Shown piece after piece: positions 1 to 32,000 of a DNA stretch of 32,000 nt (positions within the stretch are counted from its first letter, which is position 1; every line of letters starts with the position of its first letter). The notes below the pieces were generated by a model. The model was not told the DNA's origin. It did not search any database and worked only from the letters and a program-made list of their open reading frames with translations. The DNA is taken from contig OZ245049.1 of the NCBI GenBank assembly GCA_965224465.1, forward strand, positions 4,440,001-4,472,000, in the 5' to 3' direction. The position numbers and the translations under genes were made by a program. The DNA is from Flavobacteriaceae bacterium (GTDB lineage Bacteria > Bacteroidota > Bacteroidia > Flavobacteriales > Flavobacteriaceae).

Positions 1-119
1 TATTATAAAATTTCGATTGCAGGTATTTAGGGTGTATTCATGTTTAAAGGGTGTATTTCACTCGTTGATAGCATTCTTTTTAAGGTATCGTTGGATCGAT
101 TTAATAAAAAAGAAAAAAT

Positions 120-2129
120 ATGAAGAATTACCTTTTTACTCTTGTTTTAGGCGTGTTTTTAATCATTTCTTGTAAGAACTCTTCCAGTGAAGTTCCTTTG
201 ATGAATTCTAATTATGTTGCCGAAACAGTCAATACATTAAATTATATTGGAGAACCGTTGGAGCCTAAAGACAGGTCTATGTTAATGTTTTCTGATCAAG
301 GTGCTTGGTTTGGCTACAGCCTTCCAAAGAACATGAGATTAGGATTTTCGGGTCCTTTTTTAATGACCCAACAGAATGGTGTTTGGGCAAGTCCTATGCT
401 TTTGGAGCTTGAAATTATTGAAAACGGGAATCCAGTAACGTTTAATTCACATAAGAATGATGGTTTTTTGAGTCACCTAGAACAAATATTGGTGAATGAC
501 CATTTAAAAGTACGTCAACAATTGTTTTTTAGCAGTGGACATACAGCGATTCTTCAAACTTTTATTACCAATGTTTCTGAGGAAAAAGTGGTTTTACGAA
601 CAAATTGGAAAGGGGCTTTGTTTGGTGGTTTAGGCTTAGAAATAACATCAGAAGGCAAAAACGAACTCATTATTAACAGTACGAAATCTCAAGCGGTAGG
701 ACATTTTATATTTGATTCTGAAACGGTCTTGTCTGTAACTGATAGTAGTTATATCAGTCAAGGGTATAATTTCACCCTCCTTCCTAAGGAGCAAAAAGAA
801 TTGCGAGTTTCTCAAACATTTATTTTCCCAGAATACAATTGGGAAGATGAAAAAAAGAGTATAAAAACTTCTGGTTTTGGATGTAATTTGTCCGATAGGA
901 TTGAAGATAAAGAGATTCAATTGGCGAGATTGTTTTACGCTAGAAAGGAAATACTAAGAGATAGTATTTATAAAATACCTTTAGCAAAAACGGTGTTTAC
1001 ATTGCAAAATAATTGGCGTATTGCGGCAGGTGAATTAAAGGTTGAGGGATTATTTCCTAGTTATCACTACAAGTGGTTTCATGGGTTTTGGGCTTGGGAT
1101 TCTTGGAAACATGCTGTGGGATTGGCTAAATTTAATGTGGAATTGGCAAAAAACCAAATGCGTACGATGTTTGATTATCAGTCAGAAAATGGTTTTATAG
1201 TGGATTGTATTTTTAGAGACACTACGGTAGAAAAACACAATTATAGAGATACAAAACCTCCATTAGCTGCGTGGGCGGTTTCTAAAATTATTGCAGAGGA
1301 TTCAGATGTAGCGTTTATAAAAGAAATGTATCCAAAATTAAAATTATACCATAGTTGGTGGTATAAAGATAGAGATTATGATCAGGATGGTTTATGCGAG
1401 TACGGATCTACCGATGGTAGTTTGGTGGCTGCCAAATGGGAAAGCGGGATGGACAATGCTGTACGTTTTGATGATAGTAAAATGTTAAAAACGTCTAATA
1501 CTGCTTATTCTTTAGATCAGGAAAGTGTAGATCTAAATGCGTATTTGTATGCAGAAAAATTATTTTTGAGTGGATTGGCAGAAAAAATCGGATTGCTAGC
1601 GGATAGCAAACAATATAAAAGCGAAGCGGCTCTTCTTAAAGAGAAGATTCAAACGCAGTTTTACGATGAGGTGGATGGTTGGTTTTACGATACTTCGTTA
1701 GACGGGAAAACAAAAATAAAAGTAAAAGGATGTGAAGGTTGGTTGCCTTTATGGGCCAATGTAGCTACACAGGATCAAGCAGAAAAAGTAAAAAATGTGA
1801 TGATGAATCCAGCGACGTTTTTTACGAAAGTTCCTTTCCAAACCCTTGCGGCAAATCATCCTAAATTTAATCCACTTGAAGGGTATTGGCGTGGTCCTAA
1901 TTGGTTGGATCAATCTTATTTTGGAATTGTAGGACTGCATAATTACGGGTTTGATACCGAGGCTACCAAGGCAACTGTACAGTTGTTAAAAGGAGCTGAA
2001 GGACTGTTAGAAATAGGCCCTTCTATTCGAGAAAATTACCATCCAATTTCTGGAAAAGGATTGAATGCACAAAATTTTAGTTGGAGTGCTGCCCATGTAT
2101 TGATGTTGCTAACAGAAGAGGGTAAATAA
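120..2129 (+). CDS. Glycoside hydrolase family 63-like (YgjK-type) glucosidase, predicted lipoprotein
   Basis: 669-aa ORF with an N-terminal signal and lipobox-like LIISC. Blocks resembling E. coli YgjK/GH63 are visible by eye: FWAWDSWKHA, TKPPLAAWAV, MYPKLKLYHSWWYKDRDYDQDGLCEYG, AAKWESGMDNAVRFD, GYWRGPNWLDQSYF, NFSWSAAHVLML. Confidence 0.8.
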   Translation: MKNYLFTLVLGVFLIISCKNSSSEVPLMNSNYVAETVNTLNYIGEPLEPKDRSMLMFSDQGAWFGYSLPKNMRLGFSGPFLMTQQNGVWASPMLLELEIIENGNPVTFNSHKNDGFLSHLEQILVNDHLKVRQQLFFSSGHTAILQTFITNVSEEKVVLRTNWKGALFGGLGLEITSEGKNELIINSTKSQAVGHFIFDSETVLSVTDSSYISQGYNFTLLPKEQKELRVSQTFIFPEYNWEDEKKSIKTSGFGCNLSDRIEDKEIQLARLFYARKEILRDSIYKIPLAKTVFTLQNNWRIAAGELKVEGLFPSYHYKWFHGFWAWDSWKHAVGLAKFNVELAKNQMRTMFDYQSENGFIVDCIFRDTTVEKHNYRDTKPPLAAWAVSKIIAEDSDVAFIKEMYPKLKLYHSWWYKDRDYDQDGLCEYGSTDGSLVAAKWESGMDNAVRFDDSKMLKTSNTAYSLDQESVDLNAYLYAEKLFLSGLAEKIGLLADSKQYKSEAALLKEKIQTQFYDEVDGWFYDTSLDGKTKIKVKGCEGWLPLWANVATQDQAEKVKNVMMNPATFFTKVPFQTLAANHPKFNPLEGYWRGPNWLDQSYFGIVGLHNYGFDTEATKATVQLLKGAEGLLEIGPSIRENYHPISGKGLNAQNFSWSAAHVLMLLTEEGK

Positions 2130-2131
2130 TT

Positions 2132-5100
2132 ATGAACTACACAGAGATCAATATAAGCGACAGTCAAGCAGTGAAAATAGCTGCTGATCTTTTTAATGTT
2201 TTTGGAGAAGTAACAAGGCTTCCGGGAGAACTCGATGTTAACTTTAAGGTGCAAACGGACAAAGGAACCGCGTATATTTTAAAAATAAGTCGTCCAGAAG
2301 AAGTTGTTAATTATTTGGATTTTCAACAGAAATTACTGCAACATGTAGCAAAGGTGTCTCCAGAGATTACGGCTCCAAAAGTAGTATTGGATGTCAATAA
2401 TTTAGCAGTAAGTTGTATTGTAGACGACTATGGAAGAGAACGTAAGGTGCGTTTACTTACATGGGTTTATGGAAGGGTATGGTCTCAGGTAAATCCCCAA
2501 TCCGATGTTTTACGTTATAGTTTAGGAAGGCAATGTGGCTTGTTGTCAAAAGCATTGCAGTCGTTTCAACATCCACTGGATACTCGTGTTTTTGATTGGG
2601 ATGTGAATCAAGCTGCTTGGGCCGTTCCATTTGTGCATTTATTTGAAAAGGAAGATCAGAAAATTATTCAGTATTTTCAAGCGTTGTTTTCTAAAAAGCA
2701 ATCCTTATTTCAAGGTTTAAGACAGCAGGTAGTTCACAACGATGCCAATGATAACAATGTGATTGTTTCGGATGATAAGGAAAATCCTGTAGTTGTAGCT
2801 GCCATAGATTATGGAGATGCCATCCGTACAGCTTTAATTAACGATGTTGCCATTTGTTGTGCGTATGCAATTATGGGACATGAAAAACCTTTAGAGGCAG
2901 CTTTGCCTATTCTAAAAGGATATCATTCAGAATTTTCTTTGGAAGAAAAAGAATTGGAAGTTTTGTACACAGCAATTGCTATGCGTTTGGTTATTTCTGT
3001 TACAAAATCTGCCATCAATAAGCAAAAAGAACCTGACAATACTTATTTGTTAATCAGTGAAAAATCAGCATGGAACGTACTTAGAAAATGGTTTTTAATT
3101 GATGCAGATTTAGCGTGTTGTTCCTTTAGAGATGCCTGTGGTTTTACGGCGCATCCTTTGGAAATCAATTTTGTGAATTGGTGTAAAAATCAACAAGTAA
3201 GTCTCAATCAACTATTTCCGACTTTGGGTAAAAAAGAGGTGTTCTCTTTAGATCTGGGTATGGAATCAACATTGGTTGGTTCTCTTTCAGAATTTGAGAA
3301 TCAGAAGCTATTTCAGTTTAAGTTGGATCAAATTCAGGAGCAGCATCCTTCTAAGATATTGGCAGGAGGCTATGCGGAATTACGTCCTTTTTATTCTACA
3401 AACGCTTATAAACAAAAGTCTAATCAAGGATTTGAATATAGAACCAATCATTTAGGAATTGATTTTTGGCTTCCTTCAAATACCCCAGTTCACTGTGTTT
3501 TTCCTGGTGAAGTTGTTATGAGTACGCTGCAAAAACCGCCTAAAAGTTATGGTGGATTGCTTGTGTTGAAACATCAAAATGCGAATGTTACTTTTTATAG
3601 TATCTATGGTCATTTATCAAAAAGAAGTGTTGAAAATTTACCTTGTGGTAGCCTGATGAAAAAAGGTGATTGCCTTGGTTTTATTGGAGATTCTTTTGAA
3701 AACGGACAGTGGTGTCCTCATTTACATTTTCAACTAACATTGGATTTATTCAGTTTTTCTGATGATTTTCCAGGCCTAGGATTTCCAAGTCAAAGATCCG
3801 TTTGGAGTAGTATTTGTCCAAATCCAAATTTGCTTTTTAAGTTGGATGATTTCAATATTAAAAAAACGGTCACTAATAAGGAAATGATTCAGTATAGAAA
3901 AAAATACTTAGGAAAAAGCATGAGCCTTCAATATAAAACACCTCTAAAAATGGTGCGTGGTGATGGGGCGTATTTAATAGATCAATACGGACAAAAATAC
4001 TTGGATACAGTAAATAATGTAGCCCATGTAGGACACGAAAATTCTAGGGTGGTAAAAGCAGGGCAGGCGCAAATGGGCTTGTTAAATACAAATTCGAGGT
4101 ATTTACATGATAATATCAATCAATTGGCGCAAGAGATTATTAAAACCATGCCTTCTATTCTCAATGTTATTCATTTTGTGAATTCGGGAAGTGAAGCCAA
4201 TGAGTTGGCAATCCGTATGGCAAAAGCGGCTACAGGAGCCAAAGATTTTATAGCCTCAGAAGTGGGATACCATGGAAATGCGAATGCCTGTATTGATATT
4301 AGTTCGTATAAGTTTGATGGTAAAGGAGGGCACGGAGCTCCAGAACACACCCATATTTTTCCATTACCTGATGCCTTTAGAGGAAAATATACAGGTGATA
4401 ATACGGCGGATTTATACGCCAATGAGGTTCAATTGTTACTTGATAAAATACATGCCAAATCAAGAAACGTAGCCGCACTTATTTTAGAACCTATCATTAG
4501 TTGTGGAGGACAAATTCCTTTACCTTCTGGTTTTTTGAAAAAAATATATGCAATGGTTAGACATGCAGGAGGTTTGTGCATTTCGGATGAAGTACAAGTA
4601 GGGTGTGGGAGATTAGGAAAAACCTTTTGGGGCTTTCAACTCCATGATGTGATTCCAGACATAGTAACAATAGGTAAACCATTAGGAAATGGACATCCAT
4701 TGGCAGCAGTGGTTTGTACACAGGAAGTAGCAGGTGCATTTGCTAATGGAATGGAGTATTTTAACACCTTTGGTGGGAATCCCGTGTCTTGTGCTATTGG
4801 AACAGCTGTATTGCAAACAATAACAAGAGAGAACTTACAAGAAAAAGCATTAGAAACGGGAACGTATTTGAAGTCTGCGCTGACTAACTTAGCAGTAAAA
4901 TTTCCAATTATAGCCGATGTGCGTGGTGAAGGGCTGTTTTTAGGATTTGAACTGCTAGATGCTAACGGAAAACCCGTGCCAGATAAAGCAGATTATTTAG
5001 TGAATAGAATCAAGGAGTTTAAAGTGCTCATGAGTACAGATGGTCCTGATTATAATGTGCTCAAAATAAAACCGCCGTTGGTCTTTACCCTAGAAAATGC

Positions 5101-5158
5101 CTCTGAGCTTATGGAGTATTTAGCCCTTATCTTGGCGGAAGATTTTATGCGTATATAA
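2132..5158 (+). CDS. Three-domain fusion: APH/hydroxylysine-kinase-like phosphotransferase + M23 peptidase-like domain + class-III PLP aminotransferase/phospho-lyase-like domain
   Basis: 1008-aa ORF starting 2 nt after the upstream stop. The kinase catalytic loop VVHNDANDNN (HxDxxxxN) and IDYGD are present. M23 motifs are HLGID (HxxxD) and HLHFQ (HxH). Class-III aminotransferase blocks are NSGSEANELAIRMAK, DEVQVGCGRLGK and TIGKPLGNGHPLAAV (candidate PLP lysine). Confidence 0.75.
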   Translation: MNYTEINISDSQAVKIAADLFNVFGEVTRLPGELDVNFKVQTDKGTAYILKISRPEEVVNYLDFQQKLLQHVAKVSPEITAPKVVLDVNNLAVSCIVDDYGRERKVRLLTWVYGRVWSQVNPQSDVLRYSLGRQCGLLSKALQSFQHPLDTRVFDWDVNQAAWAVPFVHLFEKEDQKIIQYFQALFSKKQSLFQGLRQQVVHNDANDNNVIVSDDKENPVVVAAIDYGDAIRTALINDVAICCAYAIMGHEKPLEAALPILKGYHSEFSLEEKELEVLYTAIAMRLVISVTKSAINKQKEPDNTYLLISEKSAWNVLRKWFLIDADLACCSFRDACGFTAHPLEINFVNWCKNQQVSLNQLFPTLGKKEVFSLDLGMESTLVGSLSEFENQKLFQFKLDQIQEQHPSKILAGGYAELRPFYSTNAYKQKSNQGFEYRTNHLGIDFWLPSNTPVHCVFPGEVVMSTLQKPPKSYGGLLVLKHQNANVTFYSIYGHLSKRSVENLPCGSLMKKGDCLGFIGDSFENGQWCPHLHFQLTLDLFSFSDDFPGLGFPSQRSVWSSICPNPNLLFKLDDFNIKKTVTNKEMIQYRKKYLGKSMSLQYKTPLKMVRGDGAYLIDQYGQKYLDTVNNVAHVGHENSRVVKAGQAQMGLLNTNSRYLHDNINQLAQEIIKTMPSILNVIHFVNSGSEANELAIRMAKAATGAKDFIASEVGYHGNANACIDISSYKFDGKGGHGAPEHTHIFPLPDAFRGKYTGDNTADLYANEVQLLLDKIHAKSRNVAALILEPIISCGGQIPLPSGFLKKIYAMVRHAGGLCISDEVQVGCGRLGKTFWGFQLHDVIPDIVTIGKPLGNGHPLAAVVCTQEVAGAFANGMEYFNTFGGNPVSCAIGTAVLQTITRENLQEKALETGTYLKSALTNLAVKFPIIADVRGEGLFLGFELLDANGKPVPDKADYLVNRIKEFKVLMSTDGPDYNVLKIKPPLVFTLENASELMEYLALILAEDFMRI

Positions 5159-5200
5159 AAATAATAAGAGAAGAGAGAGATATAATAATAGATGTTTTAA

Positions 5201-8353
<3,153 letters not shown>

Positions 8354-8374
8354 GATTGTAATTGGTAGCATACC
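8354..8374. repeat. 21-nt dispersed/direct repeat GATTGTAATTGGTAGCATACC (copy a)
   Basis: Lies immediately after the lacZ-like stop. It matches 8516..8536 at 20/21 positions, and a looser copy sits at 11512..11530. Confidence 0.6.
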
Positions 8375-8375
8375 A

Positions 8376-8419
8376 AATACATTTCAATTGAGGGTTTAGA
8401 AATAGAATTATTTTTTGTT
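8376..8419. repeat. Small dispersed intergenic repeat, family X (AAATACATTTC..GGTTTAGAAATAGAATTATTTT)
   Basis: Alignable by eye to 11470..11510 and 28376..28418. Confidence 0.55.
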
Positions 8420-8515
8420 CTAGTTAGGCGAAAAGTCTAAGGATAGCCTTAGCTATCGTTCTGTTTTTTTAACAACGCTAGCACGTAAAATAAACTATTT
8501 ATATAGGTCGTTTTG

Positions 8516-8536
8516 GATTGTAATTGGTAACATACC
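8516..8536. repeat. 21-nt direct repeat GATTGTAATTGGTAACATACC (copy b)
   Basis: 20/21 identity to 8354..8374. The two copies flank about 140 bp of non-coding sequence. Confidence 0.6.
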
Positions 8537-8558
8537 TTGAAGAGAGCTTCTTGATTTT

Positions 8559-8596
8559 AAAACTGCATTCATTTTTTTAAAAATGAATGCAGTTTT
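8559..8596. terminator. Bidirectional intrinsic-terminator-like hairpin between convergent genes
   Basis: Perfect 18-nt inverted repeat, AAAACTGCATTCATTTTT / AAAAATGAATGCAGTTTT, with A/T runs on both sides. It lies between the lacZ-like stop (8353) and the minus-strand receptor stop (8602). Confidence 0.7.
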
Positions 8597-8601
8597 TGTA
8601 T

Positions 8602-10818
8602 TTAAATTACTTTTGATAGATGTATTTTTAGACCTAAATAGTAATTAATTCCTTGGTTAGGAATGCCCATTTCTTTAAATCTTGATAGGTGATCTATATA
8701 GGTAGTATTGAAAATATTTTTTATACCTAGCTTTATTTCTATCGGTTTGTTTTTTGTACGCAAGGCTAATTGACATCCAATATGCATCAGATTATATGCA
8801 GGGCTTTGTGTTTCAAAAATACCGATGTGATGCTGTTTTAATTTATACTCATTTTTTATAAAAATACTTTTTAAGGCAATTTTACTGTTGCTTTTAAACG
8901 CGGCACTTAATGTAGTATTGATATTTGTTTGAGGGATTAAAGGAAGTGCATTATTGTTTGTGTCTTCTGCAAATACAGTCGCTAAATTACTTTCTATATG
9001 CAACCAATGGATCGCATGTGGATGGTAATGAAACCCGAGTTCTCCTCCATACAAATAAGCATCTGTTTGTAAATAGTTATAAACAGGATTGTTATGAATA
9101 GAATTCCCTGTTGGAGACAAGTAGATATAGTTTTTTATCTGGTTGTAAAATGGATTGATAGACCATTTAAAATGTTCGTTTTGGTAGCTTATCGAGACAT
9201 CTATTTGTGTGGCTTTTTCGCTTTTTAAAGTGTTGTTTCCTTTTTCAAACCTATTGGTGCCTTCATGAACTCCGTTGGATACTAATTCTGAGGTGTTTGG
9301 AGCTCTAAATCCACTAGAAATATTGGCTCTTAGTTTTATGTTTTTAAAACTGTAAATTCCTCCAGAGGAAAAGGTAATACCGTTGTATTGTTTGCGTAGA
9401 GACGGAAAATTATGTCCATCGGAATTCATTAAAACAGTATTAATTCGTCGAGTATCTGTTCTAATTCCTCCTTGTAATTCTAGTTTTTTACGCTTGTAAT
9501 TTCCTAATACATAAGCACCAGCATCTGTAATTGTAGCATCTGGTATTAAGATTTCTTCTCCGTTGTTTTTATTGTCTTGCGTCATTCCTTGAATTCCAAC
9601 AACAAGATCATAATAGGTTTTAAATACAGGGGAAGACCATTTAGCATCGTAGGTAAAACTGTTAAGTTTAAGTCCTAGGGCGTGTTGTTCTTTATCTTCT
9701 TCAAATTCTTTTCTGTAATTTGAACTATAGCCCAAAATTATATGGAGTTTGGAATCTCCTGTGTAAAAGCTATTGTCAAAACTAAGGCTGTGGTTGCTGA
9801 TGTTTTGAAAAGGAAGTGTTAGTTTTTTAGTGTTAGATTCGTGATAGGTAGCATCTTCTACAATTCCAAAATCGTTTTCTAAATAACTGTATCTTATATT
9901 TGCTATCCAATTATTGTAGTTGAATCCAATAGATGTTTTGATGTTTTTTTCATTAAAACGGGTGTTAAATACTTTTTTTAATGTGGGTGTTTCGTAATCA
10001 GAATGTGTTGCTTTTGATCCGAAAATATTGAATTTTAGATTGTTTTTATGTAGTTTGATTCCTATGTTTGTTTGAAAACCATTTGTATTAGAAAGGTACG
10101 TACTTCCGAAGGAACTTTCTAGGTTGTTTTCTCGGGTGTATCGTTCATCTTTAAAATATAAGACGCCTCCTAGCGCGTCAGATCCATACAAGAGGGATGC
10201 AGGTCCTTTAATTACTTCTACGCTTTCAATTCCGATTTCCCCTACACCTAAGCCGTGCTCGGAACCCCATTGTTGATTTTCAACTCGGATGCCTTGAGCA
10301 AAAGTAACAATTCTATTTCCTGATAGCCCACGGATAACAGGTTTTCCGATACCTGCTCCTGTGGTGTTTTGATCAATACCAGGGATTTGACTAATGGCGG
10401 CAGCTAGAGAAATAGGTGCTGTCTGTTGCAGTGCCTTTATTTTTTTATGACTGATGTTTACCGTGGTACTGCTTTGTAATTTCCCTGTAGGTACAGAGAG
10501 TACTATTTCTTCTAAATCAAAATGACTAGGGCTTAAATAAAAAGTTTTCGGACTTCCCTCGTTATTTTGAAGTTTTGAACTCAAAATACGATAGCCTAAG
10601 GCTTGTATGTAAAGTTGTATTTCGTGTTGTTTGAAACGTGCTAGATGGAACACTCCATTTTTATCGGTTGTTGTACTGGTGGACAAATCTAAAATGTAAA
10701 TTTCAGCATTGGGAATGGGTTTTTCTGTTTCTCTATCTAAGACAATACCTTTAAAATTCTGTCCATAAGAATTTATTGATAGTAAGATTAGGGCAATAAT
10801 TAATGTGATTTTTTGCAT
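8602..10818 (-). CDS. TonB-dependent outer-membrane receptor with N-terminal CarboxypepD_reg-like domain
   Basis: I place the start at MQKITLIIALILLSINSYGQ (ATG at 10818..10816), which gives a signal peptide. A CarboxypepD_reg-like segment (GIVLDRETEKPIPNAEIYILD..DKNGVFHL) is present. Plug-like blocks are IESVEVIKGPASLLYGSDALGGVLYF. A long beta-barrel-like C-terminus has alternating aromatic residues. Confidence 0.8.
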   Translation of the reverse strand: MQKITLIIALILLSINSYGQNFKGIVLDRETEKPIPNAEIYILDLSTSTTTDKNGVFHLARFKQHEIQLYIQALGYRILSSKLQNNEGSPKTFYLSPSHFDLEEIVLSVPTGKLQSSTTVNISHKKIKALQQTAPISLAAAISQIPGIDQNTTGAGIGKPVIRGLSGNRIVTFAQGIRVENQQWGSEHGLGVGEIGIESVEVIKGPASLLYGSDALGGVLYFKDERYTRENNLESSFGSTYLSNTNGFQTNIGIKLHKNNLKFNIFGSKATHSDYETPTLKKVFNTRFNEKNIKTSIGFNYNNWIANIRYSYLENDFGIVEDATYHESNTKKLTLPFQNISNHSLSFDNSFYTGDSKLHIILGYSSNYRKEFEEDKEQHALGLKLNSFTYDAKWSSPVFKTYYDLVVGIQGMTQDNKNNGEEILIPDATITDAGAYVLGNYKRKKLELQGGIRTDTRRINTVLMNSDGHNFPSLRKQYNGITFSSGGIYSFKNIKLRANISSGFRAPNTSELVSNGVHEGTNRFEKGNNTLKSEKATQIDVSISYQNEHFKWSINPFYNQIKNYIYLSPTGNSIHNNPVYNYLQTDAYLYGGELGFHYHPHAIHWLHIESNLATVFAEDTNNNALPLIPQTNINTTLSAAFKSNSKIALKSIFIKNEYKLKQHHIGIFETQSPAYNLMHIGCQLALRTKNKPIEIKLGIKNIFNTTYIDHLSRFKEMGIPNQGINYYLGLKIHLSKVI

Positions 10819-10832
10819 GATTTTTATATATT

Positions 10833-10885
10833 TGTAACGATGTTGCAAATGTATAAAACATTTTAATAAATGCAACATTGTTGCA
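10833..10885. promoter_or_regulatory. Two operator-like inverted repeats (TGTAAC-GAT-GTTGCA and TGCAAC-ATT-GTTGCA) in the divergent promoter region
   Basis: Site 1 (10833..10847) has a 5/6 arm match and site 2 (10871..10885) a perfect 6-bp arm match. Both lie in the 77-bp gap between the receptor start (10818) and the Fur-family gene start (10896). Confidence 0.45.
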
Positions 10886-10895
10886 TTAAAATATT

Positions 10896-11303
10896 ATGAT
10901 AAATTTGTTAAAAGGTAAAAAATTAAGCGAAACCCCTTTTAGAAAAGAGGTGTTGACCATTTTTATGAACTACAAAATTGCCATTCCAATGGCAGTTATT
11001 GAAAAGGATTTAAAAGATTATAATAGAATTACTTTATACAGAACTATTAAAATATTCTTAGAAAAGGGATTGATTCATGAAATATCCATGAGTGGTGAAG
11101 CCTCTAGTTACGCTTTATGCCAAGATGCCTGTTCTTCAAAATTACACCAGCATCAGCATGTTCATTTTAAATGTAGGCGATGCAATACGGTGCGTTGTGT
11201 GGAAATTTCGGAGTTTCCACATGTAGTATTGCCTAATTATCAAGTAGAACAATTGGAAATTCAAGCAACAGGAATTTGCAGTCTGTGTTTAGAAAAGGCA
11301 TAG
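10896..11303 (+). CDS. Fur-family metal-responsive transcriptional regulator (Fur/Zur-like)
   Basis: 135 aa with a winged-helix-like N-terminus (ITLYRTIKIFLEKGLIHE). A His-rich HQHQHVHFKCRRCNTV segment and C-terminal CSLC form paired CxxC motifs typical of Fur-family structural Zn sites. Transcribed divergently from a TonB-dependent receptor. Confidence 0.7.
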   Translation: MINLLKGKKLSETPFRKEVLTIFMNYKIAIPMAVIEKDLKDYNRITLYRTIKIFLEKGLIHEISMSGEASSYALCQDACSSKLHQHQHVHFKCRRCNTVRCVEISEFPHVVLPNYQVEQLEIQATGICSLCLEKA

Positions 11304-11469
11304 TGTTTTGGCTGCGGTATTGAGACGCTGCTTTTAACTTTTTTTTGAGCTTTTTAGGGAGTGCGTTGGTATCATAAAATGGAAGGAATGTATTTACCAA
11401 ACAACGATGCCCCCTTTGTTACAAAGAGGTCATCGATATTCAGTAGCATGCTTTAGCTAAAGTTATAGT

Positions 11470-11510
11470 AAATATATTTCCAAGTGACGGTTTAGAAATG
11501 GAATTATTTT
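11470..11510. repeat. Small dispersed intergenic repeat, family X
   Basis: AAATATATTTCCAAGTGACGGTTTAGAAATGGAATTATTTT closely matches 28376..28418 and 8376..8419. It is followed by a degenerate copy of the 21-nt GATTGTA.TTGGTA motif (11512..11530). Confidence 0.55.
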
Positions 11511-11525
11511 GGATTGTATTTGGTA

Positions 11526-13928
11526 TTACATGAATCCTCCACCGCCTTTTTTCTCATTATTAGCTCTTCGTTTTCTTTGTTTTGCTTTGTTTTTTCCTCC
11601 TCCAAATCGATAACTAAAACCTAGGTATGCGGTTTGACTTTCCCAGTTAAATTTTCCTGTTTGTGGGTATGGTTTTTTTGTTTCGAACTGGAATTTCATT
11701 CCTTTAAAAATATCGTTATAACGCAAGCTGATAGTTCCTTTTCCTTTCAGTACTTTATAAGTAGCTCCAGTGTTTACCATCCACATTGGTTCTGTTTCAA
11801 ATTGTATGCTTTGTCCAGCGCCTCGGTACATTGCAAATACATTAAAGCGTAATTTTTTTGTTGCCGTAAAACTTTGGCTCAATCTAGCGTTCCATTGCAC
11901 ACTACTTATGGATACCAATTGATTGTCTATAAGACCGTTTTCGTTGTTTTGATAGAAATCAAAACTTCCATTAATTCTCCACCATTTTGCAATTCTCAAA
12001 TTAGAAGAAATTTCAATTCCATAGGCATCGGTATCATCAGTATTTCTATACGATAATTCTACTTTTTCTGGATCCGTAGGATGCGCACTTAAACTTCTGC
12101 TTATATTGTTGCTTATCAATCTGTAAAAAGTACCAACAGTTACCGATCCTTTTTTTAATTGTTTGGTGTAGTTTAATTCAAATGAGTTTGTAAACTGAGG
12201 CTTTAAATTTGGATTTCCTCTAGAATCTATAGTAGAAGTACTCCATTGTAAATTTGGATTTACTTGCCCTAAACCTGGCCTGTCTACTCTTCTGCTATAA
12301 CTTGCTTGGAATTGATTTTTTGTGGAAGGGTTATAGGTTAAAAAGGCTGATGGGTACAAACTAAAAATTTCATCTTTGTAAGGTGTTTGTTGTACTCCGT
12401 TTTCAGAAAAGTCTGCTTTTACATTGTACTGTTCCAAGCGAGCTCCTAGTTGTAAACTTAATTTATTCCATTTCGTATTGTAATTTGTATAGAAAGAGTA
12501 GATATCTCTATTATAGGTAAATTTGTTAATTTCAAAATCTGTAGGATTTGATTTCCCCTGATTAGAAGTACGTCCGTTTTGTGTGTTTTGCGTTCTGTAT
12601 TCTACTCCTATTTCTAATTTTGAATGCTCTGTAAGAGGGTTTGTGTAATCTAAATTTACAATGGTATTCTCTCTTTTATTATTGGAGGATACTTGATAGT
12701 TTAAAATGTTGTTTAGAGGATTATTCCGTTCTGTATAACGCTGTGTTCCTTCTGGTGTAGAGGTAGCGTTGTTGATTTCAAAATCCAATGCATGTCCCTT
12801 TTTATTAAATGTAGTCGTGTAATTAAAATTATAGGTTTCACTCTTTGTATCATTTTCTTTGATCATCATCTCCATGGTATTTGGGTATTCTCCATTGGCG
12901 TATACATTATTTGTTGTAGAATTTAAAAATCCAGTACTCCAGTTTTGCGTGGTGTAAAAAGACATACTATTGTTATCATTAATGTCGTAGTCTACGCCTA
13001 ATTTAAGAAGATCAGATGTATTGTCACTCTCCATAGACAAACGTTGTCTACTGTTTAAATCTAAGCGTCTAATGTCTCCTTTATTGGATCGTTTTCCTCT
13101 ATTTGCTCCGTAATTCATGTAAAAATTAACATTGTCTACTTTGTAATTCATGTTGATAGATCCATTGTAACGGGTGTTGTCGCCATGTGTAAGTCCTAGT
13201 TCTACATTTCCATTAAAACCAATAGTCGCATTTTTGTGCAATACAATATTAATAATTCCAGACATTCCTTCTGGGTTGTATTTTGCAGAAGGATTGGTAA
13301 TTAATTCTATGGATTTGATAGCGCTAGAAGGGATTTGTTGTAATAACTGAGCTGCAGAAATATTGGTAGGTTTACCATCTACAAGTATACGTACATTATC
13401 GTTTCCTCTTAAGCTTATGTTTCCTGTTTGAGAATCTACGCTCACAGATTGTACGTTATTTAATAACTCTGCTGCAGTTGTTCCTGCCGATTGTAAGTCC
13501 TTGCCTACATTGATTACTTTTCGGTCTACTTTTTGTGTGATAGTAGAGGTTTCGGCAATTATTACAACTTCATCTAAGGCAGCTGCAGTCTCTTCCAATA
13601 CGATGATTCCAAGGTTGATTTTATGTGTATTTTTATCCATTATCAATACTTTTGTATACGTTTTGTATCCGATGTATTGAATTTCGATGGTGTTTTTACC
13701 TAAAGGTACTTTATGAATCATAAAATGTCCATTGTTTCCAGTAATACCTCCTGTTATTATCTTGTTTTCTGCATCTTTTATGATGATGCTTACATAAGGT
13801 AAGGATTCTTTTGAATGCGCATCAATAACTTTTCCAGAGACGGATCCTTGTTTAGGAATGGTACTGTTTGCTTGTGCTGGTGTAATTACCATAAAGCAAA
13901 AGGTGAAAATGATGAATAGTTTTTTCAT
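11526..13928 (-). CDS. TonB-dependent-receptor-like outer-membrane beta-barrel protein (CarboxypepD_reg + plug + barrel)
   Basis: 800 aa with signal peptide MKKLFIIFTFCFMVITPAQA. A CarboxypepD_reg-like block (SGKVIDAHSKESLPYVSIIIKD..NGHFMI) and a plug-like block (NVQSVSVDSQTGNISLRGNDNVRILVDGKP) are present. The long barrel has a basic/Gly-rich tail. Confidence 0.8.
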   Translation of the reverse strand: MKKLFIIFTFCFMVITPAQANSTIPKQGSVSGKVIDAHSKESLPYVSIIIKDAENKIITGGITGNNGHFMIHKVPLGKNTIEIQYIGYKTYTKVLIMDKNTHKINLGIIVLEETAAALDEVVIIAETSTITQKVDRKVINVGKDLQSAGTTAAELLNNVQSVSVDSQTGNISLRGNDNVRILVDGKPTNISAAQLLQQIPSSAIKSIELITNPSAKYNPEGMSGIINIVLHKNATIGFNGNVELGLTHGDNTRYNGSINMNYKVDNVNFYMNYGANRGKRSNKGDIRRLDLNSRQRLSMESDNTSDLLKLGVDYDINDNNSMSFYTTQNWSTGFLNSTTNNVYANGEYPNTMEMMIKENDTKSETYNFNYTTTFNKKGHALDFEINNATSTPEGTQRYTERNNPLNNILNYQVSSNNKRENTIVNLDYTNPLTEHSKLEIGVEYRTQNTQNGRTSNQGKSNPTDFEINKFTYNRDIYSFYTNYNTKWNKLSLQLGARLEQYNVKADFSENGVQQTPYKDEIFSLYPSAFLTYNPSTKNQFQASYSRRVDRPGLGQVNPNLQWSTSTIDSRGNPNLKPQFTNSFELNYTKQLKKGSVTVGTFYRLISNNISRSLSAHPTDPEKVELSYRNTDDTDAYGIEISSNLRIAKWWRINGSFDFYQNNENGLIDNQLVSISSVQWNARLSQSFTATKKLRFNVFAMYRGAGQSIQFETEPMWMVNTGATYKVLKGKGTISLRYNDIFKGMKFQFETKKPYPQTGKFNWESQTAYLGFSYRFGGGKNKAKQRKRRANNEKKGGGGFM

Positions 13929-13990
13929 TGTGATTTGTGTTTGATTATTTGTTGATTAGTTTGTGATTTTAATTTCTCGAAGTCTGACCT

Positions 13991-14062
13991 GGAAATAGAA
14001 AATAGGCTTTCGAAAGCATACCTCGCACCTTTAGGTTGAGGTGTATTGATTTTTTAAAAGAG
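13991..14062. repeat. ~70-nt intergenic repeat, copy 1
   Basis: GGAAATAGAAAATAGGCTTTCGAAAGCATACCTCGCACCTTTAGGTTGAGGTGTATTGATTTT.. aligns by eye to 14405..14472 at roughly three quarters of positions. Confidence 0.5.
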
Positions 14063-14404
14063 CTTAGATATACCTTGTTTTGAAGGGGGTAAAACCGACA
14101 TTTTGTGTAATTTAAAACGTATTTCGTTTTTAGTAATGTCTGGTTGCTTTAATCTCATTATATCGATTTTGGTATTGCTTTTTATAGGTCTTTGTGATTA
14201 AGACTAAGGAAGCGGATGAATGTTACCTGTGAATTTGGTTTTAACTTCTTTTTAACATTTTAAAAAAGAAGAGAAACACTAAATTACTACAGATTTTAAG
14301 GTTGTGTGATTGGCGTTTTACCAATGCTATTTCTACGGACAAGATGGACATTTCTTGTGGTAGTATTTGTTAAAGCCGGAAATTTATCCTCCGAGATCCT
14401 GCCT

Positions 14405-14472
14405 CAAAATAGAAATAGTCTTTTGGAAGCATAGCTGGTAACTTTAGGTGAGTCTGTTGATTTTAAGAAGAG
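14405..14472. repeat. ~70-nt intergenic repeat, copy 2
   Basis: CAAAATAGAAATAGTCTTTTGGAAGCATAGCTGGTAACTTTAGGTGAGTCTGTTGATTTT.. is a direct-orientation partner of 13991..14062. Confidence 0.5.
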
Positions 14473-14965
14473 GAAGTCTCACAACCTTCAGACTCTTAAG
14501 CTGTCTTCTTTTGGTAGGATATAAGCGGAGTACAGAATAAACCAAAATTTTCATTGTGATAAACAACTATTTGTGATTCTTTTTTTAGTACATTTACATT
14601 CAATTCAGTTTTAAATTACAAATAAGATATCCCCACATGTCTCCGAGAATGGCTAGTCGCTCAATTTATAGACCAGCTTTTAATTTTCTCGTTGTTAAAA
14701 AATAGATCCATCGCTACGGCTACCCGTTGTTTTTTTGTCAAGAAAAACAACTTAGCTCCGTACGTATATGATGGGGTACACTATTTTTAAACAGTCATTT
14801 GGAGATGTGTTATGCGTGTTCTTTTTTGCAAATCAAACGGATGTCCTTTGTGGTTTATAAGGAAATATACACTATTTAAAAACACCTATCACAGGAAAAG
14901 CAAGACCGATTGCTACTTCCTGAAATAGAATAATAATTGCAAAATTAAAAAGTATAAAAACACGT

Positions 14966-16774
14966 ATGGCATTACAAAGCATCACTTCTATTTGGATAGG
15001 ATCAACAGAGATATCCTATTTTAAATCATTAGAATTACATCAAAATATAAAAGACCATCACCATCTAAAATTAGTTTGTCGCATGGATGTTTTAGAGGGT
15101 TTTGAAGAAGAACAAGCAAAGAGCAGCAAGGATTTTTTAGGGCAGGTTATCGGCTTAGAAATAAGCCCCTCTATAGGATTTGAAGGCGCCAAAGAACTCC
15201 TTTTTAAAGGGGTTGTAACGGGCGTGCAAAGCATAAAGGGCTTTGAGGCAGGTGATGGCGATGAAGTGATTATTAGCGCAAAGAGTCCTACTATTTTAGC
15301 TAGCGATGGCGCACATTTTACTTCGTACAACGATGTTTCTTTGTCGGGTATTATACACGATAATTTTCAGCTTTACGACACTTCAAAGCTATCTGTTTTG
15401 GTACGCTTACAAAACGATCCTACCATACATTATTCGGTACAGCACAACGAAAGTTCTTTTGCCTATGCAAGTAGGTTAGCGGCTATGCATGGAGAATGGA
15501 TGTACTACGATGGGATCCAATTGATCTTTGGAAAACCAGATCAAACAGAAGTTGCATTAACCTACGGATTTGATTTAAAAGAATACGAGTTAAAGCTAGA
15601 GCCACAATCTAGTAATTACACCTATTTTGCAAACGATTATTTAACAGACCAGGTATATGAGCAATCGGCAGCTAATGTAAATACAGGACTGCGAGGATAT
15701 GGCGATTTTGTATCAGGTAAATCCGCACATCTATTCCATAAGGAAACTAAAATTTGGCATAATTTACACAACAGTCCACAAACGCAACAACGCTTAGACA
15801 GGGCAACAGAAGTACAAATAAAAGCGATTGCTTTACAACAAGTAATTGTCCGTGTCACAAGCGACAATACAGGGGTAAAACTGGGAGGTATTGTAACGAT
15901 AGAAGGCAATAAATACAGGGTTGTAAAAATTACACATACCAATACAGAAACAGGCGAATACCTCAATAAATTTGAAGCCATTACCACAGATATAAATACA
16001 TATCCGTATACAGATATAAACGCATTTCCAAAAAGTGAAAGTCAAACGGCTGTAGTAAAATACAACGATGATCCCGATGGTTTAGGGCGTGTAAAAGTAC
16101 AGTTTGTTTGGCAAAAAATCACAGGAGAAATAAGTCCGTGGATACGAATGGTACAGCCACATGGGGGAGCAGATAAGGGCTTTTATTTTATTCCCGAAAT
16201 AAACGAAGAAGTATTGGTAGGTTTTGAAGGTGGGAATGCAGAGTATCCCTATGTCCTAGGAAGCCTCTACAATGGAAGTCAAGGTGCAGGTGCTTTTCAA
16301 TCAAAAAATAATGATATCAAAGCGATTAAAACTCGCGGAGGTCACCTAATAGAATTCAAAGACACCAATGGGGAAGAAACGATAACTATTTTAGATAAGA
16401 GTGGTAATAAAATAGTATTCGATGTTGCAAGTTCTAGCATCAATATATCAGCCCCGTCAAACATAACCCTTAGTGCAGATACGATACAGATTAAAGCAAA
16501 AAATGAAATTAAAATGTTTTCAGCCGAAAGCAGTATCGCCATAGAAGCAAAACAGGATATAGGGATGCATAGTAAGGATTCAAAATTACAATTAAGTGCT
16601 AAAGAAGATGTAGATATTCGTAGTAAAAATGCCAATTTAAAAATTAAAGCAAAGAATACGACACAAATTGTAGGTAATAAAACGGTTGACGTATTGGCGG
16701 GTAATGAATTAAAAATGCACGGTAAAAGTAGCAGTAAATTAACAGGAGGAAAAGTATTTATAAATAAAGGCTAG
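14966..16774 (+). CDS. vgrG: Type VI secretion spike protein VgrG (TssI), short Bacteroidota-type
   Basis: 602 aa. A gp27-like N-terminus is followed by a gp5 OB-fold signature, GRVKVQFVWQ...SPWIRMVQPHGGADKGFYFIPEINEEVLVGFEGGNAEYPYVLGSLYNG. The C-terminus is repetitive and beta-helix-like. Confidence 0.9.
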   Translation: MALQSITSIWIGSTEISYFKSLELHQNIKDHHHLKLVCRMDVLEGFEEEQAKSSKDFLGQVIGLEISPSIGFEGAKELLFKGVVTGVQSIKGFEAGDGDEVIISAKSPTILASDGAHFTSYNDVSLSGIIHDNFQLYDTSKLSVLVRLQNDPTIHYSVQHNESSFAYASRLAAMHGEWMYYDGIQLIFGKPDQTEVALTYGFDLKEYELKLEPQSSNYTYFANDYLTDQVYEQSAANVNTGLRGYGDFVSGKSAHLFHKETKIWHNLHNSPQTQQRLDRATEVQIKAIALQQVIVRVTSDNTGVKLGGIVTIEGNKYRVVKITHTNTETGEYLNKFEAITTDINTYPYTDINAFPKSESQTAVVKYNDDPDGLGRVKVQFVWQKITGEISPWIRMVQPHGGADKGFYFIPEINEEVLVGFEGGNAEYPYVLGSLYNGSQGAGAFQSKNNDIKAIKTRGGHLIEFKDTNGEETITILDKSGNKIVFDVASSSINISAPSNITLSADTIQIKAKNEIKMFSAESSIAIEAKQDIGMHSKDSKLQLSAKEDVDIRSKNANLKIKAKNTTQIVGNKTVDVLAGNELKMHGKSSSKLTGGKVFINKG

Positions 16775-16781
16775 TATTCGT

Positions 16782-17633
16782 ATGAGAACTTTAGAACTCG
16801 AAACATATATTATAGATAAAAAAGTGTACAAATATGTATCTAAGTCTATAGTAGCAACAGAAAAAATGATGATGAAAAACTCATCAGAAGCTATTGTGAA
16901 AAAAAAGTACATTAAGAAGAATTTTCATAATACAGGTGCTATTTTTAGAATTGACACCCTGTCTGAAACCCAAGGAAAAGAGAGTGCCACGGGTAAATTA
17001 AGTGCCGATTTAAATAGCTTAATGCATCATATAAGTGTAGGAACTACCGCAACAGGAGAACTGCAAACAATTTTCAACATGGATCAAGTGATCGATACAT
17101 GGGATGCTCTTAAAAAGCGATGGAAAAAAGAGGCCCCTAGGAAAAACAGAAAACAGGTACAAAAAACGATAGATGCAGTAGAAGAAAATTTAGAAAACGG
17201 TAGTTTTGTTAAAGACATCGCTAGCCAAGGCATGCTGCATTTTTTACTGAACGGTTTGTATACAAATTACGGCAAGGATAATTGTATCGTGATCGCAAGA
17301 GATTTGAATAAATTTTTAGTAACACAACCATTGCCTTTAAATATTACCTATAAAATTGTAGCGTATGATAGGCTAAGCAAAGCCATGATAATTGAAGGCG
17401 AAGGGGAAGTTGCAGAAGAACGCCTTAACAAAAAAGAATTAACCCATTTTATACGATCGTTAAAAGATCAAATAAATTTAAAAGTGGATCTTCAAGTTGT
17501 TTATAAAGAGCGTTTTGAATTTGATGGAAGCCATTGGTTAACAAGAGCAAGACAGAAAGTAAAAGTAACAATCCCGGGGTTTTACATGGCAGAAACGGAT
17601 CAAAAAATAGAAGAATTGAACGATGAGCAATAA
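16782..17633 (+). CDS. Hypothetical protein between vgrG and the PAAR-like effector (candidate adaptor/chaperone)
   Basis: 283-aa ORF that starts 8 nt after the vgrG stop and overlaps the effector start by 11 nt (ATGAGCAATAA). I recognise no family. Any function is inferred from position only. Confidence 0.5.
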   Translation: MRTLELETYIIDKKVYKYVSKSIVATEKMMMKNSSEAIVKKKYIKKNFHNTGAIFRIDTLSETQGKESATGKLSADLNSLMHHISVGTTATGELQTIFNMDQVIDTWDALKKRWKKEAPRKNRKQVQKTIDAVEENLENGSFVKDIASQGMLHFLLNGLYTNYGKDNCIVIARDLNKFLVTQPLPLNITYKIVAYDRLSKAMIIEGEGEVAEERLNKKELTHFIRSLKDQINLKVDLQVVYKERFEFDGSHWLTRARQKVKVTIPGFYMAETDQKIEELNDEQ

Positions 17634-18696
17634 AAAATACGTACCGCAAGGCGTGTATTTAGCTTGCGATAAAGGAACTGTACCAACCGAATTTAAAATA
17701 ACGAATAATAATAATGTTTTTTTGTTTGATGAGCCCGTTGCCAATACGGGAGATATGATCCCCAATGTTAATATACAACCCTTTGGAGCCTGTAGCGTAA
17801 AATATGGAAACCCTTGCGTACCTGTGCCAACTGTTTGGCAAGGTTTTGAAGATGGTATATTTATTGGTAACTTTAACCCATTATTAGAAGACTCCGTGAT
17901 GCAATGTGGTGTAGGCGGAAAAATAGAAATACATTACTCGCTAGAAGATGCCCAAGCAGCATGTGGCGATGATGGAATGAGTTTCTGGGAAATAGTAGCT
18001 GCCACGGTATTGGTAGTAGCAGCAGTCGCATTAATTGTGATTACAGGAGGAGCTGTTATAGCGGCAGTAACTGCTGTAAGTGCTGCGACAGGTGCATTGG
18101 CAACTACAATAGCTGTAGGTGTTGTGGCATTAGAAGGGTTTGGTTTGTATTGTGAAGTAAAAGCATTATACGACTATACCGAAGACGGAGACGAAGAAGC
18201 ATTGTTTAAAGGTGTAGCCTTAGGTTTTTTGTTTTTAGGAGCAGGGAAAGTTGTTGAGAAAGGGTTTAGGGCACTTAAAAACAGTAAAGCCATTGTCGAA
18301 GTAACAGAACAGGTTACTAAGAAAATAAGTAAAAGGCTACAGTTTTTAGGAAGAACACCTGGGAAATCCTCTAAAACAGGCAGAGAAGTTTTTGAAAGAA
18401 TGTTAAACGGAAAACCTCCTACTGCAAGAGTTAAAAGAATAGGAAAAAAAGAAATAAAAGAATTTTGGGATTATGATAATCAAAAATGGAGAAATATAAA
18501 AGAAGCAGATATGGGGCATATTGAGGATGCCGTTTCGTATTGGAATAACACAGGAAGATACCTAGGTGCAAAATCTAAAGAGGTACGTAAATGGATGTTG
18601 GACTCAGATAATTATGTTTATGAGTATTTTAGAACGAATAGATCAAAAGGCGCAATATTAGGAAAAACAACAACTTATTTACCTCCAATTAATTAA
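17623..18696 (+). CDS. T6SS polymorphic effector: DUF4280/PAAR-like domain + multi-TM segment + C-terminal GH-E-like HNH/EndoVII nuclease toxin (CT type A)
   Basis: The N-terminal ~105 aa fit the DUF4280 pattern (YVPQGVYLACDKG, PFGAC, NPCVPVPTVW, MQCGVGGKIEI). An Ala/Val/Gly-rich hydrophobic run follows (FWEIVAATVLVVAAVALIVITGGAVIAAVTAVSAATGALATTIAVGVVAL), then the junction helix ALFKGVALGFLFLGAGKVVEKG. The C-terminal ~145 aa carry DMGHIED...NYVYEYFRTNRSKG, as in the GH-E family. Confidence 0.8.
   Translation: MSNKKYVPQGVYLACDKGTVPTEFKITNNNNVFLFDEPVANTGDMIPNVNIQPFGACSVKYGNPCVPVPTVWQGFEDGIFIGNFNPLLEDSVMQCGVGGKIEIHYSLEDAQAACGDDGMSFWEIVAATVLVVAAVALIVITGGAVIAAVTAVSAATGALATTIAVGVVALEGFGLYCEVKALYDYTEDGDEEALFKGVALGFLFLGAGKVVEKGFRALKNSKAIVEVTEQVTKKISKRLQFLGRTPGKSSKTGREVFERMLNGKPPTARVKRIGKKEIKEFWDYDNQKWRNIKEADMGHIEDAVSYWNNTGRYLGAKSKEVRKWMLDSDNYVYEYFRTNRSKGAILGKTTTYLPPIN
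18154..18264 (+). repeat. R0: recombination-homology segment inside the expressed effector gene
   Basis: 18190..18264 (GACGAAGAAGCATTGTTTAAAGGTGTAGCCTTAGGTTTTTTGTTTTTAGGAGCAGGGAAAGTTGTTGAGAAAGG) recurs essentially unchanged in R1 to R8. Weaker in-frame homology extends back to about 18154. Confidence 0.85.
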
Positions 18697-18713
18697 AATA
18701 AAAAATTTTTAAT

Positions 18714-19160
18714 ATGAAAGAATTCAGTAATGAAATAGAAAATAAAATCGATAATTTTTTAAGTGAATCTTCTGAATATTACGAGAAAGGAAATATTATA
18801 AAATCGGGTAATTACCTTGTAAAGGCATATAAGATAATACCTCAGCCTAGAGAGAAATATAATGAAAGCTATAACTATTGTTCATATGTTTTAGATTATA
18901 TTTTAGATGAAGAATATGAGGTTAATAATGCTTTAAAGTGGTTACAAGAACTAGAACTGATAGCAAATTTTCAAAAAACATGGGAAGGAAGCTATGAGTT
19001 TTATGCAGCAAAAACATATTTTGTAATAGGACAATTTGAGAAGGCAATAGAATATTTTGATAAGTGTATTGAAATAGGAAAAGGGATGAGATATTTTGAA
19101 GATGAAGATCCTAAATACAAAGATTTTTATCTAAATCCTGAAAAATACACAAATGAATGA
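18714..19160 (+). CDS. Variable helical-repeat protein, candidate immunity/accessory (allele 1 of 3)
   Basis: 148 aa. Homologous but strongly diverged from 27401..27853 and 30855..31295, except for the shared C-terminus RYFE.E..KYKDFYLNPEKYTNE. Its stop overlaps the next start (ATGAATGA). Confidence 0.6.
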   Translation: MKEFSNEIENKIDNFLSESSEYYEKGNIIKSGNYLVKAYKIIPQPREKYNESYNYCSYVLDYILDEEYEVNNALKWLQELELIANFQKTWEGSYEFYAAKTYFVIGQFEKAIEYFDKCIEIGKGMRYFEDEDPKYKDFYLNPEKYTNE

Positions 19161-19611
19161 ATTAAATAACGGTCTTTATTTAACAGTAGAAGAACTTAAC
19201 GAAGAAGGCAATGACTTATTCGAAAAAGAGCAATTTTTAGATGCCTTAAAGAAATATGAACAAGCATTAAATTTACTTCCTATTCCAAAAACAAACTGGG
19301 AAGCAAGCACATGGCTTTATACGAGCATAGCAGATGTGTATTTTTCAATTAATGATTTAGAAATAGCCAAAAACAATTATTACAATGCTCTTAATTGCCC
19401 AGAAGGTATGGGCAACGCATATATTCATTTTAGTTTAGGTCAAGTTTTATTTCTACTAGGAGAGATTGATAAGTCTAGACAATCATTATTGCGTAGCTAT
19501 ATGTTAGAAGGGGAGGATATATTTAAAGATGAAGACCCAAAATTTAGAAAAAGTATTGAAAATTATTTAAAACCTCCGCCAAAAAAATCACGTTTTTTAT
19601 TAGATGATTAA
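19153..19611 (+). CDS. TPR-like protein, candidate immunity for CT type A; carries the KKSRFLLDD tail
   Basis: 152 aa with TPR-like helices (EEGNDLFEKEQFLDALKKYEQALNLLP; ADVYFSINDLEIAKNNYYNAL). Nearly identical copies lie at 27846..28304 and 31288..31746. Confidence 0.6.
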   Translation: MNELNNGLYLTVEELNEEGNDLFEKEQFLDALKKYEQALNLLPIPKTNWEASTWLYTSIADVYFSINDLEIAKNNYYNALNCPEGMGNAYIHFSLGQVLFLLGEIDKSRQSLLRSYMLEGEDIFKDEDPKFRKSIENYLKPPPKKSRFLLDD

Positions 19612-19750
19612 TTAAGGTAGTATAGTATTTTTGAAATACAGAAGTAAATACCCTTTATGATTATAGCCAAGATAGTGACGAAGAAGCATTGTTTAAAGGT
19701 GTAGCCTTAGGTTTTTTGTTTTTAGGAGCAGGGAAAGTTGTTGAGAAAGG
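19582..19750 (+). repeat. R1 inter-cassette direct repeat (~170 bp)
   Basis: Spans the last 10 codons of the upstream ORF (KKSRFLLDD*), the conserved spacer TTAATTAAGGTAGTATAGTATTTTTGAAATACAGAAGTAAATACCCTTTATGATTATAGCCAAGATAGT, and the 74-nt core shared with R0. Confidence 0.9.
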
Positions 19751-20243
19751 ACTTAAATCATTAAAATTTACAGATCAAGTTCTTGATGTTGCTAATGCGA
19801 CAAACAAACAAAAAGGTAATTTTGGAGAGATAAAAGCAGCTGCTAACCTGTCAAAAAATAAGAAGTTAAAAAGTGCAGGGTATGACCTGACAAGAATTGG
19901 TGATAAAGCCCCAACAGGATTTAATAATACCATTAAAAAAGGAATTGACGGTTTGTACGAAAACGCAACTCCACCACCTCAATTTGTTATCGATGAGGCA
20001 AAATATGGGACATCTAAGTTAAGTAAAACAGTTGATGGGAATAAACAAATGTCTGATGGATGGATAGAAGCTAATGATTATAAAAGGTTAACTGATCAAG
20101 TAGATGAAGATAAGGCTAGAGAGATCATTAGAGCGATGGAAAACGGAGAAGTAGAAAAAATATTATCTAACATAGATGAATCAGGAAATGTAGTTACAAA
20201 AAGTTTAGATGAATTAGGTAAAATAATAGGTGATTGGCCGTAA
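19689..20243 (+). CDS. Orphan toxin cassette O1: CT type B, PD-(D/E)xK restriction-endonuclease-fold nuclease-like (possibly PoNe-like)
   Basis: The frame is open from 19635 and the track start is a TTG. It begins with the junction helix FKGVALGFLFLGAGKVVEKG. Candidate catalytic pattern is GNFGE ... GIDGLYE ... VIDEAKYG (D...ExK). No N-terminal trafficking domain. Confidence 0.6.
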   Translation: MFKGVALGFLFLGAGKVVEKGLKSLKFTDQVLDVANATNKQKGNFGEIKAAANLSKNKKLKSAGYDLTRIGDKAPTGFNNTIKKGIDGLYENATPPPQFVIDEAKYGTSKLSKTVDGNKQMSDGWIEANDYKRLTDQVDEDKAREIIRAMENGEVEKILSNIDESGNVVTKSLDELGKIIGDWP

Positions 20244-20257
20244 AATTAAATATAATA

Positions 20258-21046
20258 ATGAATATTAGAGATAGATTAAACACTCAAGAAAGGTATCAAG
20301 AAATAATTGACAAAAAAACTCAATATATTAATGAAGATTTAATTAGAATTCAAGAAAGAAAAGAAGATGAAAAAAATAACATTCAACAATATCCAAAACC
20401 AAATATTAAGATTATTAAATCTATCTCAAACTCTTTAGTAGGGAAATATATAAATTTATTACAAGCAGAGTATTCTGTTGGTAGTGATTTTATTAAAATT
20501 AAAGAGATCTTTAGTCAGTTATTAGGTTCAATGGAAATTTCTTGGAATTTAAAATCAGTTGAAGATTTTAAGCATGGCTTTGATGAAGATCCGTATTACA
20601 CAACAGATAATTACCAGCAAATTTTGACCTTAGTAAGTTTGGGGGTTTTATTAGAGGTTGGTAATGCCGATTTTGATAAAATAATAAAAATACGTGATAA
20701 GGTAAAAAATTCAGATCAACTATTGGATTTTTTAATAAACTACCGTGTTAAAAGAGAATTTAAAAAGACTCTATTGAAATATAATAAATATACAAATATT
20801 CAGCAAATTTTAGATGTTCAAGATAAAACAGAAGTTATAAAATCTTTAAAAAAATATCTTTCAAAGCAATGGTTTAAAGATTTCGGAAAAATGGCAAATG
20901 CAGAAACTCATAAAAGCAAGTGGAATATTCATACAGGTTATTGGAGTTGGGAAGCAGGTGCAATAGCAAAAATCCTAAATTTAGATGATAGTAGTTTAAA
21001 AGATCAACAATACTACCCTTATGATATGGTACATTTTAAAGATTAA
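20258..21046 (+). CDS. Candidate immunity protein for CT type B (DUF1911/PoNi-like, tentative)
   Basis: I place the start at MNIRDRLNTQERYQE by homology with the start of 28961..29707; the track start at 20234 is a TTG. The C-terminal HKSKWNIHTGYWSWEAGAIAKILNLDDSSLKDQQYYPYDMV resembles the DUF1911 C-terminus as I recall it. Confidence 0.55.
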   Translation: MNIRDRLNTQERYQEIIDKKTQYINEDLIRIQERKEDEKNNIQQYPKPNIKIIKSISNSLVGKYINLLQAEYSVGSDFIKIKEIFSQLLGSMEISWNLKSVEDFKHGFDEDPYYTTDNYQQILTLVSLGVLLEVGNADFDKIIKIRDKVKNSDQLLDFLINYRVKREFKKTLLKYNKYTNIQQILDVQDKTEVIKSLKKYLSKQWFKDFGKMANAETHKSKWNIHTGYWSWEAGAIAKILNLDDSSLKDQQYYPYDMVHFKD

Positions 21047-21051
21047 TAATA

Positions 21052-21606
21052 ATGAGTTACATTTTAGAACTATCTTATTTATTAGTGAATAAGGATCAGA
21101 AAGATCAAAAAAACATTCAAAAAGAAGTAAAACTATCTGTCAATAAACCTAAAGAATACTTTTCCTTATTTGCAAGTGATTTAGCAGAAAGAGGTATTGA
21201 GAAGCCAATTGTTGAATTGCCTTGGTTTGCAATGATTAATGGATTGTATCGTGAGGGGTTTCTACAAGAATTAGATTGGAAATCTTATCCTGAAGATTTT
21301 GTAGAAGCGACTTTAGCGTTAATTAAATGTCATTCAAATTCTAAGCAAATAAAAAATCAACTCCTAGATTTAGAATTTTTAAATAATGATTTAGAAGTAG
21401 AAGAAGTTATTATAAAAATTAATAAGGTACTACAAGAATTCAATATTTTACTAATTATTATTGATATAGATAGTGATAGTTATCTTTTAAATAGGATCGA
21501 ATTTGATAAAAAAGAAAGAGTTTTAGAGTTAGTTTCCTTTTTAGGTTACGGTAAAATTAAGATATATCGTAACAAAAAGAAGAGCCGTTTTTTATTAGAC
21601 GAATAA
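21052..21606 (+). CDS. Hypothetical cassette-terminal protein (second putative immunity/accessory); KKSRFLLDE tail
   Basis: 184 aa. Differs at 2 residues from 29713..30267. No family recognised. Confidence 0.5.
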   Translation: MSYILELSYLLVNKDQKDQKNIQKEVKLSVNKPKEYFSLFASDLAERGIEKPIVELPWFAMINGLYREGFLQELDWKSYPEDFVEATLALIKCHSNSKQIKNQLLDLEFLNNDLEVEEVIIKINKVLQEFNILLIIIDIDSDSYLLNRIEFDKKERVLELVSFLGYGKIKIYRNKKKSRFLLDE

Positions 21607-21730
21607 CGGATTACAAGCAGTTCTTTGAAATACAGAAGTAAATACCCTTTATGATTTTAGTCAAGATAGTGACGAAGAAGCATTGTTTAAAGGTGTAGCC
21701 TTAGGTTTTTTGTTTTTAGGAGCAGGGAAG
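21574..21730 (+). repeat. R2 inter-cassette direct repeat (variant spacer)
   Basis: KKKSRFLLDE* tail, variant spacer CGGATTACAAGCAGTTCTTTGAAATACAGAAGTAAATACCCTTTATGATTTTAGTCAAGATAGT, then the core up to GGAGCAGGGAAG. Confidence 0.85.
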
Positions 21731-22162
21731 TTCTTGGAAAAAGGGGTTAGATCGTTTACCGCTATGAGAGCAGGCGATGAAATGGTAGAATTGGCAGACA
21801 AGGTAATAGATGTAGCTGATGATTTACCAATATTGAAATTTAGCAGGGAAAAAATGCCAAATATTGCTGATAATATTGATGAAGCTATAGAGGCTGGACA
21901 TCCTAGTACTTTAACACGGGAAGCTGATAAGTCTGCTATTAAAGCGAATAGGAAAGCGGCATTAAATGAAATAGATAAAGCAAAGAAAGGTAATTCATTA
22001 GATGAATATCCTTTTGCTTCATCAAAAGAAGGAGGTGTAGGGTCAAACGTAAAATCTGTGCCGAAAGGAGAACAAAATATTCAAGGAGGAACTATGTCTA
22101 GTTTCTATCAAAATAATAATATAGCGGATGGTGATAAATTCATTGTAGAAATAATAGATTAA
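21683..22162 (+). CDS. Orphan toxin cassette O2: CT type C, NucA/NucB-family DNase-like
   Basis: Starts (TTG) with the junction helix FKGVALGFLFLGAGK. Contains NSLDEYPFASSKEGG...EQNIQGG, matching the DEYPFAS..EGG...N.QGG signature of the NucA/NucB deoxyribonuclease family. Confidence 0.65.
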   Translation: MFKGVALGFLFLGAGKFLEKGVRSFTAMRAGDEMVELADKVIDVADDLPILKFSREKMPNIADNIDEAIEAGHPSTLTREADKSAIKANRKAALNEIDKAKKGNSLDEYPFASSKEGGVGSNVKSVPKGEQNIQGGTMSSFYQNNNIADGDKFIVEIID

Positions 22163-22165
22163 ATT

Positions 22166-22750
22166 ATGAAAGAAATATTTAATAATATAATTACTTGGTT
22201 ACAGAAAAACAATAGGGACACCATGCTTAATCGTTTGTTAGACGGTAGTAATGATAATATTTATCGTAAAATATTTAAAAAAACAACATTAGAAATTCCA
22301 AATGAACTAATAGAGTTATATAAAATTAGTTTAGGTGTTAATATAAATGAAGGAGATAAACTAAATAGATTTCATTTTTTTCCAGGATTTTATTTTATGG
22401 CTATTGAAGAATCTATTTTAGATTATAATATCTTTAAAAACGATAGTCGTTGGAACAAAAATTGGTTTCCAATTTTTGCCAATGGAGGAGGTGATTTTTA
22501 TTGTGTAGATTGCTCAGATAAAAATAAATCTCCAATAGTTGAATTTATGTTAGATTATGATGATGAAGTAGTTCATGATAGTATTTTAAATATGCTAAAA
22601 ACTATTGATCAATGTTATAAAGAGAAAGTATATTATGTTGATGATGAAAATTATTTAGAAATAGATGATTATAAAAAAGAAAATAGCATTCGAAAAAGAA
22701 TAAATGGATATGATATTGTTAAAAAGAGCCGTTTTTTATTAGATGATTAA
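22166..22750 (+). CDS. SMI1/KNR4 (SUKH-1) family immunity protein; KKSRFLLDD tail
   Basis: 194 aa with IPNELIELYKISLG and WFPIFANGGGDFYCVD, typical of SMI1/KNR4. Starts 3 nt after the toxin stop. Confidence 0.7.
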   Translation: MKEIFNNIITWLQKNNRDTMLNRLLDGSNDNIYRKIFKKTTLEIPNELIELYKISLGVNINEGDKLNRFHFFPGFYFMAIEESILDYNIFKNDSRWNKNWFPIFANGGGDFYCVDCSDKNKSPIVEFMLDYDDEVVHDSILNMLKTIDQCYKEKVYYVDDENYLEIDDYKKENSIRKRINGYDIVKKSRFLLDD

Positions 22751-22791
22751 TTAAGGTAGTGTAGTTCTTTGAAATACAGAAGTAAATACCC
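22721..22791 (+). repeat. R3 left half (repeat split by the IS3 insertion)
   Basis: KKSRFLLDD* tail and spacer up to ..GAAGTAAATACCC, where the IS begins. Confidence 0.85.
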
Positions 22792-22851
22792 TGGAGTGTC
22801 TACATTTGTTGTGACGGTTTTATTAAGCCTATAAATTTATATATTTGAATT

Positions 22852-23136
22852 ATGGGAAGAAAAAAGCATGATAATGAGTTCAAGGTAATGATAGTAGAAC
22901 TATTAAAGTCCGGAATGAAATCAAAACAGATTAGTACAGATTACGAGTTGGATGTAAGTATGATATCTCGCTGGAAGCGAGAATACGAGATTAAATCGGG
23001 TGACTTTTCTAAAAAGAAAGAGTTAACCAATGATGAAGTGGAGCTAAAGGCGTTAAAAAAGGAACTTCGTAACGTAACTATGGAGCGTGATATATTAAAA
23101 AAGGCGGTAGGCATCTTTTCCAAGAGCGACAGATAA
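22852..23136 (+). CDS. IS3-family transposase OrfA (HTH/leucine-zipper part)
   Basis: 94 aa. MGRKKHDNEFKVMIVELLKSG...ISRWKREY and the coiled-coil ELKALKKELRNVTMERDILKKA are typical of IS3 OrfA. Confidence 0.85.
   Translation: MGRKKHDNEFKVMIVELLKSGMKSKQISTDYELDVSMISRWKREYEIKSGDFSKKKELTNDEVELKALKKELRNVTMERDILKKAVGIFSKSDR
23097..23103 (+). promoter_or_regulatory. Programmed -1 ribosomal frameshift site A AAA AAG (orfA to orfB)
   Basis: The heptamer is in the X XXY YYZ phase of orfA (codons TTA AAA AAG). The -1 frame is open from 23103 into orfB (GGRHLFQERQIRYKFIFNNGVSFPVEKMCKSMRVS). Confidence 0.7.
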
Positions 23137-23183
23137 GGTATAAATTCATTTTTAATAATGGAGTATCCTTCCCTGTTGAAAAG

Positions 23184-24017
23184 ATGTGCAAATCCATGCG
23201 CGTTAGTGAAAATGCATATTATCACTGGGTAAACAATAACGGTTCCAGCGTACATAATACAGCTAAAGTAGACTTGATGAATAGGATTACCTATCATTTT
23301 ATCGAAAGTAAAGAGATCTATGGGAGTCATAGAATTCAAAAAGCACTGGAGCGAGAAGGAGTGTATTATTCCCGTTCTTACGTGGCGCTGTTGATGAAAG
23401 AGATGGGTCTGCGAAGTGTTCTGAAGAAGGCTTTTGTGGTAACTACAGACTCTAAACACGATTATCCTATTGCTGAAAATATATTAAACAGAGAGTTTAC
23501 CAGTTTGAAAACAGGAGATAAATGGGTGTCAGATATCACCTATATACGCGTAAATGATGATTGGAATTACTTAACGACGATAATTGATTTAGCTGACAGA
23601 AAAGTGGTAGGTTGGTCATTAAGTGAAGACATGACCACCCAAAACACCATTGTAAAAGCGTGGATTGCGGCTAGAAGAACAAGAGCTATTAATCCAGGGT
23701 TTATCTTTCATTCAGACAGAGGAGTGCAATACGCATCTAATAAAATGACTGCTATTTTAAATTTTAATCAGAAAATAACACAAAGCATGAGTAGAAAAGG
23801 TAATTGTTGGGATAATGCTGTTGCTGAGAGCTTTTTTAAATCCATAAAGTATGAGTGGCTCTATCGTTTCAAGTACATGTCATATCTGCAATTACACGAG
23901 TCGATAAATGAATATATCTCTTGGTACAATATCAAAAGATTACATTCAAGTTTAGGGTATTTATCACCGCTTGAAATGGAAATAAAACTAAAAAAGAAAA
24001 TTAAGAAAGTGGCTTAG
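23184..24017 (+). CDS. IS3-family transposase OrfB (DDE/rve integrase core), probably made as an OrfAB fusion
   Basis: WVSDITYI (first D), FHSDRGVQYAS (second D) and NCWDNAVAESFFKSIKYEW (E) form the DDE triad. The frame is open upstream to 23103. Confidence 0.85.
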   Translation: MCKSMRVSENAYYHWVNNNGSSVHNTAKVDLMNRITYHFIESKEIYGSHRIQKALEREGVYYSRSYVALLMKEMGLRSVLKKAFVVTTDSKHDYPIAENILNREFTSLKTGDKWVSDITYIRVNDDWNYLTTIIDLADRKVVGWSLSEDMTTQNTIVKAWIAARRTRAINPGFIFHSDRGVQYASNKMTAILNFNQKITQSMSRKGNCWDNAVAESFFKSIKYEWLYRFKYMSYLQLHESINEYISWYNIKRLHSSLGYLSPLEMEIKLKKKIKKVA

Positions 24018-24048
24018 TAAAATAGTCACATATTTATTAGGAACTCCA

Positions 24049-24149
24049 CCCTTTATGATTGTAGCCAAGATAGTGACGAAGAAGCATTGTTTAAAGGTGT
24101 AGCCTTAGGTTTTTTGTTTTTAGGAGCAGGGAAAGTTGTTGAGAAAGGG
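24049..24149 (+). repeat. R3 right half
   Basis: CCCTTTATGATTGTAGCCAAGATAGT followed by the 74-nt core up to GAGAAAGGG. Confidence 0.85.
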
Positions 24150-24527
24150 TTTAGGGCTTTTAGAGCTATGAGAGCAGGCGATGAAATGGTAGAATTGGCA
24201 GACAAGGTAATAGATGTAGCTGATAATTTACCAATATTGAAATTTAGCAGGAAAAAAATGCCAAATATTGCTGATAATATTGATGAAGCTATTGAGACTG
24301 GGCAACCAAAAGTATTAGCGAGAGAAACTGATAAATCTGCTATCAGTGCAAATAGAAGGAATGCTTTAAAAGGAGTAGACGATGCAATAGATGGTAACTC
24401 ATTAGACGAATATCCTTTTGCTTCGTCAAAAGAAGGAGGTGTAGGAGCAAACGTAAAATCTGTACCTGTTAAAGAACAAAATATACAAGGAGGTACTATG
24501 TCTAGTTTTTATAAAAAAATGGTATAA
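24087..24527 (+). CDS. Orphan toxin cassette O3: CT type C' (NucA/NucB-like variant), C-terminus truncated by a frameshift in an A7 tract
   Basis: Same architecture as O2, with NSLDEYPFASSKEGG...EQNIQGG retained. After SSFY the frame ends (KKMV*). The +1 frame continues NGIKEGDKFIVEIID* to 24565, matching the O2 C-terminus ..DGDKFIVEIID*. Confidence 0.6.
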   Translation: MFKGVALGFLFLGAGKVVEKGFRAFRAMRAGDEMVELADKVIDVADNLPILKFSRKKMPNIADNIDEAIETGQPKVLARETDKSAISANRRNALKGVDDAIDGNSLDEYPFASSKEGGVGANVKSVPVKEQNIQGGTMSSFYKKMV

Positions 24528-24568
24528 AAGAAGGAGATAAGTTTATCGTAGAAATAATAGATTAAATT

Positions 24569-25153
24569 ATGAAAGAAATATTTAATAATATAATTACTTG
24601 GTTACAGAATAATAACAGAGATATTATGCTTAGGAAATTACAAGGCGGTAGTAGATACGGTATTTATAATAAAATTTTAAAGGAAACTGAATTAGAAATT
24701 CCAAATGAATTGATAGAACTATATAAAATTAGCTTAGGAGTTGATATAAAAAAGGGAAACAAATTAGATGATTTTCACTTTTTTCCAGGGTTTTATTTTA
24801 TACCTATTGCTCGATCTATATTTTTTTATAATAACTACAAAGATGATAGTCGTTGGAACAAAAATTGGTTTCCAATTTTTGCCAATGGAGGAGGTGATTT
24901 TTATTGTGTAGATTGCTCAGATAAAAATAAATCTCCAATAGTTGAATTTATGTTAGATTATGATGATGAAGTAGTTCATGATAGTATTTTAAATATGCTA
25001 AAAACTATTGATCAATGTTATAAAGAGAAAGTGTATTATGTTGATGATGAAAATTATTTAGAAATAGATGATTATAAAAAGGAAAATAGTATTCGAAAAA
25101 GAATAAATGGATATGATATAGTTAAAAAGAGCCGTTTTTTATTAGATGATTAA
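24569..25153 (+). CDS. SMI1/KNR4 (SUKH-1) family immunity protein (variant); KKSRFLLDD tail
   Basis: 194 aa. The C-terminal ~100 aa are identical to 22166..22750, and the N-terminal ~95 aa have diverged. Confidence 0.7.
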   Translation: MKEIFNNIITWLQNNNRDIMLRKLQGGSRYGIYNKILKETELEIPNELIELYKISLGVDIKKGNKLDDFHFFPGFYFIPIARSIFFYNNYKDDSRWNKNWFPIFANGGGDFYCVDCSDKNKSPIVEFMLDYDDEVVHDSILNMLKTIDQCYKEKVYYVDDENYLEIDDYKKENSIRKRINGYDIVKKSRFLLDD

Positions 25154-25290
25154 TTAAGGTAGTATAGTATTTTTGAAATACAGAAGTAAATACCCTTTAT
25201 GATTATAGCCAAGATAGTGACGAAGAAGCATTGTTTAAAGGTGTAGCCTTAGGTTTTTTGTTTTTAGGAGCAGGGAAAGTTGTTGAGAAA
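25124..25290 (+). repeat. R4 inter-cassette direct repeat
   Basis: Same tail, spacer and core as R1. Confidence 0.9.
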
Positions 25291-25740
25291 GTAAGTGGTA
25301 AAATTATAAAATCTTTTACCAAAAGAGGAGATGAGATTATAGAAGCTAGTGCAAAAGGAATTGATGATGTAGTAGAACCTCTAGGTACATGTAGAGATGC
25401 TCAAGGGAAATTAAGAAATAAAGACGGTACTTTTGCTAAGGACTCAAATACTGTTAAATTTAATAGAAATACTTCTGAAAGAAAAAAAGCATTATTAAGA
25501 GATGCAAAAGACCCCAATAGTGGGTTATCTGATAGAGCTAGAAAACAAATTTTAGATTCAAATGGGGAAAATGTACCAAAAGGTCATGAAGTTTCTCATG
25601 AAATTCCATTATACACAGAAAAAACTGTTACTGGTAAAAAAGCTTTAGATAGAGCAAGTAATATGAAAACTCAGCAGAAAAACGTACATAGAAAAAGACA
25701 CAAAAAATGTGGAGACCAGTTTCATGATTTCCCATTCTAA
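25231..25740 (+). CDS. Orphan toxin cassette O4: CT type D, HNH/EndoVII (beta-beta-alpha-Me)-like nuclease domain (tentative)
   Basis: Starts (TTG) with FKGVALGFLFLGAGKVVEK. The C-terminal KGHEVSHEIPL...NMKTQQKNVHRKRHKKCGDQFH has His/Asn spacing compatible with an HNH-type active site. The subfamily is not resolved by eye. Confidence 0.45.
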   Translation: MFKGVALGFLFLGAGKVVEKVSGKIIKSFTKRGDEIIEASAKGIDDVVEPLGTCRDAQGKLRNKDGTFAKDSNTVKFNRNTSERKKALLRDAKDPNSGLSDRARKQILDSNGENVPKGHEVSHEIPLYTEKTVTGKKALDRASNMKTQQKNVHRKRHKKCGDQFHDFPF

Positions 25741-25753
25741 TAAAAATTAAATT

Positions 25754-26452
25754 ATGAATTTACAAAGTATTAAAGAAATGTATTTAAAAGTAATAAAATC
25801 GGATGATTTATCTTTTAAATTAGACTTCATTGATGAATTGATAAAAAACAATAATAATGAAATAATGAACTATCATTATGACTTATTAAAAGAGAAATCT
25901 GATAAGAAATTTTTTCAATATATTAGAAGTTCCTTTAAAAAAAGAGGAAGCGAAGCGGAATTATTTTTATTAAAAAAAATTCAAAAAGAAAAAGATTTGG
26001 ATTTAAAAGGTGAAGTTCTTCAAATTTTAGGAGGAATGAAATGTGAAGAGATAACACCAATAGCAATAGAACTTCTTTCCGAACCAGTTTTTAGTCTTCA
26101 ATACAAAGCCATAATTGTTTTAGGTTGGCTTGGTAAAAAAGAAGAAGTATTGATTCTTGATAAGGTAATGAATTCTAATAAAAATCAAGATTTGAGAGGA
26201 TACGCAGCTTCAGCTATGAGGCAAATATGGTATAACAATTTAAGATTAAACAAAAGTATTCTTAAATGTTATTATAATGCACTATTAGGTGATAATTCAT
26301 ATGTATTAGATAGCACAATCATAACTTGTACGCAAGATATTCTTAAAAAAAAATTTGGTATTAAGGAGTCTAATCATGGAGATATATCAGGAGATATCTC
26401 CATAGCAAAACCCAAAGCAATAATGGCACTTGAAAAATTTCTAAAAATATAA
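25754..26452 (+). CDS. HEAT/ARM-like repeat protein, candidate immunity for CT type D
   Basis: 232 aa with HEAT-like helical repeats (LQILGGMKCEEITPIAIELLSEP..LQYKAIIVLGWLGKKEEVLILDKVMNS..DLRGYAASAMRQI). Confidence 0.5.
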   Translation: MNLQSIKEMYLKVIKSDDLSFKLDFIDELIKNNNNEIMNYHYDLLKEKSDKKFFQYIRSSFKKRGSEAELFLLKKIQKEKDLDLKGEVLQILGGMKCEEITPIAIELLSEPVFSLQYKAIIVLGWLGKKEEVLILDKVMNSNKNQDLRGYAASAMRQIWYNNLRLNKSILKCYYNALLGDNSYVLDSTIITCTQDILKKKFGIKESNHGDISGDISIAKPKAIMALEKFLKI

Positions 26453-26454
26453 AT

Positions 26455-26829
26455 ATGATTGTTTTTTTATATGACTCAGAATTGGAGTATGAATTATTAG
26501 ATGAAGAATTACACCTAAATGAAGCCTTAACCGAGTTTTATGAATTATCTGAAATAGAAGGTTCATTTTTTGGTGTTAAAACCCTAGGTGAAGTAATACA
26601 ATTTTCTTGGGAAGATGTAGATAAATGGCTTATAGACTTACCTAATCCACCATCTTTTTTGAATTTCCAACGATATGCTAACTATGATGAATGTGTCGAG
26701 ACTATTAAAATAGTTTTTAATGGAGTTTCTCCAAAAGAAGTTAAGAATTTAACAAAAGTTAATATTAAGTCAGAAACTCTCGATGGTGTCCTTAAGAAAA
26801 AAAAATCACGTTTTTTATTAGATGATTAA
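26455..26829 (+). CDS. Hypothetical acidic cassette-terminal protein; KKSRFLLDD tail
   Basis: 124 aa, starting 2 nt after the upstream stop. No family recognised. Confidence 0.5.
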   Translation: MIVFLYDSELEYELLDEELHLNEALTEFYELSEIEGSFFGVKTLGEVIQFSWEDVDKWLIDLPNPPSFLNFQRYANYDECVETIKIVFNGVSPKEVKNLTKVNIKSETLDGVLKKKKSRFLLDD

Positions 26830-26969
26830 TTAAGGTAGTATAGTATTTTTGAAATACAGAAGTAAATACCCTTTATGATTATAGCCAAGATAGTGACGAA
26901 GAAGCATTGTTTAAAGGTGTAGCCTTAGGTTTTTTGTTTTTAGGAGCAGGGAAAGTTGTTGAGAAAGGG
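26800..26969 (+). repeat. R5 inter-cassette direct repeat
   Basis: Same tail, spacer and core as R1. Confidence 0.9.
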
Positions 26970-27401
26970 TTTAGGGCACTTAAAAACAGTAAAGCCATTG
27001 TCGAAGTAACAGAACAGGTTACTAAGAAAATAAGTAAAAGGCTACAGTTTTTAGGAAGAACACCTGGGAAATCCTCTAAAACAGGCAGAGAAGTTTTTGA
27101 AAGAATGTTAAACGGAAAACCTCCTACTGCAAGAGTTAAAAGAATAGGAAAAAAAGAAATAAAAGAATTTTGGGATTATGATAATCAAAAATGGAGAAAT
27201 ATAAAAGAAGCAGATATGGGGCATATTGAGGATGCCGTTTCGTATTGGAATAACACAGGAAGATACCTAGGTGCAAAATCTAAAGAGGTACGTAAATGGA
27301 TGTTGGATTCAGATAATTATGTTTATGAGTATTTTAGAACGAATAGATCAAAAGGCGCAATATTAGGAAAAACAACAACTTATTTACCTCCAATTAATTA
27401 A
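26907..27401 (+). CDS. Orphan toxin cassette O5: CT type A (GH-E-like), silent near-exact copy of the expressed toxin tip
   Basis: The protein is identical to residues ~194-357 of 17623..18696. By direct comparison of 18190..18696 with 26895..27401 I see one nucleotide difference, the synonymous GAC/GAT at 18601 versus 27306. Confidence 0.7.
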   Translation: MFKGVALGFLFLGAGKVVEKGFRALKNSKAIVEVTEQVTKKISKRLQFLGRTPGKSSKTGREVFERMLNGKPPTARVKRIGKKEIKEFWDYDNQKWRNIKEADMGHIEDAVSYWNNTGRYLGAKSKEVRKWMLDSDNYVYEYFRTNRSKGAILGKTTTYLPPIN

Positions 27402-27853
27402 TGAAAATAAAAATGGCAATTTTAGAAAAACACACACAAGATAAAATAGATAAATTATCTAATGAATCATACAAGCGTTATGAAGTTGGGGATAAGGAAA
27501 CTTCATATAGACTAATGGAAGAAGCGTGGGGAATGTATCCAAATCCAAAAGAGAATTGGAATGAGAGTTATAATACTGCTAAATACGCTTTAGATGATCT
27601 TTTAAAAAATGGTGAAATTGAAAAAGCAATGATTTGGTATACAAGAATGGTTAAAATTCATGAGAACCTTGGACTTTGGATAGGTTCATTTGAATATTAT
27701 TCAGGAAAAATATTCTTTGAAAAGAAGGATTTTAAAAAGTCCTTAGAATACTTTAATAAAATGTTTGAAATTGCTGGTCATAGATATTTTGAAGATGAAA
27801 ATTCAAAATACAAAGATTTTTATCTAAATCCTGAAAAATACACAAATGAATGA
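27401..27853 (+). CDS. Variable helical-repeat protein, candidate immunity/accessory (allele 2 of 3)
   Basis: 150 aa. The start overlaps the toxin stop (TAATG), and an alternative start lies at 27413 (MAILEK, compare 30855). Shares only the C-terminal block with the other two alleles. Confidence 0.55.
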   Translation: MKIKMAILEKHTQDKIDKLSNESYKRYEVGDKETSYRLMEEAWGMYPNPKENWNESYNTAKYALDDLLKNGEIEKAMIWYTRMVKIHENLGLWIGSFEYYSGKIFFEKKDFKKSLEYFNKMFEIAGHRYFEDENSKYKDFYLNPEKYTNE

Positions 27854-28304
27854 ATTAAATAACGGTCTTTATTTAACAGTAGAAGAACTTAGCGAAGAAG
27901 GCAATGACTTATTCGAAAAAGAGCAATTTTTAGATGCCTTAAAGAAATATGAACAAGCATTAAATTTACTTCCTATTCCAAAAATAAACTGGGAAGCAAG
28001 CACATGGCTTTATACGAGCATAGCAGATGTGTATTTTTCAATTAATGATTTAGAAATAGCCAAAAACAATTATTACAATGCTCTTAATTGCCCAGAAGGT
28101 ATGGGCAACGCATATATTCATTTTAGTTTAGGTCAAGTTTTATTTCTACTAGGAGAGATTGATAAGTCTAGACAATCATTATTGCGTAGCTATATGTTAG
28201 AAGGGGAGGATATATTTAAAGATGAAGACCCAAAATTCAGAAAAAGTATTGAAAATTATTTAAAACCTCCGTCAAAAAAATCTCGTTTTTTATTAGATGA
28301 TTAA
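27846..28304 (+). CDS. TPR-like protein, candidate immunity for CT type A; KKSRFLLDD tail
   Basis: 152 aa, with 3 residue differences from 19153..19611. Confidence 0.6.
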   Translation: MNELNNGLYLTVEELSEEGNDLFEKEQFLDALKKYEQALNLLPIPKINWEASTWLYTSIADVYFSINDLEIAKNNYYNALNCPEGMGNAYIHFSLGQVLFLLGEIDKSRQSLLRSYMLEGEDIFKDEDPKFRKSIENYLKPPSKKSRFLLDD

Positions 28305-28364
28305 TTAAGGTAGTATAGTTCTTTGAAATACAGAAGTAAATACCCTTTATGATTATAGCCAAGA
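28275..28364 (+). repeat. R6 left part (tail + spacer); homology breaks at 28364
   Basis: Matches the other repeats up to ..GATTATAGCCAAGA, then diverges. Confidence 0.85.
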
Positions 28365-28375
28365 CGGCAACTAAT

Positions 28376-28418
28376 AAATACATTCCCAAGTGACGGTTTA
28401 TAAATAGAATTATTTTTT
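28376..28418. repeat. Small dispersed repeat, family X, replacing the 5' part of the cassette homology core
   Basis: AAATACATTCCCAAGTGACGGTTTATAAATAGAATTATTTT matches 11470..11510. The canonical core resumes at about 28413 (TTTTTTGTTTTTAGGAGCAGGGAAAGTTGTTGAGAAAGG) and runs to 28451. Confidence 0.65.
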
Positions 28419-28947
28419 GTTTTTAGGAGCAGGGAAAGTTGTTGAGAAAGGACTTAAATCATTAAAATTTACAGATGAAGTTCTAGATGTTGCTAATGCG
28501 ACAAACAAACAAAAAGGTAATTTTGGAGAGATAAAAGCAGCTGCTAACCTGTCAAAAAATAAGAAGTTAAAAAGTGCAGGGTATGACCTGACAAGAATTG
28601 GTGATAAAGCCCCGACAGGATTTAATAATACCATTAAAAAAGGAATTGACGGTTTGTACGAAAACGCAACTCCACCACCCAAGTTTGTAATAGATGAAGC
28701 TAAGTTTAATACCGCTCAACTTGGTAAAACCAAAGATGGCAAGCAGATGAGTGATGGATGGTTGTTAGGAGAAAAAACAGGAAATAATAGGCTAATAGAT
28801 CAAGTAGGTGATGTAAAAGCTGATGAAATAATGGAAGCACTAGAAAATGGAGAAGTGGAAAAAATTATAAGCCGTGTTGACGTAAATGGGAATGTAGTTA
28901 GTAAACAATTAAATAGTGCAGGTAATATTATAGGTAATTGGCCATAA
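28417..28947 (+). CDS. Orphan toxin cassette O6: CT type B' (PD-(D/E)xK-like variant) with a degraded 5' junction
   Basis: Starts at TTG inside the junction helix (FLGAGKVVEKG). It is near-identical to O1 through ..VIDEAK, after which the C-terminal half diverges. Confidence 0.55.
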   Translation: MFLGAGKVVEKGLKSLKFTDEVLDVANATNKQKGNFGEIKAAANLSKNKKLKSAGYDLTRIGDKAPTGFNNTIKKGIDGLYENATPPPKFVIDEAKFNTAQLGKTKDGKQMSDGWLLGEKTGNNRLIDQVGDVKADEIMEALENGEVEKIISRVDVNGNVVSKQLNSAGNIIGNWP

Positions 28948-28960
28948 CTAATATATAAAT

Positions 28961-29707
28961 ATGAAATTAAGAGATGTATTAAATACAGAAGAAGGATATC
29001 AAGAAATAATAGATAAAAAAGATCGATTTATTAATTCTAGGTTTGATAAAATAAAAAAACTAAAAAAAGATGAAATTGATGGGATTCAACAATATCCTAA
29101 GCCTAATTATGACATTATTATAAGTTCCAAAAAAAGCATTCTAACTTTTTATCGTGAAATACTTGAGACTAAATATTCAGTAGGAGAAGAATTGTCTGTA
29201 ATTAAACAGTATTATTTAGATGTTATTAACTTTATAAATGATTCTAAAACTCATTCAGGTTATGCAAATATTTTAAGATTAATTTCTATGGGGATTATGT
29301 TTGAAATAAATGAAGATGAGTTTAAGATACTAATTGAATTAGTAGAGAGGTATTTAAAGAAAACAAAAGATGAAGATTTTTTAATTGATTTTTTAATTAA
29401 TTTCTATAAACCGGATTGGATACAATCCAATACTTTTTTAATAAATATACCTTATAAAAACATTAATGGTATTATAGAATTATCAAAAAAGAGTAAGATA
29501 GAAGCATCAGTGAAATTAAATACATATATATCAAAATGTTGGTACAGAGGTATTATTGAAGTCGAAACTCATAAAAGCAAGTGGAATATTCATACAGGTT
29601 ATTGGAGTTGGGAAGCAGGTGCAATAGCAAAAATCCTAAATTTAGATGATAGTAGTTTAAAAGATCAACAATACTACCCTTATGATATGGTACATTTTAA
29701 AGATTAA
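28961..29707 (+). CDS. Candidate immunity protein for CT type B' (DUF1911/PoNi-like, tentative), variant
   Basis: 248 aa. The last ~47 aa are identical to those of 20258..21046, and the remainder is strongly diverged. Confidence 0.55.
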   Translation: MKLRDVLNTEEGYQEIIDKKDRFINSRFDKIKKLKKDEIDGIQQYPKPNYDIIISSKKSILTFYREILETKYSVGEELSVIKQYYLDVINFINDSKTHSGYANILRLISMGIMFEINEDEFKILIELVERYLKKTKDEDFLIDFLINFYKPDWIQSNTFLINIPYKNINGIIELSKKSKIEASVKLNTYISKCWYRGIIEVETHKSKWNIHTGYWSWEAGAIAKILNLDDSSLKDQQYYPYDMVHFKD

Positions 29708-29712
29708 TAATA

Positions 29713-30267
29713 ATGTGTTACATTTTAGAACTATCTTATTTATTAGTGAATAAGGATCAGAAAGATCAAATAAACATTCAAAAAGAAGTAAAACTATCTG
29801 TCAATAAACCTAAAGAATACTTTTCCTTATTTGCAAGTGATTTAGCAGAAAGAGGTATTGAGAAGCCAATTGTTGAATTGCCTTGGTTTGCAATGATTAA
29901 TGGATTGTATCGTGAGGGGTTTCTACAAGAATTAGATTGGAAATCTTATCCTGAAGATTTTGTAGAAGCGACTTTAGCGTTAATTAAATGTCATTCAAAT
30001 TCTAAGCAAATAAAAAATCAACTCCTAGATTTAGAATTTTTAAATAATGATTTAGAAGTAGAAGAAGTTATTATAAAAATTAATAAGGTACTACAAGAAT
30101 TCAATATTTTACTAATTATTATTGATATAGATAGTGATAGTTATCTTTTAAATAGGATCGAATTTGATAAAAAAGAAAGAGTTTTAGAGTTAGTTTCCTT
30201 TTTAGGTTACGGTAAAATTAAGATATATCGTAACAAAAAGAAGAGCCGTTTTTTATTAGACGAATAA
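29713..30267 (+). CDS. Hypothetical cassette-terminal protein; KKSRFLLDE tail
   Basis: 184 aa, with 2 residue differences from 21052..21606. Confidence 0.5.
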   Translation: MCYILELSYLLVNKDQKDQINIQKEVKLSVNKPKEYFSLFASDLAERGIEKPIVELPWFAMINGLYREGFLQELDWKSYPEDFVEATLALIKCHSNSKQIKNQLLDLEFLNNDLEVEEVIIKINKVLQEFNILLIIIDIDSDSYLLNRIEFDKKERVLELVSFLGYGKIKIYRNKKKSRFLLDE

Positions 30268-30405
30268 CGGATTACAAGCAGTTCTTTGAAATACAGAAGT
30301 AAATACCCTTTATGATTATAGCCAAGATAGTGACGAAGAAGCATTGTTTAAAGGTGTAGCCTTAGGTTTTTTGTTTTTAGGAGCTGGGAAAGTTGTTGAG
30401 AAAGG
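30235..30405 (+). repeat. R7 inter-cassette direct repeat (R2-type spacer)
   Basis: KKKSRFLLDE* tail, spacer CGGATTACAAGCAGTTCTTTGAAATACAG.., and the core with one substitution (GGAGCTGGG). Confidence 0.85.
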
Positions 30406-30838
30406 GTTTAGGGCACTTAAAAACAGTAAAGCCATTGTCGAAGTAACAGAACAGGTTACTAAGAAAATAAGTAAAAGGCTACAGTTTTTAGGAAGAACAC
30501 CTGGGAAATCCTCTAAAACAGGCAGAGAAGTTTTTGAAAGAATGTTAAACGGAAAACCTCCTACTGCAAGACTTGAGGACGATTTTGGAAATGTAACTAA
30601 AGAGTTTTGGGATTCTGATAATAAGGTATGGAGGGATGTTATGGAAGCAGATATGGGGCATATTGAGGATGCCGTTTCGTATTGGAATAACACAGGAAGA
30701 TACCTAGGGGCAAAATCTACAGAGGTACGTAAGTGGATGTTGGATTCAGATAATTATGTTTATGAGTATTTTAGAACGAATAGATCAAAAGGCGCAATAT
30801 TAGGAAAAACAACAACTTATTTACCTCCAATTAATTAA
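30344..30838 (+). CDS. Orphan toxin cassette O7: CT type A' (GH-E-like variant)
   Basis: 164 aa. Identical to type A except for a central patch (RLEDDFGNVTKEFWDSDNKVWRDVMEADMGH versus RVKRIGKKEIKEFWDYDNQKWRNIKEADMGH) and one later K/T change. Confidence 0.65.
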   Translation: MFKGVALGFLFLGAGKVVEKGFRALKNSKAIVEVTEQVTKKISKRLQFLGRTPGKSSKTGREVFERMLNGKPPTARLEDDFGNVTKEFWDSDNKVWRDVMEADMGHIEDAVSYWNNTGRYLGAKSTEVRKWMLDSDNYVYEYFRTNRSKGAILGKTTTYLPPIN

Positions 30839-30854
30839 TAAGAAAAAACAAAAA

Positions 30855-31295
30855 ATGGCAATATTAGAAGCAATTATTTATGATGAGATTATAGTAATAG
30901 GAAAAAAATCTGTAGAATCAATAAAAAAAGGAGATTTAAATAACTTCATTAAGTTTTCGGAATTAGCTTGGAATAAGTTTCCTGAGCCAAAAGAAAACTG
31001 GAATCAAACGTATAATTTTTGTAAAATGGTTTTTAAGCACTTGATAAATAGCAGTTTACTGTGTCAAGCTGAGGAGTGGCTAAACAGAATGGTTCTAAAT
31101 AACAACAAATTACACCTTTTTGATGTAGATATAGATTTCAATATTGGGAAATTGCATTTTGAAATGAAAGATTATACTAGAGCATTGGAAAAATGGAATT
31201 ATGTAGTAAAAGAAGCTGGTTATAGATATTTTGAAAGAGAAAATTCAAAATACAAAGATTTTTATCTAAATCCTGAAAAATACACAAATGAATGA
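30855..31295 (+). CDS. Variable helical-repeat protein, candidate immunity/accessory (allele 3 of 3)
   Basis: 146 aa. Shares YRYFERENSKYKDFYLNPEKYTNE with the other alleles, and the rest has diverged. Confidence 0.55.
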   Translation: MAILEAIIYDEIIVIGKKSVESIKKGDLNNFIKFSELAWNKFPEPKENWNQTYNFCKMVFKHLINSSLLCQAEEWLNRMVLNNNKLHLFDVDIDFNIGKLHFEMKDYTRALEKWNYVVKEAGYRYFERENSKYKDFYLNPEKYTNE

Positions 31296-31746
31296 ATTAA
31301 ATAACGGTCTTTATTTAACAGTAGAAGAACTTAGCGAAGAAGGCAATGACTTATTCGAAAAAGAGCAATTTTTAGATGCCTTAAAGAAATATGAACAAGC
31401 ATTAAATTTACTTCCTATTCCAAAAACAAACTGGGAAGCAAGCACATGGCTTTATACGAGCATAGCAGATGTGTATTTTTCAATTAATGATTTAGAAATA
31501 GCCAAAAACAATTATTACAATGCTCTTAATTGCCCAGAAGGTATGGGCAACGCATATATTCATTTTAGTTTAGGTCAAGTTTTATTTCTACTAGGAGAGA
31601 TTGATAAGTCCAGACAATCATTATTGCGTAGCTATATGTTAGAAGGGGAGGATATATTTAAAGATGAAGACCCAAAATTTAGAAAAAGTATTGAAAATTA
31701 TTTAAAACCTCCGCCAAAAAAATCACGTTTTTTATTAGATGATTAA
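31288..31746 (+). CDS. TPR-like protein, candidate immunity for CT type A; KKSRFLLDD tail
   Basis: 152 aa, with 1 residue difference from 19153..19611. Confidence 0.6.
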   Translation: MNELNNGLYLTVEELSEEGNDLFEKEQFLDALKKYEQALNLLPIPKTNWEASTWLYTSIADVYFSINDLEIAKNNYYNALNCPEGMGNAYIHFSLGQVLFLLGEIDKSRQSLLRSYMLEGEDIFKDEDPKFRKSIENYLKPPPKKSRFLLDD

Positions 31747-31885
31747 TTAAGGTAGTATAGTATTTTTGAAATACAGAAGTAAATACCCTTTATGATTATA
31801 GCCAAGATAGTGACGAAGAAGCATTGTTTAAAGGTGTAGCCTTAGGTTTTTTGTTTTTAGGAGCAGGGAAAGTTGTTGAGAAAGG
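31717..31885 (+). repeat. R8 inter-cassette direct repeat
   Basis: Same tail, spacer and core as R1. Confidence 0.9.
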
Positions 31886-32000
31886 ACTTAAATCATTAAA
31901 ATTTACAGATCAAGTTCTTGATGTTGCTAATGCGACAAACAAACAAAAAGGTAATTTTGGAGAGATAAAAGCAGCTGCTAACCTGTCAAAAAATAAGAAG
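31824..32000 (+). CDS. Orphan toxin cassette O8: CT type B, partial at the window end
   Basis: From the TTG at 31824 the sequence is identical to O1 (19689 onward) over the visible 177 nt. The frame is open to the window end, so the array continues beyond 32000. Confidence 0.6.
   Translation, partial: MFKGVALGFLFLGAGKVVEKGLKSLKFTDQVLDVANATNKQKGNFGEIKAAANLSKNKK

Follow-up and report, generated by a model that had tools for sequence, protein, structure and literature searches.

Orphan toxin-tip/immunity arrays of Rhs, CdiA-CT and MafB have reportedly been described by Poole et al. 2011, Koskiniemi et al. 2014 and Jamet et al. 2015. In the auxiliary clusters of Vibrio cholerae, immunity arrays are formed by sequential effector displacement (PMC5361080). 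The Bacteroides adaptors Ate3 and Afe5 (= BtapC) are 11-strand open barrels with a hydrophobic cavity and are needed for loading (PMC13402684). PrePAAR effectors such as Tse6, cited in PMC11883445, have transmembrane domains and Eag (DUF1795) chaperones.

We analyzed 32,000 nt of DNA from a marine flavobacterium (the whole stretch is hereafter the window). The array that it holds is an orphan toxin array in the style of Rhs and CdiA and is built on a small carrier that is new for such arrays (Table 1). As in Rhs, CdiA-CT and MafB, a full-length gene joins a conserved delivery region through a conserved pre-toxin junction to a variable tip, which is accompanied by its immunity gene, and the downstream copies retain only junction, tip and immunity gene. 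Tips appear to be exchanged by homologous recombination at the junction, and other strains carry the same tips at the expressed position. Unlike the Rhs cage, the CdiA filament and MafB, the carrier is a 215-aa scaffold of DUF4280 and hydrophobic helices on a Bacteroidota-type VgrG. The junction (YDYxQDxDEEALFKxVALGFLFLGAGK) is a hydrophobic helix, whereas Rhs/CdiA junctions are PxxxxDPxGL or VENN. The array further differs from these systems in its density (at least eight orphans in 13.5 kb), in a single truncation point shared by all orphans and in a conserved peptide tail in each cassette.

The original prediction, a VgrG-anchored polymorphic toxin with tip/immunity cassettes following the logic of Rhs/CdiA orphan arrays, is supported by profiles and by comparative data: the truncated copies have junction homology, and the same tips are found at the expressed position elsewhere. 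We consider it probable that the whole is an auxiliary Bacteroidota-type T6SS effector module with an orphan tip/immunity array whose tips are swapped by recombination. This is a known way of varying bacterial weapons; the locus is a clean and unusually dense example, on a carrier not previously described for such arrays.

Table 1. Features of the module and array (positions in the window)
Feature	Position	Strand	Content and evidence
vgrG	14966-16774	+	Spike protein, Bacteroidota T6SS type; Pfam Phage_base_V 2.7e-23, Phage_GPD, DUF2345
283-aa adaptor-like protein	16782-17633	+	Between vgrG and effector; fold evidence
Effector, 357 aa	17623-18696	+	DUF4280, hydrophobic helices, junction (18154-18267), GH-E-like nuclease tip (18268-18696)
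Cassette 0 partners	18714-19611	+	Variable 148-aa TPR 18714-19160; conserved 152-aa TPR 19153-19611; Pfam TPR families
Repeat 1 and cassette 1	19581-21606	+	PoNe-type tip 19635-20243 (stop-to-stop); PoNi 20234-21046; DUF6630 21052-21606
Repeat 2 and cassette 2	21575-22750	+	NucA/NucB tip 21629-22162 (1.1e-20); SUKH-1 22166-22750 (SMI1_KNR4 4.5e-10)
Repeat 3, split	22720-22791 and 24049-24164	+	One repeat interrupted by the IS3-family element
IS3-family element	22792-24048	+	orfA 22852-23136, orfB 23184-24017; Pfam HTH_Tnp_1, rve
Cassette 3	24049-25153	+	NucA/NucB tip variant to 24527 (Pfam 4.1e-15); SUKH-1 24569-25153
Repeat 4 and cassette 4	25123-26829	+	150-aa tip 25177-25740; HEAT-repeat protein 25754-26452 (HEAT_2 1.6e-7); 124-aa ORF 26455-26829
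Repeat 5 and cassette 5	26799-28304	+	GH-E tip 26853-27401; variable 150-aa TPR 27401-27853; conserved 152-aa TPR 27846-28304
Repeat 6 and cassette 6	28274-30267	+	PoNe tip variant 28408-28947; PoNi 28961-29707; DUF6630 29713-30267
Repeat 7 and cassette 7	30236-31746	+	GH-E tip variant 30290-30838; variable 146-aa ORF 30855-31295; 152-aa TPR 31288-31746
Repeat 8 and start of cassette 8	31716-32000	+	PoNe tip as in cassette 1; cut by window end

The vgrG module and its small effector

All three scaffold genes were found as predicted, and the architecture of the effector (DUF4280, hydrophobic stretch, tip) was confirmed. The closest solved relatives of the VgrG are the B. fragilis chains 8gra_I (4.8e-60) and 9jg8_G (3e-57), with proteobacterial VgrG far behind in the same search (about 1e-10). 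In the effector, DUF4280 occupies aa 9-104 (Pfam, 5.3e-19) and has four cysteines (Cys15/57/65/95); aa 1-103 match aa 1-106 of the PAAR-like effector chain 9jg8_B (1.5e-4). Hydropathy analysis placed a hydrophobic stretch of about 55 residues, forming two or three helices, at ~aa 119-177, and the junction (aa 178-215) consists of an acidic loop and a hydrophobic helix. The tip had been called GH-E-like. It matches PF14410 at an E-value of 4.9e-4, which is under the Pfam gathering score, and PF14410 is listed by precomputed Pfam for the homologues P0022 and P0025.

The 283-aa protein, first described as unknown, has no match in Pfam or NCBIfam, but its fold is that of a conserved adaptor-like protein. 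In marine Flavobacteriaceae it has homologues (48-75% identity) that are invariably encoded between vgrG and the gene of the DUF4280 effector. The AF2 model (pLDDT 83.6, pTM 0.83) has 11 strands plus helices. Foldseek ranks 9jg8_A, a chain of the VgrG cargo complex, first for this model (E 8.9e-8, probability 1.00, TM 0.57/0.69); the lipid-binding open barrels of lipovitellin and of the LolA/LolB-like type come next. The similarity to 9jg8_A is one of fold, with no match at the sequence or profile level and an identity of only about 11%. From the description in PMC13402684 we took 9jg8_A to be the adaptor chain, and the model comparison suggests that the 283-aa protein is most likely the adaptor of the module.

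The module resembles B. fragilis BtpeA-BtaeB-BtapC (PDB 9jg8) and Bte3/Ate3/Pte3 (PMC13402684) in its VgrG type and in the DUF4280-type cap at the effector N-terminus, and a non-PAAR accessory protein with the 9jg8_A fold is encoded alongside. Unlike in those modules, the effector is small and combines hydrophobic helices with an exchangeable nuclease tip, there is no evident second effector secreted alongside it, and the host is a marine flavobacterium. With prePAAR effectors such as Tse6 (cited in PMC11883445), the locus shares a single protein that unites a PAAR-type cap and transmembrane helices with a toxin acting in the cytoplasm; in both, a dedicated chaperone encoded upstream would shield the helices, and the helices would mediate passage across the inner membrane. 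We nevertheless rejected assignment to the prePAAR/Eag class: in vgrG, the 283-aa ORF and the effector, Pfam found only DUF4280 and neither a DUF1795 chaperone nor the canonical PAAR family, and the model of the putative chaperone has another fold, an open beta-barrel.

We propose that the VgrG would be capped by the DUF4280 (PAAR-like) domain of the small effector, which the 283-aa protein would most likely load as an adaptor or chaperone. Its open beta-barrel probably shields the hydrophobic helices of the effector, and these helices probably help to bring the C-terminal nuclease into the target cell cytoplasm. No T6SS core genes (sheath, baseplate, membrane complex) were found within the window, and the description of the locus as a satellite vgrG island holds for the window only. 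The 5.24-Mb contig to which the proteins of the window are assigned also has two more VgrG paralogues on record.

Anatomy of the repeats and cassettes

Eight repeat copies follow the expressed gene, as had been predicted, the third being split by an IS3-family element. The original repeat length of ~110 nt applies to the 3' part, which is homologous to effector codons 178-215. The full unit is 170-186 nt, and its 5' part includes the final ~30 nt of the ORF before it and a ~45-nt spacer, both absent from the expressed gene. The junction encoded by the repeats has the consensus EVKALYDYxxDxDEEALFKGVALGFLFLGAGKVVEKG. At the end of this match, identity with the expressed gene is exact over 59-131 nt in seven of the eight copies and over 39 nt in the sixth, which is internally degenerate, its junction swapped for about 50 nt carrying stops. 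Every cassette ends with the peptide tail KKSRFLLDD, conserved through synonymous codon switches; in cassette 0 it terminates the conserved 152-aa TPR protein.

The IS3-family element has TG..CA ends and a 3-bp target duplication (CCC), and its transposase is the only mobile-element protein in the window, where no tyrosine or serine recombinase was found. We rejected an integron-like or recombinase-associated immunity island because the window has no site-specific recombinase and the repeats are coding homology to the effector. No terminator-like sites were found in the repeats.

Near-identical segments of up to about 700 nt are present three times, which could point to an assembly artefact. 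We consider such duplication so unlikely as to be negligible, because the copies differ by private SNPs and enclose unique and highly divergent cores, and the proteins of the window are recorded on the 5.24-Mb contig. Also against an artefact, one repeat is split by an insertion sequence with a target duplication, and the same repeat/tip/immunity layout occurs on independent contigs of other genomes.

The tip of cassette 1 is of the PoNe (PD-(D/E)xK) type and matches the solved chain 9waq_B (4.8e-10) with the common motif GIDGxYxN..PPPxxVxExKY. It is followed by PoNi (PoNi_N 4.8e-19, PoNi_C 3.5e-29) and DUF6630 (1.1e-24) in Pfam; the PoNi of cassette 6 scores 2.9e-20 and 4.9e-25, and PoNi_N and PoNi_C (formerly DUF1910/1911) score 1e-19 to 1e-29 across the array. 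Profile matches also bore out the predicted NucA/NucB tips and the calls of SMI1_KNR4, HEAT and TPR partners (Table 1). Matching immunity families follow the toxins, PoNi after PoNe and SUKH-1 after NucA. The small partner ORFs are presumably the cognate immunity genes, and the tips are predicted to be toxic. For the two TPR partner genes of cassette 0, nucleotide identity between paralogous cassettes is about 50% in the first gene and 98-100% in the second.

The cassette 4 tip had been described as a second HNH-like type. It matches no Pfam model and no PDB sequence, and Foldseek returned nothing significant for its AF2 model (pLDDT 83.9; best E 0.12). The weak matches were the teneurin C-terminal domain, Cascade-HNH, Anabaena NucA, the autotaxin nuclease-like domain and Serratia nuclease. 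We found 69 representative homologues of this tip, and in the full-length ones the match lies at or near the C-terminal end; among 30 that we scanned, several carry Tox-PAAR-like, DUF4280, PT-TG, RHS, Hcp or PT-HINT. The conserved residues are E100, H103, N124, H133 and H137. The tip is probably HNH-like as predicted, although its likeness to beta-beta-alpha-Me nucleases is thematic only and has no profile or significant fold match behind it.

Among the seven complete orphans, five tips are fully intact, uninterrupted and in frame with the junction. The tip of cassette 6 is intact behind its degenerate junction, and that of cassette 3 is frameshifted near its end, at 24512, by a 1-nt deletion in an A-run (A7 versus A8 in a sister strain). 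Cassette 8 is cut by the window end, and the array runs on past the window, as expected from the original prediction.

Lacking a DUF4280 domain and a near in-frame ATG, the orphan tips are presumably silent; in cassette 1 there is no in-frame ATG upstream of codon 138. Because they have neither the DUF4280 domain nor a start codon, they could not be loaded on VgrG as they stand. Expression of the orphan tips alone, from internal TTG starts or promoters in the repeats, as stand-alone toxins or for another delivery route, seems highly improbable. An in-frame TTG is present at ALF|KGVALG in every copy, TAnnTTTG (the Bacteroidota -7 consensus) is found in four of the eight repeats, and the protein collection lists the 164-aa orphan protein (P0126) among its products. 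However, no in-frame ATG precedes codon 45-162, no -33 element lies at the proper spacing, and promoter-like sites are not enriched. A tip without DUF4280 also has no evident way onto VgrG, and the variable truncation points in relatives (aa 77-188) fit recombination relics rather than designed genes. In our main reading, the retained immunity genes would protect against kin firing those tips and are probably read through from the operon.

Exchange of tips at the junction

The vgrG/adaptor/effector triad is conserved in the related loci L001-L006 and L012-L014, where effector aa 1-215 are 70-84% identical to those of the window. Relatives with 66-84% identity over aa 1-215 have GH-E, NucA/NucB, PoNe, Ntox46, SsdA_C or unmodelled tips. 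Each of the four silent tip types is the expressed-position tip on the same scaffold in another marine Flavobacteriaceae genome: L001 expresses the three genes of cassette 4 (unmodelled tip, HEAT, 124-aa ORF), L002 has NucA with SUKH, and L006 and L014 have PoNe with PoNi and DUF6630. Conversely, L001 carries GH-E, the tip type of the expressed gene in the window, as an orphan. Across genomes, the three-gene units are conserved.

Two comparisons point to recombination at the junction. In the sister strain L007, the flanks are 99.8% identical to those of the window, yet the silent cassette 3 of the window stands at the expressed position, with the crossover inside the junction and 99.5% identity over tip and immunity gene; L007 is a metagenome contig that could be chimeric across repeats. 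Within the window, the expressed tip tract (18190-18696) is identical to cassette 5 at 506 of 507 nt, as conversion in either direction would produce. The breakpoints of this tract are sharp: 12 mismatches stand directly before it, and identity is only ~50% from the base that follows the toxin stop. Behind these identical GH-E tips, the first partner genes of cassettes 0 and 5 share only 44% identity. The two may neutralize one and the same toxin; otherwise cassette 0 would now rely on cassette 5 for its immunity gene. We propose that a different tip would reach the expression site when the expressed junction undergoes homologous recombination or gene conversion with that of an orphan, and predict that tips switch in real time.

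An array of this kind could also be a fossil record, left by serial displacement by horizontally acquired tip/immunity pairs and kept only for its immunity genes, the truncated tips being by-products without reuse. The displacement model described for V. cholerae effector clusters (PMC5361080) offers a precedent, in which retained immunity genes are likewise arrayed downstream of a T6SS effector. The frameshifted tip, the degenerate junction and the downstream partner genes, which are the most conserved part of each cassette, fit such a record. We regard this reading as unlikely, though less so than the other alternatives. Unlike the V. cholerae arrays, the units here keep a toxin tip that is intact and in frame, behind a junction that is competent for recombination, cassettes 3 and 6 being the exceptions, and even cassette 6 has an intact tip. 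The dN/dS between paralogous cassettes is 0.2-0.7, that is, below 1. The expressed tip is a near-verbatim copy of cassette 5, deep in the array, and its limits coincide exactly with the junction and the toxin stop, as reuse predicts; displacement would put the older copy immediately downstream. Finally, all orphans have one truncation point and one upstream spacer, which speaks for spread by repeat-to-repeat recombination.

The vgrG, adaptor-like and effector genes

The gene order proposed from the sequence alone, vgrG followed by a 283-aa ORF and a 357-aa effector, was recovered as claimed (see the table). The VgrG carries Phage_base_V, Phage_GPD and DUF2345 domains (Pfam) and aligns to chain G of 9jg8, the PDB entry of the Bacteroides fragilis VgrG cargo complex BtpeA-BtaeB-BtapC. 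The predicted DUF4280 domain of the effector is present (aa 9-104, Pfam 5.3e-19) and aligns to chain B of 9jg8; the predicted GH-E-like C-terminal tip matched its profile only below threshold. Hydropathy analysis placed an unbroken hydrophobic stretch at about aa 119-177 of the effector, plus a hydrophobic helix at aa 193-211.

The 283-aa ORF has no Pfam match. Homologues with 48-75% identity were found in Aquimarina, Zobellia, Maribacter, Gangjinia, Aggregatimonas and metagenome contigs, and tblastn also detected the ORF in an Aequorivita locus (L004). It lies between vgrG and the DUF4280 effector in all loci examined. Its AF2 model (pLDDT 83.6, pTM 0.83) comprises 11 strands plus helices, and a Foldseek search returned 9jg8 chain A (E 8.9e-8, TM 0.57/0.69), then lipovitellin and LolA/LolB-type open barrels. 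The Bacteroides adaptors Ate3 and Afe5 (= BtapC) are 11-strand open barrels with a hydrophobic cavity that are needed for effector loading, and orthologues have been reported in Flavobacterium (PMC13402684). Because of the fold match to chain A, the alignment of the effector and VgrG to chains B and G, and this published description, we read the ORF as a putative adaptor or chaperone of the triad module, chain A presumably being the adaptor in the complex. By analogy with Eag chaperones (PMC11883445), it would shield the hydrophobic helices of the effector. The adaptor fold of gut Bacteroides, solved only recently, may also serve membrane-helix effectors of marine Flavobacteriaceae. In the best-supported model, the effector would cap VgrG via DUF4280, the adaptor would hold its hydrophobic region, and the helices would help to bring the nuclease into the target cytoplasm.

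The genes 5' of vgrG in the window encode only glycosidases, TonB-dependent receptors and one Fur-family regulator. The ~1 kb immediately 5' of vgrG has no ORF longer than 42 aa, Rfam match or plus-strand Bacteroidota -7 motif, and may be a regulatory region or the boundary of island insertion. Further upstream, a 1008-aa ORF joins phosphotransferase (APH), M23 peptidase and class-III aminotransferase domains, an unusual fusion unrelated to the array. The same 5.24-Mb contig encodes two more VgrG proteins of 588 aa that cluster with the window VgrG at 90% identity, which brings the genome to at least three related vgrG loci.

Coordinates of features in the window and in related loci (L004, Aequorivita; L005, a related locus; L007, the sister strain; L008, Zobellia laminariae)
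Feature	Source	Coordinates	Details
vgrG	window	14966-16774	
283-aa ORF	window	16782-17633	
357-aa effector	window	17623-18696	
1008-aa fusion ORF	window	2132-5158	
ORF-poor region 5' of vgrG	window	13929-14965	
IS3-family element	window, inside third repeat	22792-24048	1257 bp; TG..CA ends, CCC duplication; orfA 94 aa, orfB 277 aa
Cassette-end tail	window	19582-19611, 21577-21606, 22721-22750, 25124-25153, 26800-26829, 28275-28304, 30238-30267, 31717-31746	
Cassette-end tail	L004	5813-5836, 8983-9021	
Cassette-end tail	L005	11593-11619, 12027-12065, 14480-14518	
IS1595-type element and DDE_1 transposase gene	L007	10567-11657, 15046-16479	
Tandem full-length effectors	L008	7319-17881	

Repeats, orphan tips and partner genes

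The eight downstream copies of the direct repeat stand as predicted, with a length of 170-186 nt rather than the ~110 nt first assigned. Each repeat takes in the last ~30 nt or so of the ORF ahead of it, a ~45-nt spacer and finally ~110 nt homologous to effector codons 178-215 (the junction). Matches to the expressed gene start at 18190 for all copies but the sixth and seventh. Seven copies are exactly identical to that gene over 59-131 nt; the sixth is so over 39 nt, its junction being swapped for ~50 nt containing stops. This degenerate junction is not an IS scar. The IS3-family element parts the cassette 3 tip from the 5' half of its repeat. We found no Rfam match anywhere in the window, no enrichment in sigma-70-type promoter scans, and a Bacteroidota -7 motif in four of the eight repeats, none with a -33 element. 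Nor do the repeats contain terminator-like sites, so that expression of the immunity genes by read-through is plausible from the sequence. The junction peptide occurs in only six contigs of the metagenome collection scanned; the family is therefore rare there, and the compact motif could be used to find further such arrays.

Each of the four tip families is a nuclease or resembles one. The orphan tips lack DUF4280 and a nearby in-frame ATG. GH-E-like tips occupy the expressed position (cassette 0) and cassettes 5 and 7. Cassettes 1, 6 and 8 carry PoNe-type tips, for which the PD-(D/E)xK call is borne out by the solved chain 9waq_B (4.8e-10, sharing GIDGxYxN..PPPxxVxExKY), there being no Pfam model; PoNi_N/PoNi_C follows every copy. 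The NucA/NucB assignment holds for cassettes 2 and 3 (Pfam 1.1e-20 and 4.1e-15). In cassette 3, the tract at 24505-24512 reads A7 against A8 in the sister strain, and the last ~13 residues are lost; this could reflect a pseudogene, a homopolymer sequencing error or a phase-variable tract.

The cassette 4 domain had been called a second HNH-like type. This 150-aa domain has no profile match. Among 69 representative homologues, it lies at or near the C-terminal end of the full-length proteins, and several of the 30 scanned have Tox-PAAR-like, DUF4280, PT-TG, RHS, Hcp or PT-HINT scaffolds, which marks it as a genuine polymorphic-toxin tip. No PDB structure is a significant neighbour of its confident AF2 model (pLDDT 83.9), and the weak matches are all beta-beta-alpha-Me nucleases, suggesting that the tip is likely HNH-like.

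The partner ORFs include the anticipated TPR, PoNi, SUKH-1 and HEAT-repeat families (Pfam), besides DUF6630 and a 124-aa protein of no known family. One 146-aa partner has only a marginal TPR match (E 0.069); it shares 35-44% identity with the variable TPR proteins in cassettes 0 and 5. Between paralogous cassettes, dN/dS is 0.2-0.7.

Proposed tip exchange in relatives and within the array

The same triad occurs in six GTDB-genome loci and several metagenome contigs, with effectors 70-84% identical over aa 1-215 (the scaffold). Four of these loci express tips that are presumably silent in the window: the cassette 4 tip, for which no model exists, with its HEAT and 124-aa partners (L001), NucA with SUKH (L002), and PoNe with PoNi and DUF6630 (L006 and L014). 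Conversely, GH-E and its two TPR genes are an orphan in L001. Relatives have one to three orphans per locus, truncated at points between aa 77 and 188. In two Zobellia loci (L008 and L009), the downstream copies are tandem full-length DUF4280 effectors, and relatives thus form a series that runs from full genes in tandem to minimal orphans. The Zobellia tips include SsdA_C, with Imm5, Imm30 and Tsi6-like partner genes, and a second adaptor homologue (26% identical) precedes another DUF4280 effector.

In the sister strain (L007), whose flanks are 99.8% identical, the expressed gene joins the scaffold to cassette 3 of the window (99.5% identity). The crossover falls inside the junction and cassette 1 comes next. 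L007 is a metagenome contig and is possibly chimeric across repeats. Its adaptor gene is broken by an IS1595-type element and, after cassette 1, a DDE_1 transposase gene takes the place of DUF6630; the island is an IS-insertion hot spot, and the L007 module may be inactive. Over 14383-18272 (vgrG, adaptor and effector N-terminal region), the window and L007 are 97.3-98.2% identical versus 99.8% for the preceding 7.5 kb; the island is evolving or recombining more rapidly than the DNA beside it.

A single mismatch in 507 nt separates 18190-18696 of the window from cassette 5 (26895-27401), and the 28 nt upstream of 18190 hold 12 mismatches. Identity drops to ~50% from the first base past the toxin stop and returns to 99-100% ~415 nt further on. 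At the sequence level, we read this pattern as the trace of gene conversion, with the junction and the tip end as the limits of the tract. All three cassette families are similarly mosaic: near-identical arms flank a divergent core made up of the tip end and the beginning of the first partner gene. The first partners of cassettes 0 and 5 (148 and 150 aa) share only 44% protein identity; either the one GH-E toxin is neutralised by both or cassette 0 relies on the cassette 5 immunity gene.

In the best-supported model, RecA-type recombination between junctions that are identical over 59-131 nt would exchange the tip. Tracts of this size are longer than E. coli needs at minimum for efficient homologous recombination. 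The main rival explanation treats the array as nothing more than a record of tips that were displaced and retained for immunity. The frameshift in the cassette 3 tip and the degeneracy of the sixth junction agree with this view; the tract common to the expressed tip and cassette 5 and the intact frames of the tips are at odds with it.

Comparison with known systems and a shared cassette-end tail

The junction-headed orphan cassettes bear out the proposed Rhs/CdiA logic, to which MafB can be added. The carrier, junction motif, adaptor and cassette-end tail all differ from those arrays, and it is well supported that the window holds a Rhs/CdiA/MafB-like principle on a different carrier. That principle was already established, which limits the novelty; what is added is its occurrence on a minimal Bacteroidota type VI carrier, a PAAR-like cap with membrane helices. 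The searchable literature yielded no account of orphan arrays carried by DUF4280 effectors. The module has neither DUF1795 nor a PAAR domain and so is not a prePAAR/Eag system, and with no recombinase present the array is not an integron-like island. TANFOR toxins of Bacteroidetes are a separate, T9SS-linked class (PMC7073777). With a carrier of just 215 aa, four nuclease tips and a dedicated adaptor adjoining, the locus offers a tractable system for how a hydrophobic scaffold delivers nucleases.

Every window cassette closes with the tail KKSRFLLD[DE], carried by four unrelated protein families, and the same tail closes three more unrelated families in Aequorivita and Gangjinia. The consensus [KR][KN]SRFL[LI][DG]D ends unrelated small cassette-end ORFs in three genera. 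Homologues of tailed window proteins in the relatives checked (L001, L002 and L006) have no tail, and a profile of nine 45-aa C-termini searched against 5.8 billion proteins returned only the already-known Gangjinia protein. Two other explanations of the tail were rejected: a remnant of the effector NPLLEDS segment (the match is just 8 nt) and a U UUU UUA frameshift site (a stop follows within three codons in either shifted frame). In nine variants, S-R-F-L is unchanged at the amino-acid level while the codons switch family (Ser AGC, TCA, TCT, AGT; Arg CGT, CGA, AGG), which points to selection on the peptide, not the DNA. We tentatively propose, as a possible if rather doubtful reading, that the tail is a portable, selected peptide module and not merely part of the DNA repeat. 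It might be a docking tag by which the final protein of a cassette is held to the conserved scaffold, the adaptor or the junction helix, or it might be a regulated degron; either, if true, would be a feature undescribed for any polymorphic toxin system.

Follow-up and report, generated by a model that had tools for sequence, protein, structure and literature searches.

A DUF4280-carried polymorphic toxin locus in Flavobacteriaceae bacterium, with handle-flanked orphan cassettes probably moved and homogenised by homologous recombination

Neisseria MafB toxins combine a small constant N-terminal domain with polymorphic C-terminal tips, and alternative mafB-CT/mafI cassettes lie downstream. In Bacteroidales, acquired interbacterial defence (AID) islands contain immunity genes but no toxin fragments, and recombinases are associated with them. 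Across polymorphic toxins, tips are replaced by recombination with standalone toxin-immunity cassettes, and SUKH immunity proteins, like GH-E and NucA/NucB toxins, belong to the catalogue of such systems assembled by Zhang et al. 2012 (PMC3482391). In Salmonella Rhs loci, duplication is followed by recombination between main and orphan copies, and the old immunity can be kept (PMC3967940); the orphan fragments have homology to the main gene, and recombination fuses an orphan tip to the secretion-competent body (PMC3967940, PMC8125069). CDI modules share homology of a handle-to-handle type, and in Y. pestis Microtus a deletion fused an orphan to cdiA (PMC3150448).

Read from its sequence, the locus described here is a polymorphic toxin locus of the Rhs/CDI/MafB orphan-array kind, and a clear but ordinary case of tip swapping by recombination. 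It lies in the window, the whole 32,000-nt stretch of DNA that was analysed, and appears to be an accessory type VI secretion (T6SS) effector locus of Flavobacteriaceae bacterium. The constant part of the locus consists of the following features:

14966..16774, + strand, VgrG spike protein gene, 602 aa (Pfam Phage_base_V E=2.7e-23, Phage_GPD, DUF2345)
16782..17633, + strand, conserved 283-aa gene between vgrG and the toxin gene
17623..18696, + strand, predicted full-length toxin gene ('expression site'), 357 aa, with DUF4280, hydrophobic region, handle and GH-E-like tip CT-A1
18154..18189, + strand, 5' extension of the handle, from an alignment of 12 handles (main YDYTEDGDEE, orphan YDYSQDSDEE)
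18190..18263, + strand, universal 74-nt handle (DEEALFKGVALGFLFLGAGKVVEKG), homology common to the main gene and the orphan cassettes

The VgrG gene, whose scores for NCBIfam vgr_GE and VgrG-related are below their cut-offs, sits two genes upstream of the DUF4280 toxin gene on the same strand, and the gene order from vgrG to the toxin is the same in loci L004, L009 and L010. The intervening 283-aa protein, for which searches of Pfam and NCBIfam gave no match, has a 283-284-aa counterpart at the equivalent position in L004, L007 and L009, and in L010 the gene is interrupted by an IS1595-family element; judged by position only, it is a putative adaptor or chaperone. In the toxin, the DUF4280 domain occupies aa 9-104 at the N-terminus (Pfam PF14107, E=5.3e-19, 69.3 bits vs a cut-off of 26.3) and is followed by a hydrophobic region at about aa 118-178, then by the handle and CT-A1. 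In Francisella and Flavobacterium johnsoniae, DUF4280 has been called PAAR-like (PMC13402684). Over its first ~200 aa, the toxin shares 57-83% identity with proteins that carry other tips (PF14040, PF14410, PF15604, PF15640 and HINT). The toxin is presumably delivered by a T6SS; no T6SS core genes were found in the window, and two further VgrG loci (P0125 and P0126) are carried by the same genome.

The CT-A tip is predicted to be a GH-E-like nuclease toxin. CT-A1 scores 18.8 bits (E=0.0025) against Pfam GH-E, sub-threshold at a cut-off of 25 bits, and it shares 53% identity over 125 aa with the C-terminal end of a Pseudomonas protein named by NCBI as a GH-E family nuclease; an MGHIED motif can be read directly in the CT-A sequence. 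A PDB sequence search with CT-A returned nothing meaningful and no entry related by sequence.

Downstream of the toxin gene lie at least eight 5'-truncated toxin/immunity cassettes, each opening with the 74-nt handle (orphan handle starts at 19677, 21671, 24075, 25219, 26895, 28369, where the 5' half is replaced, 30332 and 31812). All eight orphans have an in-frame TGA upstream and no ATG, the sole available start being a TTG inside the handle. These start-less cassettes are also promoterless-looking, and the gene structure suggests that the orphans are silent and the main gene expressed. Genes of the PoNi, SUKH/SMI1, TPR, HEAT and DUF6630 families directly follow the tips and are candidate immunity genes for each cassette, so named on a predicted toxin role for the tips and a predicted immunity role for the downstream proteins. 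From the toxin stop to the O6 handle, the features are:

18714..19160, + strand, immA1, putative TPR-like immunity gene, 148 aa (Pfam TPR)
19153..19611, + strand, immA2, TPR protein, 152 aa, ending KKSRFLLDD, near-identical in all three units described below
19689..20243, + strand, orphan O1, CT-B1, 184 aa from the handle, no family match, then a PoNi gene; no ATG, in-frame TGA upstream
20234..21046, + strand, immB1, PoNi-family candidate immunity gene (Pfam PoNi_N, PoNi_C)
21052..21606, + strand, immB2, DUF6630 protein ending KKSRFLLDE (Pfam DUF6630 E=1.1e-24)
21683..22750, + strand, orphan O2, CT-C of the NucA/NucB DNase type (21683-22162; DNase_NucA_NucB E=1.1e-20) and a candidate SUKH/SMI1 immunity gene (22166-22750; SMI1_KNR4)
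22792..24048, + strand, IS3-family insertion sequence in the O3 handle extension (Pfam HTH_Tnp_1, rve)
24087..25153, + strand, orphan O3, CT-C' of the NucA/NucB type (24087-24527) and a candidate SUKH immunity gene (24569-25153)
25231..26829, + strand, orphan O4, CT-D, a HEAT-repeat protein (25754-26452) and a 124-aa protein ending KKSRFLLDD (26455-26829)
28372..28416, + strand, 45-nt element in place of the 5' half of the O6 handle, with similar copies at 8370-8414 and 11466-11510

The IS3 element comprises orfA (22852-23136) and orfB (23184-24017), has the ends TGGAGT...ACTCCA and is flanked by a CCC duplication. CT-C' of O3 is frameshifted, with A7 at about 24512 vs A8 in L010. CT-D (169 aa) has no family match, and a homologue search with the DUF6630 protein, aimed at the wider spread of the KKSRFLLDD tail, returned only itself. 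An Rfam search of the window gave no matches, and a scan for sigma-70 promoters and terminators, a scan unsuited to Bacteroidota promoters, found sites no commoner than in shuffled sequence. The first 14 kb of the window carry a beta-galactosidase gene, TonB-dependent receptor genes and a Fur-family gene.

The arrangement is like that of Rhs main/orphan loci (Salmonella Typhimurium STM0291/STM0292 and the Snodgrassella and Gilliamella bee-gut arrays), in which start-less tip and immunity fragments come after a full-length, T6SS-associated toxin gene. The carrier differs, since in place of an Rhs/YD shell there is a small PAAR-like protein (DUF4280) that has a hydrophobic linker. Homology length differs too, with a 74-nt handle (about 110 nt with the diverged extension) vs 522 bp in Rhs; unlike in Rhs, the expressed tip type is itself present three times. 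Like the orphan cdiA-CT/cdiI modules of CDI (E. coli EC93 and EC869, Yersinia), the orphans here are without initiation signals and keep a tip-demarcating motif (VENN in CDI, DEEALFKGVALGFLFLGAGK here), module homology runs from motif to motif, and IS elements interrupt the arrays (PMC3150448). Unlike CDI modules, the cassettes here often have two downstream genes, and the presumed T6SS, with no CdiB present, takes the place of type V two-partner secretion. MafB loci share the organisation, but differ in N-terminal domain, export route and phylum. As with the AID and orphan immunity arrays of Bacteroidales, a single genome here stacks several candidate immunity alleles for the same toxin family, although toxin fragments are kept here and adjoin the expression site. 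From polymorphic toxin systems in general (Zhang et al. 2012) there is no difference in principle; the toxins here are DUF4280-carried and belong to marine Flavobacteriaceae.

The expressed tip is part of a two-cassette, 3.45-kb unit found three times in the window, one copy being at the expression site. Its A cassette holds the GH-E-like tip and two TPR proteins, and its B cassette a tip with PoNi and DUF6630 proteins:

18190..21668, + strand, unit U1: CT-A, immA1, immA2, CT-B, PoNi, DUF6630
18190..18696, + strand, handle and CT-A1 block of U1, 506/507 identical to 26895-27401
18430..18501, + strand, 72-nt hypervariable patch inside CT-A, the main copy equal to O5 and 30/72 positions different from O7 (30572-30643)
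26895..30330, + strand, unit U2: O5 and O6
26895..28304, + strand, O5 of U2: CT-A2 26895-27401; immA1' 27401-27853; immA2' 27846-28304
28417..30267, + strand, O6 of U2: CT-B2 28417-28947; PoNi 28961-29707; DUF6630 29713-30267
30332..32000, + strand, unit U3: O7 and O8, continuing past the window end
30344..31746, + strand, O7 of U3: CT-A3 30344-30838; immA1'' 30855-31295; immA2'' 31288-31746
31824 onwards, + strand, O8 of U3: CT-B3

The sequence-only reading on which this analysis followed up had described the expressed tip as a copy of O5 with one synonymous GAC/GAT change and a match ending at the toxin stop, and direct alignment of 18190-18696 with 26895-27401 confirms this. The single difference, C at 18603 vs T at 27308, falls on the third base of codon 18601-18603 (frame of ORF 17623-18696), GAC vs GAT, both encoding Asp. 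Both copies stop with TAA (18694-18696 and 27399-27401) and then diverge (TAAAATAAAAAATTTTT vs TAATGAAAATAAAAATGG); the last upstream mismatch is at 18189 (A vs T), and 18154-18189 is about 60-70% alike. Chance is ruled out as the cause of the 506/507 identity by the extent of the match, and pure selective constraint by the identity of the synonymous sites. The third copy, at 30332-30838, is near-identical as well except in the 72-nt patch. The left edge of the block (18190) is the start of the handle common to all cassettes, and at its right edge, the stop codon, begins an immunity segment in which all three A copies, O7 included, differ by ~45%. After a gap of about 400 nt, near-identity between U1 and U2 resumes at about 19106/27799 and, with one further hypervariable interruption, runs to about 21668/30330. 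The block has 1/507 differences (0.2%) vs 17/1567 (1.1%) in the other conserved blocks of the unit (Fisher p=0.09). The proposal that this ~500-nt block, by its sharp edges, records a single, recent duplicative transfer linking O5 with the expression site is therefore not upheld: both edges are generic, near-identity spans the 3.45-kb unit, and the greater similarity of the block falls short of significance.

Divergence along the unit is strongly non-uniform, with U1 and U2 differing by 0.2%, 44.8%, 1.8%, 1.2%, 44.4% and 0.5% in successive blocks. The two divergent blocks are the N-terminal part of immA1 (18697-19105; 185/413 alignment columns differ between U1 and U2) and the C-terminal part of CT-B with the N-terminal part of PoNi (19964-20918; 44% of columns differ). 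The window holds three immA1 and two PoNi alleles. The immA1 allele of U1 matches no other copy in the window, its protein having 44% aa identity to the O5 allele and 32% to that of O7, and U1 is therefore not a simple copy of U2 or U3. In CT-A, U1 groups with U2 by 34 sites to 1; at 19107-19199 U2 groups with U3, and at 19292-19865 U1 groups with U3. Site patterns across the three units are thus mosaic (runs test p=1.2e-4) and require that copies recombine within the genome, which bears out the recombination among cassettes proposed in the earlier reading. The mosaic paralogues record that conversion took place, but neither how often nor which way. Beyond 32000, or at the P0125 or P0126 VgrG loci, there may be a better donor or recipient copy.

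Comparison of three strains only, two of them metagenome long-read contigs with indels, revealed that the expressed tip differs by strain (A in the window, B1 in L009 and C' in L010), with breakpoints in the handle or its extension; the earlier picture of an expression-site gene with an array of spare cassettes is supported by these alternative handle fusions. Over window positions 7078-18280 L009 is 98.0% identical, and it then runs straight into CT-B1, the PoNe-associated tip type of O1, and PoNi, giving an intact 377-aa fusion. L010 is 98.9% identical to window positions 5013-17360, and its main gene, with orphan-type polymorphisms in its handle extension, is fused to the NucA/NucB-type CT-C' (352 aa), whose cassette is 99.5% identical to orphan O3; B1 follows at 99.45%. 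On these junctions, tip exchange at the main gene is real. The alternative junctions, the varying arrangement among strains and the non-uniform divergence run counter to the outcomes by which the earlier reading said it would be refuted. The L009 fusion looks like the simple deletion type and is analogous to the orphan-cdiA deletion fusion of Y. pestis Microtus (PMC3150448). The earlier reading had set such a simple deletion aside, and it also overlooked unequal sister-chromatid exchange, which duplicates cassettes and does not delete them. The strain differences could also come from inter-strain homologous recombination instead of intragenomic switching. Genome and metagenome contig searches for further conspecific strains returned other species only, at most 84-90% identical, and the databases hold one close A-type locus only (L007/L008). 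In L007, a homologous locus in another species, the A-type tip stands beside a U2-like immA1.

We think it likely that this is a T6SS effector locus with handle-flanked spare cassettes that are moved by homologous recombination, their units being homogenised. Cassettes would move through recombination, probably of the RecA type, at the handle and at the junction ahead of the next cassette, which is conserved to the same degree, and repeated gene conversion and/or unequal crossing-over would keep the A-B unit copies about 99-100% alike. Patches of ~45% divergence, which may determine specificity, would persist in three places: the N-terminus of immA1, the 72-nt loop of the toxin, and the C-terminal part of CT-B together with the N-terminal part of PoNi. 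The same toxin beside different immA1 alleles would then mean that the toxin was homogenised, not that immA1 was replaced. As part of the same likely explanation, the 506/507 identity is one conserved block of the A-B unit, recording recent intragenomic recombination but neither a delimited 507-nt transfer nor a direction. An integron-like or other site-specific cassette mechanism was rejected, no integrase and no structured site having been found. IS3 transposase genes are the sole recombinase ORFs found; the Pfam annotation of the L010 homologues of the upstream genes, which does not extend to the 669-aa ORF of the window (120-2129), contains no integrase, and RNAalifold on seven junctions found no covarying structure or conserved hairpin.

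It is possible, if not probable, that the expressed A-B unit was duplicated outward into the array by unequal sister-chromatid crossing-over between the main and a distal handle, with O5-O8 being copies in which patches were replaced later by allelic recombination. Homology over the whole 3.45-kb unit and not the CT alone, the tandem position of U2 and U3, and the published Rhs model, in which duplication of the toxin locus precedes recombination (PMC3967940), all speak for such an origin, which would nevertheless need several extra patch replacements at about 45% divergence. Because the mosaic pattern (12|3, 23|1, 13|2) demands further conversions anyway, outward duplication is best seen as a component of recombinational movement and homogenisation and not as an alternative to it.

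That a single recent non-reciprocal conversion carried only the O5 CT, from handle to stop, into the expression site, overwriting an older A-type tip and leaving its immA1, seems unlikely. The U1 and U2 toxins are identical even in the 72-nt patch, yet their immA1 proteins are only 44% identical, and the pairing in L007 hints that U2 is a matched pair. Against this, every cassette has the handle edge, and O7 too has the hypervariable start of immA1, so that only the 72-nt patch at 18430-18501, alike in the main copy and O5 vs O7, can inform on a CT-specific conversion. Replacement of immA1 fits equally well, as does transfer in the reverse direction, which the sequence-only reading had itself allowed.

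A further proposal, which we regard as quite unlikely, is an actively switching system in which repeated duplicative non-reciprocal transfers re-arm the PAAR-like carrier, immunity alleles accumulate and the KKSRFLLDD peptide is a functional part. This peptide forms the C-terminus of the last, otherwise unrelated, protein of every cassette, and is kept at the protein level across three genera despite synonymous codon changes. If the proposal were true, KKSRFLLDD might be a docking or turnover tag that connects the last immunity protein of a cassette with the toxin's constant region or with the adaptor, and not a by-product of the junction repeat. Programmed gene conversion of the pilE/pilS and vlsE type is characterised by frequent, unidirectional, non-reciprocal transfer from silent copies and by a dedicated cis element. 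The junctions here yielded no conserved structure at the RNA or DNA level.

We hold it improbable that there was no intragenomic exchange and that other strains, with a recent common source, supplied each cassette and the expressed tip, by transformation or other horizontal transfer and homologous recombination. Import would accord with B1 and C' cassettes that are 99.5% identical between strains with flanks 0.7-1.4% different, and with tip families common to several phyla, but does not account for a single genome with three A-B units related in tandem, the closest relative of their conserved blocks changing along the length. Assembly and polishing are prone to errors on repeats of 0.5-3.5 kb with 99-100% identity, and short-read polishing of a long-read assembly can falsely homogenise them, but repeat collapse, polishing or purifying selection on the toxin alone is scarcely credible as an explanation, given the unique hypervariable patches that anchor the units, the 5.24-Mb contig of the record, the independent contigs confirming cassettes B1 and C' and the handle fusions, and the identity of synonymous sites, which protein-level selection does not give.

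The locus leaves the current understanding of how such toxin systems work unchanged, and extends the orphan-cassette model of Rhs, CDI and MafB to small DUF4280 PAAR-like effectors of marine Flavobacteriaceae. Three conspecific strains with three tips on one carrier gene, and junctions that map to the 74-nt handle, make the locus an unusually clear-cut natural example. It also shows that a genome can keep several alleles of the same toxin/immunity family, and that short putative specificity patches resist the homogenisation of the rest of the unit, which makes the locus useful for mapping determinants of toxin-immunity recognition. The handle motif and orphan arrays are also present in other genera.

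An ORF listing combined with Pfam and NCBIfam scans gives the gene order typical of a polymorphic toxin gene accompanied by orphan, 5'-truncated tip-plus-immunity cassettes (O1-O8), and candidate immunity genes sit straight after the tip in all eight orphans.

Features of the locus (window positions)
14966-16774, VgrG
16782-17633, conserved 283-aa protein, no family match in Pfam or NCBIfam
17623-18696, 357-aa main toxin (expression site): DUF4280 PAAR-like domain (E=5e-19), long hydrophobic stretch, C-terminal tip
directly after the main toxin gene, immA1 and immA2, two small TPR proteins (putative immunity)
O1, tip B (no family assigned), then PoNi and DUF6630
O2, tip C (NucA/NucB DNase), then SUKH
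22792-24048, IS3-family element, 1257 bp, ends TGGAGT...ACTCCA, CCC target duplication, inserted in the O3 handle extension
O3, tip C' (NucA/NucB type), then SUKH
O4, tip D (no family assigned), then HEAT-repeat protein and 124-aa protein
O5, tip A, then immA1' and immA2'
O6, tip B, then PoNi and DUF6630
O7, tip A, then immA1'' and immA2''
O8, tip B, continues past the window end

The main-gene tip, a putative nuclease, matches the GH-E HNH nuclease family weakly and shares 53% identity with that of a Pseudomonas protein named GH-E nuclease by NCBI. Every fragment opens with a 74-nt handle encoding DEEALFKGVALGFLFLGAGKVVEKG (main-gene copy 18190-18263), with a diverged 36-nt extension directly 5' of it. 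The orphans, as read from the sequence, have an in-frame TGA just upstream and no ATG, and gene anatomy suggests an expressed main gene and silent orphans. In O6 a 45-nt element (28372-28416), possibly a small repeat or resembling a terminator, stands in for the 5' half of the handle. Its copies (the others at 8370-8414 and 11466-11510) are 69-89% alike, the upstream ones lying between two convergent gene pairs. The 1-kb non-coding region 5' of vgrG holds two related sequences of ~100 nt (13964-14062 and ~14385-14480, ~78% alike) with no match in Rfam. Two more VgrG paralogues, P0125 and P0126 (588 aa), lie outside the window on the same 5.24-Mb contig and share a 90%-identity protein cluster with the window VgrG, so the genome may hold further effector loci able to exchange cassettes with this one.

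Alignment of 18100-18800 with 26805-27505 bears out the near-identical copy described in the sequence-only reading: the expressed tip (18190-18696) and O5 (26895-27401) agree at 506/507 positions, which chance cannot explain. The lone difference, 18603 C against 27308 T, is synonymous as claimed (GAC/GAT, both Asp, when read in the frame of ORF 17623-18696, with the change at the third codon position), and the sharp right boundary is likewise real, both copies ending in a TAA stop and diverging immediately beyond it. In pairwise alignment 5' of 18190, the main-gene and O5 sequences are just ~60-70% alike. Where the sequence-only reading goes too far is in treating the ~500-nt block as a self-contained tract, since its edges are generic and near-identity returns at ~19106. 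The left edge is the edge of every cassette because the block opens with the 74-nt universal handle; on the right, O7, the third A-type copy (30332-30838), also diverges from both other A copies directly past the stop codon. O7 is nearly identical to the other two copies of CT-A, the A-type tip, except for a 72-nt patch (18430-18501 in main-gene coordinates) in which 30/72 positions differ.

With 18050-21700 aligned to 26755-30360, near-identity resumes at ~19106, is interrupted once more and ends at ~21668. Because near-identity extends beyond the 507-nt block, the repeat comprises three copies of a two-cassette unit (A plus B) 3.45 kb long: U1 at the expression site (18190-21668), U2 (O5 and O6, 26895-30330) and U3 (O7 and O8, 30332 to past the window end).

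Differences between U1 and U2
CT-A, 1/507 (0.2%)
immA1 N-terminal part, 185/413 (45%)
immA1 end, immA2 and junction, 10/567 (1.8%)
CT-B N-terminal part, 3/250 (1.2%)
CT-B C-terminal and PoNi N-terminal parts, 444/1000 (44%)
PoNi end, DUF6630 and junction, 4/750 (0.5%)

Pooling the remaining conserved blocks (17/1567) gives no significant excess of differences over CT-A (1/507; Fisher p=0.09). The C-terminal half of CT-B and the N-terminal two-thirds of PoNi (19964-20918 against 28665-29579) co-vary over one unbroken stretch of ~1 kb that is 44% different and has conserved sequence on either side, as would be expected of a swapped toxin-immunity specificity module.

Uniform divergence after duplication is excluded, because blocks differing by 0.2-1.8% adjoin patches differing by ~45%. 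Along the unit, U1 groups with U2 in CT-A (34 sites to 1), U2 with U3 at 19107-19199 (4 sites), and U1 with U3 at 19292-19865 (8 point sites plus the 45-nt element exclusive to U2). This mosaic and a permutation runs test for switching of the nearest relative (18 informative sites, hypervariable patches left out, p=1.2e-4) give good support to gene conversion among the units, to repeated crossing-over, or to both. We consider it probable that the handle and junction repeats are sites of RecA-type homologous recombination, which moves the cassettes and keeps them alike, with one of the three unit copies occupying the expression site, and that the 506/507 match represents one of the conserved blocks in this thrice-repeated unit.

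Unequal crossing-over that would duplicate cassettes outward from the expression site is compatible with that explanation and plausible as a component of it, and we propose it tentatively. Conversion of a single tract from O5 into the expression site, the narrow version of the sequence-only reading, is possible in principle, lacks specific support and appears unlikely. As proteins, the three immA1 alleles share 44% and 32% identity, and in DNA their variable part puts the three copies at roughly equal distances from one another, yet U1 and U2 have an identical toxin patch. Should immA1 be the partner that sets specificity, either one of the U1/U2 toxins or one immA1 has been replaced; this pairing is the sole feature that specifically favors conversion at the level of the tip, and it gives no direction. 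Independent import of the cassettes is improbable. Assembly polishing could have homogenised the repeats; an artefact, or pure constraint, is very improbable as the source of the identity.

Two conspecific long-read metagenome contigs (L009 and L010; ENA ERZ25073217) both carry the 283-aa protein and close VgrG variants. L009 is collinear with window 7078-18280 (98.0% identity), after which CT-B1 and PoNi (window 19641-21007) follow immediately, and the main gene is an intact 377-aa fusion of DUF4280 body, handle and CT-B. L010 is collinear with 5013-17360 (98.9% identity). Fusion to CT-C', 99.5% identical to window O3, gives L010 an intact main gene of 352 aa, followed by the C' SUKH immunity gene, cassette B1 (99.45% identical) and another IS. 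Across three conspecific strains one carrier gene bears three different tips, each tip also a window orphan, and B1 occupies the expression site or comes immediately after it in 3/3. The differing tips, seen in the comparison of related strains that the sequence-only reading called for, support the cassette exchange proposed for the expression site, and fit both intragenomic switching and inter-strain recombination. L009 resembles a simple handle-to-handle deletion of the A cassette, the kind of crossover that the sequence-only reading had set aside. The 36-nt handle extension is of the main type in the window and L009 and has orphan-type polymorphisms in L010; the handle region therefore travels with the tip, and the exchange point lay further upstream in the L010 lineage. 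In L010 an IS1595-family transposase (L010 11817-13767) splits the gene for the 283-aa protein, which lies between vgrG and the toxin gene, and the L010 effector may not be loaded if this protein acts as an adaptor. The IS3-family element of the window parts cassettes C (O2) and C' (O3), which are 78-88% alike. Within CT-C' of O3 (24505-24527), an A7 run at ~24512 replaces the A8 of the expressed L010 copy, so the window O3 is frameshifted and loses its last 13 aa, through either silent-copy decay or a homopolymer sequencing error in one assembly.

This kind of system is already well known. CDI orphan modules share homology from one VENN motif to the next and have no initiation signals, IS elements interrupt their arrays, and in Y. 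pestis Microtus a 3.5-kb deletion joined an orphan to cdiA (PMC3150448). Main and orphan Rhs genes recombine, with duplication beforehand (PMC3967940), bee-gut bacteria carry C-terminal displacement arrays (PMC8125069), and the polymorphic-toxin principle has been described in general (PMC3482391). The window locus, as its sequence reads, agrees with the CDI, Rhs and bee-gut loci in organisation and behaviour. DUF4280 is recognised as PAAR-like (cited in PMC13402684); our literature search found no paper on this DUF4280 handle or array.

DUF4280 toxins from several genera of Flavobacteriaceae share the conserved handle motif YDY.QDGDEEALFK.VALGFLFLGAGK, with two to four handles per locus in L001, L003, L004 (Aequorivita) and L005 (Gangjinia). 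The Aequorivita orphans (L004 4635-5318 and 7671-8498) have an ATG start, the hydrophobic region and ~470 nt of homology to the main gene, and this start and longer 5' homology mean that they could be translated independently. A truncated second vgrG follows that array.

The peptide K-K-S-R-F-L-L-D-D/E ends the last protein of every cassette, these proteins being otherwise unrelated (TPR, DUF6630, SUKH, the 124-aa protein), and is absent from the single-cassette locus L007.

Positions of the K-K-S-R-F-L-L-D-D/E tails
window, 19585-19611, 21580-21606, 22724-22750, 25127-25153
window, 26803-26829, 28278-28304, 30241-30267, 31720-31746
L004, ~5816, ~8986
L005, ~11596, ~12033, ~14483

The tail codons vary synonymously (Ser TCA/TCT/AGC/AGT, Arg CGT/CGA/AGG, Leu TTA/TTG), and these changes, together with recurrence in the Aequorivita and Gangjinia arrays, suggest selection on the tail peptide beyond a mere DNA repeat.

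Follow-up and report, generated by a model that had tools for sequence, protein, structure and literature searches.

A variable and a conserved TPR paralogue follow GH-E-type nuclease toxins in a VgrG-linked cassette array of a Flavobacteriaceae bacterium

Introduction

Acquired interbacterial defence clusters keep several paralogous immunity genes, plausibly against non-self toxins. The diversification of colicin and pyocin DNase-immunity pairs is reportedly described by the diversifying-selection model of Riley. An introduction to the colicin/pyocin DNase-immunity system is given in PMC4548480. In poly-immunity loci, the immunity genes follow one another uninterrupted by toxin genes or cassettes (Zhang 2012, PMC3482391).

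Orphan toxin-immunity arrays are known from Rhs and CDI systems, together with the process named C-terminal displacement (Poole 2011, PMC3150448; Steele 2017, PMC5727410), for which Steele 2017 cites Jackson 2009 and Koskiniemi 2014. The tandem immunity paralogues esaG and tipC recombine through conserved blocks (Garrett 2022, PMC9484751). A report of dual immunity to a single toxin did not appear until 2026, and its authors call the phenomenon rare (PMC13392607). There, two immunity genes lie behind the gene of Tde5, a T6SS DNase of the His-Me finger superfamily. Their products, Tdi5a and Tdi5b, bind surfaces of the toxin that do not overlap, one at the active site and one at an exosite, and a ternary complex results. 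The two proteins have no structural relationship, and only close relatives within Pseudomonas were found to have the arrangement (PMC13392607). For the toxin domain considered here, a single TPR immunity protein was predicted in Salmonella PAAR-RhsA-GH-E (PMC11669294), and the Tox-GH-E entry of Zhang 2012 (PMC3482391) gives Imm-SuFu and Imm-ank.

Here we describe a locus in a stretch of 32,000 nucleotides from a Flavobacteriaceae bacterium (GCA_965224465.1, OZ245049.1:4440001-4472000), which is referred to as the window. Its right half is a co-directional array, from VgrG onwards. At least eight orphan toxin/immunity cassettes stand behind an effector that is linked to VgrG and combines a DUF4280 (PAAR-like) N-terminus with a GH-E-type nuclease C-terminus. 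An earlier note on this DNA had drawn attention to a hypervariable gene lying between an identical toxin and a near-identical second gene, and had offered two readings. In the first, cognate immunity resides in the conserved 152-aa protein, and the variable gene has some other role. In the second, the variable gene is a specificity repertoire, aimed in part at non-self toxins.

Results

The effector gene and its neighbours

The effector operon starts with a VgrG gene (Table 1). The same VgrG gene, with synteny kept, was present in two sister strains from one metagenome, sample ERZ25073217 (L170 and L171), whose flanks are 98-99.5% identical to the window. The 283-aa protein encoded next had no family match in Pfam or NCBIfam. 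It is 100% identical in L171; in L170 its gene is split by an IS1595 element, and the two halves are 98% identical over 193 aa and 100% identical over 82 aa. The genes upstream in the window include glycosidases, TonB receptors and Fur, and no T6SS core apparatus genes were found within the window. Two further VgrG paralogues are present in the same genome.

The N-terminus of the expressed effector (E) matched Pfam DUF4280 (5.3e-19), with vgrG adjacent. Its C-terminus (CT-A) matched Pfam GH-E (PF14410) at 0.0025 and 18.8 bits, below the curated cut-off of 25, and several CT-A homologues at 60-70% identity carry PF14410 or the name GH-E nuclease. When 30 toxin sequences were compared, the ADM[GA]H, DAV, NY and NRS positions were invariant or nearly so; they include the G-H and the downstream acidic/N residues of the HNH/EndoVII fold. 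The one hypervariable stretch of the family sits just upstream of the catalytic ADMGH. Members of the GH-E toxin clade of CT-A occur in many phyla and on different carriers (HINT, Rhs, DUF4280 and others). No sequence or profile match to the toxin was found in the PDB.

Table 1. Features of the effector locus and the cassette array, numbered from the first letter of the window.
Feature	Position	Strand	Remarks
VgrG spike protein, 602 aa, head of the effector operon	14966..16774	+	Pfam Phage_base_V 2.7e-23, Phage_GPD, DUF2345
283-aa protein between VgrG and effector; candidate adaptor or chaperone	16782..17633	+	
Expressed effector E, 357 aa: DUF4280 N-terminus, hydrophobic linker, GH-E nuclease C-terminus (CT-A)	17623..18696	+	
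Hypervariable loop region of the toxin (VKRIGKKEIKEF... to catalytic ADMGH)	18424..18520	+	43-80% DNA identity to O7
Divergence island: spacer and first ~125 codons of v1	18697..19090	+	46-55% DNA identity vs 96-99% in flanks
v1, V-type 3-TPR protein of expressed cassette E, 148 aa	18714..19160	+	Pfam TPR matches
c1, C-type 3-TPR paralogue, 152 aa	19153..19611	+	Pfam TPR matches
Cassette junction repeat, ~190 nt, 8 copies	19585..19760	+	Alignment of all junctions and main gene
Orphan O1 (B type): toxin fragment, PoNi immunity (270 aa), DUF6630 protein (184 aa)	19689..21606	+	
Orphan O5 toxin fragment	26907..27401	+	Protein 100% identical to CT-A; no ATG, no N-terminal domain
v2, V allele of O5, 146 aa from ATG 27413	27413..27853	+	ORF finder: 27401, 150 aa
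c2, C paralogue of O5	27846..28304	+	98% identical to c1
Orphan O6 (B' type): toxin fragment, divergent PoNi allele (248 aa), near-identical DUF6630 protein	28417..30267	+	
Orphan O7 toxin fragment CT-A', 90% identical, loop LEDDFGNVTKEF	30344..30838	+	
v3, V allele of O7, 146 aa	30855..31295	+	
c3, C paralogue of O7	31288..31746	+	99% identical to c1

The cassette array and its junction repeat

Read from the effector onwards, the cassettes are A(E), B, C, C', D, A(O5), B', A'(O7) and B'', with an IS3 element between C and C'. Each of the eight orphan cassettes (O1-O8) consists of a 5'-truncated toxin fragment, without start codon and N-terminal domain, and one or more immunity genes in the same orientation. 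The genes of O1 and O6 matched Pfam PoNi_N, PoNi_C and DUF6630. E, O5 and O7 are referred to as the A-type cassettes; in them, V denotes the variable first gene after the toxin and C the conserved 152-aa second gene.

The cassettes are joined by a repeat composed of three parts. The first is formed by the final 27 nt of the gene that closes each cassette. These nucleotides code for KKSRFLLD[DE] at the end of four unrelated proteins, and the last 9 codons of c1 (KKSRFLLDD) belong to this part. The second part is a spacer. The third, ...DEEALFKGVALGFLFLGAGKVVEKG, is an in-frame remnant; its match in the main effector gene lies at about 18150-18265. The repeat is the likely homology arm for swapping C-termini into the expressed gene. 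No terminators were found in the interior of the array, where terminator and promoter scans did not exceed shuffle expectation (the promoter model is unsuited to Bacteroidota), and no Rfam family was matched in the window.

On the same effector N-terminus, the two sister strains have C-termini of the NucA/NucB or PoNe type. One of them expresses the C' C-terminus, with a toxin 99% and a SUKH protein 100% identical to those of orphan O3 in the window, and its next cassette is B, 99-100% identical to O1. The other one has the B C-terminus with a mosaic PoNi. These strains are direct evidence for C-terminal displacement within one cassette pool, and from the comparison it is evident that a toxin and the gene directly behind it normally move together.

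A divergence island between conserved flanks

The three open reading frames that the earlier note had assigned to the variable gene (148, 150 and 146 aa) are all present in the A-type cassettes. The middle one, v2, probably starts at ATG 27413, where it begins with MAILEK as its homologues do, and is then 146 aa long. The V alleles were 44, 32 and 44% identical over their full length and 35, 21 and 34% without the last 25 residues, which were themselves 84-92% identical. The toxin C-termini of E and O5 were identical (100%), that of O7 was 90% identical to both, and the 152-aa C proteins were 98-99% identical across the A-type cassettes. We could thus confirm the strong divergence of V outside its last ~25 residues, the identical toxin in two cassettes and the near-identical TPR gene behind it.

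The DNA alignment placed the edges of the divergence where the earlier note had seen them. Identity was lost one base past the toxin stop codon (18696), returned at AGATATTTTGAA, at about 19090, and was perfect from about 19113. The identity inside the island and in the flanks was 55% and 99.1% for E and O5, 46% and 95.8% for E and O7, and 52% and 95.9% for O5 and O7. This contrast is far beyond chance (Fisher p from 1e-79 to 1e-101). What we observed was a mosaic, with an island of 46-55% identity between flanks of 96-99%, and not plain sequence drift, the case that the earlier note had set against its own readings. The differences in V comprised indels and all base classes and were near saturation; since synonymous sites are saturated at 46-55% DNA identity, dN/dS cannot be estimated here. 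The island contained no minus-strand ORF of at least 60 aa, no Rfam match and no notable repeat.

Different parts of the A-type cassettes grouped in different ways. The variable sites in the toxin grouped E with O5 (34 sites), those in C and the junction spacer grouped E with O7 (16 sites), and the sites of the island favoured no pair of cassettes. The same mosaic was observed in the B cassettes, where an island at 19990-20920 was 30-80% identical and the flanks about 100%. Both the 3' half of the toxin and the greater part of the first gene lie within it; the second gene was about 100% identical. The two C cassettes also had an island between identical flanks, and there, too, it takes in the 3' part of the toxin. 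The variable first genes of the B and C cassettes are members of recognised immunity families, PoNi or SUKH.

Relatives of the V alleles in other genera

Representative genomes and metagenomes were scanned with a toxin profile. The scan gave 162 foreign loci, and together with the window 174 GH-E toxin units were available. Each V of the window was closer to a foreign V from another genus than to its sister alleles. The closest relatives of v1 were a solitary Maribacter gene (62%) and the V of L082 (55%), which adjoins a degenerate toxin with the same loop class. For v2 they were the V of L001, a Flavobacteriaceae MAG (64%), and that of L004 (57%), whose toxins carry a different, short loop. 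The closest relatives of v3 (50-58%) were found in L083 (58%), L101 and L003 (Chryseobacterium, 50%), and all of them adjoin toxins with the xEDxFGNxVKEF loop. In the Maribacter locus (L081) the solitary v1-like V lies in a long immunity-type array of small genes, with neither toxin nor C, and the locus looks like a poly-immunity or defence locus. Other v1-like genes occur as V-V pairs or in toxin-free contexts.

These relatives bear on the possibility that the alleles diverged in place after duplication of the cassette, either under very strong positive selection or through a targeted mutator such as a diversity-generating retroelement. Divergence confined to the core of one gene, with sharp edges, would suit this explanation. 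However, each allele has its closer relatives in other genera and not in its own array, the differences include indels and all base classes near saturation, and flanks that are 99% identical leave no time for 50% divergence. No reverse transcriptase and no template-like repeat were found within the window, and the substitutions were not adenine-specific. A retroelement or other hypermutation was rejected as the origin on these grounds and because of the closer foreign relatives, and we regard divergence in place as a whole as barely credible.

A neutral explanation would be that the V copies of the orphan cassettes are decaying, unexpressed relics. It could point to the orphan toxin fragments, which lack starts and N-terminal domains, and to the presence of the IS3 element in the array. 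Against it, all three V open reading frames are intact and keep every residue that is invariant in the family, and v1 folds with pLDDT 95. Neutral decay, moreover, cannot yield 50% divergence beside DNA that is 99-100% identical. We consider such relics very improbable. In-place hypermutation and neutral decay were thus both rejected, on the foreign relatives, the intact reading frames and the contrast in identity.

V and C as paralogous TPR proteins

V and C could be aligned over their full length (hhalign probability 99.1%, E 4.6e-19) and have the motifs P-x-PK-x-W and F-E-D-E-D-P-K-Y in common. By this homology they are paralogues. The tail of V is conserved across the whole family. AlphaFold2 models of v1 (pLDDT 95) and c1 (pLDDT 94) consist of three TPRs, that is six long helices, and a cap. 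Foldseek searches with both models found generic or designed TPR structures (CTPR3, CHIP, Hop), and the fold of c1 is like the TPR domains of CHIP and Hop. In sequence and profile searches of the PDB, V and C matched generic TPR proteins only, with no specific relative, and among curated immunity families (Pfam Imm*, NCBIfam) they matched generic TPR models only, with no dedicated family. The V/C pair is apparently undescribed, as we found it neither in the accessible literature nor in curated families.

The V/C pair beside GH-E toxins

Both V and C were present in 112 of the 174 units (~64%), in Bacteroidota, Proteobacteria and Firmicutes. The most frequent arrangement was toxin-V-C (T-V-C, 78 units), followed by T-C-V (26 units, mostly Firmicutes), T-V-V(-V)-C (7 units) and T-C-C-V (1 unit). 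In Bacteroidota and Proteobacteria the gene directly after the toxin is V. About 46 units, or about a quarter, have a single TPR gene of intermediate type; in the Rhs loci of Enterobacterales and Pseudomonas the V and C profiles give this lone gene equal scores. Proteins in which V and C are naturally fused were found twice (L047, 324 aa; L073, 286 aa), and more than one strong C was never present in T-V-V-C and T-V-V-V-C units. Since V and C are tied to the toxin domain independently of the secretion system, these data argue against a role as adaptors and for immunity-type functions.

We compared the conservation of the three genes over 54 T-V-C triples and found the highest mean identity for the toxin (59%), followed by C (42%) and V (28%). 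In pairs of genomes with toxins at least 80% identical, V and C were about equally diverged (V/C identities of, for example, 0.62/0.71, 0.74/0.79 and 0.92/0.91), and in some such pairs C was more diverged than V (0.64/0.51, 0.63/0.38). The window, with 0.32-0.44 for V and 0.98-0.99 for C, is an outlier among loci with toxins of this similarity, and the pattern is thus as unusual as the earlier note had held it to be.

The arrangement of the pair would be compatible with an obligate two-subunit inhibitor, in which a constant C sits on a conserved toxin surface and an exchangeable V on the loop, and in which several V alleles may share one C. We put this forward as a tentative refinement of the explanation favoured in the Discussion rather than as a competitor of it. 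It would account for V and C standing beside the toxin in ~64% of units, in at least three phyla and in either gene order, for the natural fusions, for the limit of one strong C in units with two or three V, and for the motifs common to both paralogues. A ternary toxin/two-immunity complex on a beta-beta-alpha-metal DNase provides a precedent (PMC13392607). An obligate partnership is more difficult to reconcile with V standing alone in Maribacter and in V-V contigs, and with the quarter of units that have a single TPR gene. The fusions, too, may be read differently, since proteins that combine unrelated immunity domains have also been described, under the name of poly-immunity proteins (PMC3482391).

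Covariation of V with the toxin loop

The loop region is the sole diverged patch between CT-A and CT-A', with otherwise identical surroundings. Three pairings were seen among Bacteroidota-type loci. Toxins with 12-residue loops of the type xEDxFGNxVKEF were paired with v3-like V. Short basic loops (IGRGGKKEF and similar) were paired with v2-like V, in the close relatives L001 and L004 and in weaker ones. The long basic loop VRKVGRKEIKEF, the class of CT-A, was paired with v1-like V in the window and in one foreign locus, L082. Further pairs of v1-like V with the long basic loop were not found, as L168 holds only 46 V residues and L169 has no loop. The Sphingobacteriia loci have FG loops, yet their V is only 26-32% identical to v3.

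Loop class was associated with V lineage in non-redundant loci (Fisher p = 0.009). A Mantel test on 24 non-window loci, which are not phylogenetically independent, gave rho = 0.23 (p = 0.012) for loop and V, and rho = -0.10 (p = 0.82) for loop and C. By these comparisons it is V, and not C, that tracks the toxin loop, with a modest effect in a clear direction. According to this pairing rule, E (CT-A with v1) and O7 (CT-A' with v3) are matched, while O5 (CT-A with v2) is a mismatch.

The loop data are also relevant to an idea that combines the two readings of the earlier note. In it, C is the true cognate immunity of CT-A and CT-A', acting on the invariant catalytic core, and the V genes are orphan immunities added against foreign variants only. 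C is near-identical wherever the toxin core is identical, its mean identity exceeds that of V (42% against 28%), it occurs once per cassette, and its fold is the more canonical peptide-binding TPR. The catalytic core, identical in all three cassettes, might still have C as its main inhibitor. Across genomes, however, C is reshuffled with respect to the toxin (toxin 84% and C 41% for L001; 83% and 38% for L046/L060), and it does not follow the loop. In Bacteroidota and Proteobacteria it is V that stands directly after the toxin, the place where the B cassette has a known immunity, PoNi, and in the sister strains toxin and first gene travel together. We therefore consider this idea unlikely.

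Discussion

The explanation that we favour, with a probability of roughly 0.6, is that V is an allele-specific immunity protein, that old V lineages were assembled in this array by recombination, and that the flanks were homogenised by gene conversion and C-terminal displacement. The immunity role of V is suggested by its position and its covariation with the loop. V would recognise the hypervariable loop upstream of the catalytic ADMGH. C would be a slower-evolving partner with no say in allele specificity, either a second immunity or a common subunit. The three V cores would be old allelic lineages that were united by horizontal acquisition and recombination and did not diverge in place. Gene conversion within the array, duplication and C-terminal displacement would have homogenised the toxin body, the V tail, C and the junction. 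Homogenisation would stop where similarity ends, which is the toxin end on the left and the V tail on the right. The V cores and the loop of the O7 toxin would remain as islands too divergent to convert, presumably kept distinct by selection.

An identical toxin paired with divergent immunity candidates seemed paradoxical. If the toxin side was homogenised by gene conversion, the paradox is gone. The toxin segments of E and O5 would be recent copies of one another, and we infer that conversion ran in the direction that left CT-A beside v2, so that this pairing is probably a by-product. The v1 allele fits the loop class of CT-A, and the v2 lineage accompanies a different loop elsewhere; v2 is therefore most likely kept against a non-self variant, provided that the orphan cassettes are expressed. 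Self-protection would not suffer, since the one co-directional array retains every V allele as well as C. The mismatch of CT-A and v2 would be tolerated, as the orphan fragment is no working toxin and all V and C genes are present.

With regard to the two readings of the earlier note, the first one, a cognate 152-aa protein with V doing something else, is not supported as stated, because V and C are paralogues and both conserved partners of the toxin, C does not follow the loop, and the first gene of the B cassette is PoNi. The second one, V as a specificity repertoire directed partly against non-self toxins, found support in most of its parts, from the old V lineages with foreign relatives, the covariation with the loop, the tandem V genes and the solitary V in an immunity-type array. 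The V/C homology, the recurrence of the mosaic in B and C cassettes and gene conversion as a possible solution of the paradox had been missed in the earlier note.

As to the role of C, the V-C fusions and V-V-C arrays favour C as a common subunit shared by exchangeable V, and the solitary V genes suggest that V can work alone. If C is instead an independent second immunity, the system may parallel the ternary complex of Tde5, Tdi5a and Tdi5b. A two-part TPR immunity, in which a constant C docks on the nuclease core and an exchangeable V reads the hypervariable loop and sets specificity, is a possibility to which we would give clearly less than even odds. If it is true, bacteria would widen their protection by collecting V alleles (in orphan cassettes, in V-V-C arrays and as solitary V genes) around a single C, and a so far undescribed dual-immunity architecture of paralogues would be widespread and cross phyla. 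If V and C act together, they would be a general example of modularised immunity specificity. The locus is in itself a natural experiment, with the same toxin scaffold, three V alleles and one short loop that differs in one copy. It points to specificity determinants on both the toxin and the immunity side, and few constructs would suffice to map them.

The array resembles Rhs and CDI orphan arrays in that a full-length toxin gene is followed by 5'-truncated modules that start with homology to the main gene, and in that strains of one species express different C-termini from one pool. It is unlike them in its carrier, a small DUF4280-TM protein behind VgrG and not Rhs or CdiA, and in its cassettes, which have two or three genes and present the same toxin type thrice with different immunity alleles. 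Furthermore, the last gene of each cassette has its 3' end within the junction repeat. As in esaG and tipC, variable immunity cores lie between blocks of high identity, which gives mosaic alleles and changes in copy number. In the window, however, the 5' block is the end of a toxin fragment and the 3' block is the V tail with the whole paralogous gene, and the copies are separated by other cassettes and not directly tandem. Because orphan arrays and recombining immunity genes are well known, the behaviour of the array was to be expected and is only moderately surprising.

The divergence of the immunity gene and of the immunity-contacting part of the toxin between highly conserved flanks is also seen in colicins and pyocins, whereas the toxin side of E and O5 has not diverged at all. 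The keeping of several paralogous immunity genes, plausibly against non-self toxins, is a feature that the array has in common with poly-immunity loci and acquired defence clusters. Unlike a poly-immunity locus it is interrupted, with a toxin fragment before each immunity set.

The Tde5 system is similar in that two adjacent genes follow that of a DNase toxin; for V and C the likeness lies in their conserved adjacency. The differences are that the pair in the window consists of paralogous TPR proteins and is widespread, and that no PDB chain matches its toxin. Salmonella PAAR-RhsA-GH-E has the same toxin domain with a TPR protein directly downstream, in agreement with the single TPR gene of enterobacterial loci. 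The V + C pair and its asymmetry are absent from the accounts in PMC11669294 and PMC3482391. In summary, the apparently new part of this locus is the pair of V and C TPR proteins beside a clade of GH-E toxins, and the unequal evolutionary behaviour of its two members.

Organization of the cassette array

V and C are the variable first and conserved second paralogous TPR genes of the type A cassettes. The coordinates of the features are collected in the table.

Features of the window and of foreign loci carrying V-C fusions (foreign coordinates are those of the named locus)
Feature	Position	Content
1008-aa protein	2132-5158	phosphotransferase (APH), M23 peptidase and class-III aminotransferase domains
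Junction repeat	19585-19760 and seven further copies	cassette-terminal genes end at 21606, 22750, 25153, 26829, 28304, 30267, 31746
B cassette O1	19689-21606	PoNi immunity gene, then DUF6630 protein
B cassette O6	28417-30267	PoNi immunity gene, then DUF6630 protein
IS3-family element	22852-24017	orfA 94 aa, orfB 277 aa
Cassette D	25231-26829	toxin fragment 169 aa, HEAT-repeat protein 232 aa, 124-aa protein
V-C fusion, L047 (Fusibacter MAG)	4889-5863	single 324-aa protein
V-C fusion, L073 (Tessaracoccus MAG)	1787-2647	single 286-aa protein

We observed that PoNi is present in the B cassettes as two strongly diverged alleles of 270 and 248 aa. They are 46% identical, as measured through the copy of the sister strain L170, which is identical to the PoNi of O1. 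The DUF6630 protein behind both alleles is near-identical. B and A cassettes have a common layout, with a variable first and a constant second gene. The toxin fragment of the B cassettes gave no Pfam match.

A ninth cassette, of B type, starts at 31830-32000, its start is identical to that of O1, and the window ends inside it. Therefore the A-B block occurs three times and the array extends past the window end. Cassette D is a further three-gene cassette; neither its toxin fragment nor its 124-aa protein gave a family match. The IS3-family element was inserted directly behind the O2 junction repeat, where it lies between the two C-type (NucA/NucB and SUKH) cassettes. In L170 (11817-13767) an IS1595-family transposase interrupts the 283-aa gene that follows VgrG and precedes the effector. 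The 1008-aa protein is an unusual fusion with no connection to the toxin array.

Junction repeat and the shared protein tail

Four unrelated cassette-terminal proteins, namely the C protein, DUF6630, SUKH and the 124-aa protein, have a common C-terminal end, KKSRFLLD[DE], because the junction repeat of approximately 190 nt begins 27 nt inside each gene. This acidic tail may be functional, or it may be a mere recombination scar. In O6, approximately 50 nt of unrelated sequence were found at 28330-28416 in place of the 5' homology arm (…DSDEEALFKGVALG). Therefore O6 is without part of the segment required for recombination into the main effector gene.

The V/C pair in foreign loci

Beside a v1-like V gene in L082 (560-817) we identified a toxin remnant with a loop of the class found in CT-A, the toxin C-terminus of the expressed cassette. 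It is without the catalytic ADMGH segment (…WRDIKDAVTWW…). This toxin is inactivated and retained alongside intact V and C genes. In Firmicutes the order is reversed to toxin-C-V (L013, L014, L016, L017, L020, L023, L024, L026, L043, L045, L049, L056), and in two MAGs V and C are fused. The V/C pair is conserved, and its gene order is lineage-specific.

Follow-up and report, generated by a model that had tools for sequence, protein, structure and literature searches.

The window, by which we mean the whole stretch of 32,000 nt of Flavobacteriaceae DNA analysed here, contains a vgrG gene, an adaptor-like gene and a full-length effector gene, followed by a series of orphan toxin cassettes with direct repeats between them (Table 1). 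Pfam assigns residues 9-104 of the expressed effector to DUF4280 (5.3e-19), and vgrG lies two genes upstream; the GH-E match of its toxin end is weak (0.0025) and falls under the curated cut-off. The gene fits the layout of polymorphic toxins, with a delivery part and a variable toxin end, and is followed by two TPR genes. In three related loci (L002, L007 and L020), a 284-aa gene is the positional counterpart of the 283-aa protein, and the homologous operons of L002 and L007 adjoin genes for TssC, TssD and TssN, components of a type VI secretion system (T6SS); within the 32,000-nt window, no T6SS core genes were found. Judged by its domain and its vgrG neighbour, the expressed effector is predicted to be a PAAR-like (DUF4280) T6SS cargo effector, with secretion and toxicity likewise predicted.

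Table 1. Coordinates of the effector operon, the boundary repeats (R1-R8) and the orphan cassettes in the window
Feature	Position	Strand	Description	Evidence
vgrG	14966-16774	+	602 aa, first gene of the operon	Pfam Phage_base_V 2.7e-23, Phage_GPD, DUF2345
283-aa protein	16782-17633	+	adaptor-like by position, between vgrG and effector	Pfam: no match
Expressed effector	17623-18696	+	357 aa: DUF4280 (PAAR-like), hydrophobic segment, conserved junction motif, GH-E/HNH-like toxin (type A)	Pfam
Putative recombination core in expressed gene	18155-18263	+	EVKALYDYTEDGDEEALFKGVALGFLFLGAGKVVEKG	18190-18263 identical to orphans
Cassette A0	18714-19611	+	two TPR genes: variable 148 aa (18714-19160), conserved tail-bearing 152 aa (19153-19611)	
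R1	19582-19750	+	19582-19611 tail codons with stop; 19612-19641 spacer specific to orphans; 19642-19676 diverged piece of effector; 19677-19750 exact core	
Cassette B1	19689-21606	+	toxin fragment (184-aa ORF), PoNi 270 aa, DUF6630 184 aa ending KKSRFLLDE	Pfam PoNi_N/PoNi_C, DUF6630 1.1e-24
R2	21577-21729	+	DUF6630-type: Ser codon AGC, DE ending, spacer CGGATTACAAGCAG	
Cassette C2	21683-22750	+	NucA/NucB DNase fragment (159-aa ORF), SMI1/KNR4 194 aa with tail	Pfam
R3	22721-24157	+	split by IS3-family element: left 22721-22791, right 24049-24157	
IS3-family element in R3	22792-24048		CCC target duplication	Pfam HTH_Tnp_1, rve
Cassette C3	24087-25153	+	NucA/NucB fragment (146-aa ORF, 3' end shortened), SMI1/KNR4 194 aa with tail	
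R4	25124-25291	+		
Cassette D4	25231-26829	+	toxin fragment (169-aa ORF), HEAT-repeat 232 aa, 124 aa with tail	Pfam
R5	26800-26968	+	identity with expressed gene over 413 nt at 26895-27307	
Cassette A5	26907-28304	+	toxin same as that of expressed gene, TPR 150 aa, TPR 152 aa with tail	
R6	28275-28460	+	tail and spacer intact to 28364; core resumes at 28417	
Cassette B6	28417-30267	+	toxin fragment (176-aa ORF), PoNi 248 aa, DUF6630 184 aa ending KKSRFLLDE	
R7	30238-30384	+	DUF6630-type	
Cassette A7	30344-31746	+	toxin A variant, TPR 146 aa, TPR 152 aa with tail	
R8	31717-31885	+		

Across the array, Pfam recognizes VgrG, DUF4280, PoNi, DUF6630, NucA/NucB, SMI1/KNR4, TPR and HEAT domains; the B-type toxin had no Pfam match. 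Each toxin fragment is followed by one or more immunity-type genes (PoNi, SMI1/KNR4, TPR or HEAT, as assigned by Pfam), whose protective role is predicted, and a further B-type orphan begins after R8 and runs past the window end. The first-pass annotation of this DNA had described the orphans as 5'-truncated copies of the effector gene. This description is borne out: homology to the effector begins at about 19642, an in-frame stop precedes it, and the DUF4280 and transmembrane parts are missing. Read in frame upstream of the orphan, the DNA encodes a stop followed by NTEVNTLYDYSQDSDEEALFKG, and the counterpart of this peptide in the expressed gene is indeed EVKALYDYTEDGDEEALFKG. The orphan toxin ends are also found on full-length effectors elsewhere. 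In L002, a full-length DUF4280-NucA/NucB effector is followed by an SMI1 gene without the tail described below; L007 has the gene order B-type effector, PoNi, DUF6630; and in L020, a full-length D-toxin effector is followed by a HEAT gene and a 117-aa gene, then by an orphan A toxin with TPR147 and TPR138.

The eight boundary repeats, each about 170 nt long and lying between the orphan cassettes, were found as previously annotated. A repeat search returned eight in-register copies of a 186-nt unit, one of them inside the expressed gene (18094-18279). To the right, a 74-nt exact core had been assigned to all boundaries. It holds for R1 (19677-19750 = 18190-18263); in the other copies, the right end is identical to the expressed effector over 53-83 nt, rising to 413 nt in R5. 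Two spacer variants had likewise been reported, and two sequence types do exist, but they are rather a mosaic of two left and two right halves. The spacer of R2 aligns with the effector coding sequence all the way to the stop codon. In R6, 52 nt (28365-28416) are swapped for an unrelated 45-nt repeated element, and only the right part of the core is kept. With Rfam, repeat and spacer gave no match at E up to 1, and as a candidate structured RNA the repeat folds no better than shuffles (z -0.38 and -0.51).

To the left, each repeat starts 27 nt upstream of the stop codon of the cassette's last ORF, and four unrelated proteins therefore end in KKSRFLLD[D/E]. The 21-nt end of this tail, CGTTTTTTATTAGAYGAWTAA, occurs in eight copies on the + strand (at 19591, 21586, 22730, 25133, 26809, 28284, 30247 and 31726), whereas none are expected from 100 shuffles. 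All eight are in frame with the preceding ORF and end in KKSRFLLDD or KKSRFLLDE. In agreement with the first-pass annotation, the tail is carried by the TPR protein of 152 aa (n = 3), the DUF6630 protein of 184 aa (n = 2), the SMI1/KNR4 protein of 194 aa (n = 2) and the 124-aa protein (n = 1), which belong to separate Pfam families or to no family. Nucleotide identity between these families is confined to the tail and does not extend into the rest of the ORFs. The tail has two alleles with 7 nt differences in 27, among them an entirely changed serine codon (AGC/TCA), yet with one residue difference; so few residue changes have P ~3e-4 in simulation, a thin statistic given eight copies and two to three alleles. 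In the AlphaFold model of the DUF6630 protein, which has a mean pLDDT of 93.6, the structured part stops at residue 170, and over the final 14 residues pLDDT drops to 78 and then 51; the tail is thus predicted to be disordered. A programmed frameshift on T_TTT_TTA in the tail was considered and rejected, as the -1 frame runs for three further codons before a stop and never joins the orphan frame.

That the repeated unit starts inside the preceding coding sequence is confirmed by foreign homologues, which end, tail-less, at the point where the tail starts. The tail is present in 0 of 19 foreign homologues of the SMI1/KNR4 protein (36-69% identical; sequences were read for 19 of 41 foreign matches), in 0 of 27 TPR homologues (up to 66% identical) and in 0 of 5 homologues of the 124-aa protein (up to 68% identical), and the native ends in these three families lie 0-4 codons from the start of the tail. 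In another Flavobacteriaceae genome, the same cassette types have native stops followed by terminator hairpins. If the tail were an ordinary family feature, as the first-pass annotation had allowed, homologues lacking the repeat would carry it; this was seen in one of the four families, DUF6630, and not in the other three. As the family whose homologues have a related tail, DUF6630 is identified as the likely donor, and the graft reading is not overturned.

Two distant DUF6630 homologues have such an ending. P0048, from Aquimarina sp. AU58 (L007), has PKKESRFLI (ending APKKESRFLI), with no copy of the effector core within 10 kb downstream, and P0109 (L006) has PKIKTRFLLDE (ending PPKIKTRFLLDE). 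They are the only two outside DUF6630 proteins with a related tail; one is without the final D-D/E and the other adjoins an orphan. Because these two relatives share a related ending, one of them without a downstream repeat, the tail most likely belongs natively to a DUF6630 subclade, from which the three other families received it by grafting, as judged from the sequence comparisons. The R2-type spacer, effector-derived as far as the DUF6630 stop codon, also speaks for this origin. The graft in TPR152 probably exceeds that in the other families, with 12-13 residues (KPPPKKSRFLLDD), and it resembles the endings of P0048 and P0109, which again favours DUF6630. The DUF6630 protein matches PF20335 over residues 9-167 (88 bits against a cut-off of 27), leaving the tail outside both the profile and the folded part of the model. 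A search of the DUF6630 fold against the PDB gave no match at E ≤0.001, and a full-text literature search found no paper mentioning DUF6630. The closest DUF6630 homologue, P0045, was uninformative as to context, its contig ending 27 nt past the gene. Across 185,579 species genomes, the tail DNA and the stricter tail pattern gave one chance match only, in a Nanoarchaeota MAG; the source genome or its close relatives are therefore missing from that set. In JGI metagenomes, the degenerate pattern RFLLD[DE]-stop gave 12 loci, all by chance (in-frame stops just upstream, or unrelated context), and in viral contigs it gave none.

The variants of the repeat are reshuffled and the ends of the cassettes are homogenised. 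All four combinations of serine codon (AGC or TCN) and spacer variant are present among the repeat copies; cassettes of the same type are 98-100% identical over their last 300-700 nt and 40-65% identical in their middles, and the expressed toxin is identical to that of orphan A5 over 413 nt. Cassettes A0 and A5 thus have an identical toxin, but their first TPR genes are only 40-65% identical. The locus is an orphan cassette array, probably driven by recombination; such arrays are already known, and it is the junction that is unusual.

The explanation that we favour, and consider rather probable when all its parts are taken jointly, is as follows. The vgrG gene, the adaptor-like gene and the DUF4280-effector gene form a stand-alone operon, predicted to belong to a Flavobacteriaceae-type T6SS, with at least eight silent orphan cassettes downstream. 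The ~170-nt repeat is the joint between cassettes, its right part being the 5' stump of a truncated effector copy. The core stretch, identical over 53-83 nt, could serve as homology for RecA-type recombination, which would switch toxins by putting any orphan toxin end, together with the immunity genes that go with it, after the expressed N-terminal delivery domain, and which could also duplicate, delete or homogenise cassettes. The left 30 nt would not come from the effector at all; they would derive from the DUF6630 gene that closes the toxin/PoNi/DUF6630 cassette, namely from its 3' end. At the origin, a truncated effector copy would have joined straight behind the DUF6630 stop codon, and this joint between DUF6630 end and effector would then have turned into a portable boundary. 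Further cassettes may have entered through a single crossover within the core combined with a single illegitimate join, of the microhomology type, among the A-rich Lys codons; the incoming last gene would lose its own stop (in related genomes also a terminator) and gain the DUF6630 tail. The tail itself, a putatively disordered appendage, would most simply be a tolerated passenger.

Against passenger status, all three grafted families use the DUF6630 frame, an outcome with a chance of about 1 in 27 under neutrality, where the other two frames also stop within seven codons (KNHVFY-stop and KITFFIR-stop). It is conceivable, if somewhat unlikely, that the tail is a functional C-terminal short linear motif selected on whichever protein closes the cassette, with a role in stability, in binding a partner (perhaps the effector N-terminus, adaptor-like or TPR proteins) or in positioning the terminating ribosome for the next cassette; the repeat boundary would then lie inside the ORF because the peptide is needed. 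The allele pattern described above, with one of nine residues changed, points to selection on the peptide, and the tail is far better conserved than the spacer right after the stop codon. Each of the three grafts keeps the reading frame, with the native stop replaced within 0-4 codons, and at none of the eight boundaries is untranslated tail DNA left after a native stop. The related endings in Aquimarina (L007) and in L006 persist through synonymous changes (CGT/CGC/CGG and TTA/TTG), and a disordered, exposed tail would resemble linear motifs. However, the conservation at the peptide level may stem from the tail's time on DUF6630, and eight copies with two to three alleles provide little statistical power. 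Moreover, position rather than function appears to set which proteins carry the tail: the variable TPR, HEAT and PoNi proteins are without it, PoNi being an experimentally established immunity family for PoNe toxins (PMC6688995). The same cassette types occur tail-less in other genomes (L002 and L020), and the motif turns up only by chance in the genome, metagenome and viral collections searched. We also regard as unlikely the reading in which KKSRFLLD[D/E] serves as a selected, portable C-terminal tag that travels within the recombination repeat, is given to any cassette-closing gene and is used by the cell; its possible uses would include protein stability, tethering to the constant part of the effector or to the adaptor, and fixing the ribosome stop so that the next cassette is expressed or silent.

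The boundary could instead serve mainly for expression, with terminators replaced so that read-through from the vgrG promoter makes every orphan immunity gene, or with an internal Bacteroidetes-type promoter in each cassette. Terminator-like sites are indeed found in 0 of 8 boundaries (five lie in 14000-32000 against a shuffle mean of 6.4, i.e. no excess), and hairpin and T-run terminators follow the stops at boundaries in L005, L006, L020 and L021. R1, R4, R5 and R8 contain TATTTTTG, which matches TAnnTTTG, the Bacteroidetes -7 motif. The other four boundaries, however, have GTTCTTTG, none of the eight has a TTTG element (the -33 element) 15-23 nt upstream, and sigma-70-type sites show no enrichment, with 80 found where 87 are expected. 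Such a role would leave the repeat start inside the ORF unexplained, and is compatible with the recombination explanation rather than an alternative to it; we consider it quite improbable as the main purpose of the boundary. Far less credible is a repeat acting as the attachment site of a site-specific recombinase, with the cassettes mobile in the manner of integrons or rAID-1. The likeness is superficial: co-oriented cassettes with a conserved repeat between them recall the Bacteroidales rAID-1 clusters (Ross 2019, bioRxiv 10.1101/471110), long co-oriented immunity-type arrays of Bacteroidota that have repetitive intergenic sequences as separators. Those clusters have a 5' XerD-like recombinase and immunity genes only, whereas the array here also contains toxin fragments, its repeat consists of gene sequence, the right half being plainly a piece of the effector gene, and a scan of 26 ORFs of the window, which the array overruns at its 3' end, found no tyrosine or serine recombinase. 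The sole recombination enzyme is the IS3 transposase, whose element interrupts one repeat. The repeat shows no significant fold; two short AT-only palindromes were seen by eye, and the systematic search of the whole window covered direct repeats. Finally, the variants are reshuffled along the repeat, as homologous exchange predicts.

Arrays of spare toxin ends and antidotes are a known route by which bacteria change weapons, so far mainly for Rhs, CdiA, MafB and Vibrio effectors; cdiA and mafB loci likewise have orphan toxin-end/immunity modules downstream. To our knowledge, a repeat-borne C-terminal tail on unrelated proteins has not been described for the rhs, cdiA or mafB systems, and a full-text literature search on orphan cassette arrays with direct repeats found nothing. 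What the present case adds is that the array logic extends to small DUF4280 effectors of a Flavobacteriaceae-type T6SS, with a very short homology of 53-83 nt, and that the sequence still records how the joint arose, a DUF6630 end having apparently become a mobile boundary pasted onto three unrelated proteins. There is also a warning in it: when immunity-type proteins have a C-terminal motif in common, it can be a scar of recombination and not a feature of the family, and gene callers and family models will propagate such scars. Should the tail be functional, which the in-frame grafts and peptide-level conservation suggest on thin evidence, it would be an unusual case in which the recombination repeat itself spreads a peptide tag; and if it is a portable tag used by the cell, a recombination joint would double as the code for a shared functional peptide.

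Among related systems, Neisseria pilE/pilS also has one expressed gene and 5'-truncated silent copies that exchange via short conserved stretches; there, antigen genes undergo non-reciprocal conversion that depends on a G4-forming element, and neither is a toxin-immunity pair exchanged nor a tail put onto neighbouring genes. A close match in organization is rhs-CT(orphan) of Salmonella, where duplication is followed by homologous recombination that switches orphan Rhs ends into the main gene (Koskiniemi 2014, PMC3967940). In both, a full-length gene joins a constant delivery part to a variable toxin end, with an immunity gene behind it; further downstream, copies that have lost their 5' part but retain some of the constant region are each paired with an immunity gene of their own. 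Full-length genes of other strains have the same toxin ends, and recombination at the retained stretch brings an orphan end into the expressed gene, as would be the case here. The carrier differs, being a small DUF4280 (PAAR-like) effector of a Flavobacteriaceae-type T6SS, as does the shared homology (53-83 nt, where Salmonella has 522 nt at 95% identity), and only here does the boundary repeat reach into the preceding ORF and give unrelated proteins a common C-terminal tail. For the Vibrio cholerae T6SS immunity arrays, homology-facilitated illegitimate recombination has been proposed (Kirchberger 2017, PMC5361080). Those arrays likewise grow behind a T6SS effector, with a proposed homologous anchor in the conserved upstream part and an illegitimate downstream join, and are mosaic through frequent homologous recombination. 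There, mostly immunity genes are kept and old effectors are displaced sequentially, whereas here whole cassettes of toxin end and immunity gene are kept with a uniform ~170-nt joint, and the illegitimate join would fall in a gene's last codons. PoNe toxin domains, in turn, are known to occur fused to DUF4280 (Jana 2019, PMC6688995), and the B-type cassettes resemble PoNe/PoNi pairs in carrying PoNi behind the toxin end. They differ by adding a third gene after PoNi, namely DUF6630, the likely source of the tail.

In the effector operon of the window (table), the 357-aa effector carries DUF4280 (PAAR-like) at its N-terminus, a hydrophobic segment and, with a weak Pfam match, a GH-E/HNH-like end. 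The 283-aa protein encoded between vgrG and the effector has no Pfam match. The operon stands alone in the window, with TonB-dependent receptor genes on either side. Related loci from other genomes, reached via homologues, also contain a vgrG/284-aa/DUF4280-effector operon, and in two of them (L002 and L007) it adjoins TssC, TssD and TssN genes; because of this shared operon and these neighbors, the window operon can be classed as a Bacteroidota-type T6SS effector operon. The ~1 kb non-coding stretch upstream of vgrG (13929-14965) has no Rfam match and holds two 37-nt segments (14000-14036 and 14413-14449) that are 81% identical.

Behind the operon the cassettes follow in the order A0 (expressed), B1, C2, an IS3 element, C3, D4, A5, B6, A7 and B8, the letter denoting the toxin type; in the one genome analysed, B8 runs past the window edge and the 3' end of the array lies beyond it. 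Type A comprises a GH-E-like toxin, a variable TPR protein and a conserved 152-aa TPR protein (TPR152); type B, a toxin without family assignment, PoNi and DUF6630; type C, a NucA/NucB DNase and SMI1/KNR4; and type D, a toxin without family assignment, a HEAT protein and a 124-aa protein. By experiment, PoNi is an established family of immunity proteins to PoNe DNases, which also occur fused to DUF4280 (PMC6688995). Toxin ends of the window recur on full-length effectors elsewhere: the NucA/NucB end accompanied by SMI1 in L002, the B end accompanied by PoNi and DUF6630 in L007 (Aquimarina sp. AU58), and the D end accompanied by HEAT and a 117-aa protein in L020. An orphan A cassette is also part of the L020 array. 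The orphan toxin ORF of C3 (24087-24527) is shortened at its 3' end (...SSFYKKMV versus ...SSFYQNNNIADGDKFIVEIID in C2) and looks like a decaying silent copy beside the IS.

The first-pass annotation had proposed that unrelated ORFs share a C-terminal KKSRFLLD[D/E] tail supplied by the ~170-nt repeats (R1-R8) between cassettes. Indeed, all eight preceding ORFs read the tail in frame and end in KKSRFLLDD or KKSRFLLDE: three copies of the 152-aa TPR protein, two of the 184-aa DUF6630 protein and two of the 194-aa SMI1/KNR4 protein (all by Pfam), and one 124-aa protein without Pfam match. The tail's final 21 nt, CGTTTTTTATTAGAYGAWTAA, are present in eight copies, all on the + strand, and never in shuffles. 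A repeat search further aligned a 186-nt unit in register as eight copies, one of them within the expressed gene at 18094-18279.

Aligning the boundaries to the expressed gene and to the related locus L006 resolved the repeat into four parts (table). Exact identity to the expressed gene begins at 18190 in all copies compared (R1-R5, R7 and R8, R3 by its right half) and extends over 74 nt in R1 and R8, as had been annotated for the R1 core, 59 nt in R2, 83 nt in the right half of R3, 73 nt in R4, 53 nt in R7 and 413 nt in R5. Upstream of the core, the orphan frame reads an in-frame stop followed by NTEVNTLYDYSQDSDEEA, the counterpart of EVKALYDYTEDGDEEA in the expressed gene, again in agreement with the annotation. 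The conserved spacer described in two variants stood only in part: its left and right halves each exist in two versions, and these are combined as a mosaic. Part (ii) of the R2/R7 type can itself be aligned to effector coding sequence (ATTACAAGCAG... versus ATTAGAAGGG..., 18/30), and the truncated effector copy there starts just 3 nt past the DUF6630 stop codon. There is thus no separate spacer element, and the repeat joins the end of one gene to the truncated start of another. Nothing in the joint points to a structured or regulatory element: it has no Rfam match, folds no better than shuffles and contains no terminator-like site.

In R3, the IS3 element lies between the tail with its spacer and the C3 core. 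In R6, an unrelated 45-nt repeated element takes the place of 52 nt, with which the recombination core has lost its left half. Two copies of this element lie shortly 3' of + strand stops and the third, in R6, follows ...SQDGN-TAA-TAA; it could be a 3'-end/terminator-like element or a small mobile repeat.

Coordinates of features in the window and, in the last row, of the boundary element in L021
Feature	Coordinates	Strand	Description
Effector operon	14966-18696	+	VgrG; 283-aa protein; 357-aa effector (Pfam)
R1 part (i)	19582-19611		nine codons and stop
R1 part (ii)	19612-19641		~30 nt, most variable between copies
R1 part (iii)	19642-19676		clearly effector-derived; ~70% identity to expressed gene, near-identical among orphans
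R1 part (iv)	19677-19750		identical to expressed gene
IS3-family element	22792-24048		inside R3; CCC 3-bp target duplication
IS3 orfA	22852-23136		HTH_Tnp_1
IS3 orfB	23184-24017		rve
45-nt element, 3 copies	8370-8414, 11466-11510, 28372-28416	+	TAnTAAATAYATTYCCAAGTGACGGTTTAKAAATRGAATTATTTT
L021 boundary element, ~220 nt	791-884, 4073-4300, 5789-6011, 8447-8678, 9867-10098, 14645-14738

The claim that the repeat begins inside the preceding coding sequence is supported by the SMI1/KNR4, TPR152 and 124-aa homologues read, which lack the tail. It is found on none of the 19 foreign SMI1/KNR4 homologues read (36-69% identity; 41 foreign matches in all), the three closest of which (63-69%) end ...RKKINGYT or ...RKKINEYA, compared with ...RKRINGYDIV-KKSRFLLDD in the window. 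Likewise, 0/27 TPR152 homologues from other genomes carry it; most end ...DPKYFxxIxxLI and four have a different, longer extension. Five homologues of the 124-aa protein end ...ETLDTVLEKRE or similar. In L020, the D and A cassettes keep native stops; downstream of these come a terminator hairpin (AGCTTTTCAGAAATGAAAAGTTTTTT) and, behind it, the truncated effector copy. Terminators are also present at boundaries in L005, L006 and L021. The TPR152 homologues P0196, P0198, P0199 and P0201 (Lacinutrix, Cellulophaga and others) share an extension, ...KYIYKDGSRFYKDEDGNLIEDN, which includes S-R-F and then acidic residues.

As an ordinary family feature, a related tail was seen only for DUF6630, in two distant relatives, and not among the homologues read from these three families. 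Among the 150 DUF6630 matches listed in an exhaustive profile-free search, most stop right after a conserved GYGxIK, and two distant proteins (37-39% identical) bear a related extension. P0048 (Aquimarina sp. AU58) ends GYGEIKPYTAPKKESRFLI and closes a full-length effector/PoNi/DUF6630 operon; P0109 ends FGTIKPYYPPKIKTRFLLDE and is followed by a terminator and then an orphan fragment. The related tail of P0048 stands without the repeat, as the 10 kb downstream contain no copy of the effector core. The tail codons of P0048 and P0109 differ from those of the window at synonymous positions. The TPR152 junction reads KPPPKKSRFLLDD, resembling PPK... and APKK... of these two DUF6630 proteins, and this graft probably took 12-13 codons. 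In the AlphaFold model of the window DUF6630 protein (mean pLDDT 93.6; no match to the fold in the PDB), structured elements extend no further than residue 170 and the last 14 residues are unstructured, with pLDDT down to 51. From the homologue endings and the predicted model, we concluded that the tail is most likely a disordered C-terminal stretch native to one DUF6630 subclade. A truncated effector copy joined behind a DUF6630 gene would have made the tail part of the boundary, from which it would then have been passed on to other cassette-closing genes.

On balance, we favor the tail being a passenger. That it is itself functional seems rather unlikely, even if R1-type and R2-type tails differ at 7/27 nt, all three serine-codon bases included, and in only one residue (D/E), an outcome (at most one residue altered by 7 random changes) reached in 0.03-0.04% of 200,000 simulations. 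This peptide-level conservation may, however, date from when both alleles sat on DUF6630 genes. The DUF6630 frame is used in all three grafts, though a stop would come within 7 codons in either of the other frames as well; each graft begins no more than a few codons from the native stop, which it supplants, and the tail is untranslated at no boundary. Yet the tail tracks position, not function, as PoNi (an established immunity family), variable TPR and HEAT proteins are without it, and the same cassettes, putatively functioning, are tail-less in other genomes. The ending is also very rare, with chance matches only in DNA of species genomes, metagenomes and viral contigs. Compatible with a passenger tail, a side hypothesis is that the whole array could be co-transcribed, the joint here having replaced the terminators of relatives; a Bacteroidetes -7-like motif occurs in only 4/8 copies.

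The serine codon is AGC in R2, R3, R4 and R7 and TCA or TCT in R1, R5, R6 and R8; each of these two classes is paired with both variants of the spacer 40 nt further on (TATTTTTG and GTTCTTTG), giving all four combinations. Between A cassettes, identity is about 100% in the toxin, 40-65% in the variable TPR gene and 98-100% in the last ~520 nt; it is 100% in the last ~700 nt of B and 97-100% in the last ~300 nt of C cassettes. The expressed toxin end equals orphan A5 over 413 nt, and the A-B pair is present three times. Such mosaic patterns are consistent with unequal crossing-over and gene conversion that start in the boundaries, and also agree with a published model for Rhs, whereby, after a duplication, homologous recombination puts an orphan end in place of the main one (PMC3967940). 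Diversification or replacement seems to act on the first, variable TPR gene, and either TPR protein may be the specific immunity factor of A cassettes. The A cassettes compared (18265-19160, 26970-27853 and 30407-31295) encode first TPR proteins of 148, 150 and 146 aa and TPR152 proteins 98-100% identical.

For Vibrio T6SS arrays, homology-facilitated illegitimate recombination, with one homologous anchor and one illegitimate join, has been proposed (PMC5361080). A new cassette could enter here with the core as homologous anchor and an illegitimate join in the A-rich lysine codons at the tail start. In L005, L020 and R6 of the window, joins lie in T-runs next to TTTTTAGG (FLG) codons; joins in A-rich lysine codons or T-runs would fit microhomology-driven joining. 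In L005 (2119-2200 and 3147-3230) and L020 (9083-9150), the terminator T-run is fused directly to TTTTTAGG(C/T)GC(A/G)GG (FLGAG) codons of the truncated effector copy, which suggests T-tract microhomology joins and a truncated copy that starts further into the gene than those of the window.

Judged by its sequence, the locus is an orphan toxin-immunity cassette array and is neither integron-like nor rAID-1-like. The rAID-1 class is defined by a XerD-like recombinase (10.1101/471110); in contrast, the window repeat is no structured site, and no XerD-like or other recombinase of the integron/rAID-1 kind was found within the window. Two features are unusual here: the core is very short, and the boundary reaches into the preceding ORF, giving unrelated proteins a DUF6630 ending. 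A related, far more varied array in Zobellia laminariae (L021, CP130738.1) contains RHS, AHH, PT-HINT, PoNi/DUF6630 and TPR cassettes. Its boundary element (table) is MITE-like, with inverted repeats of 27-30 nt at its termini and a terminator hairpin in between, and starts 12-28 nt past stop codons, so that the ORFs are not entered.
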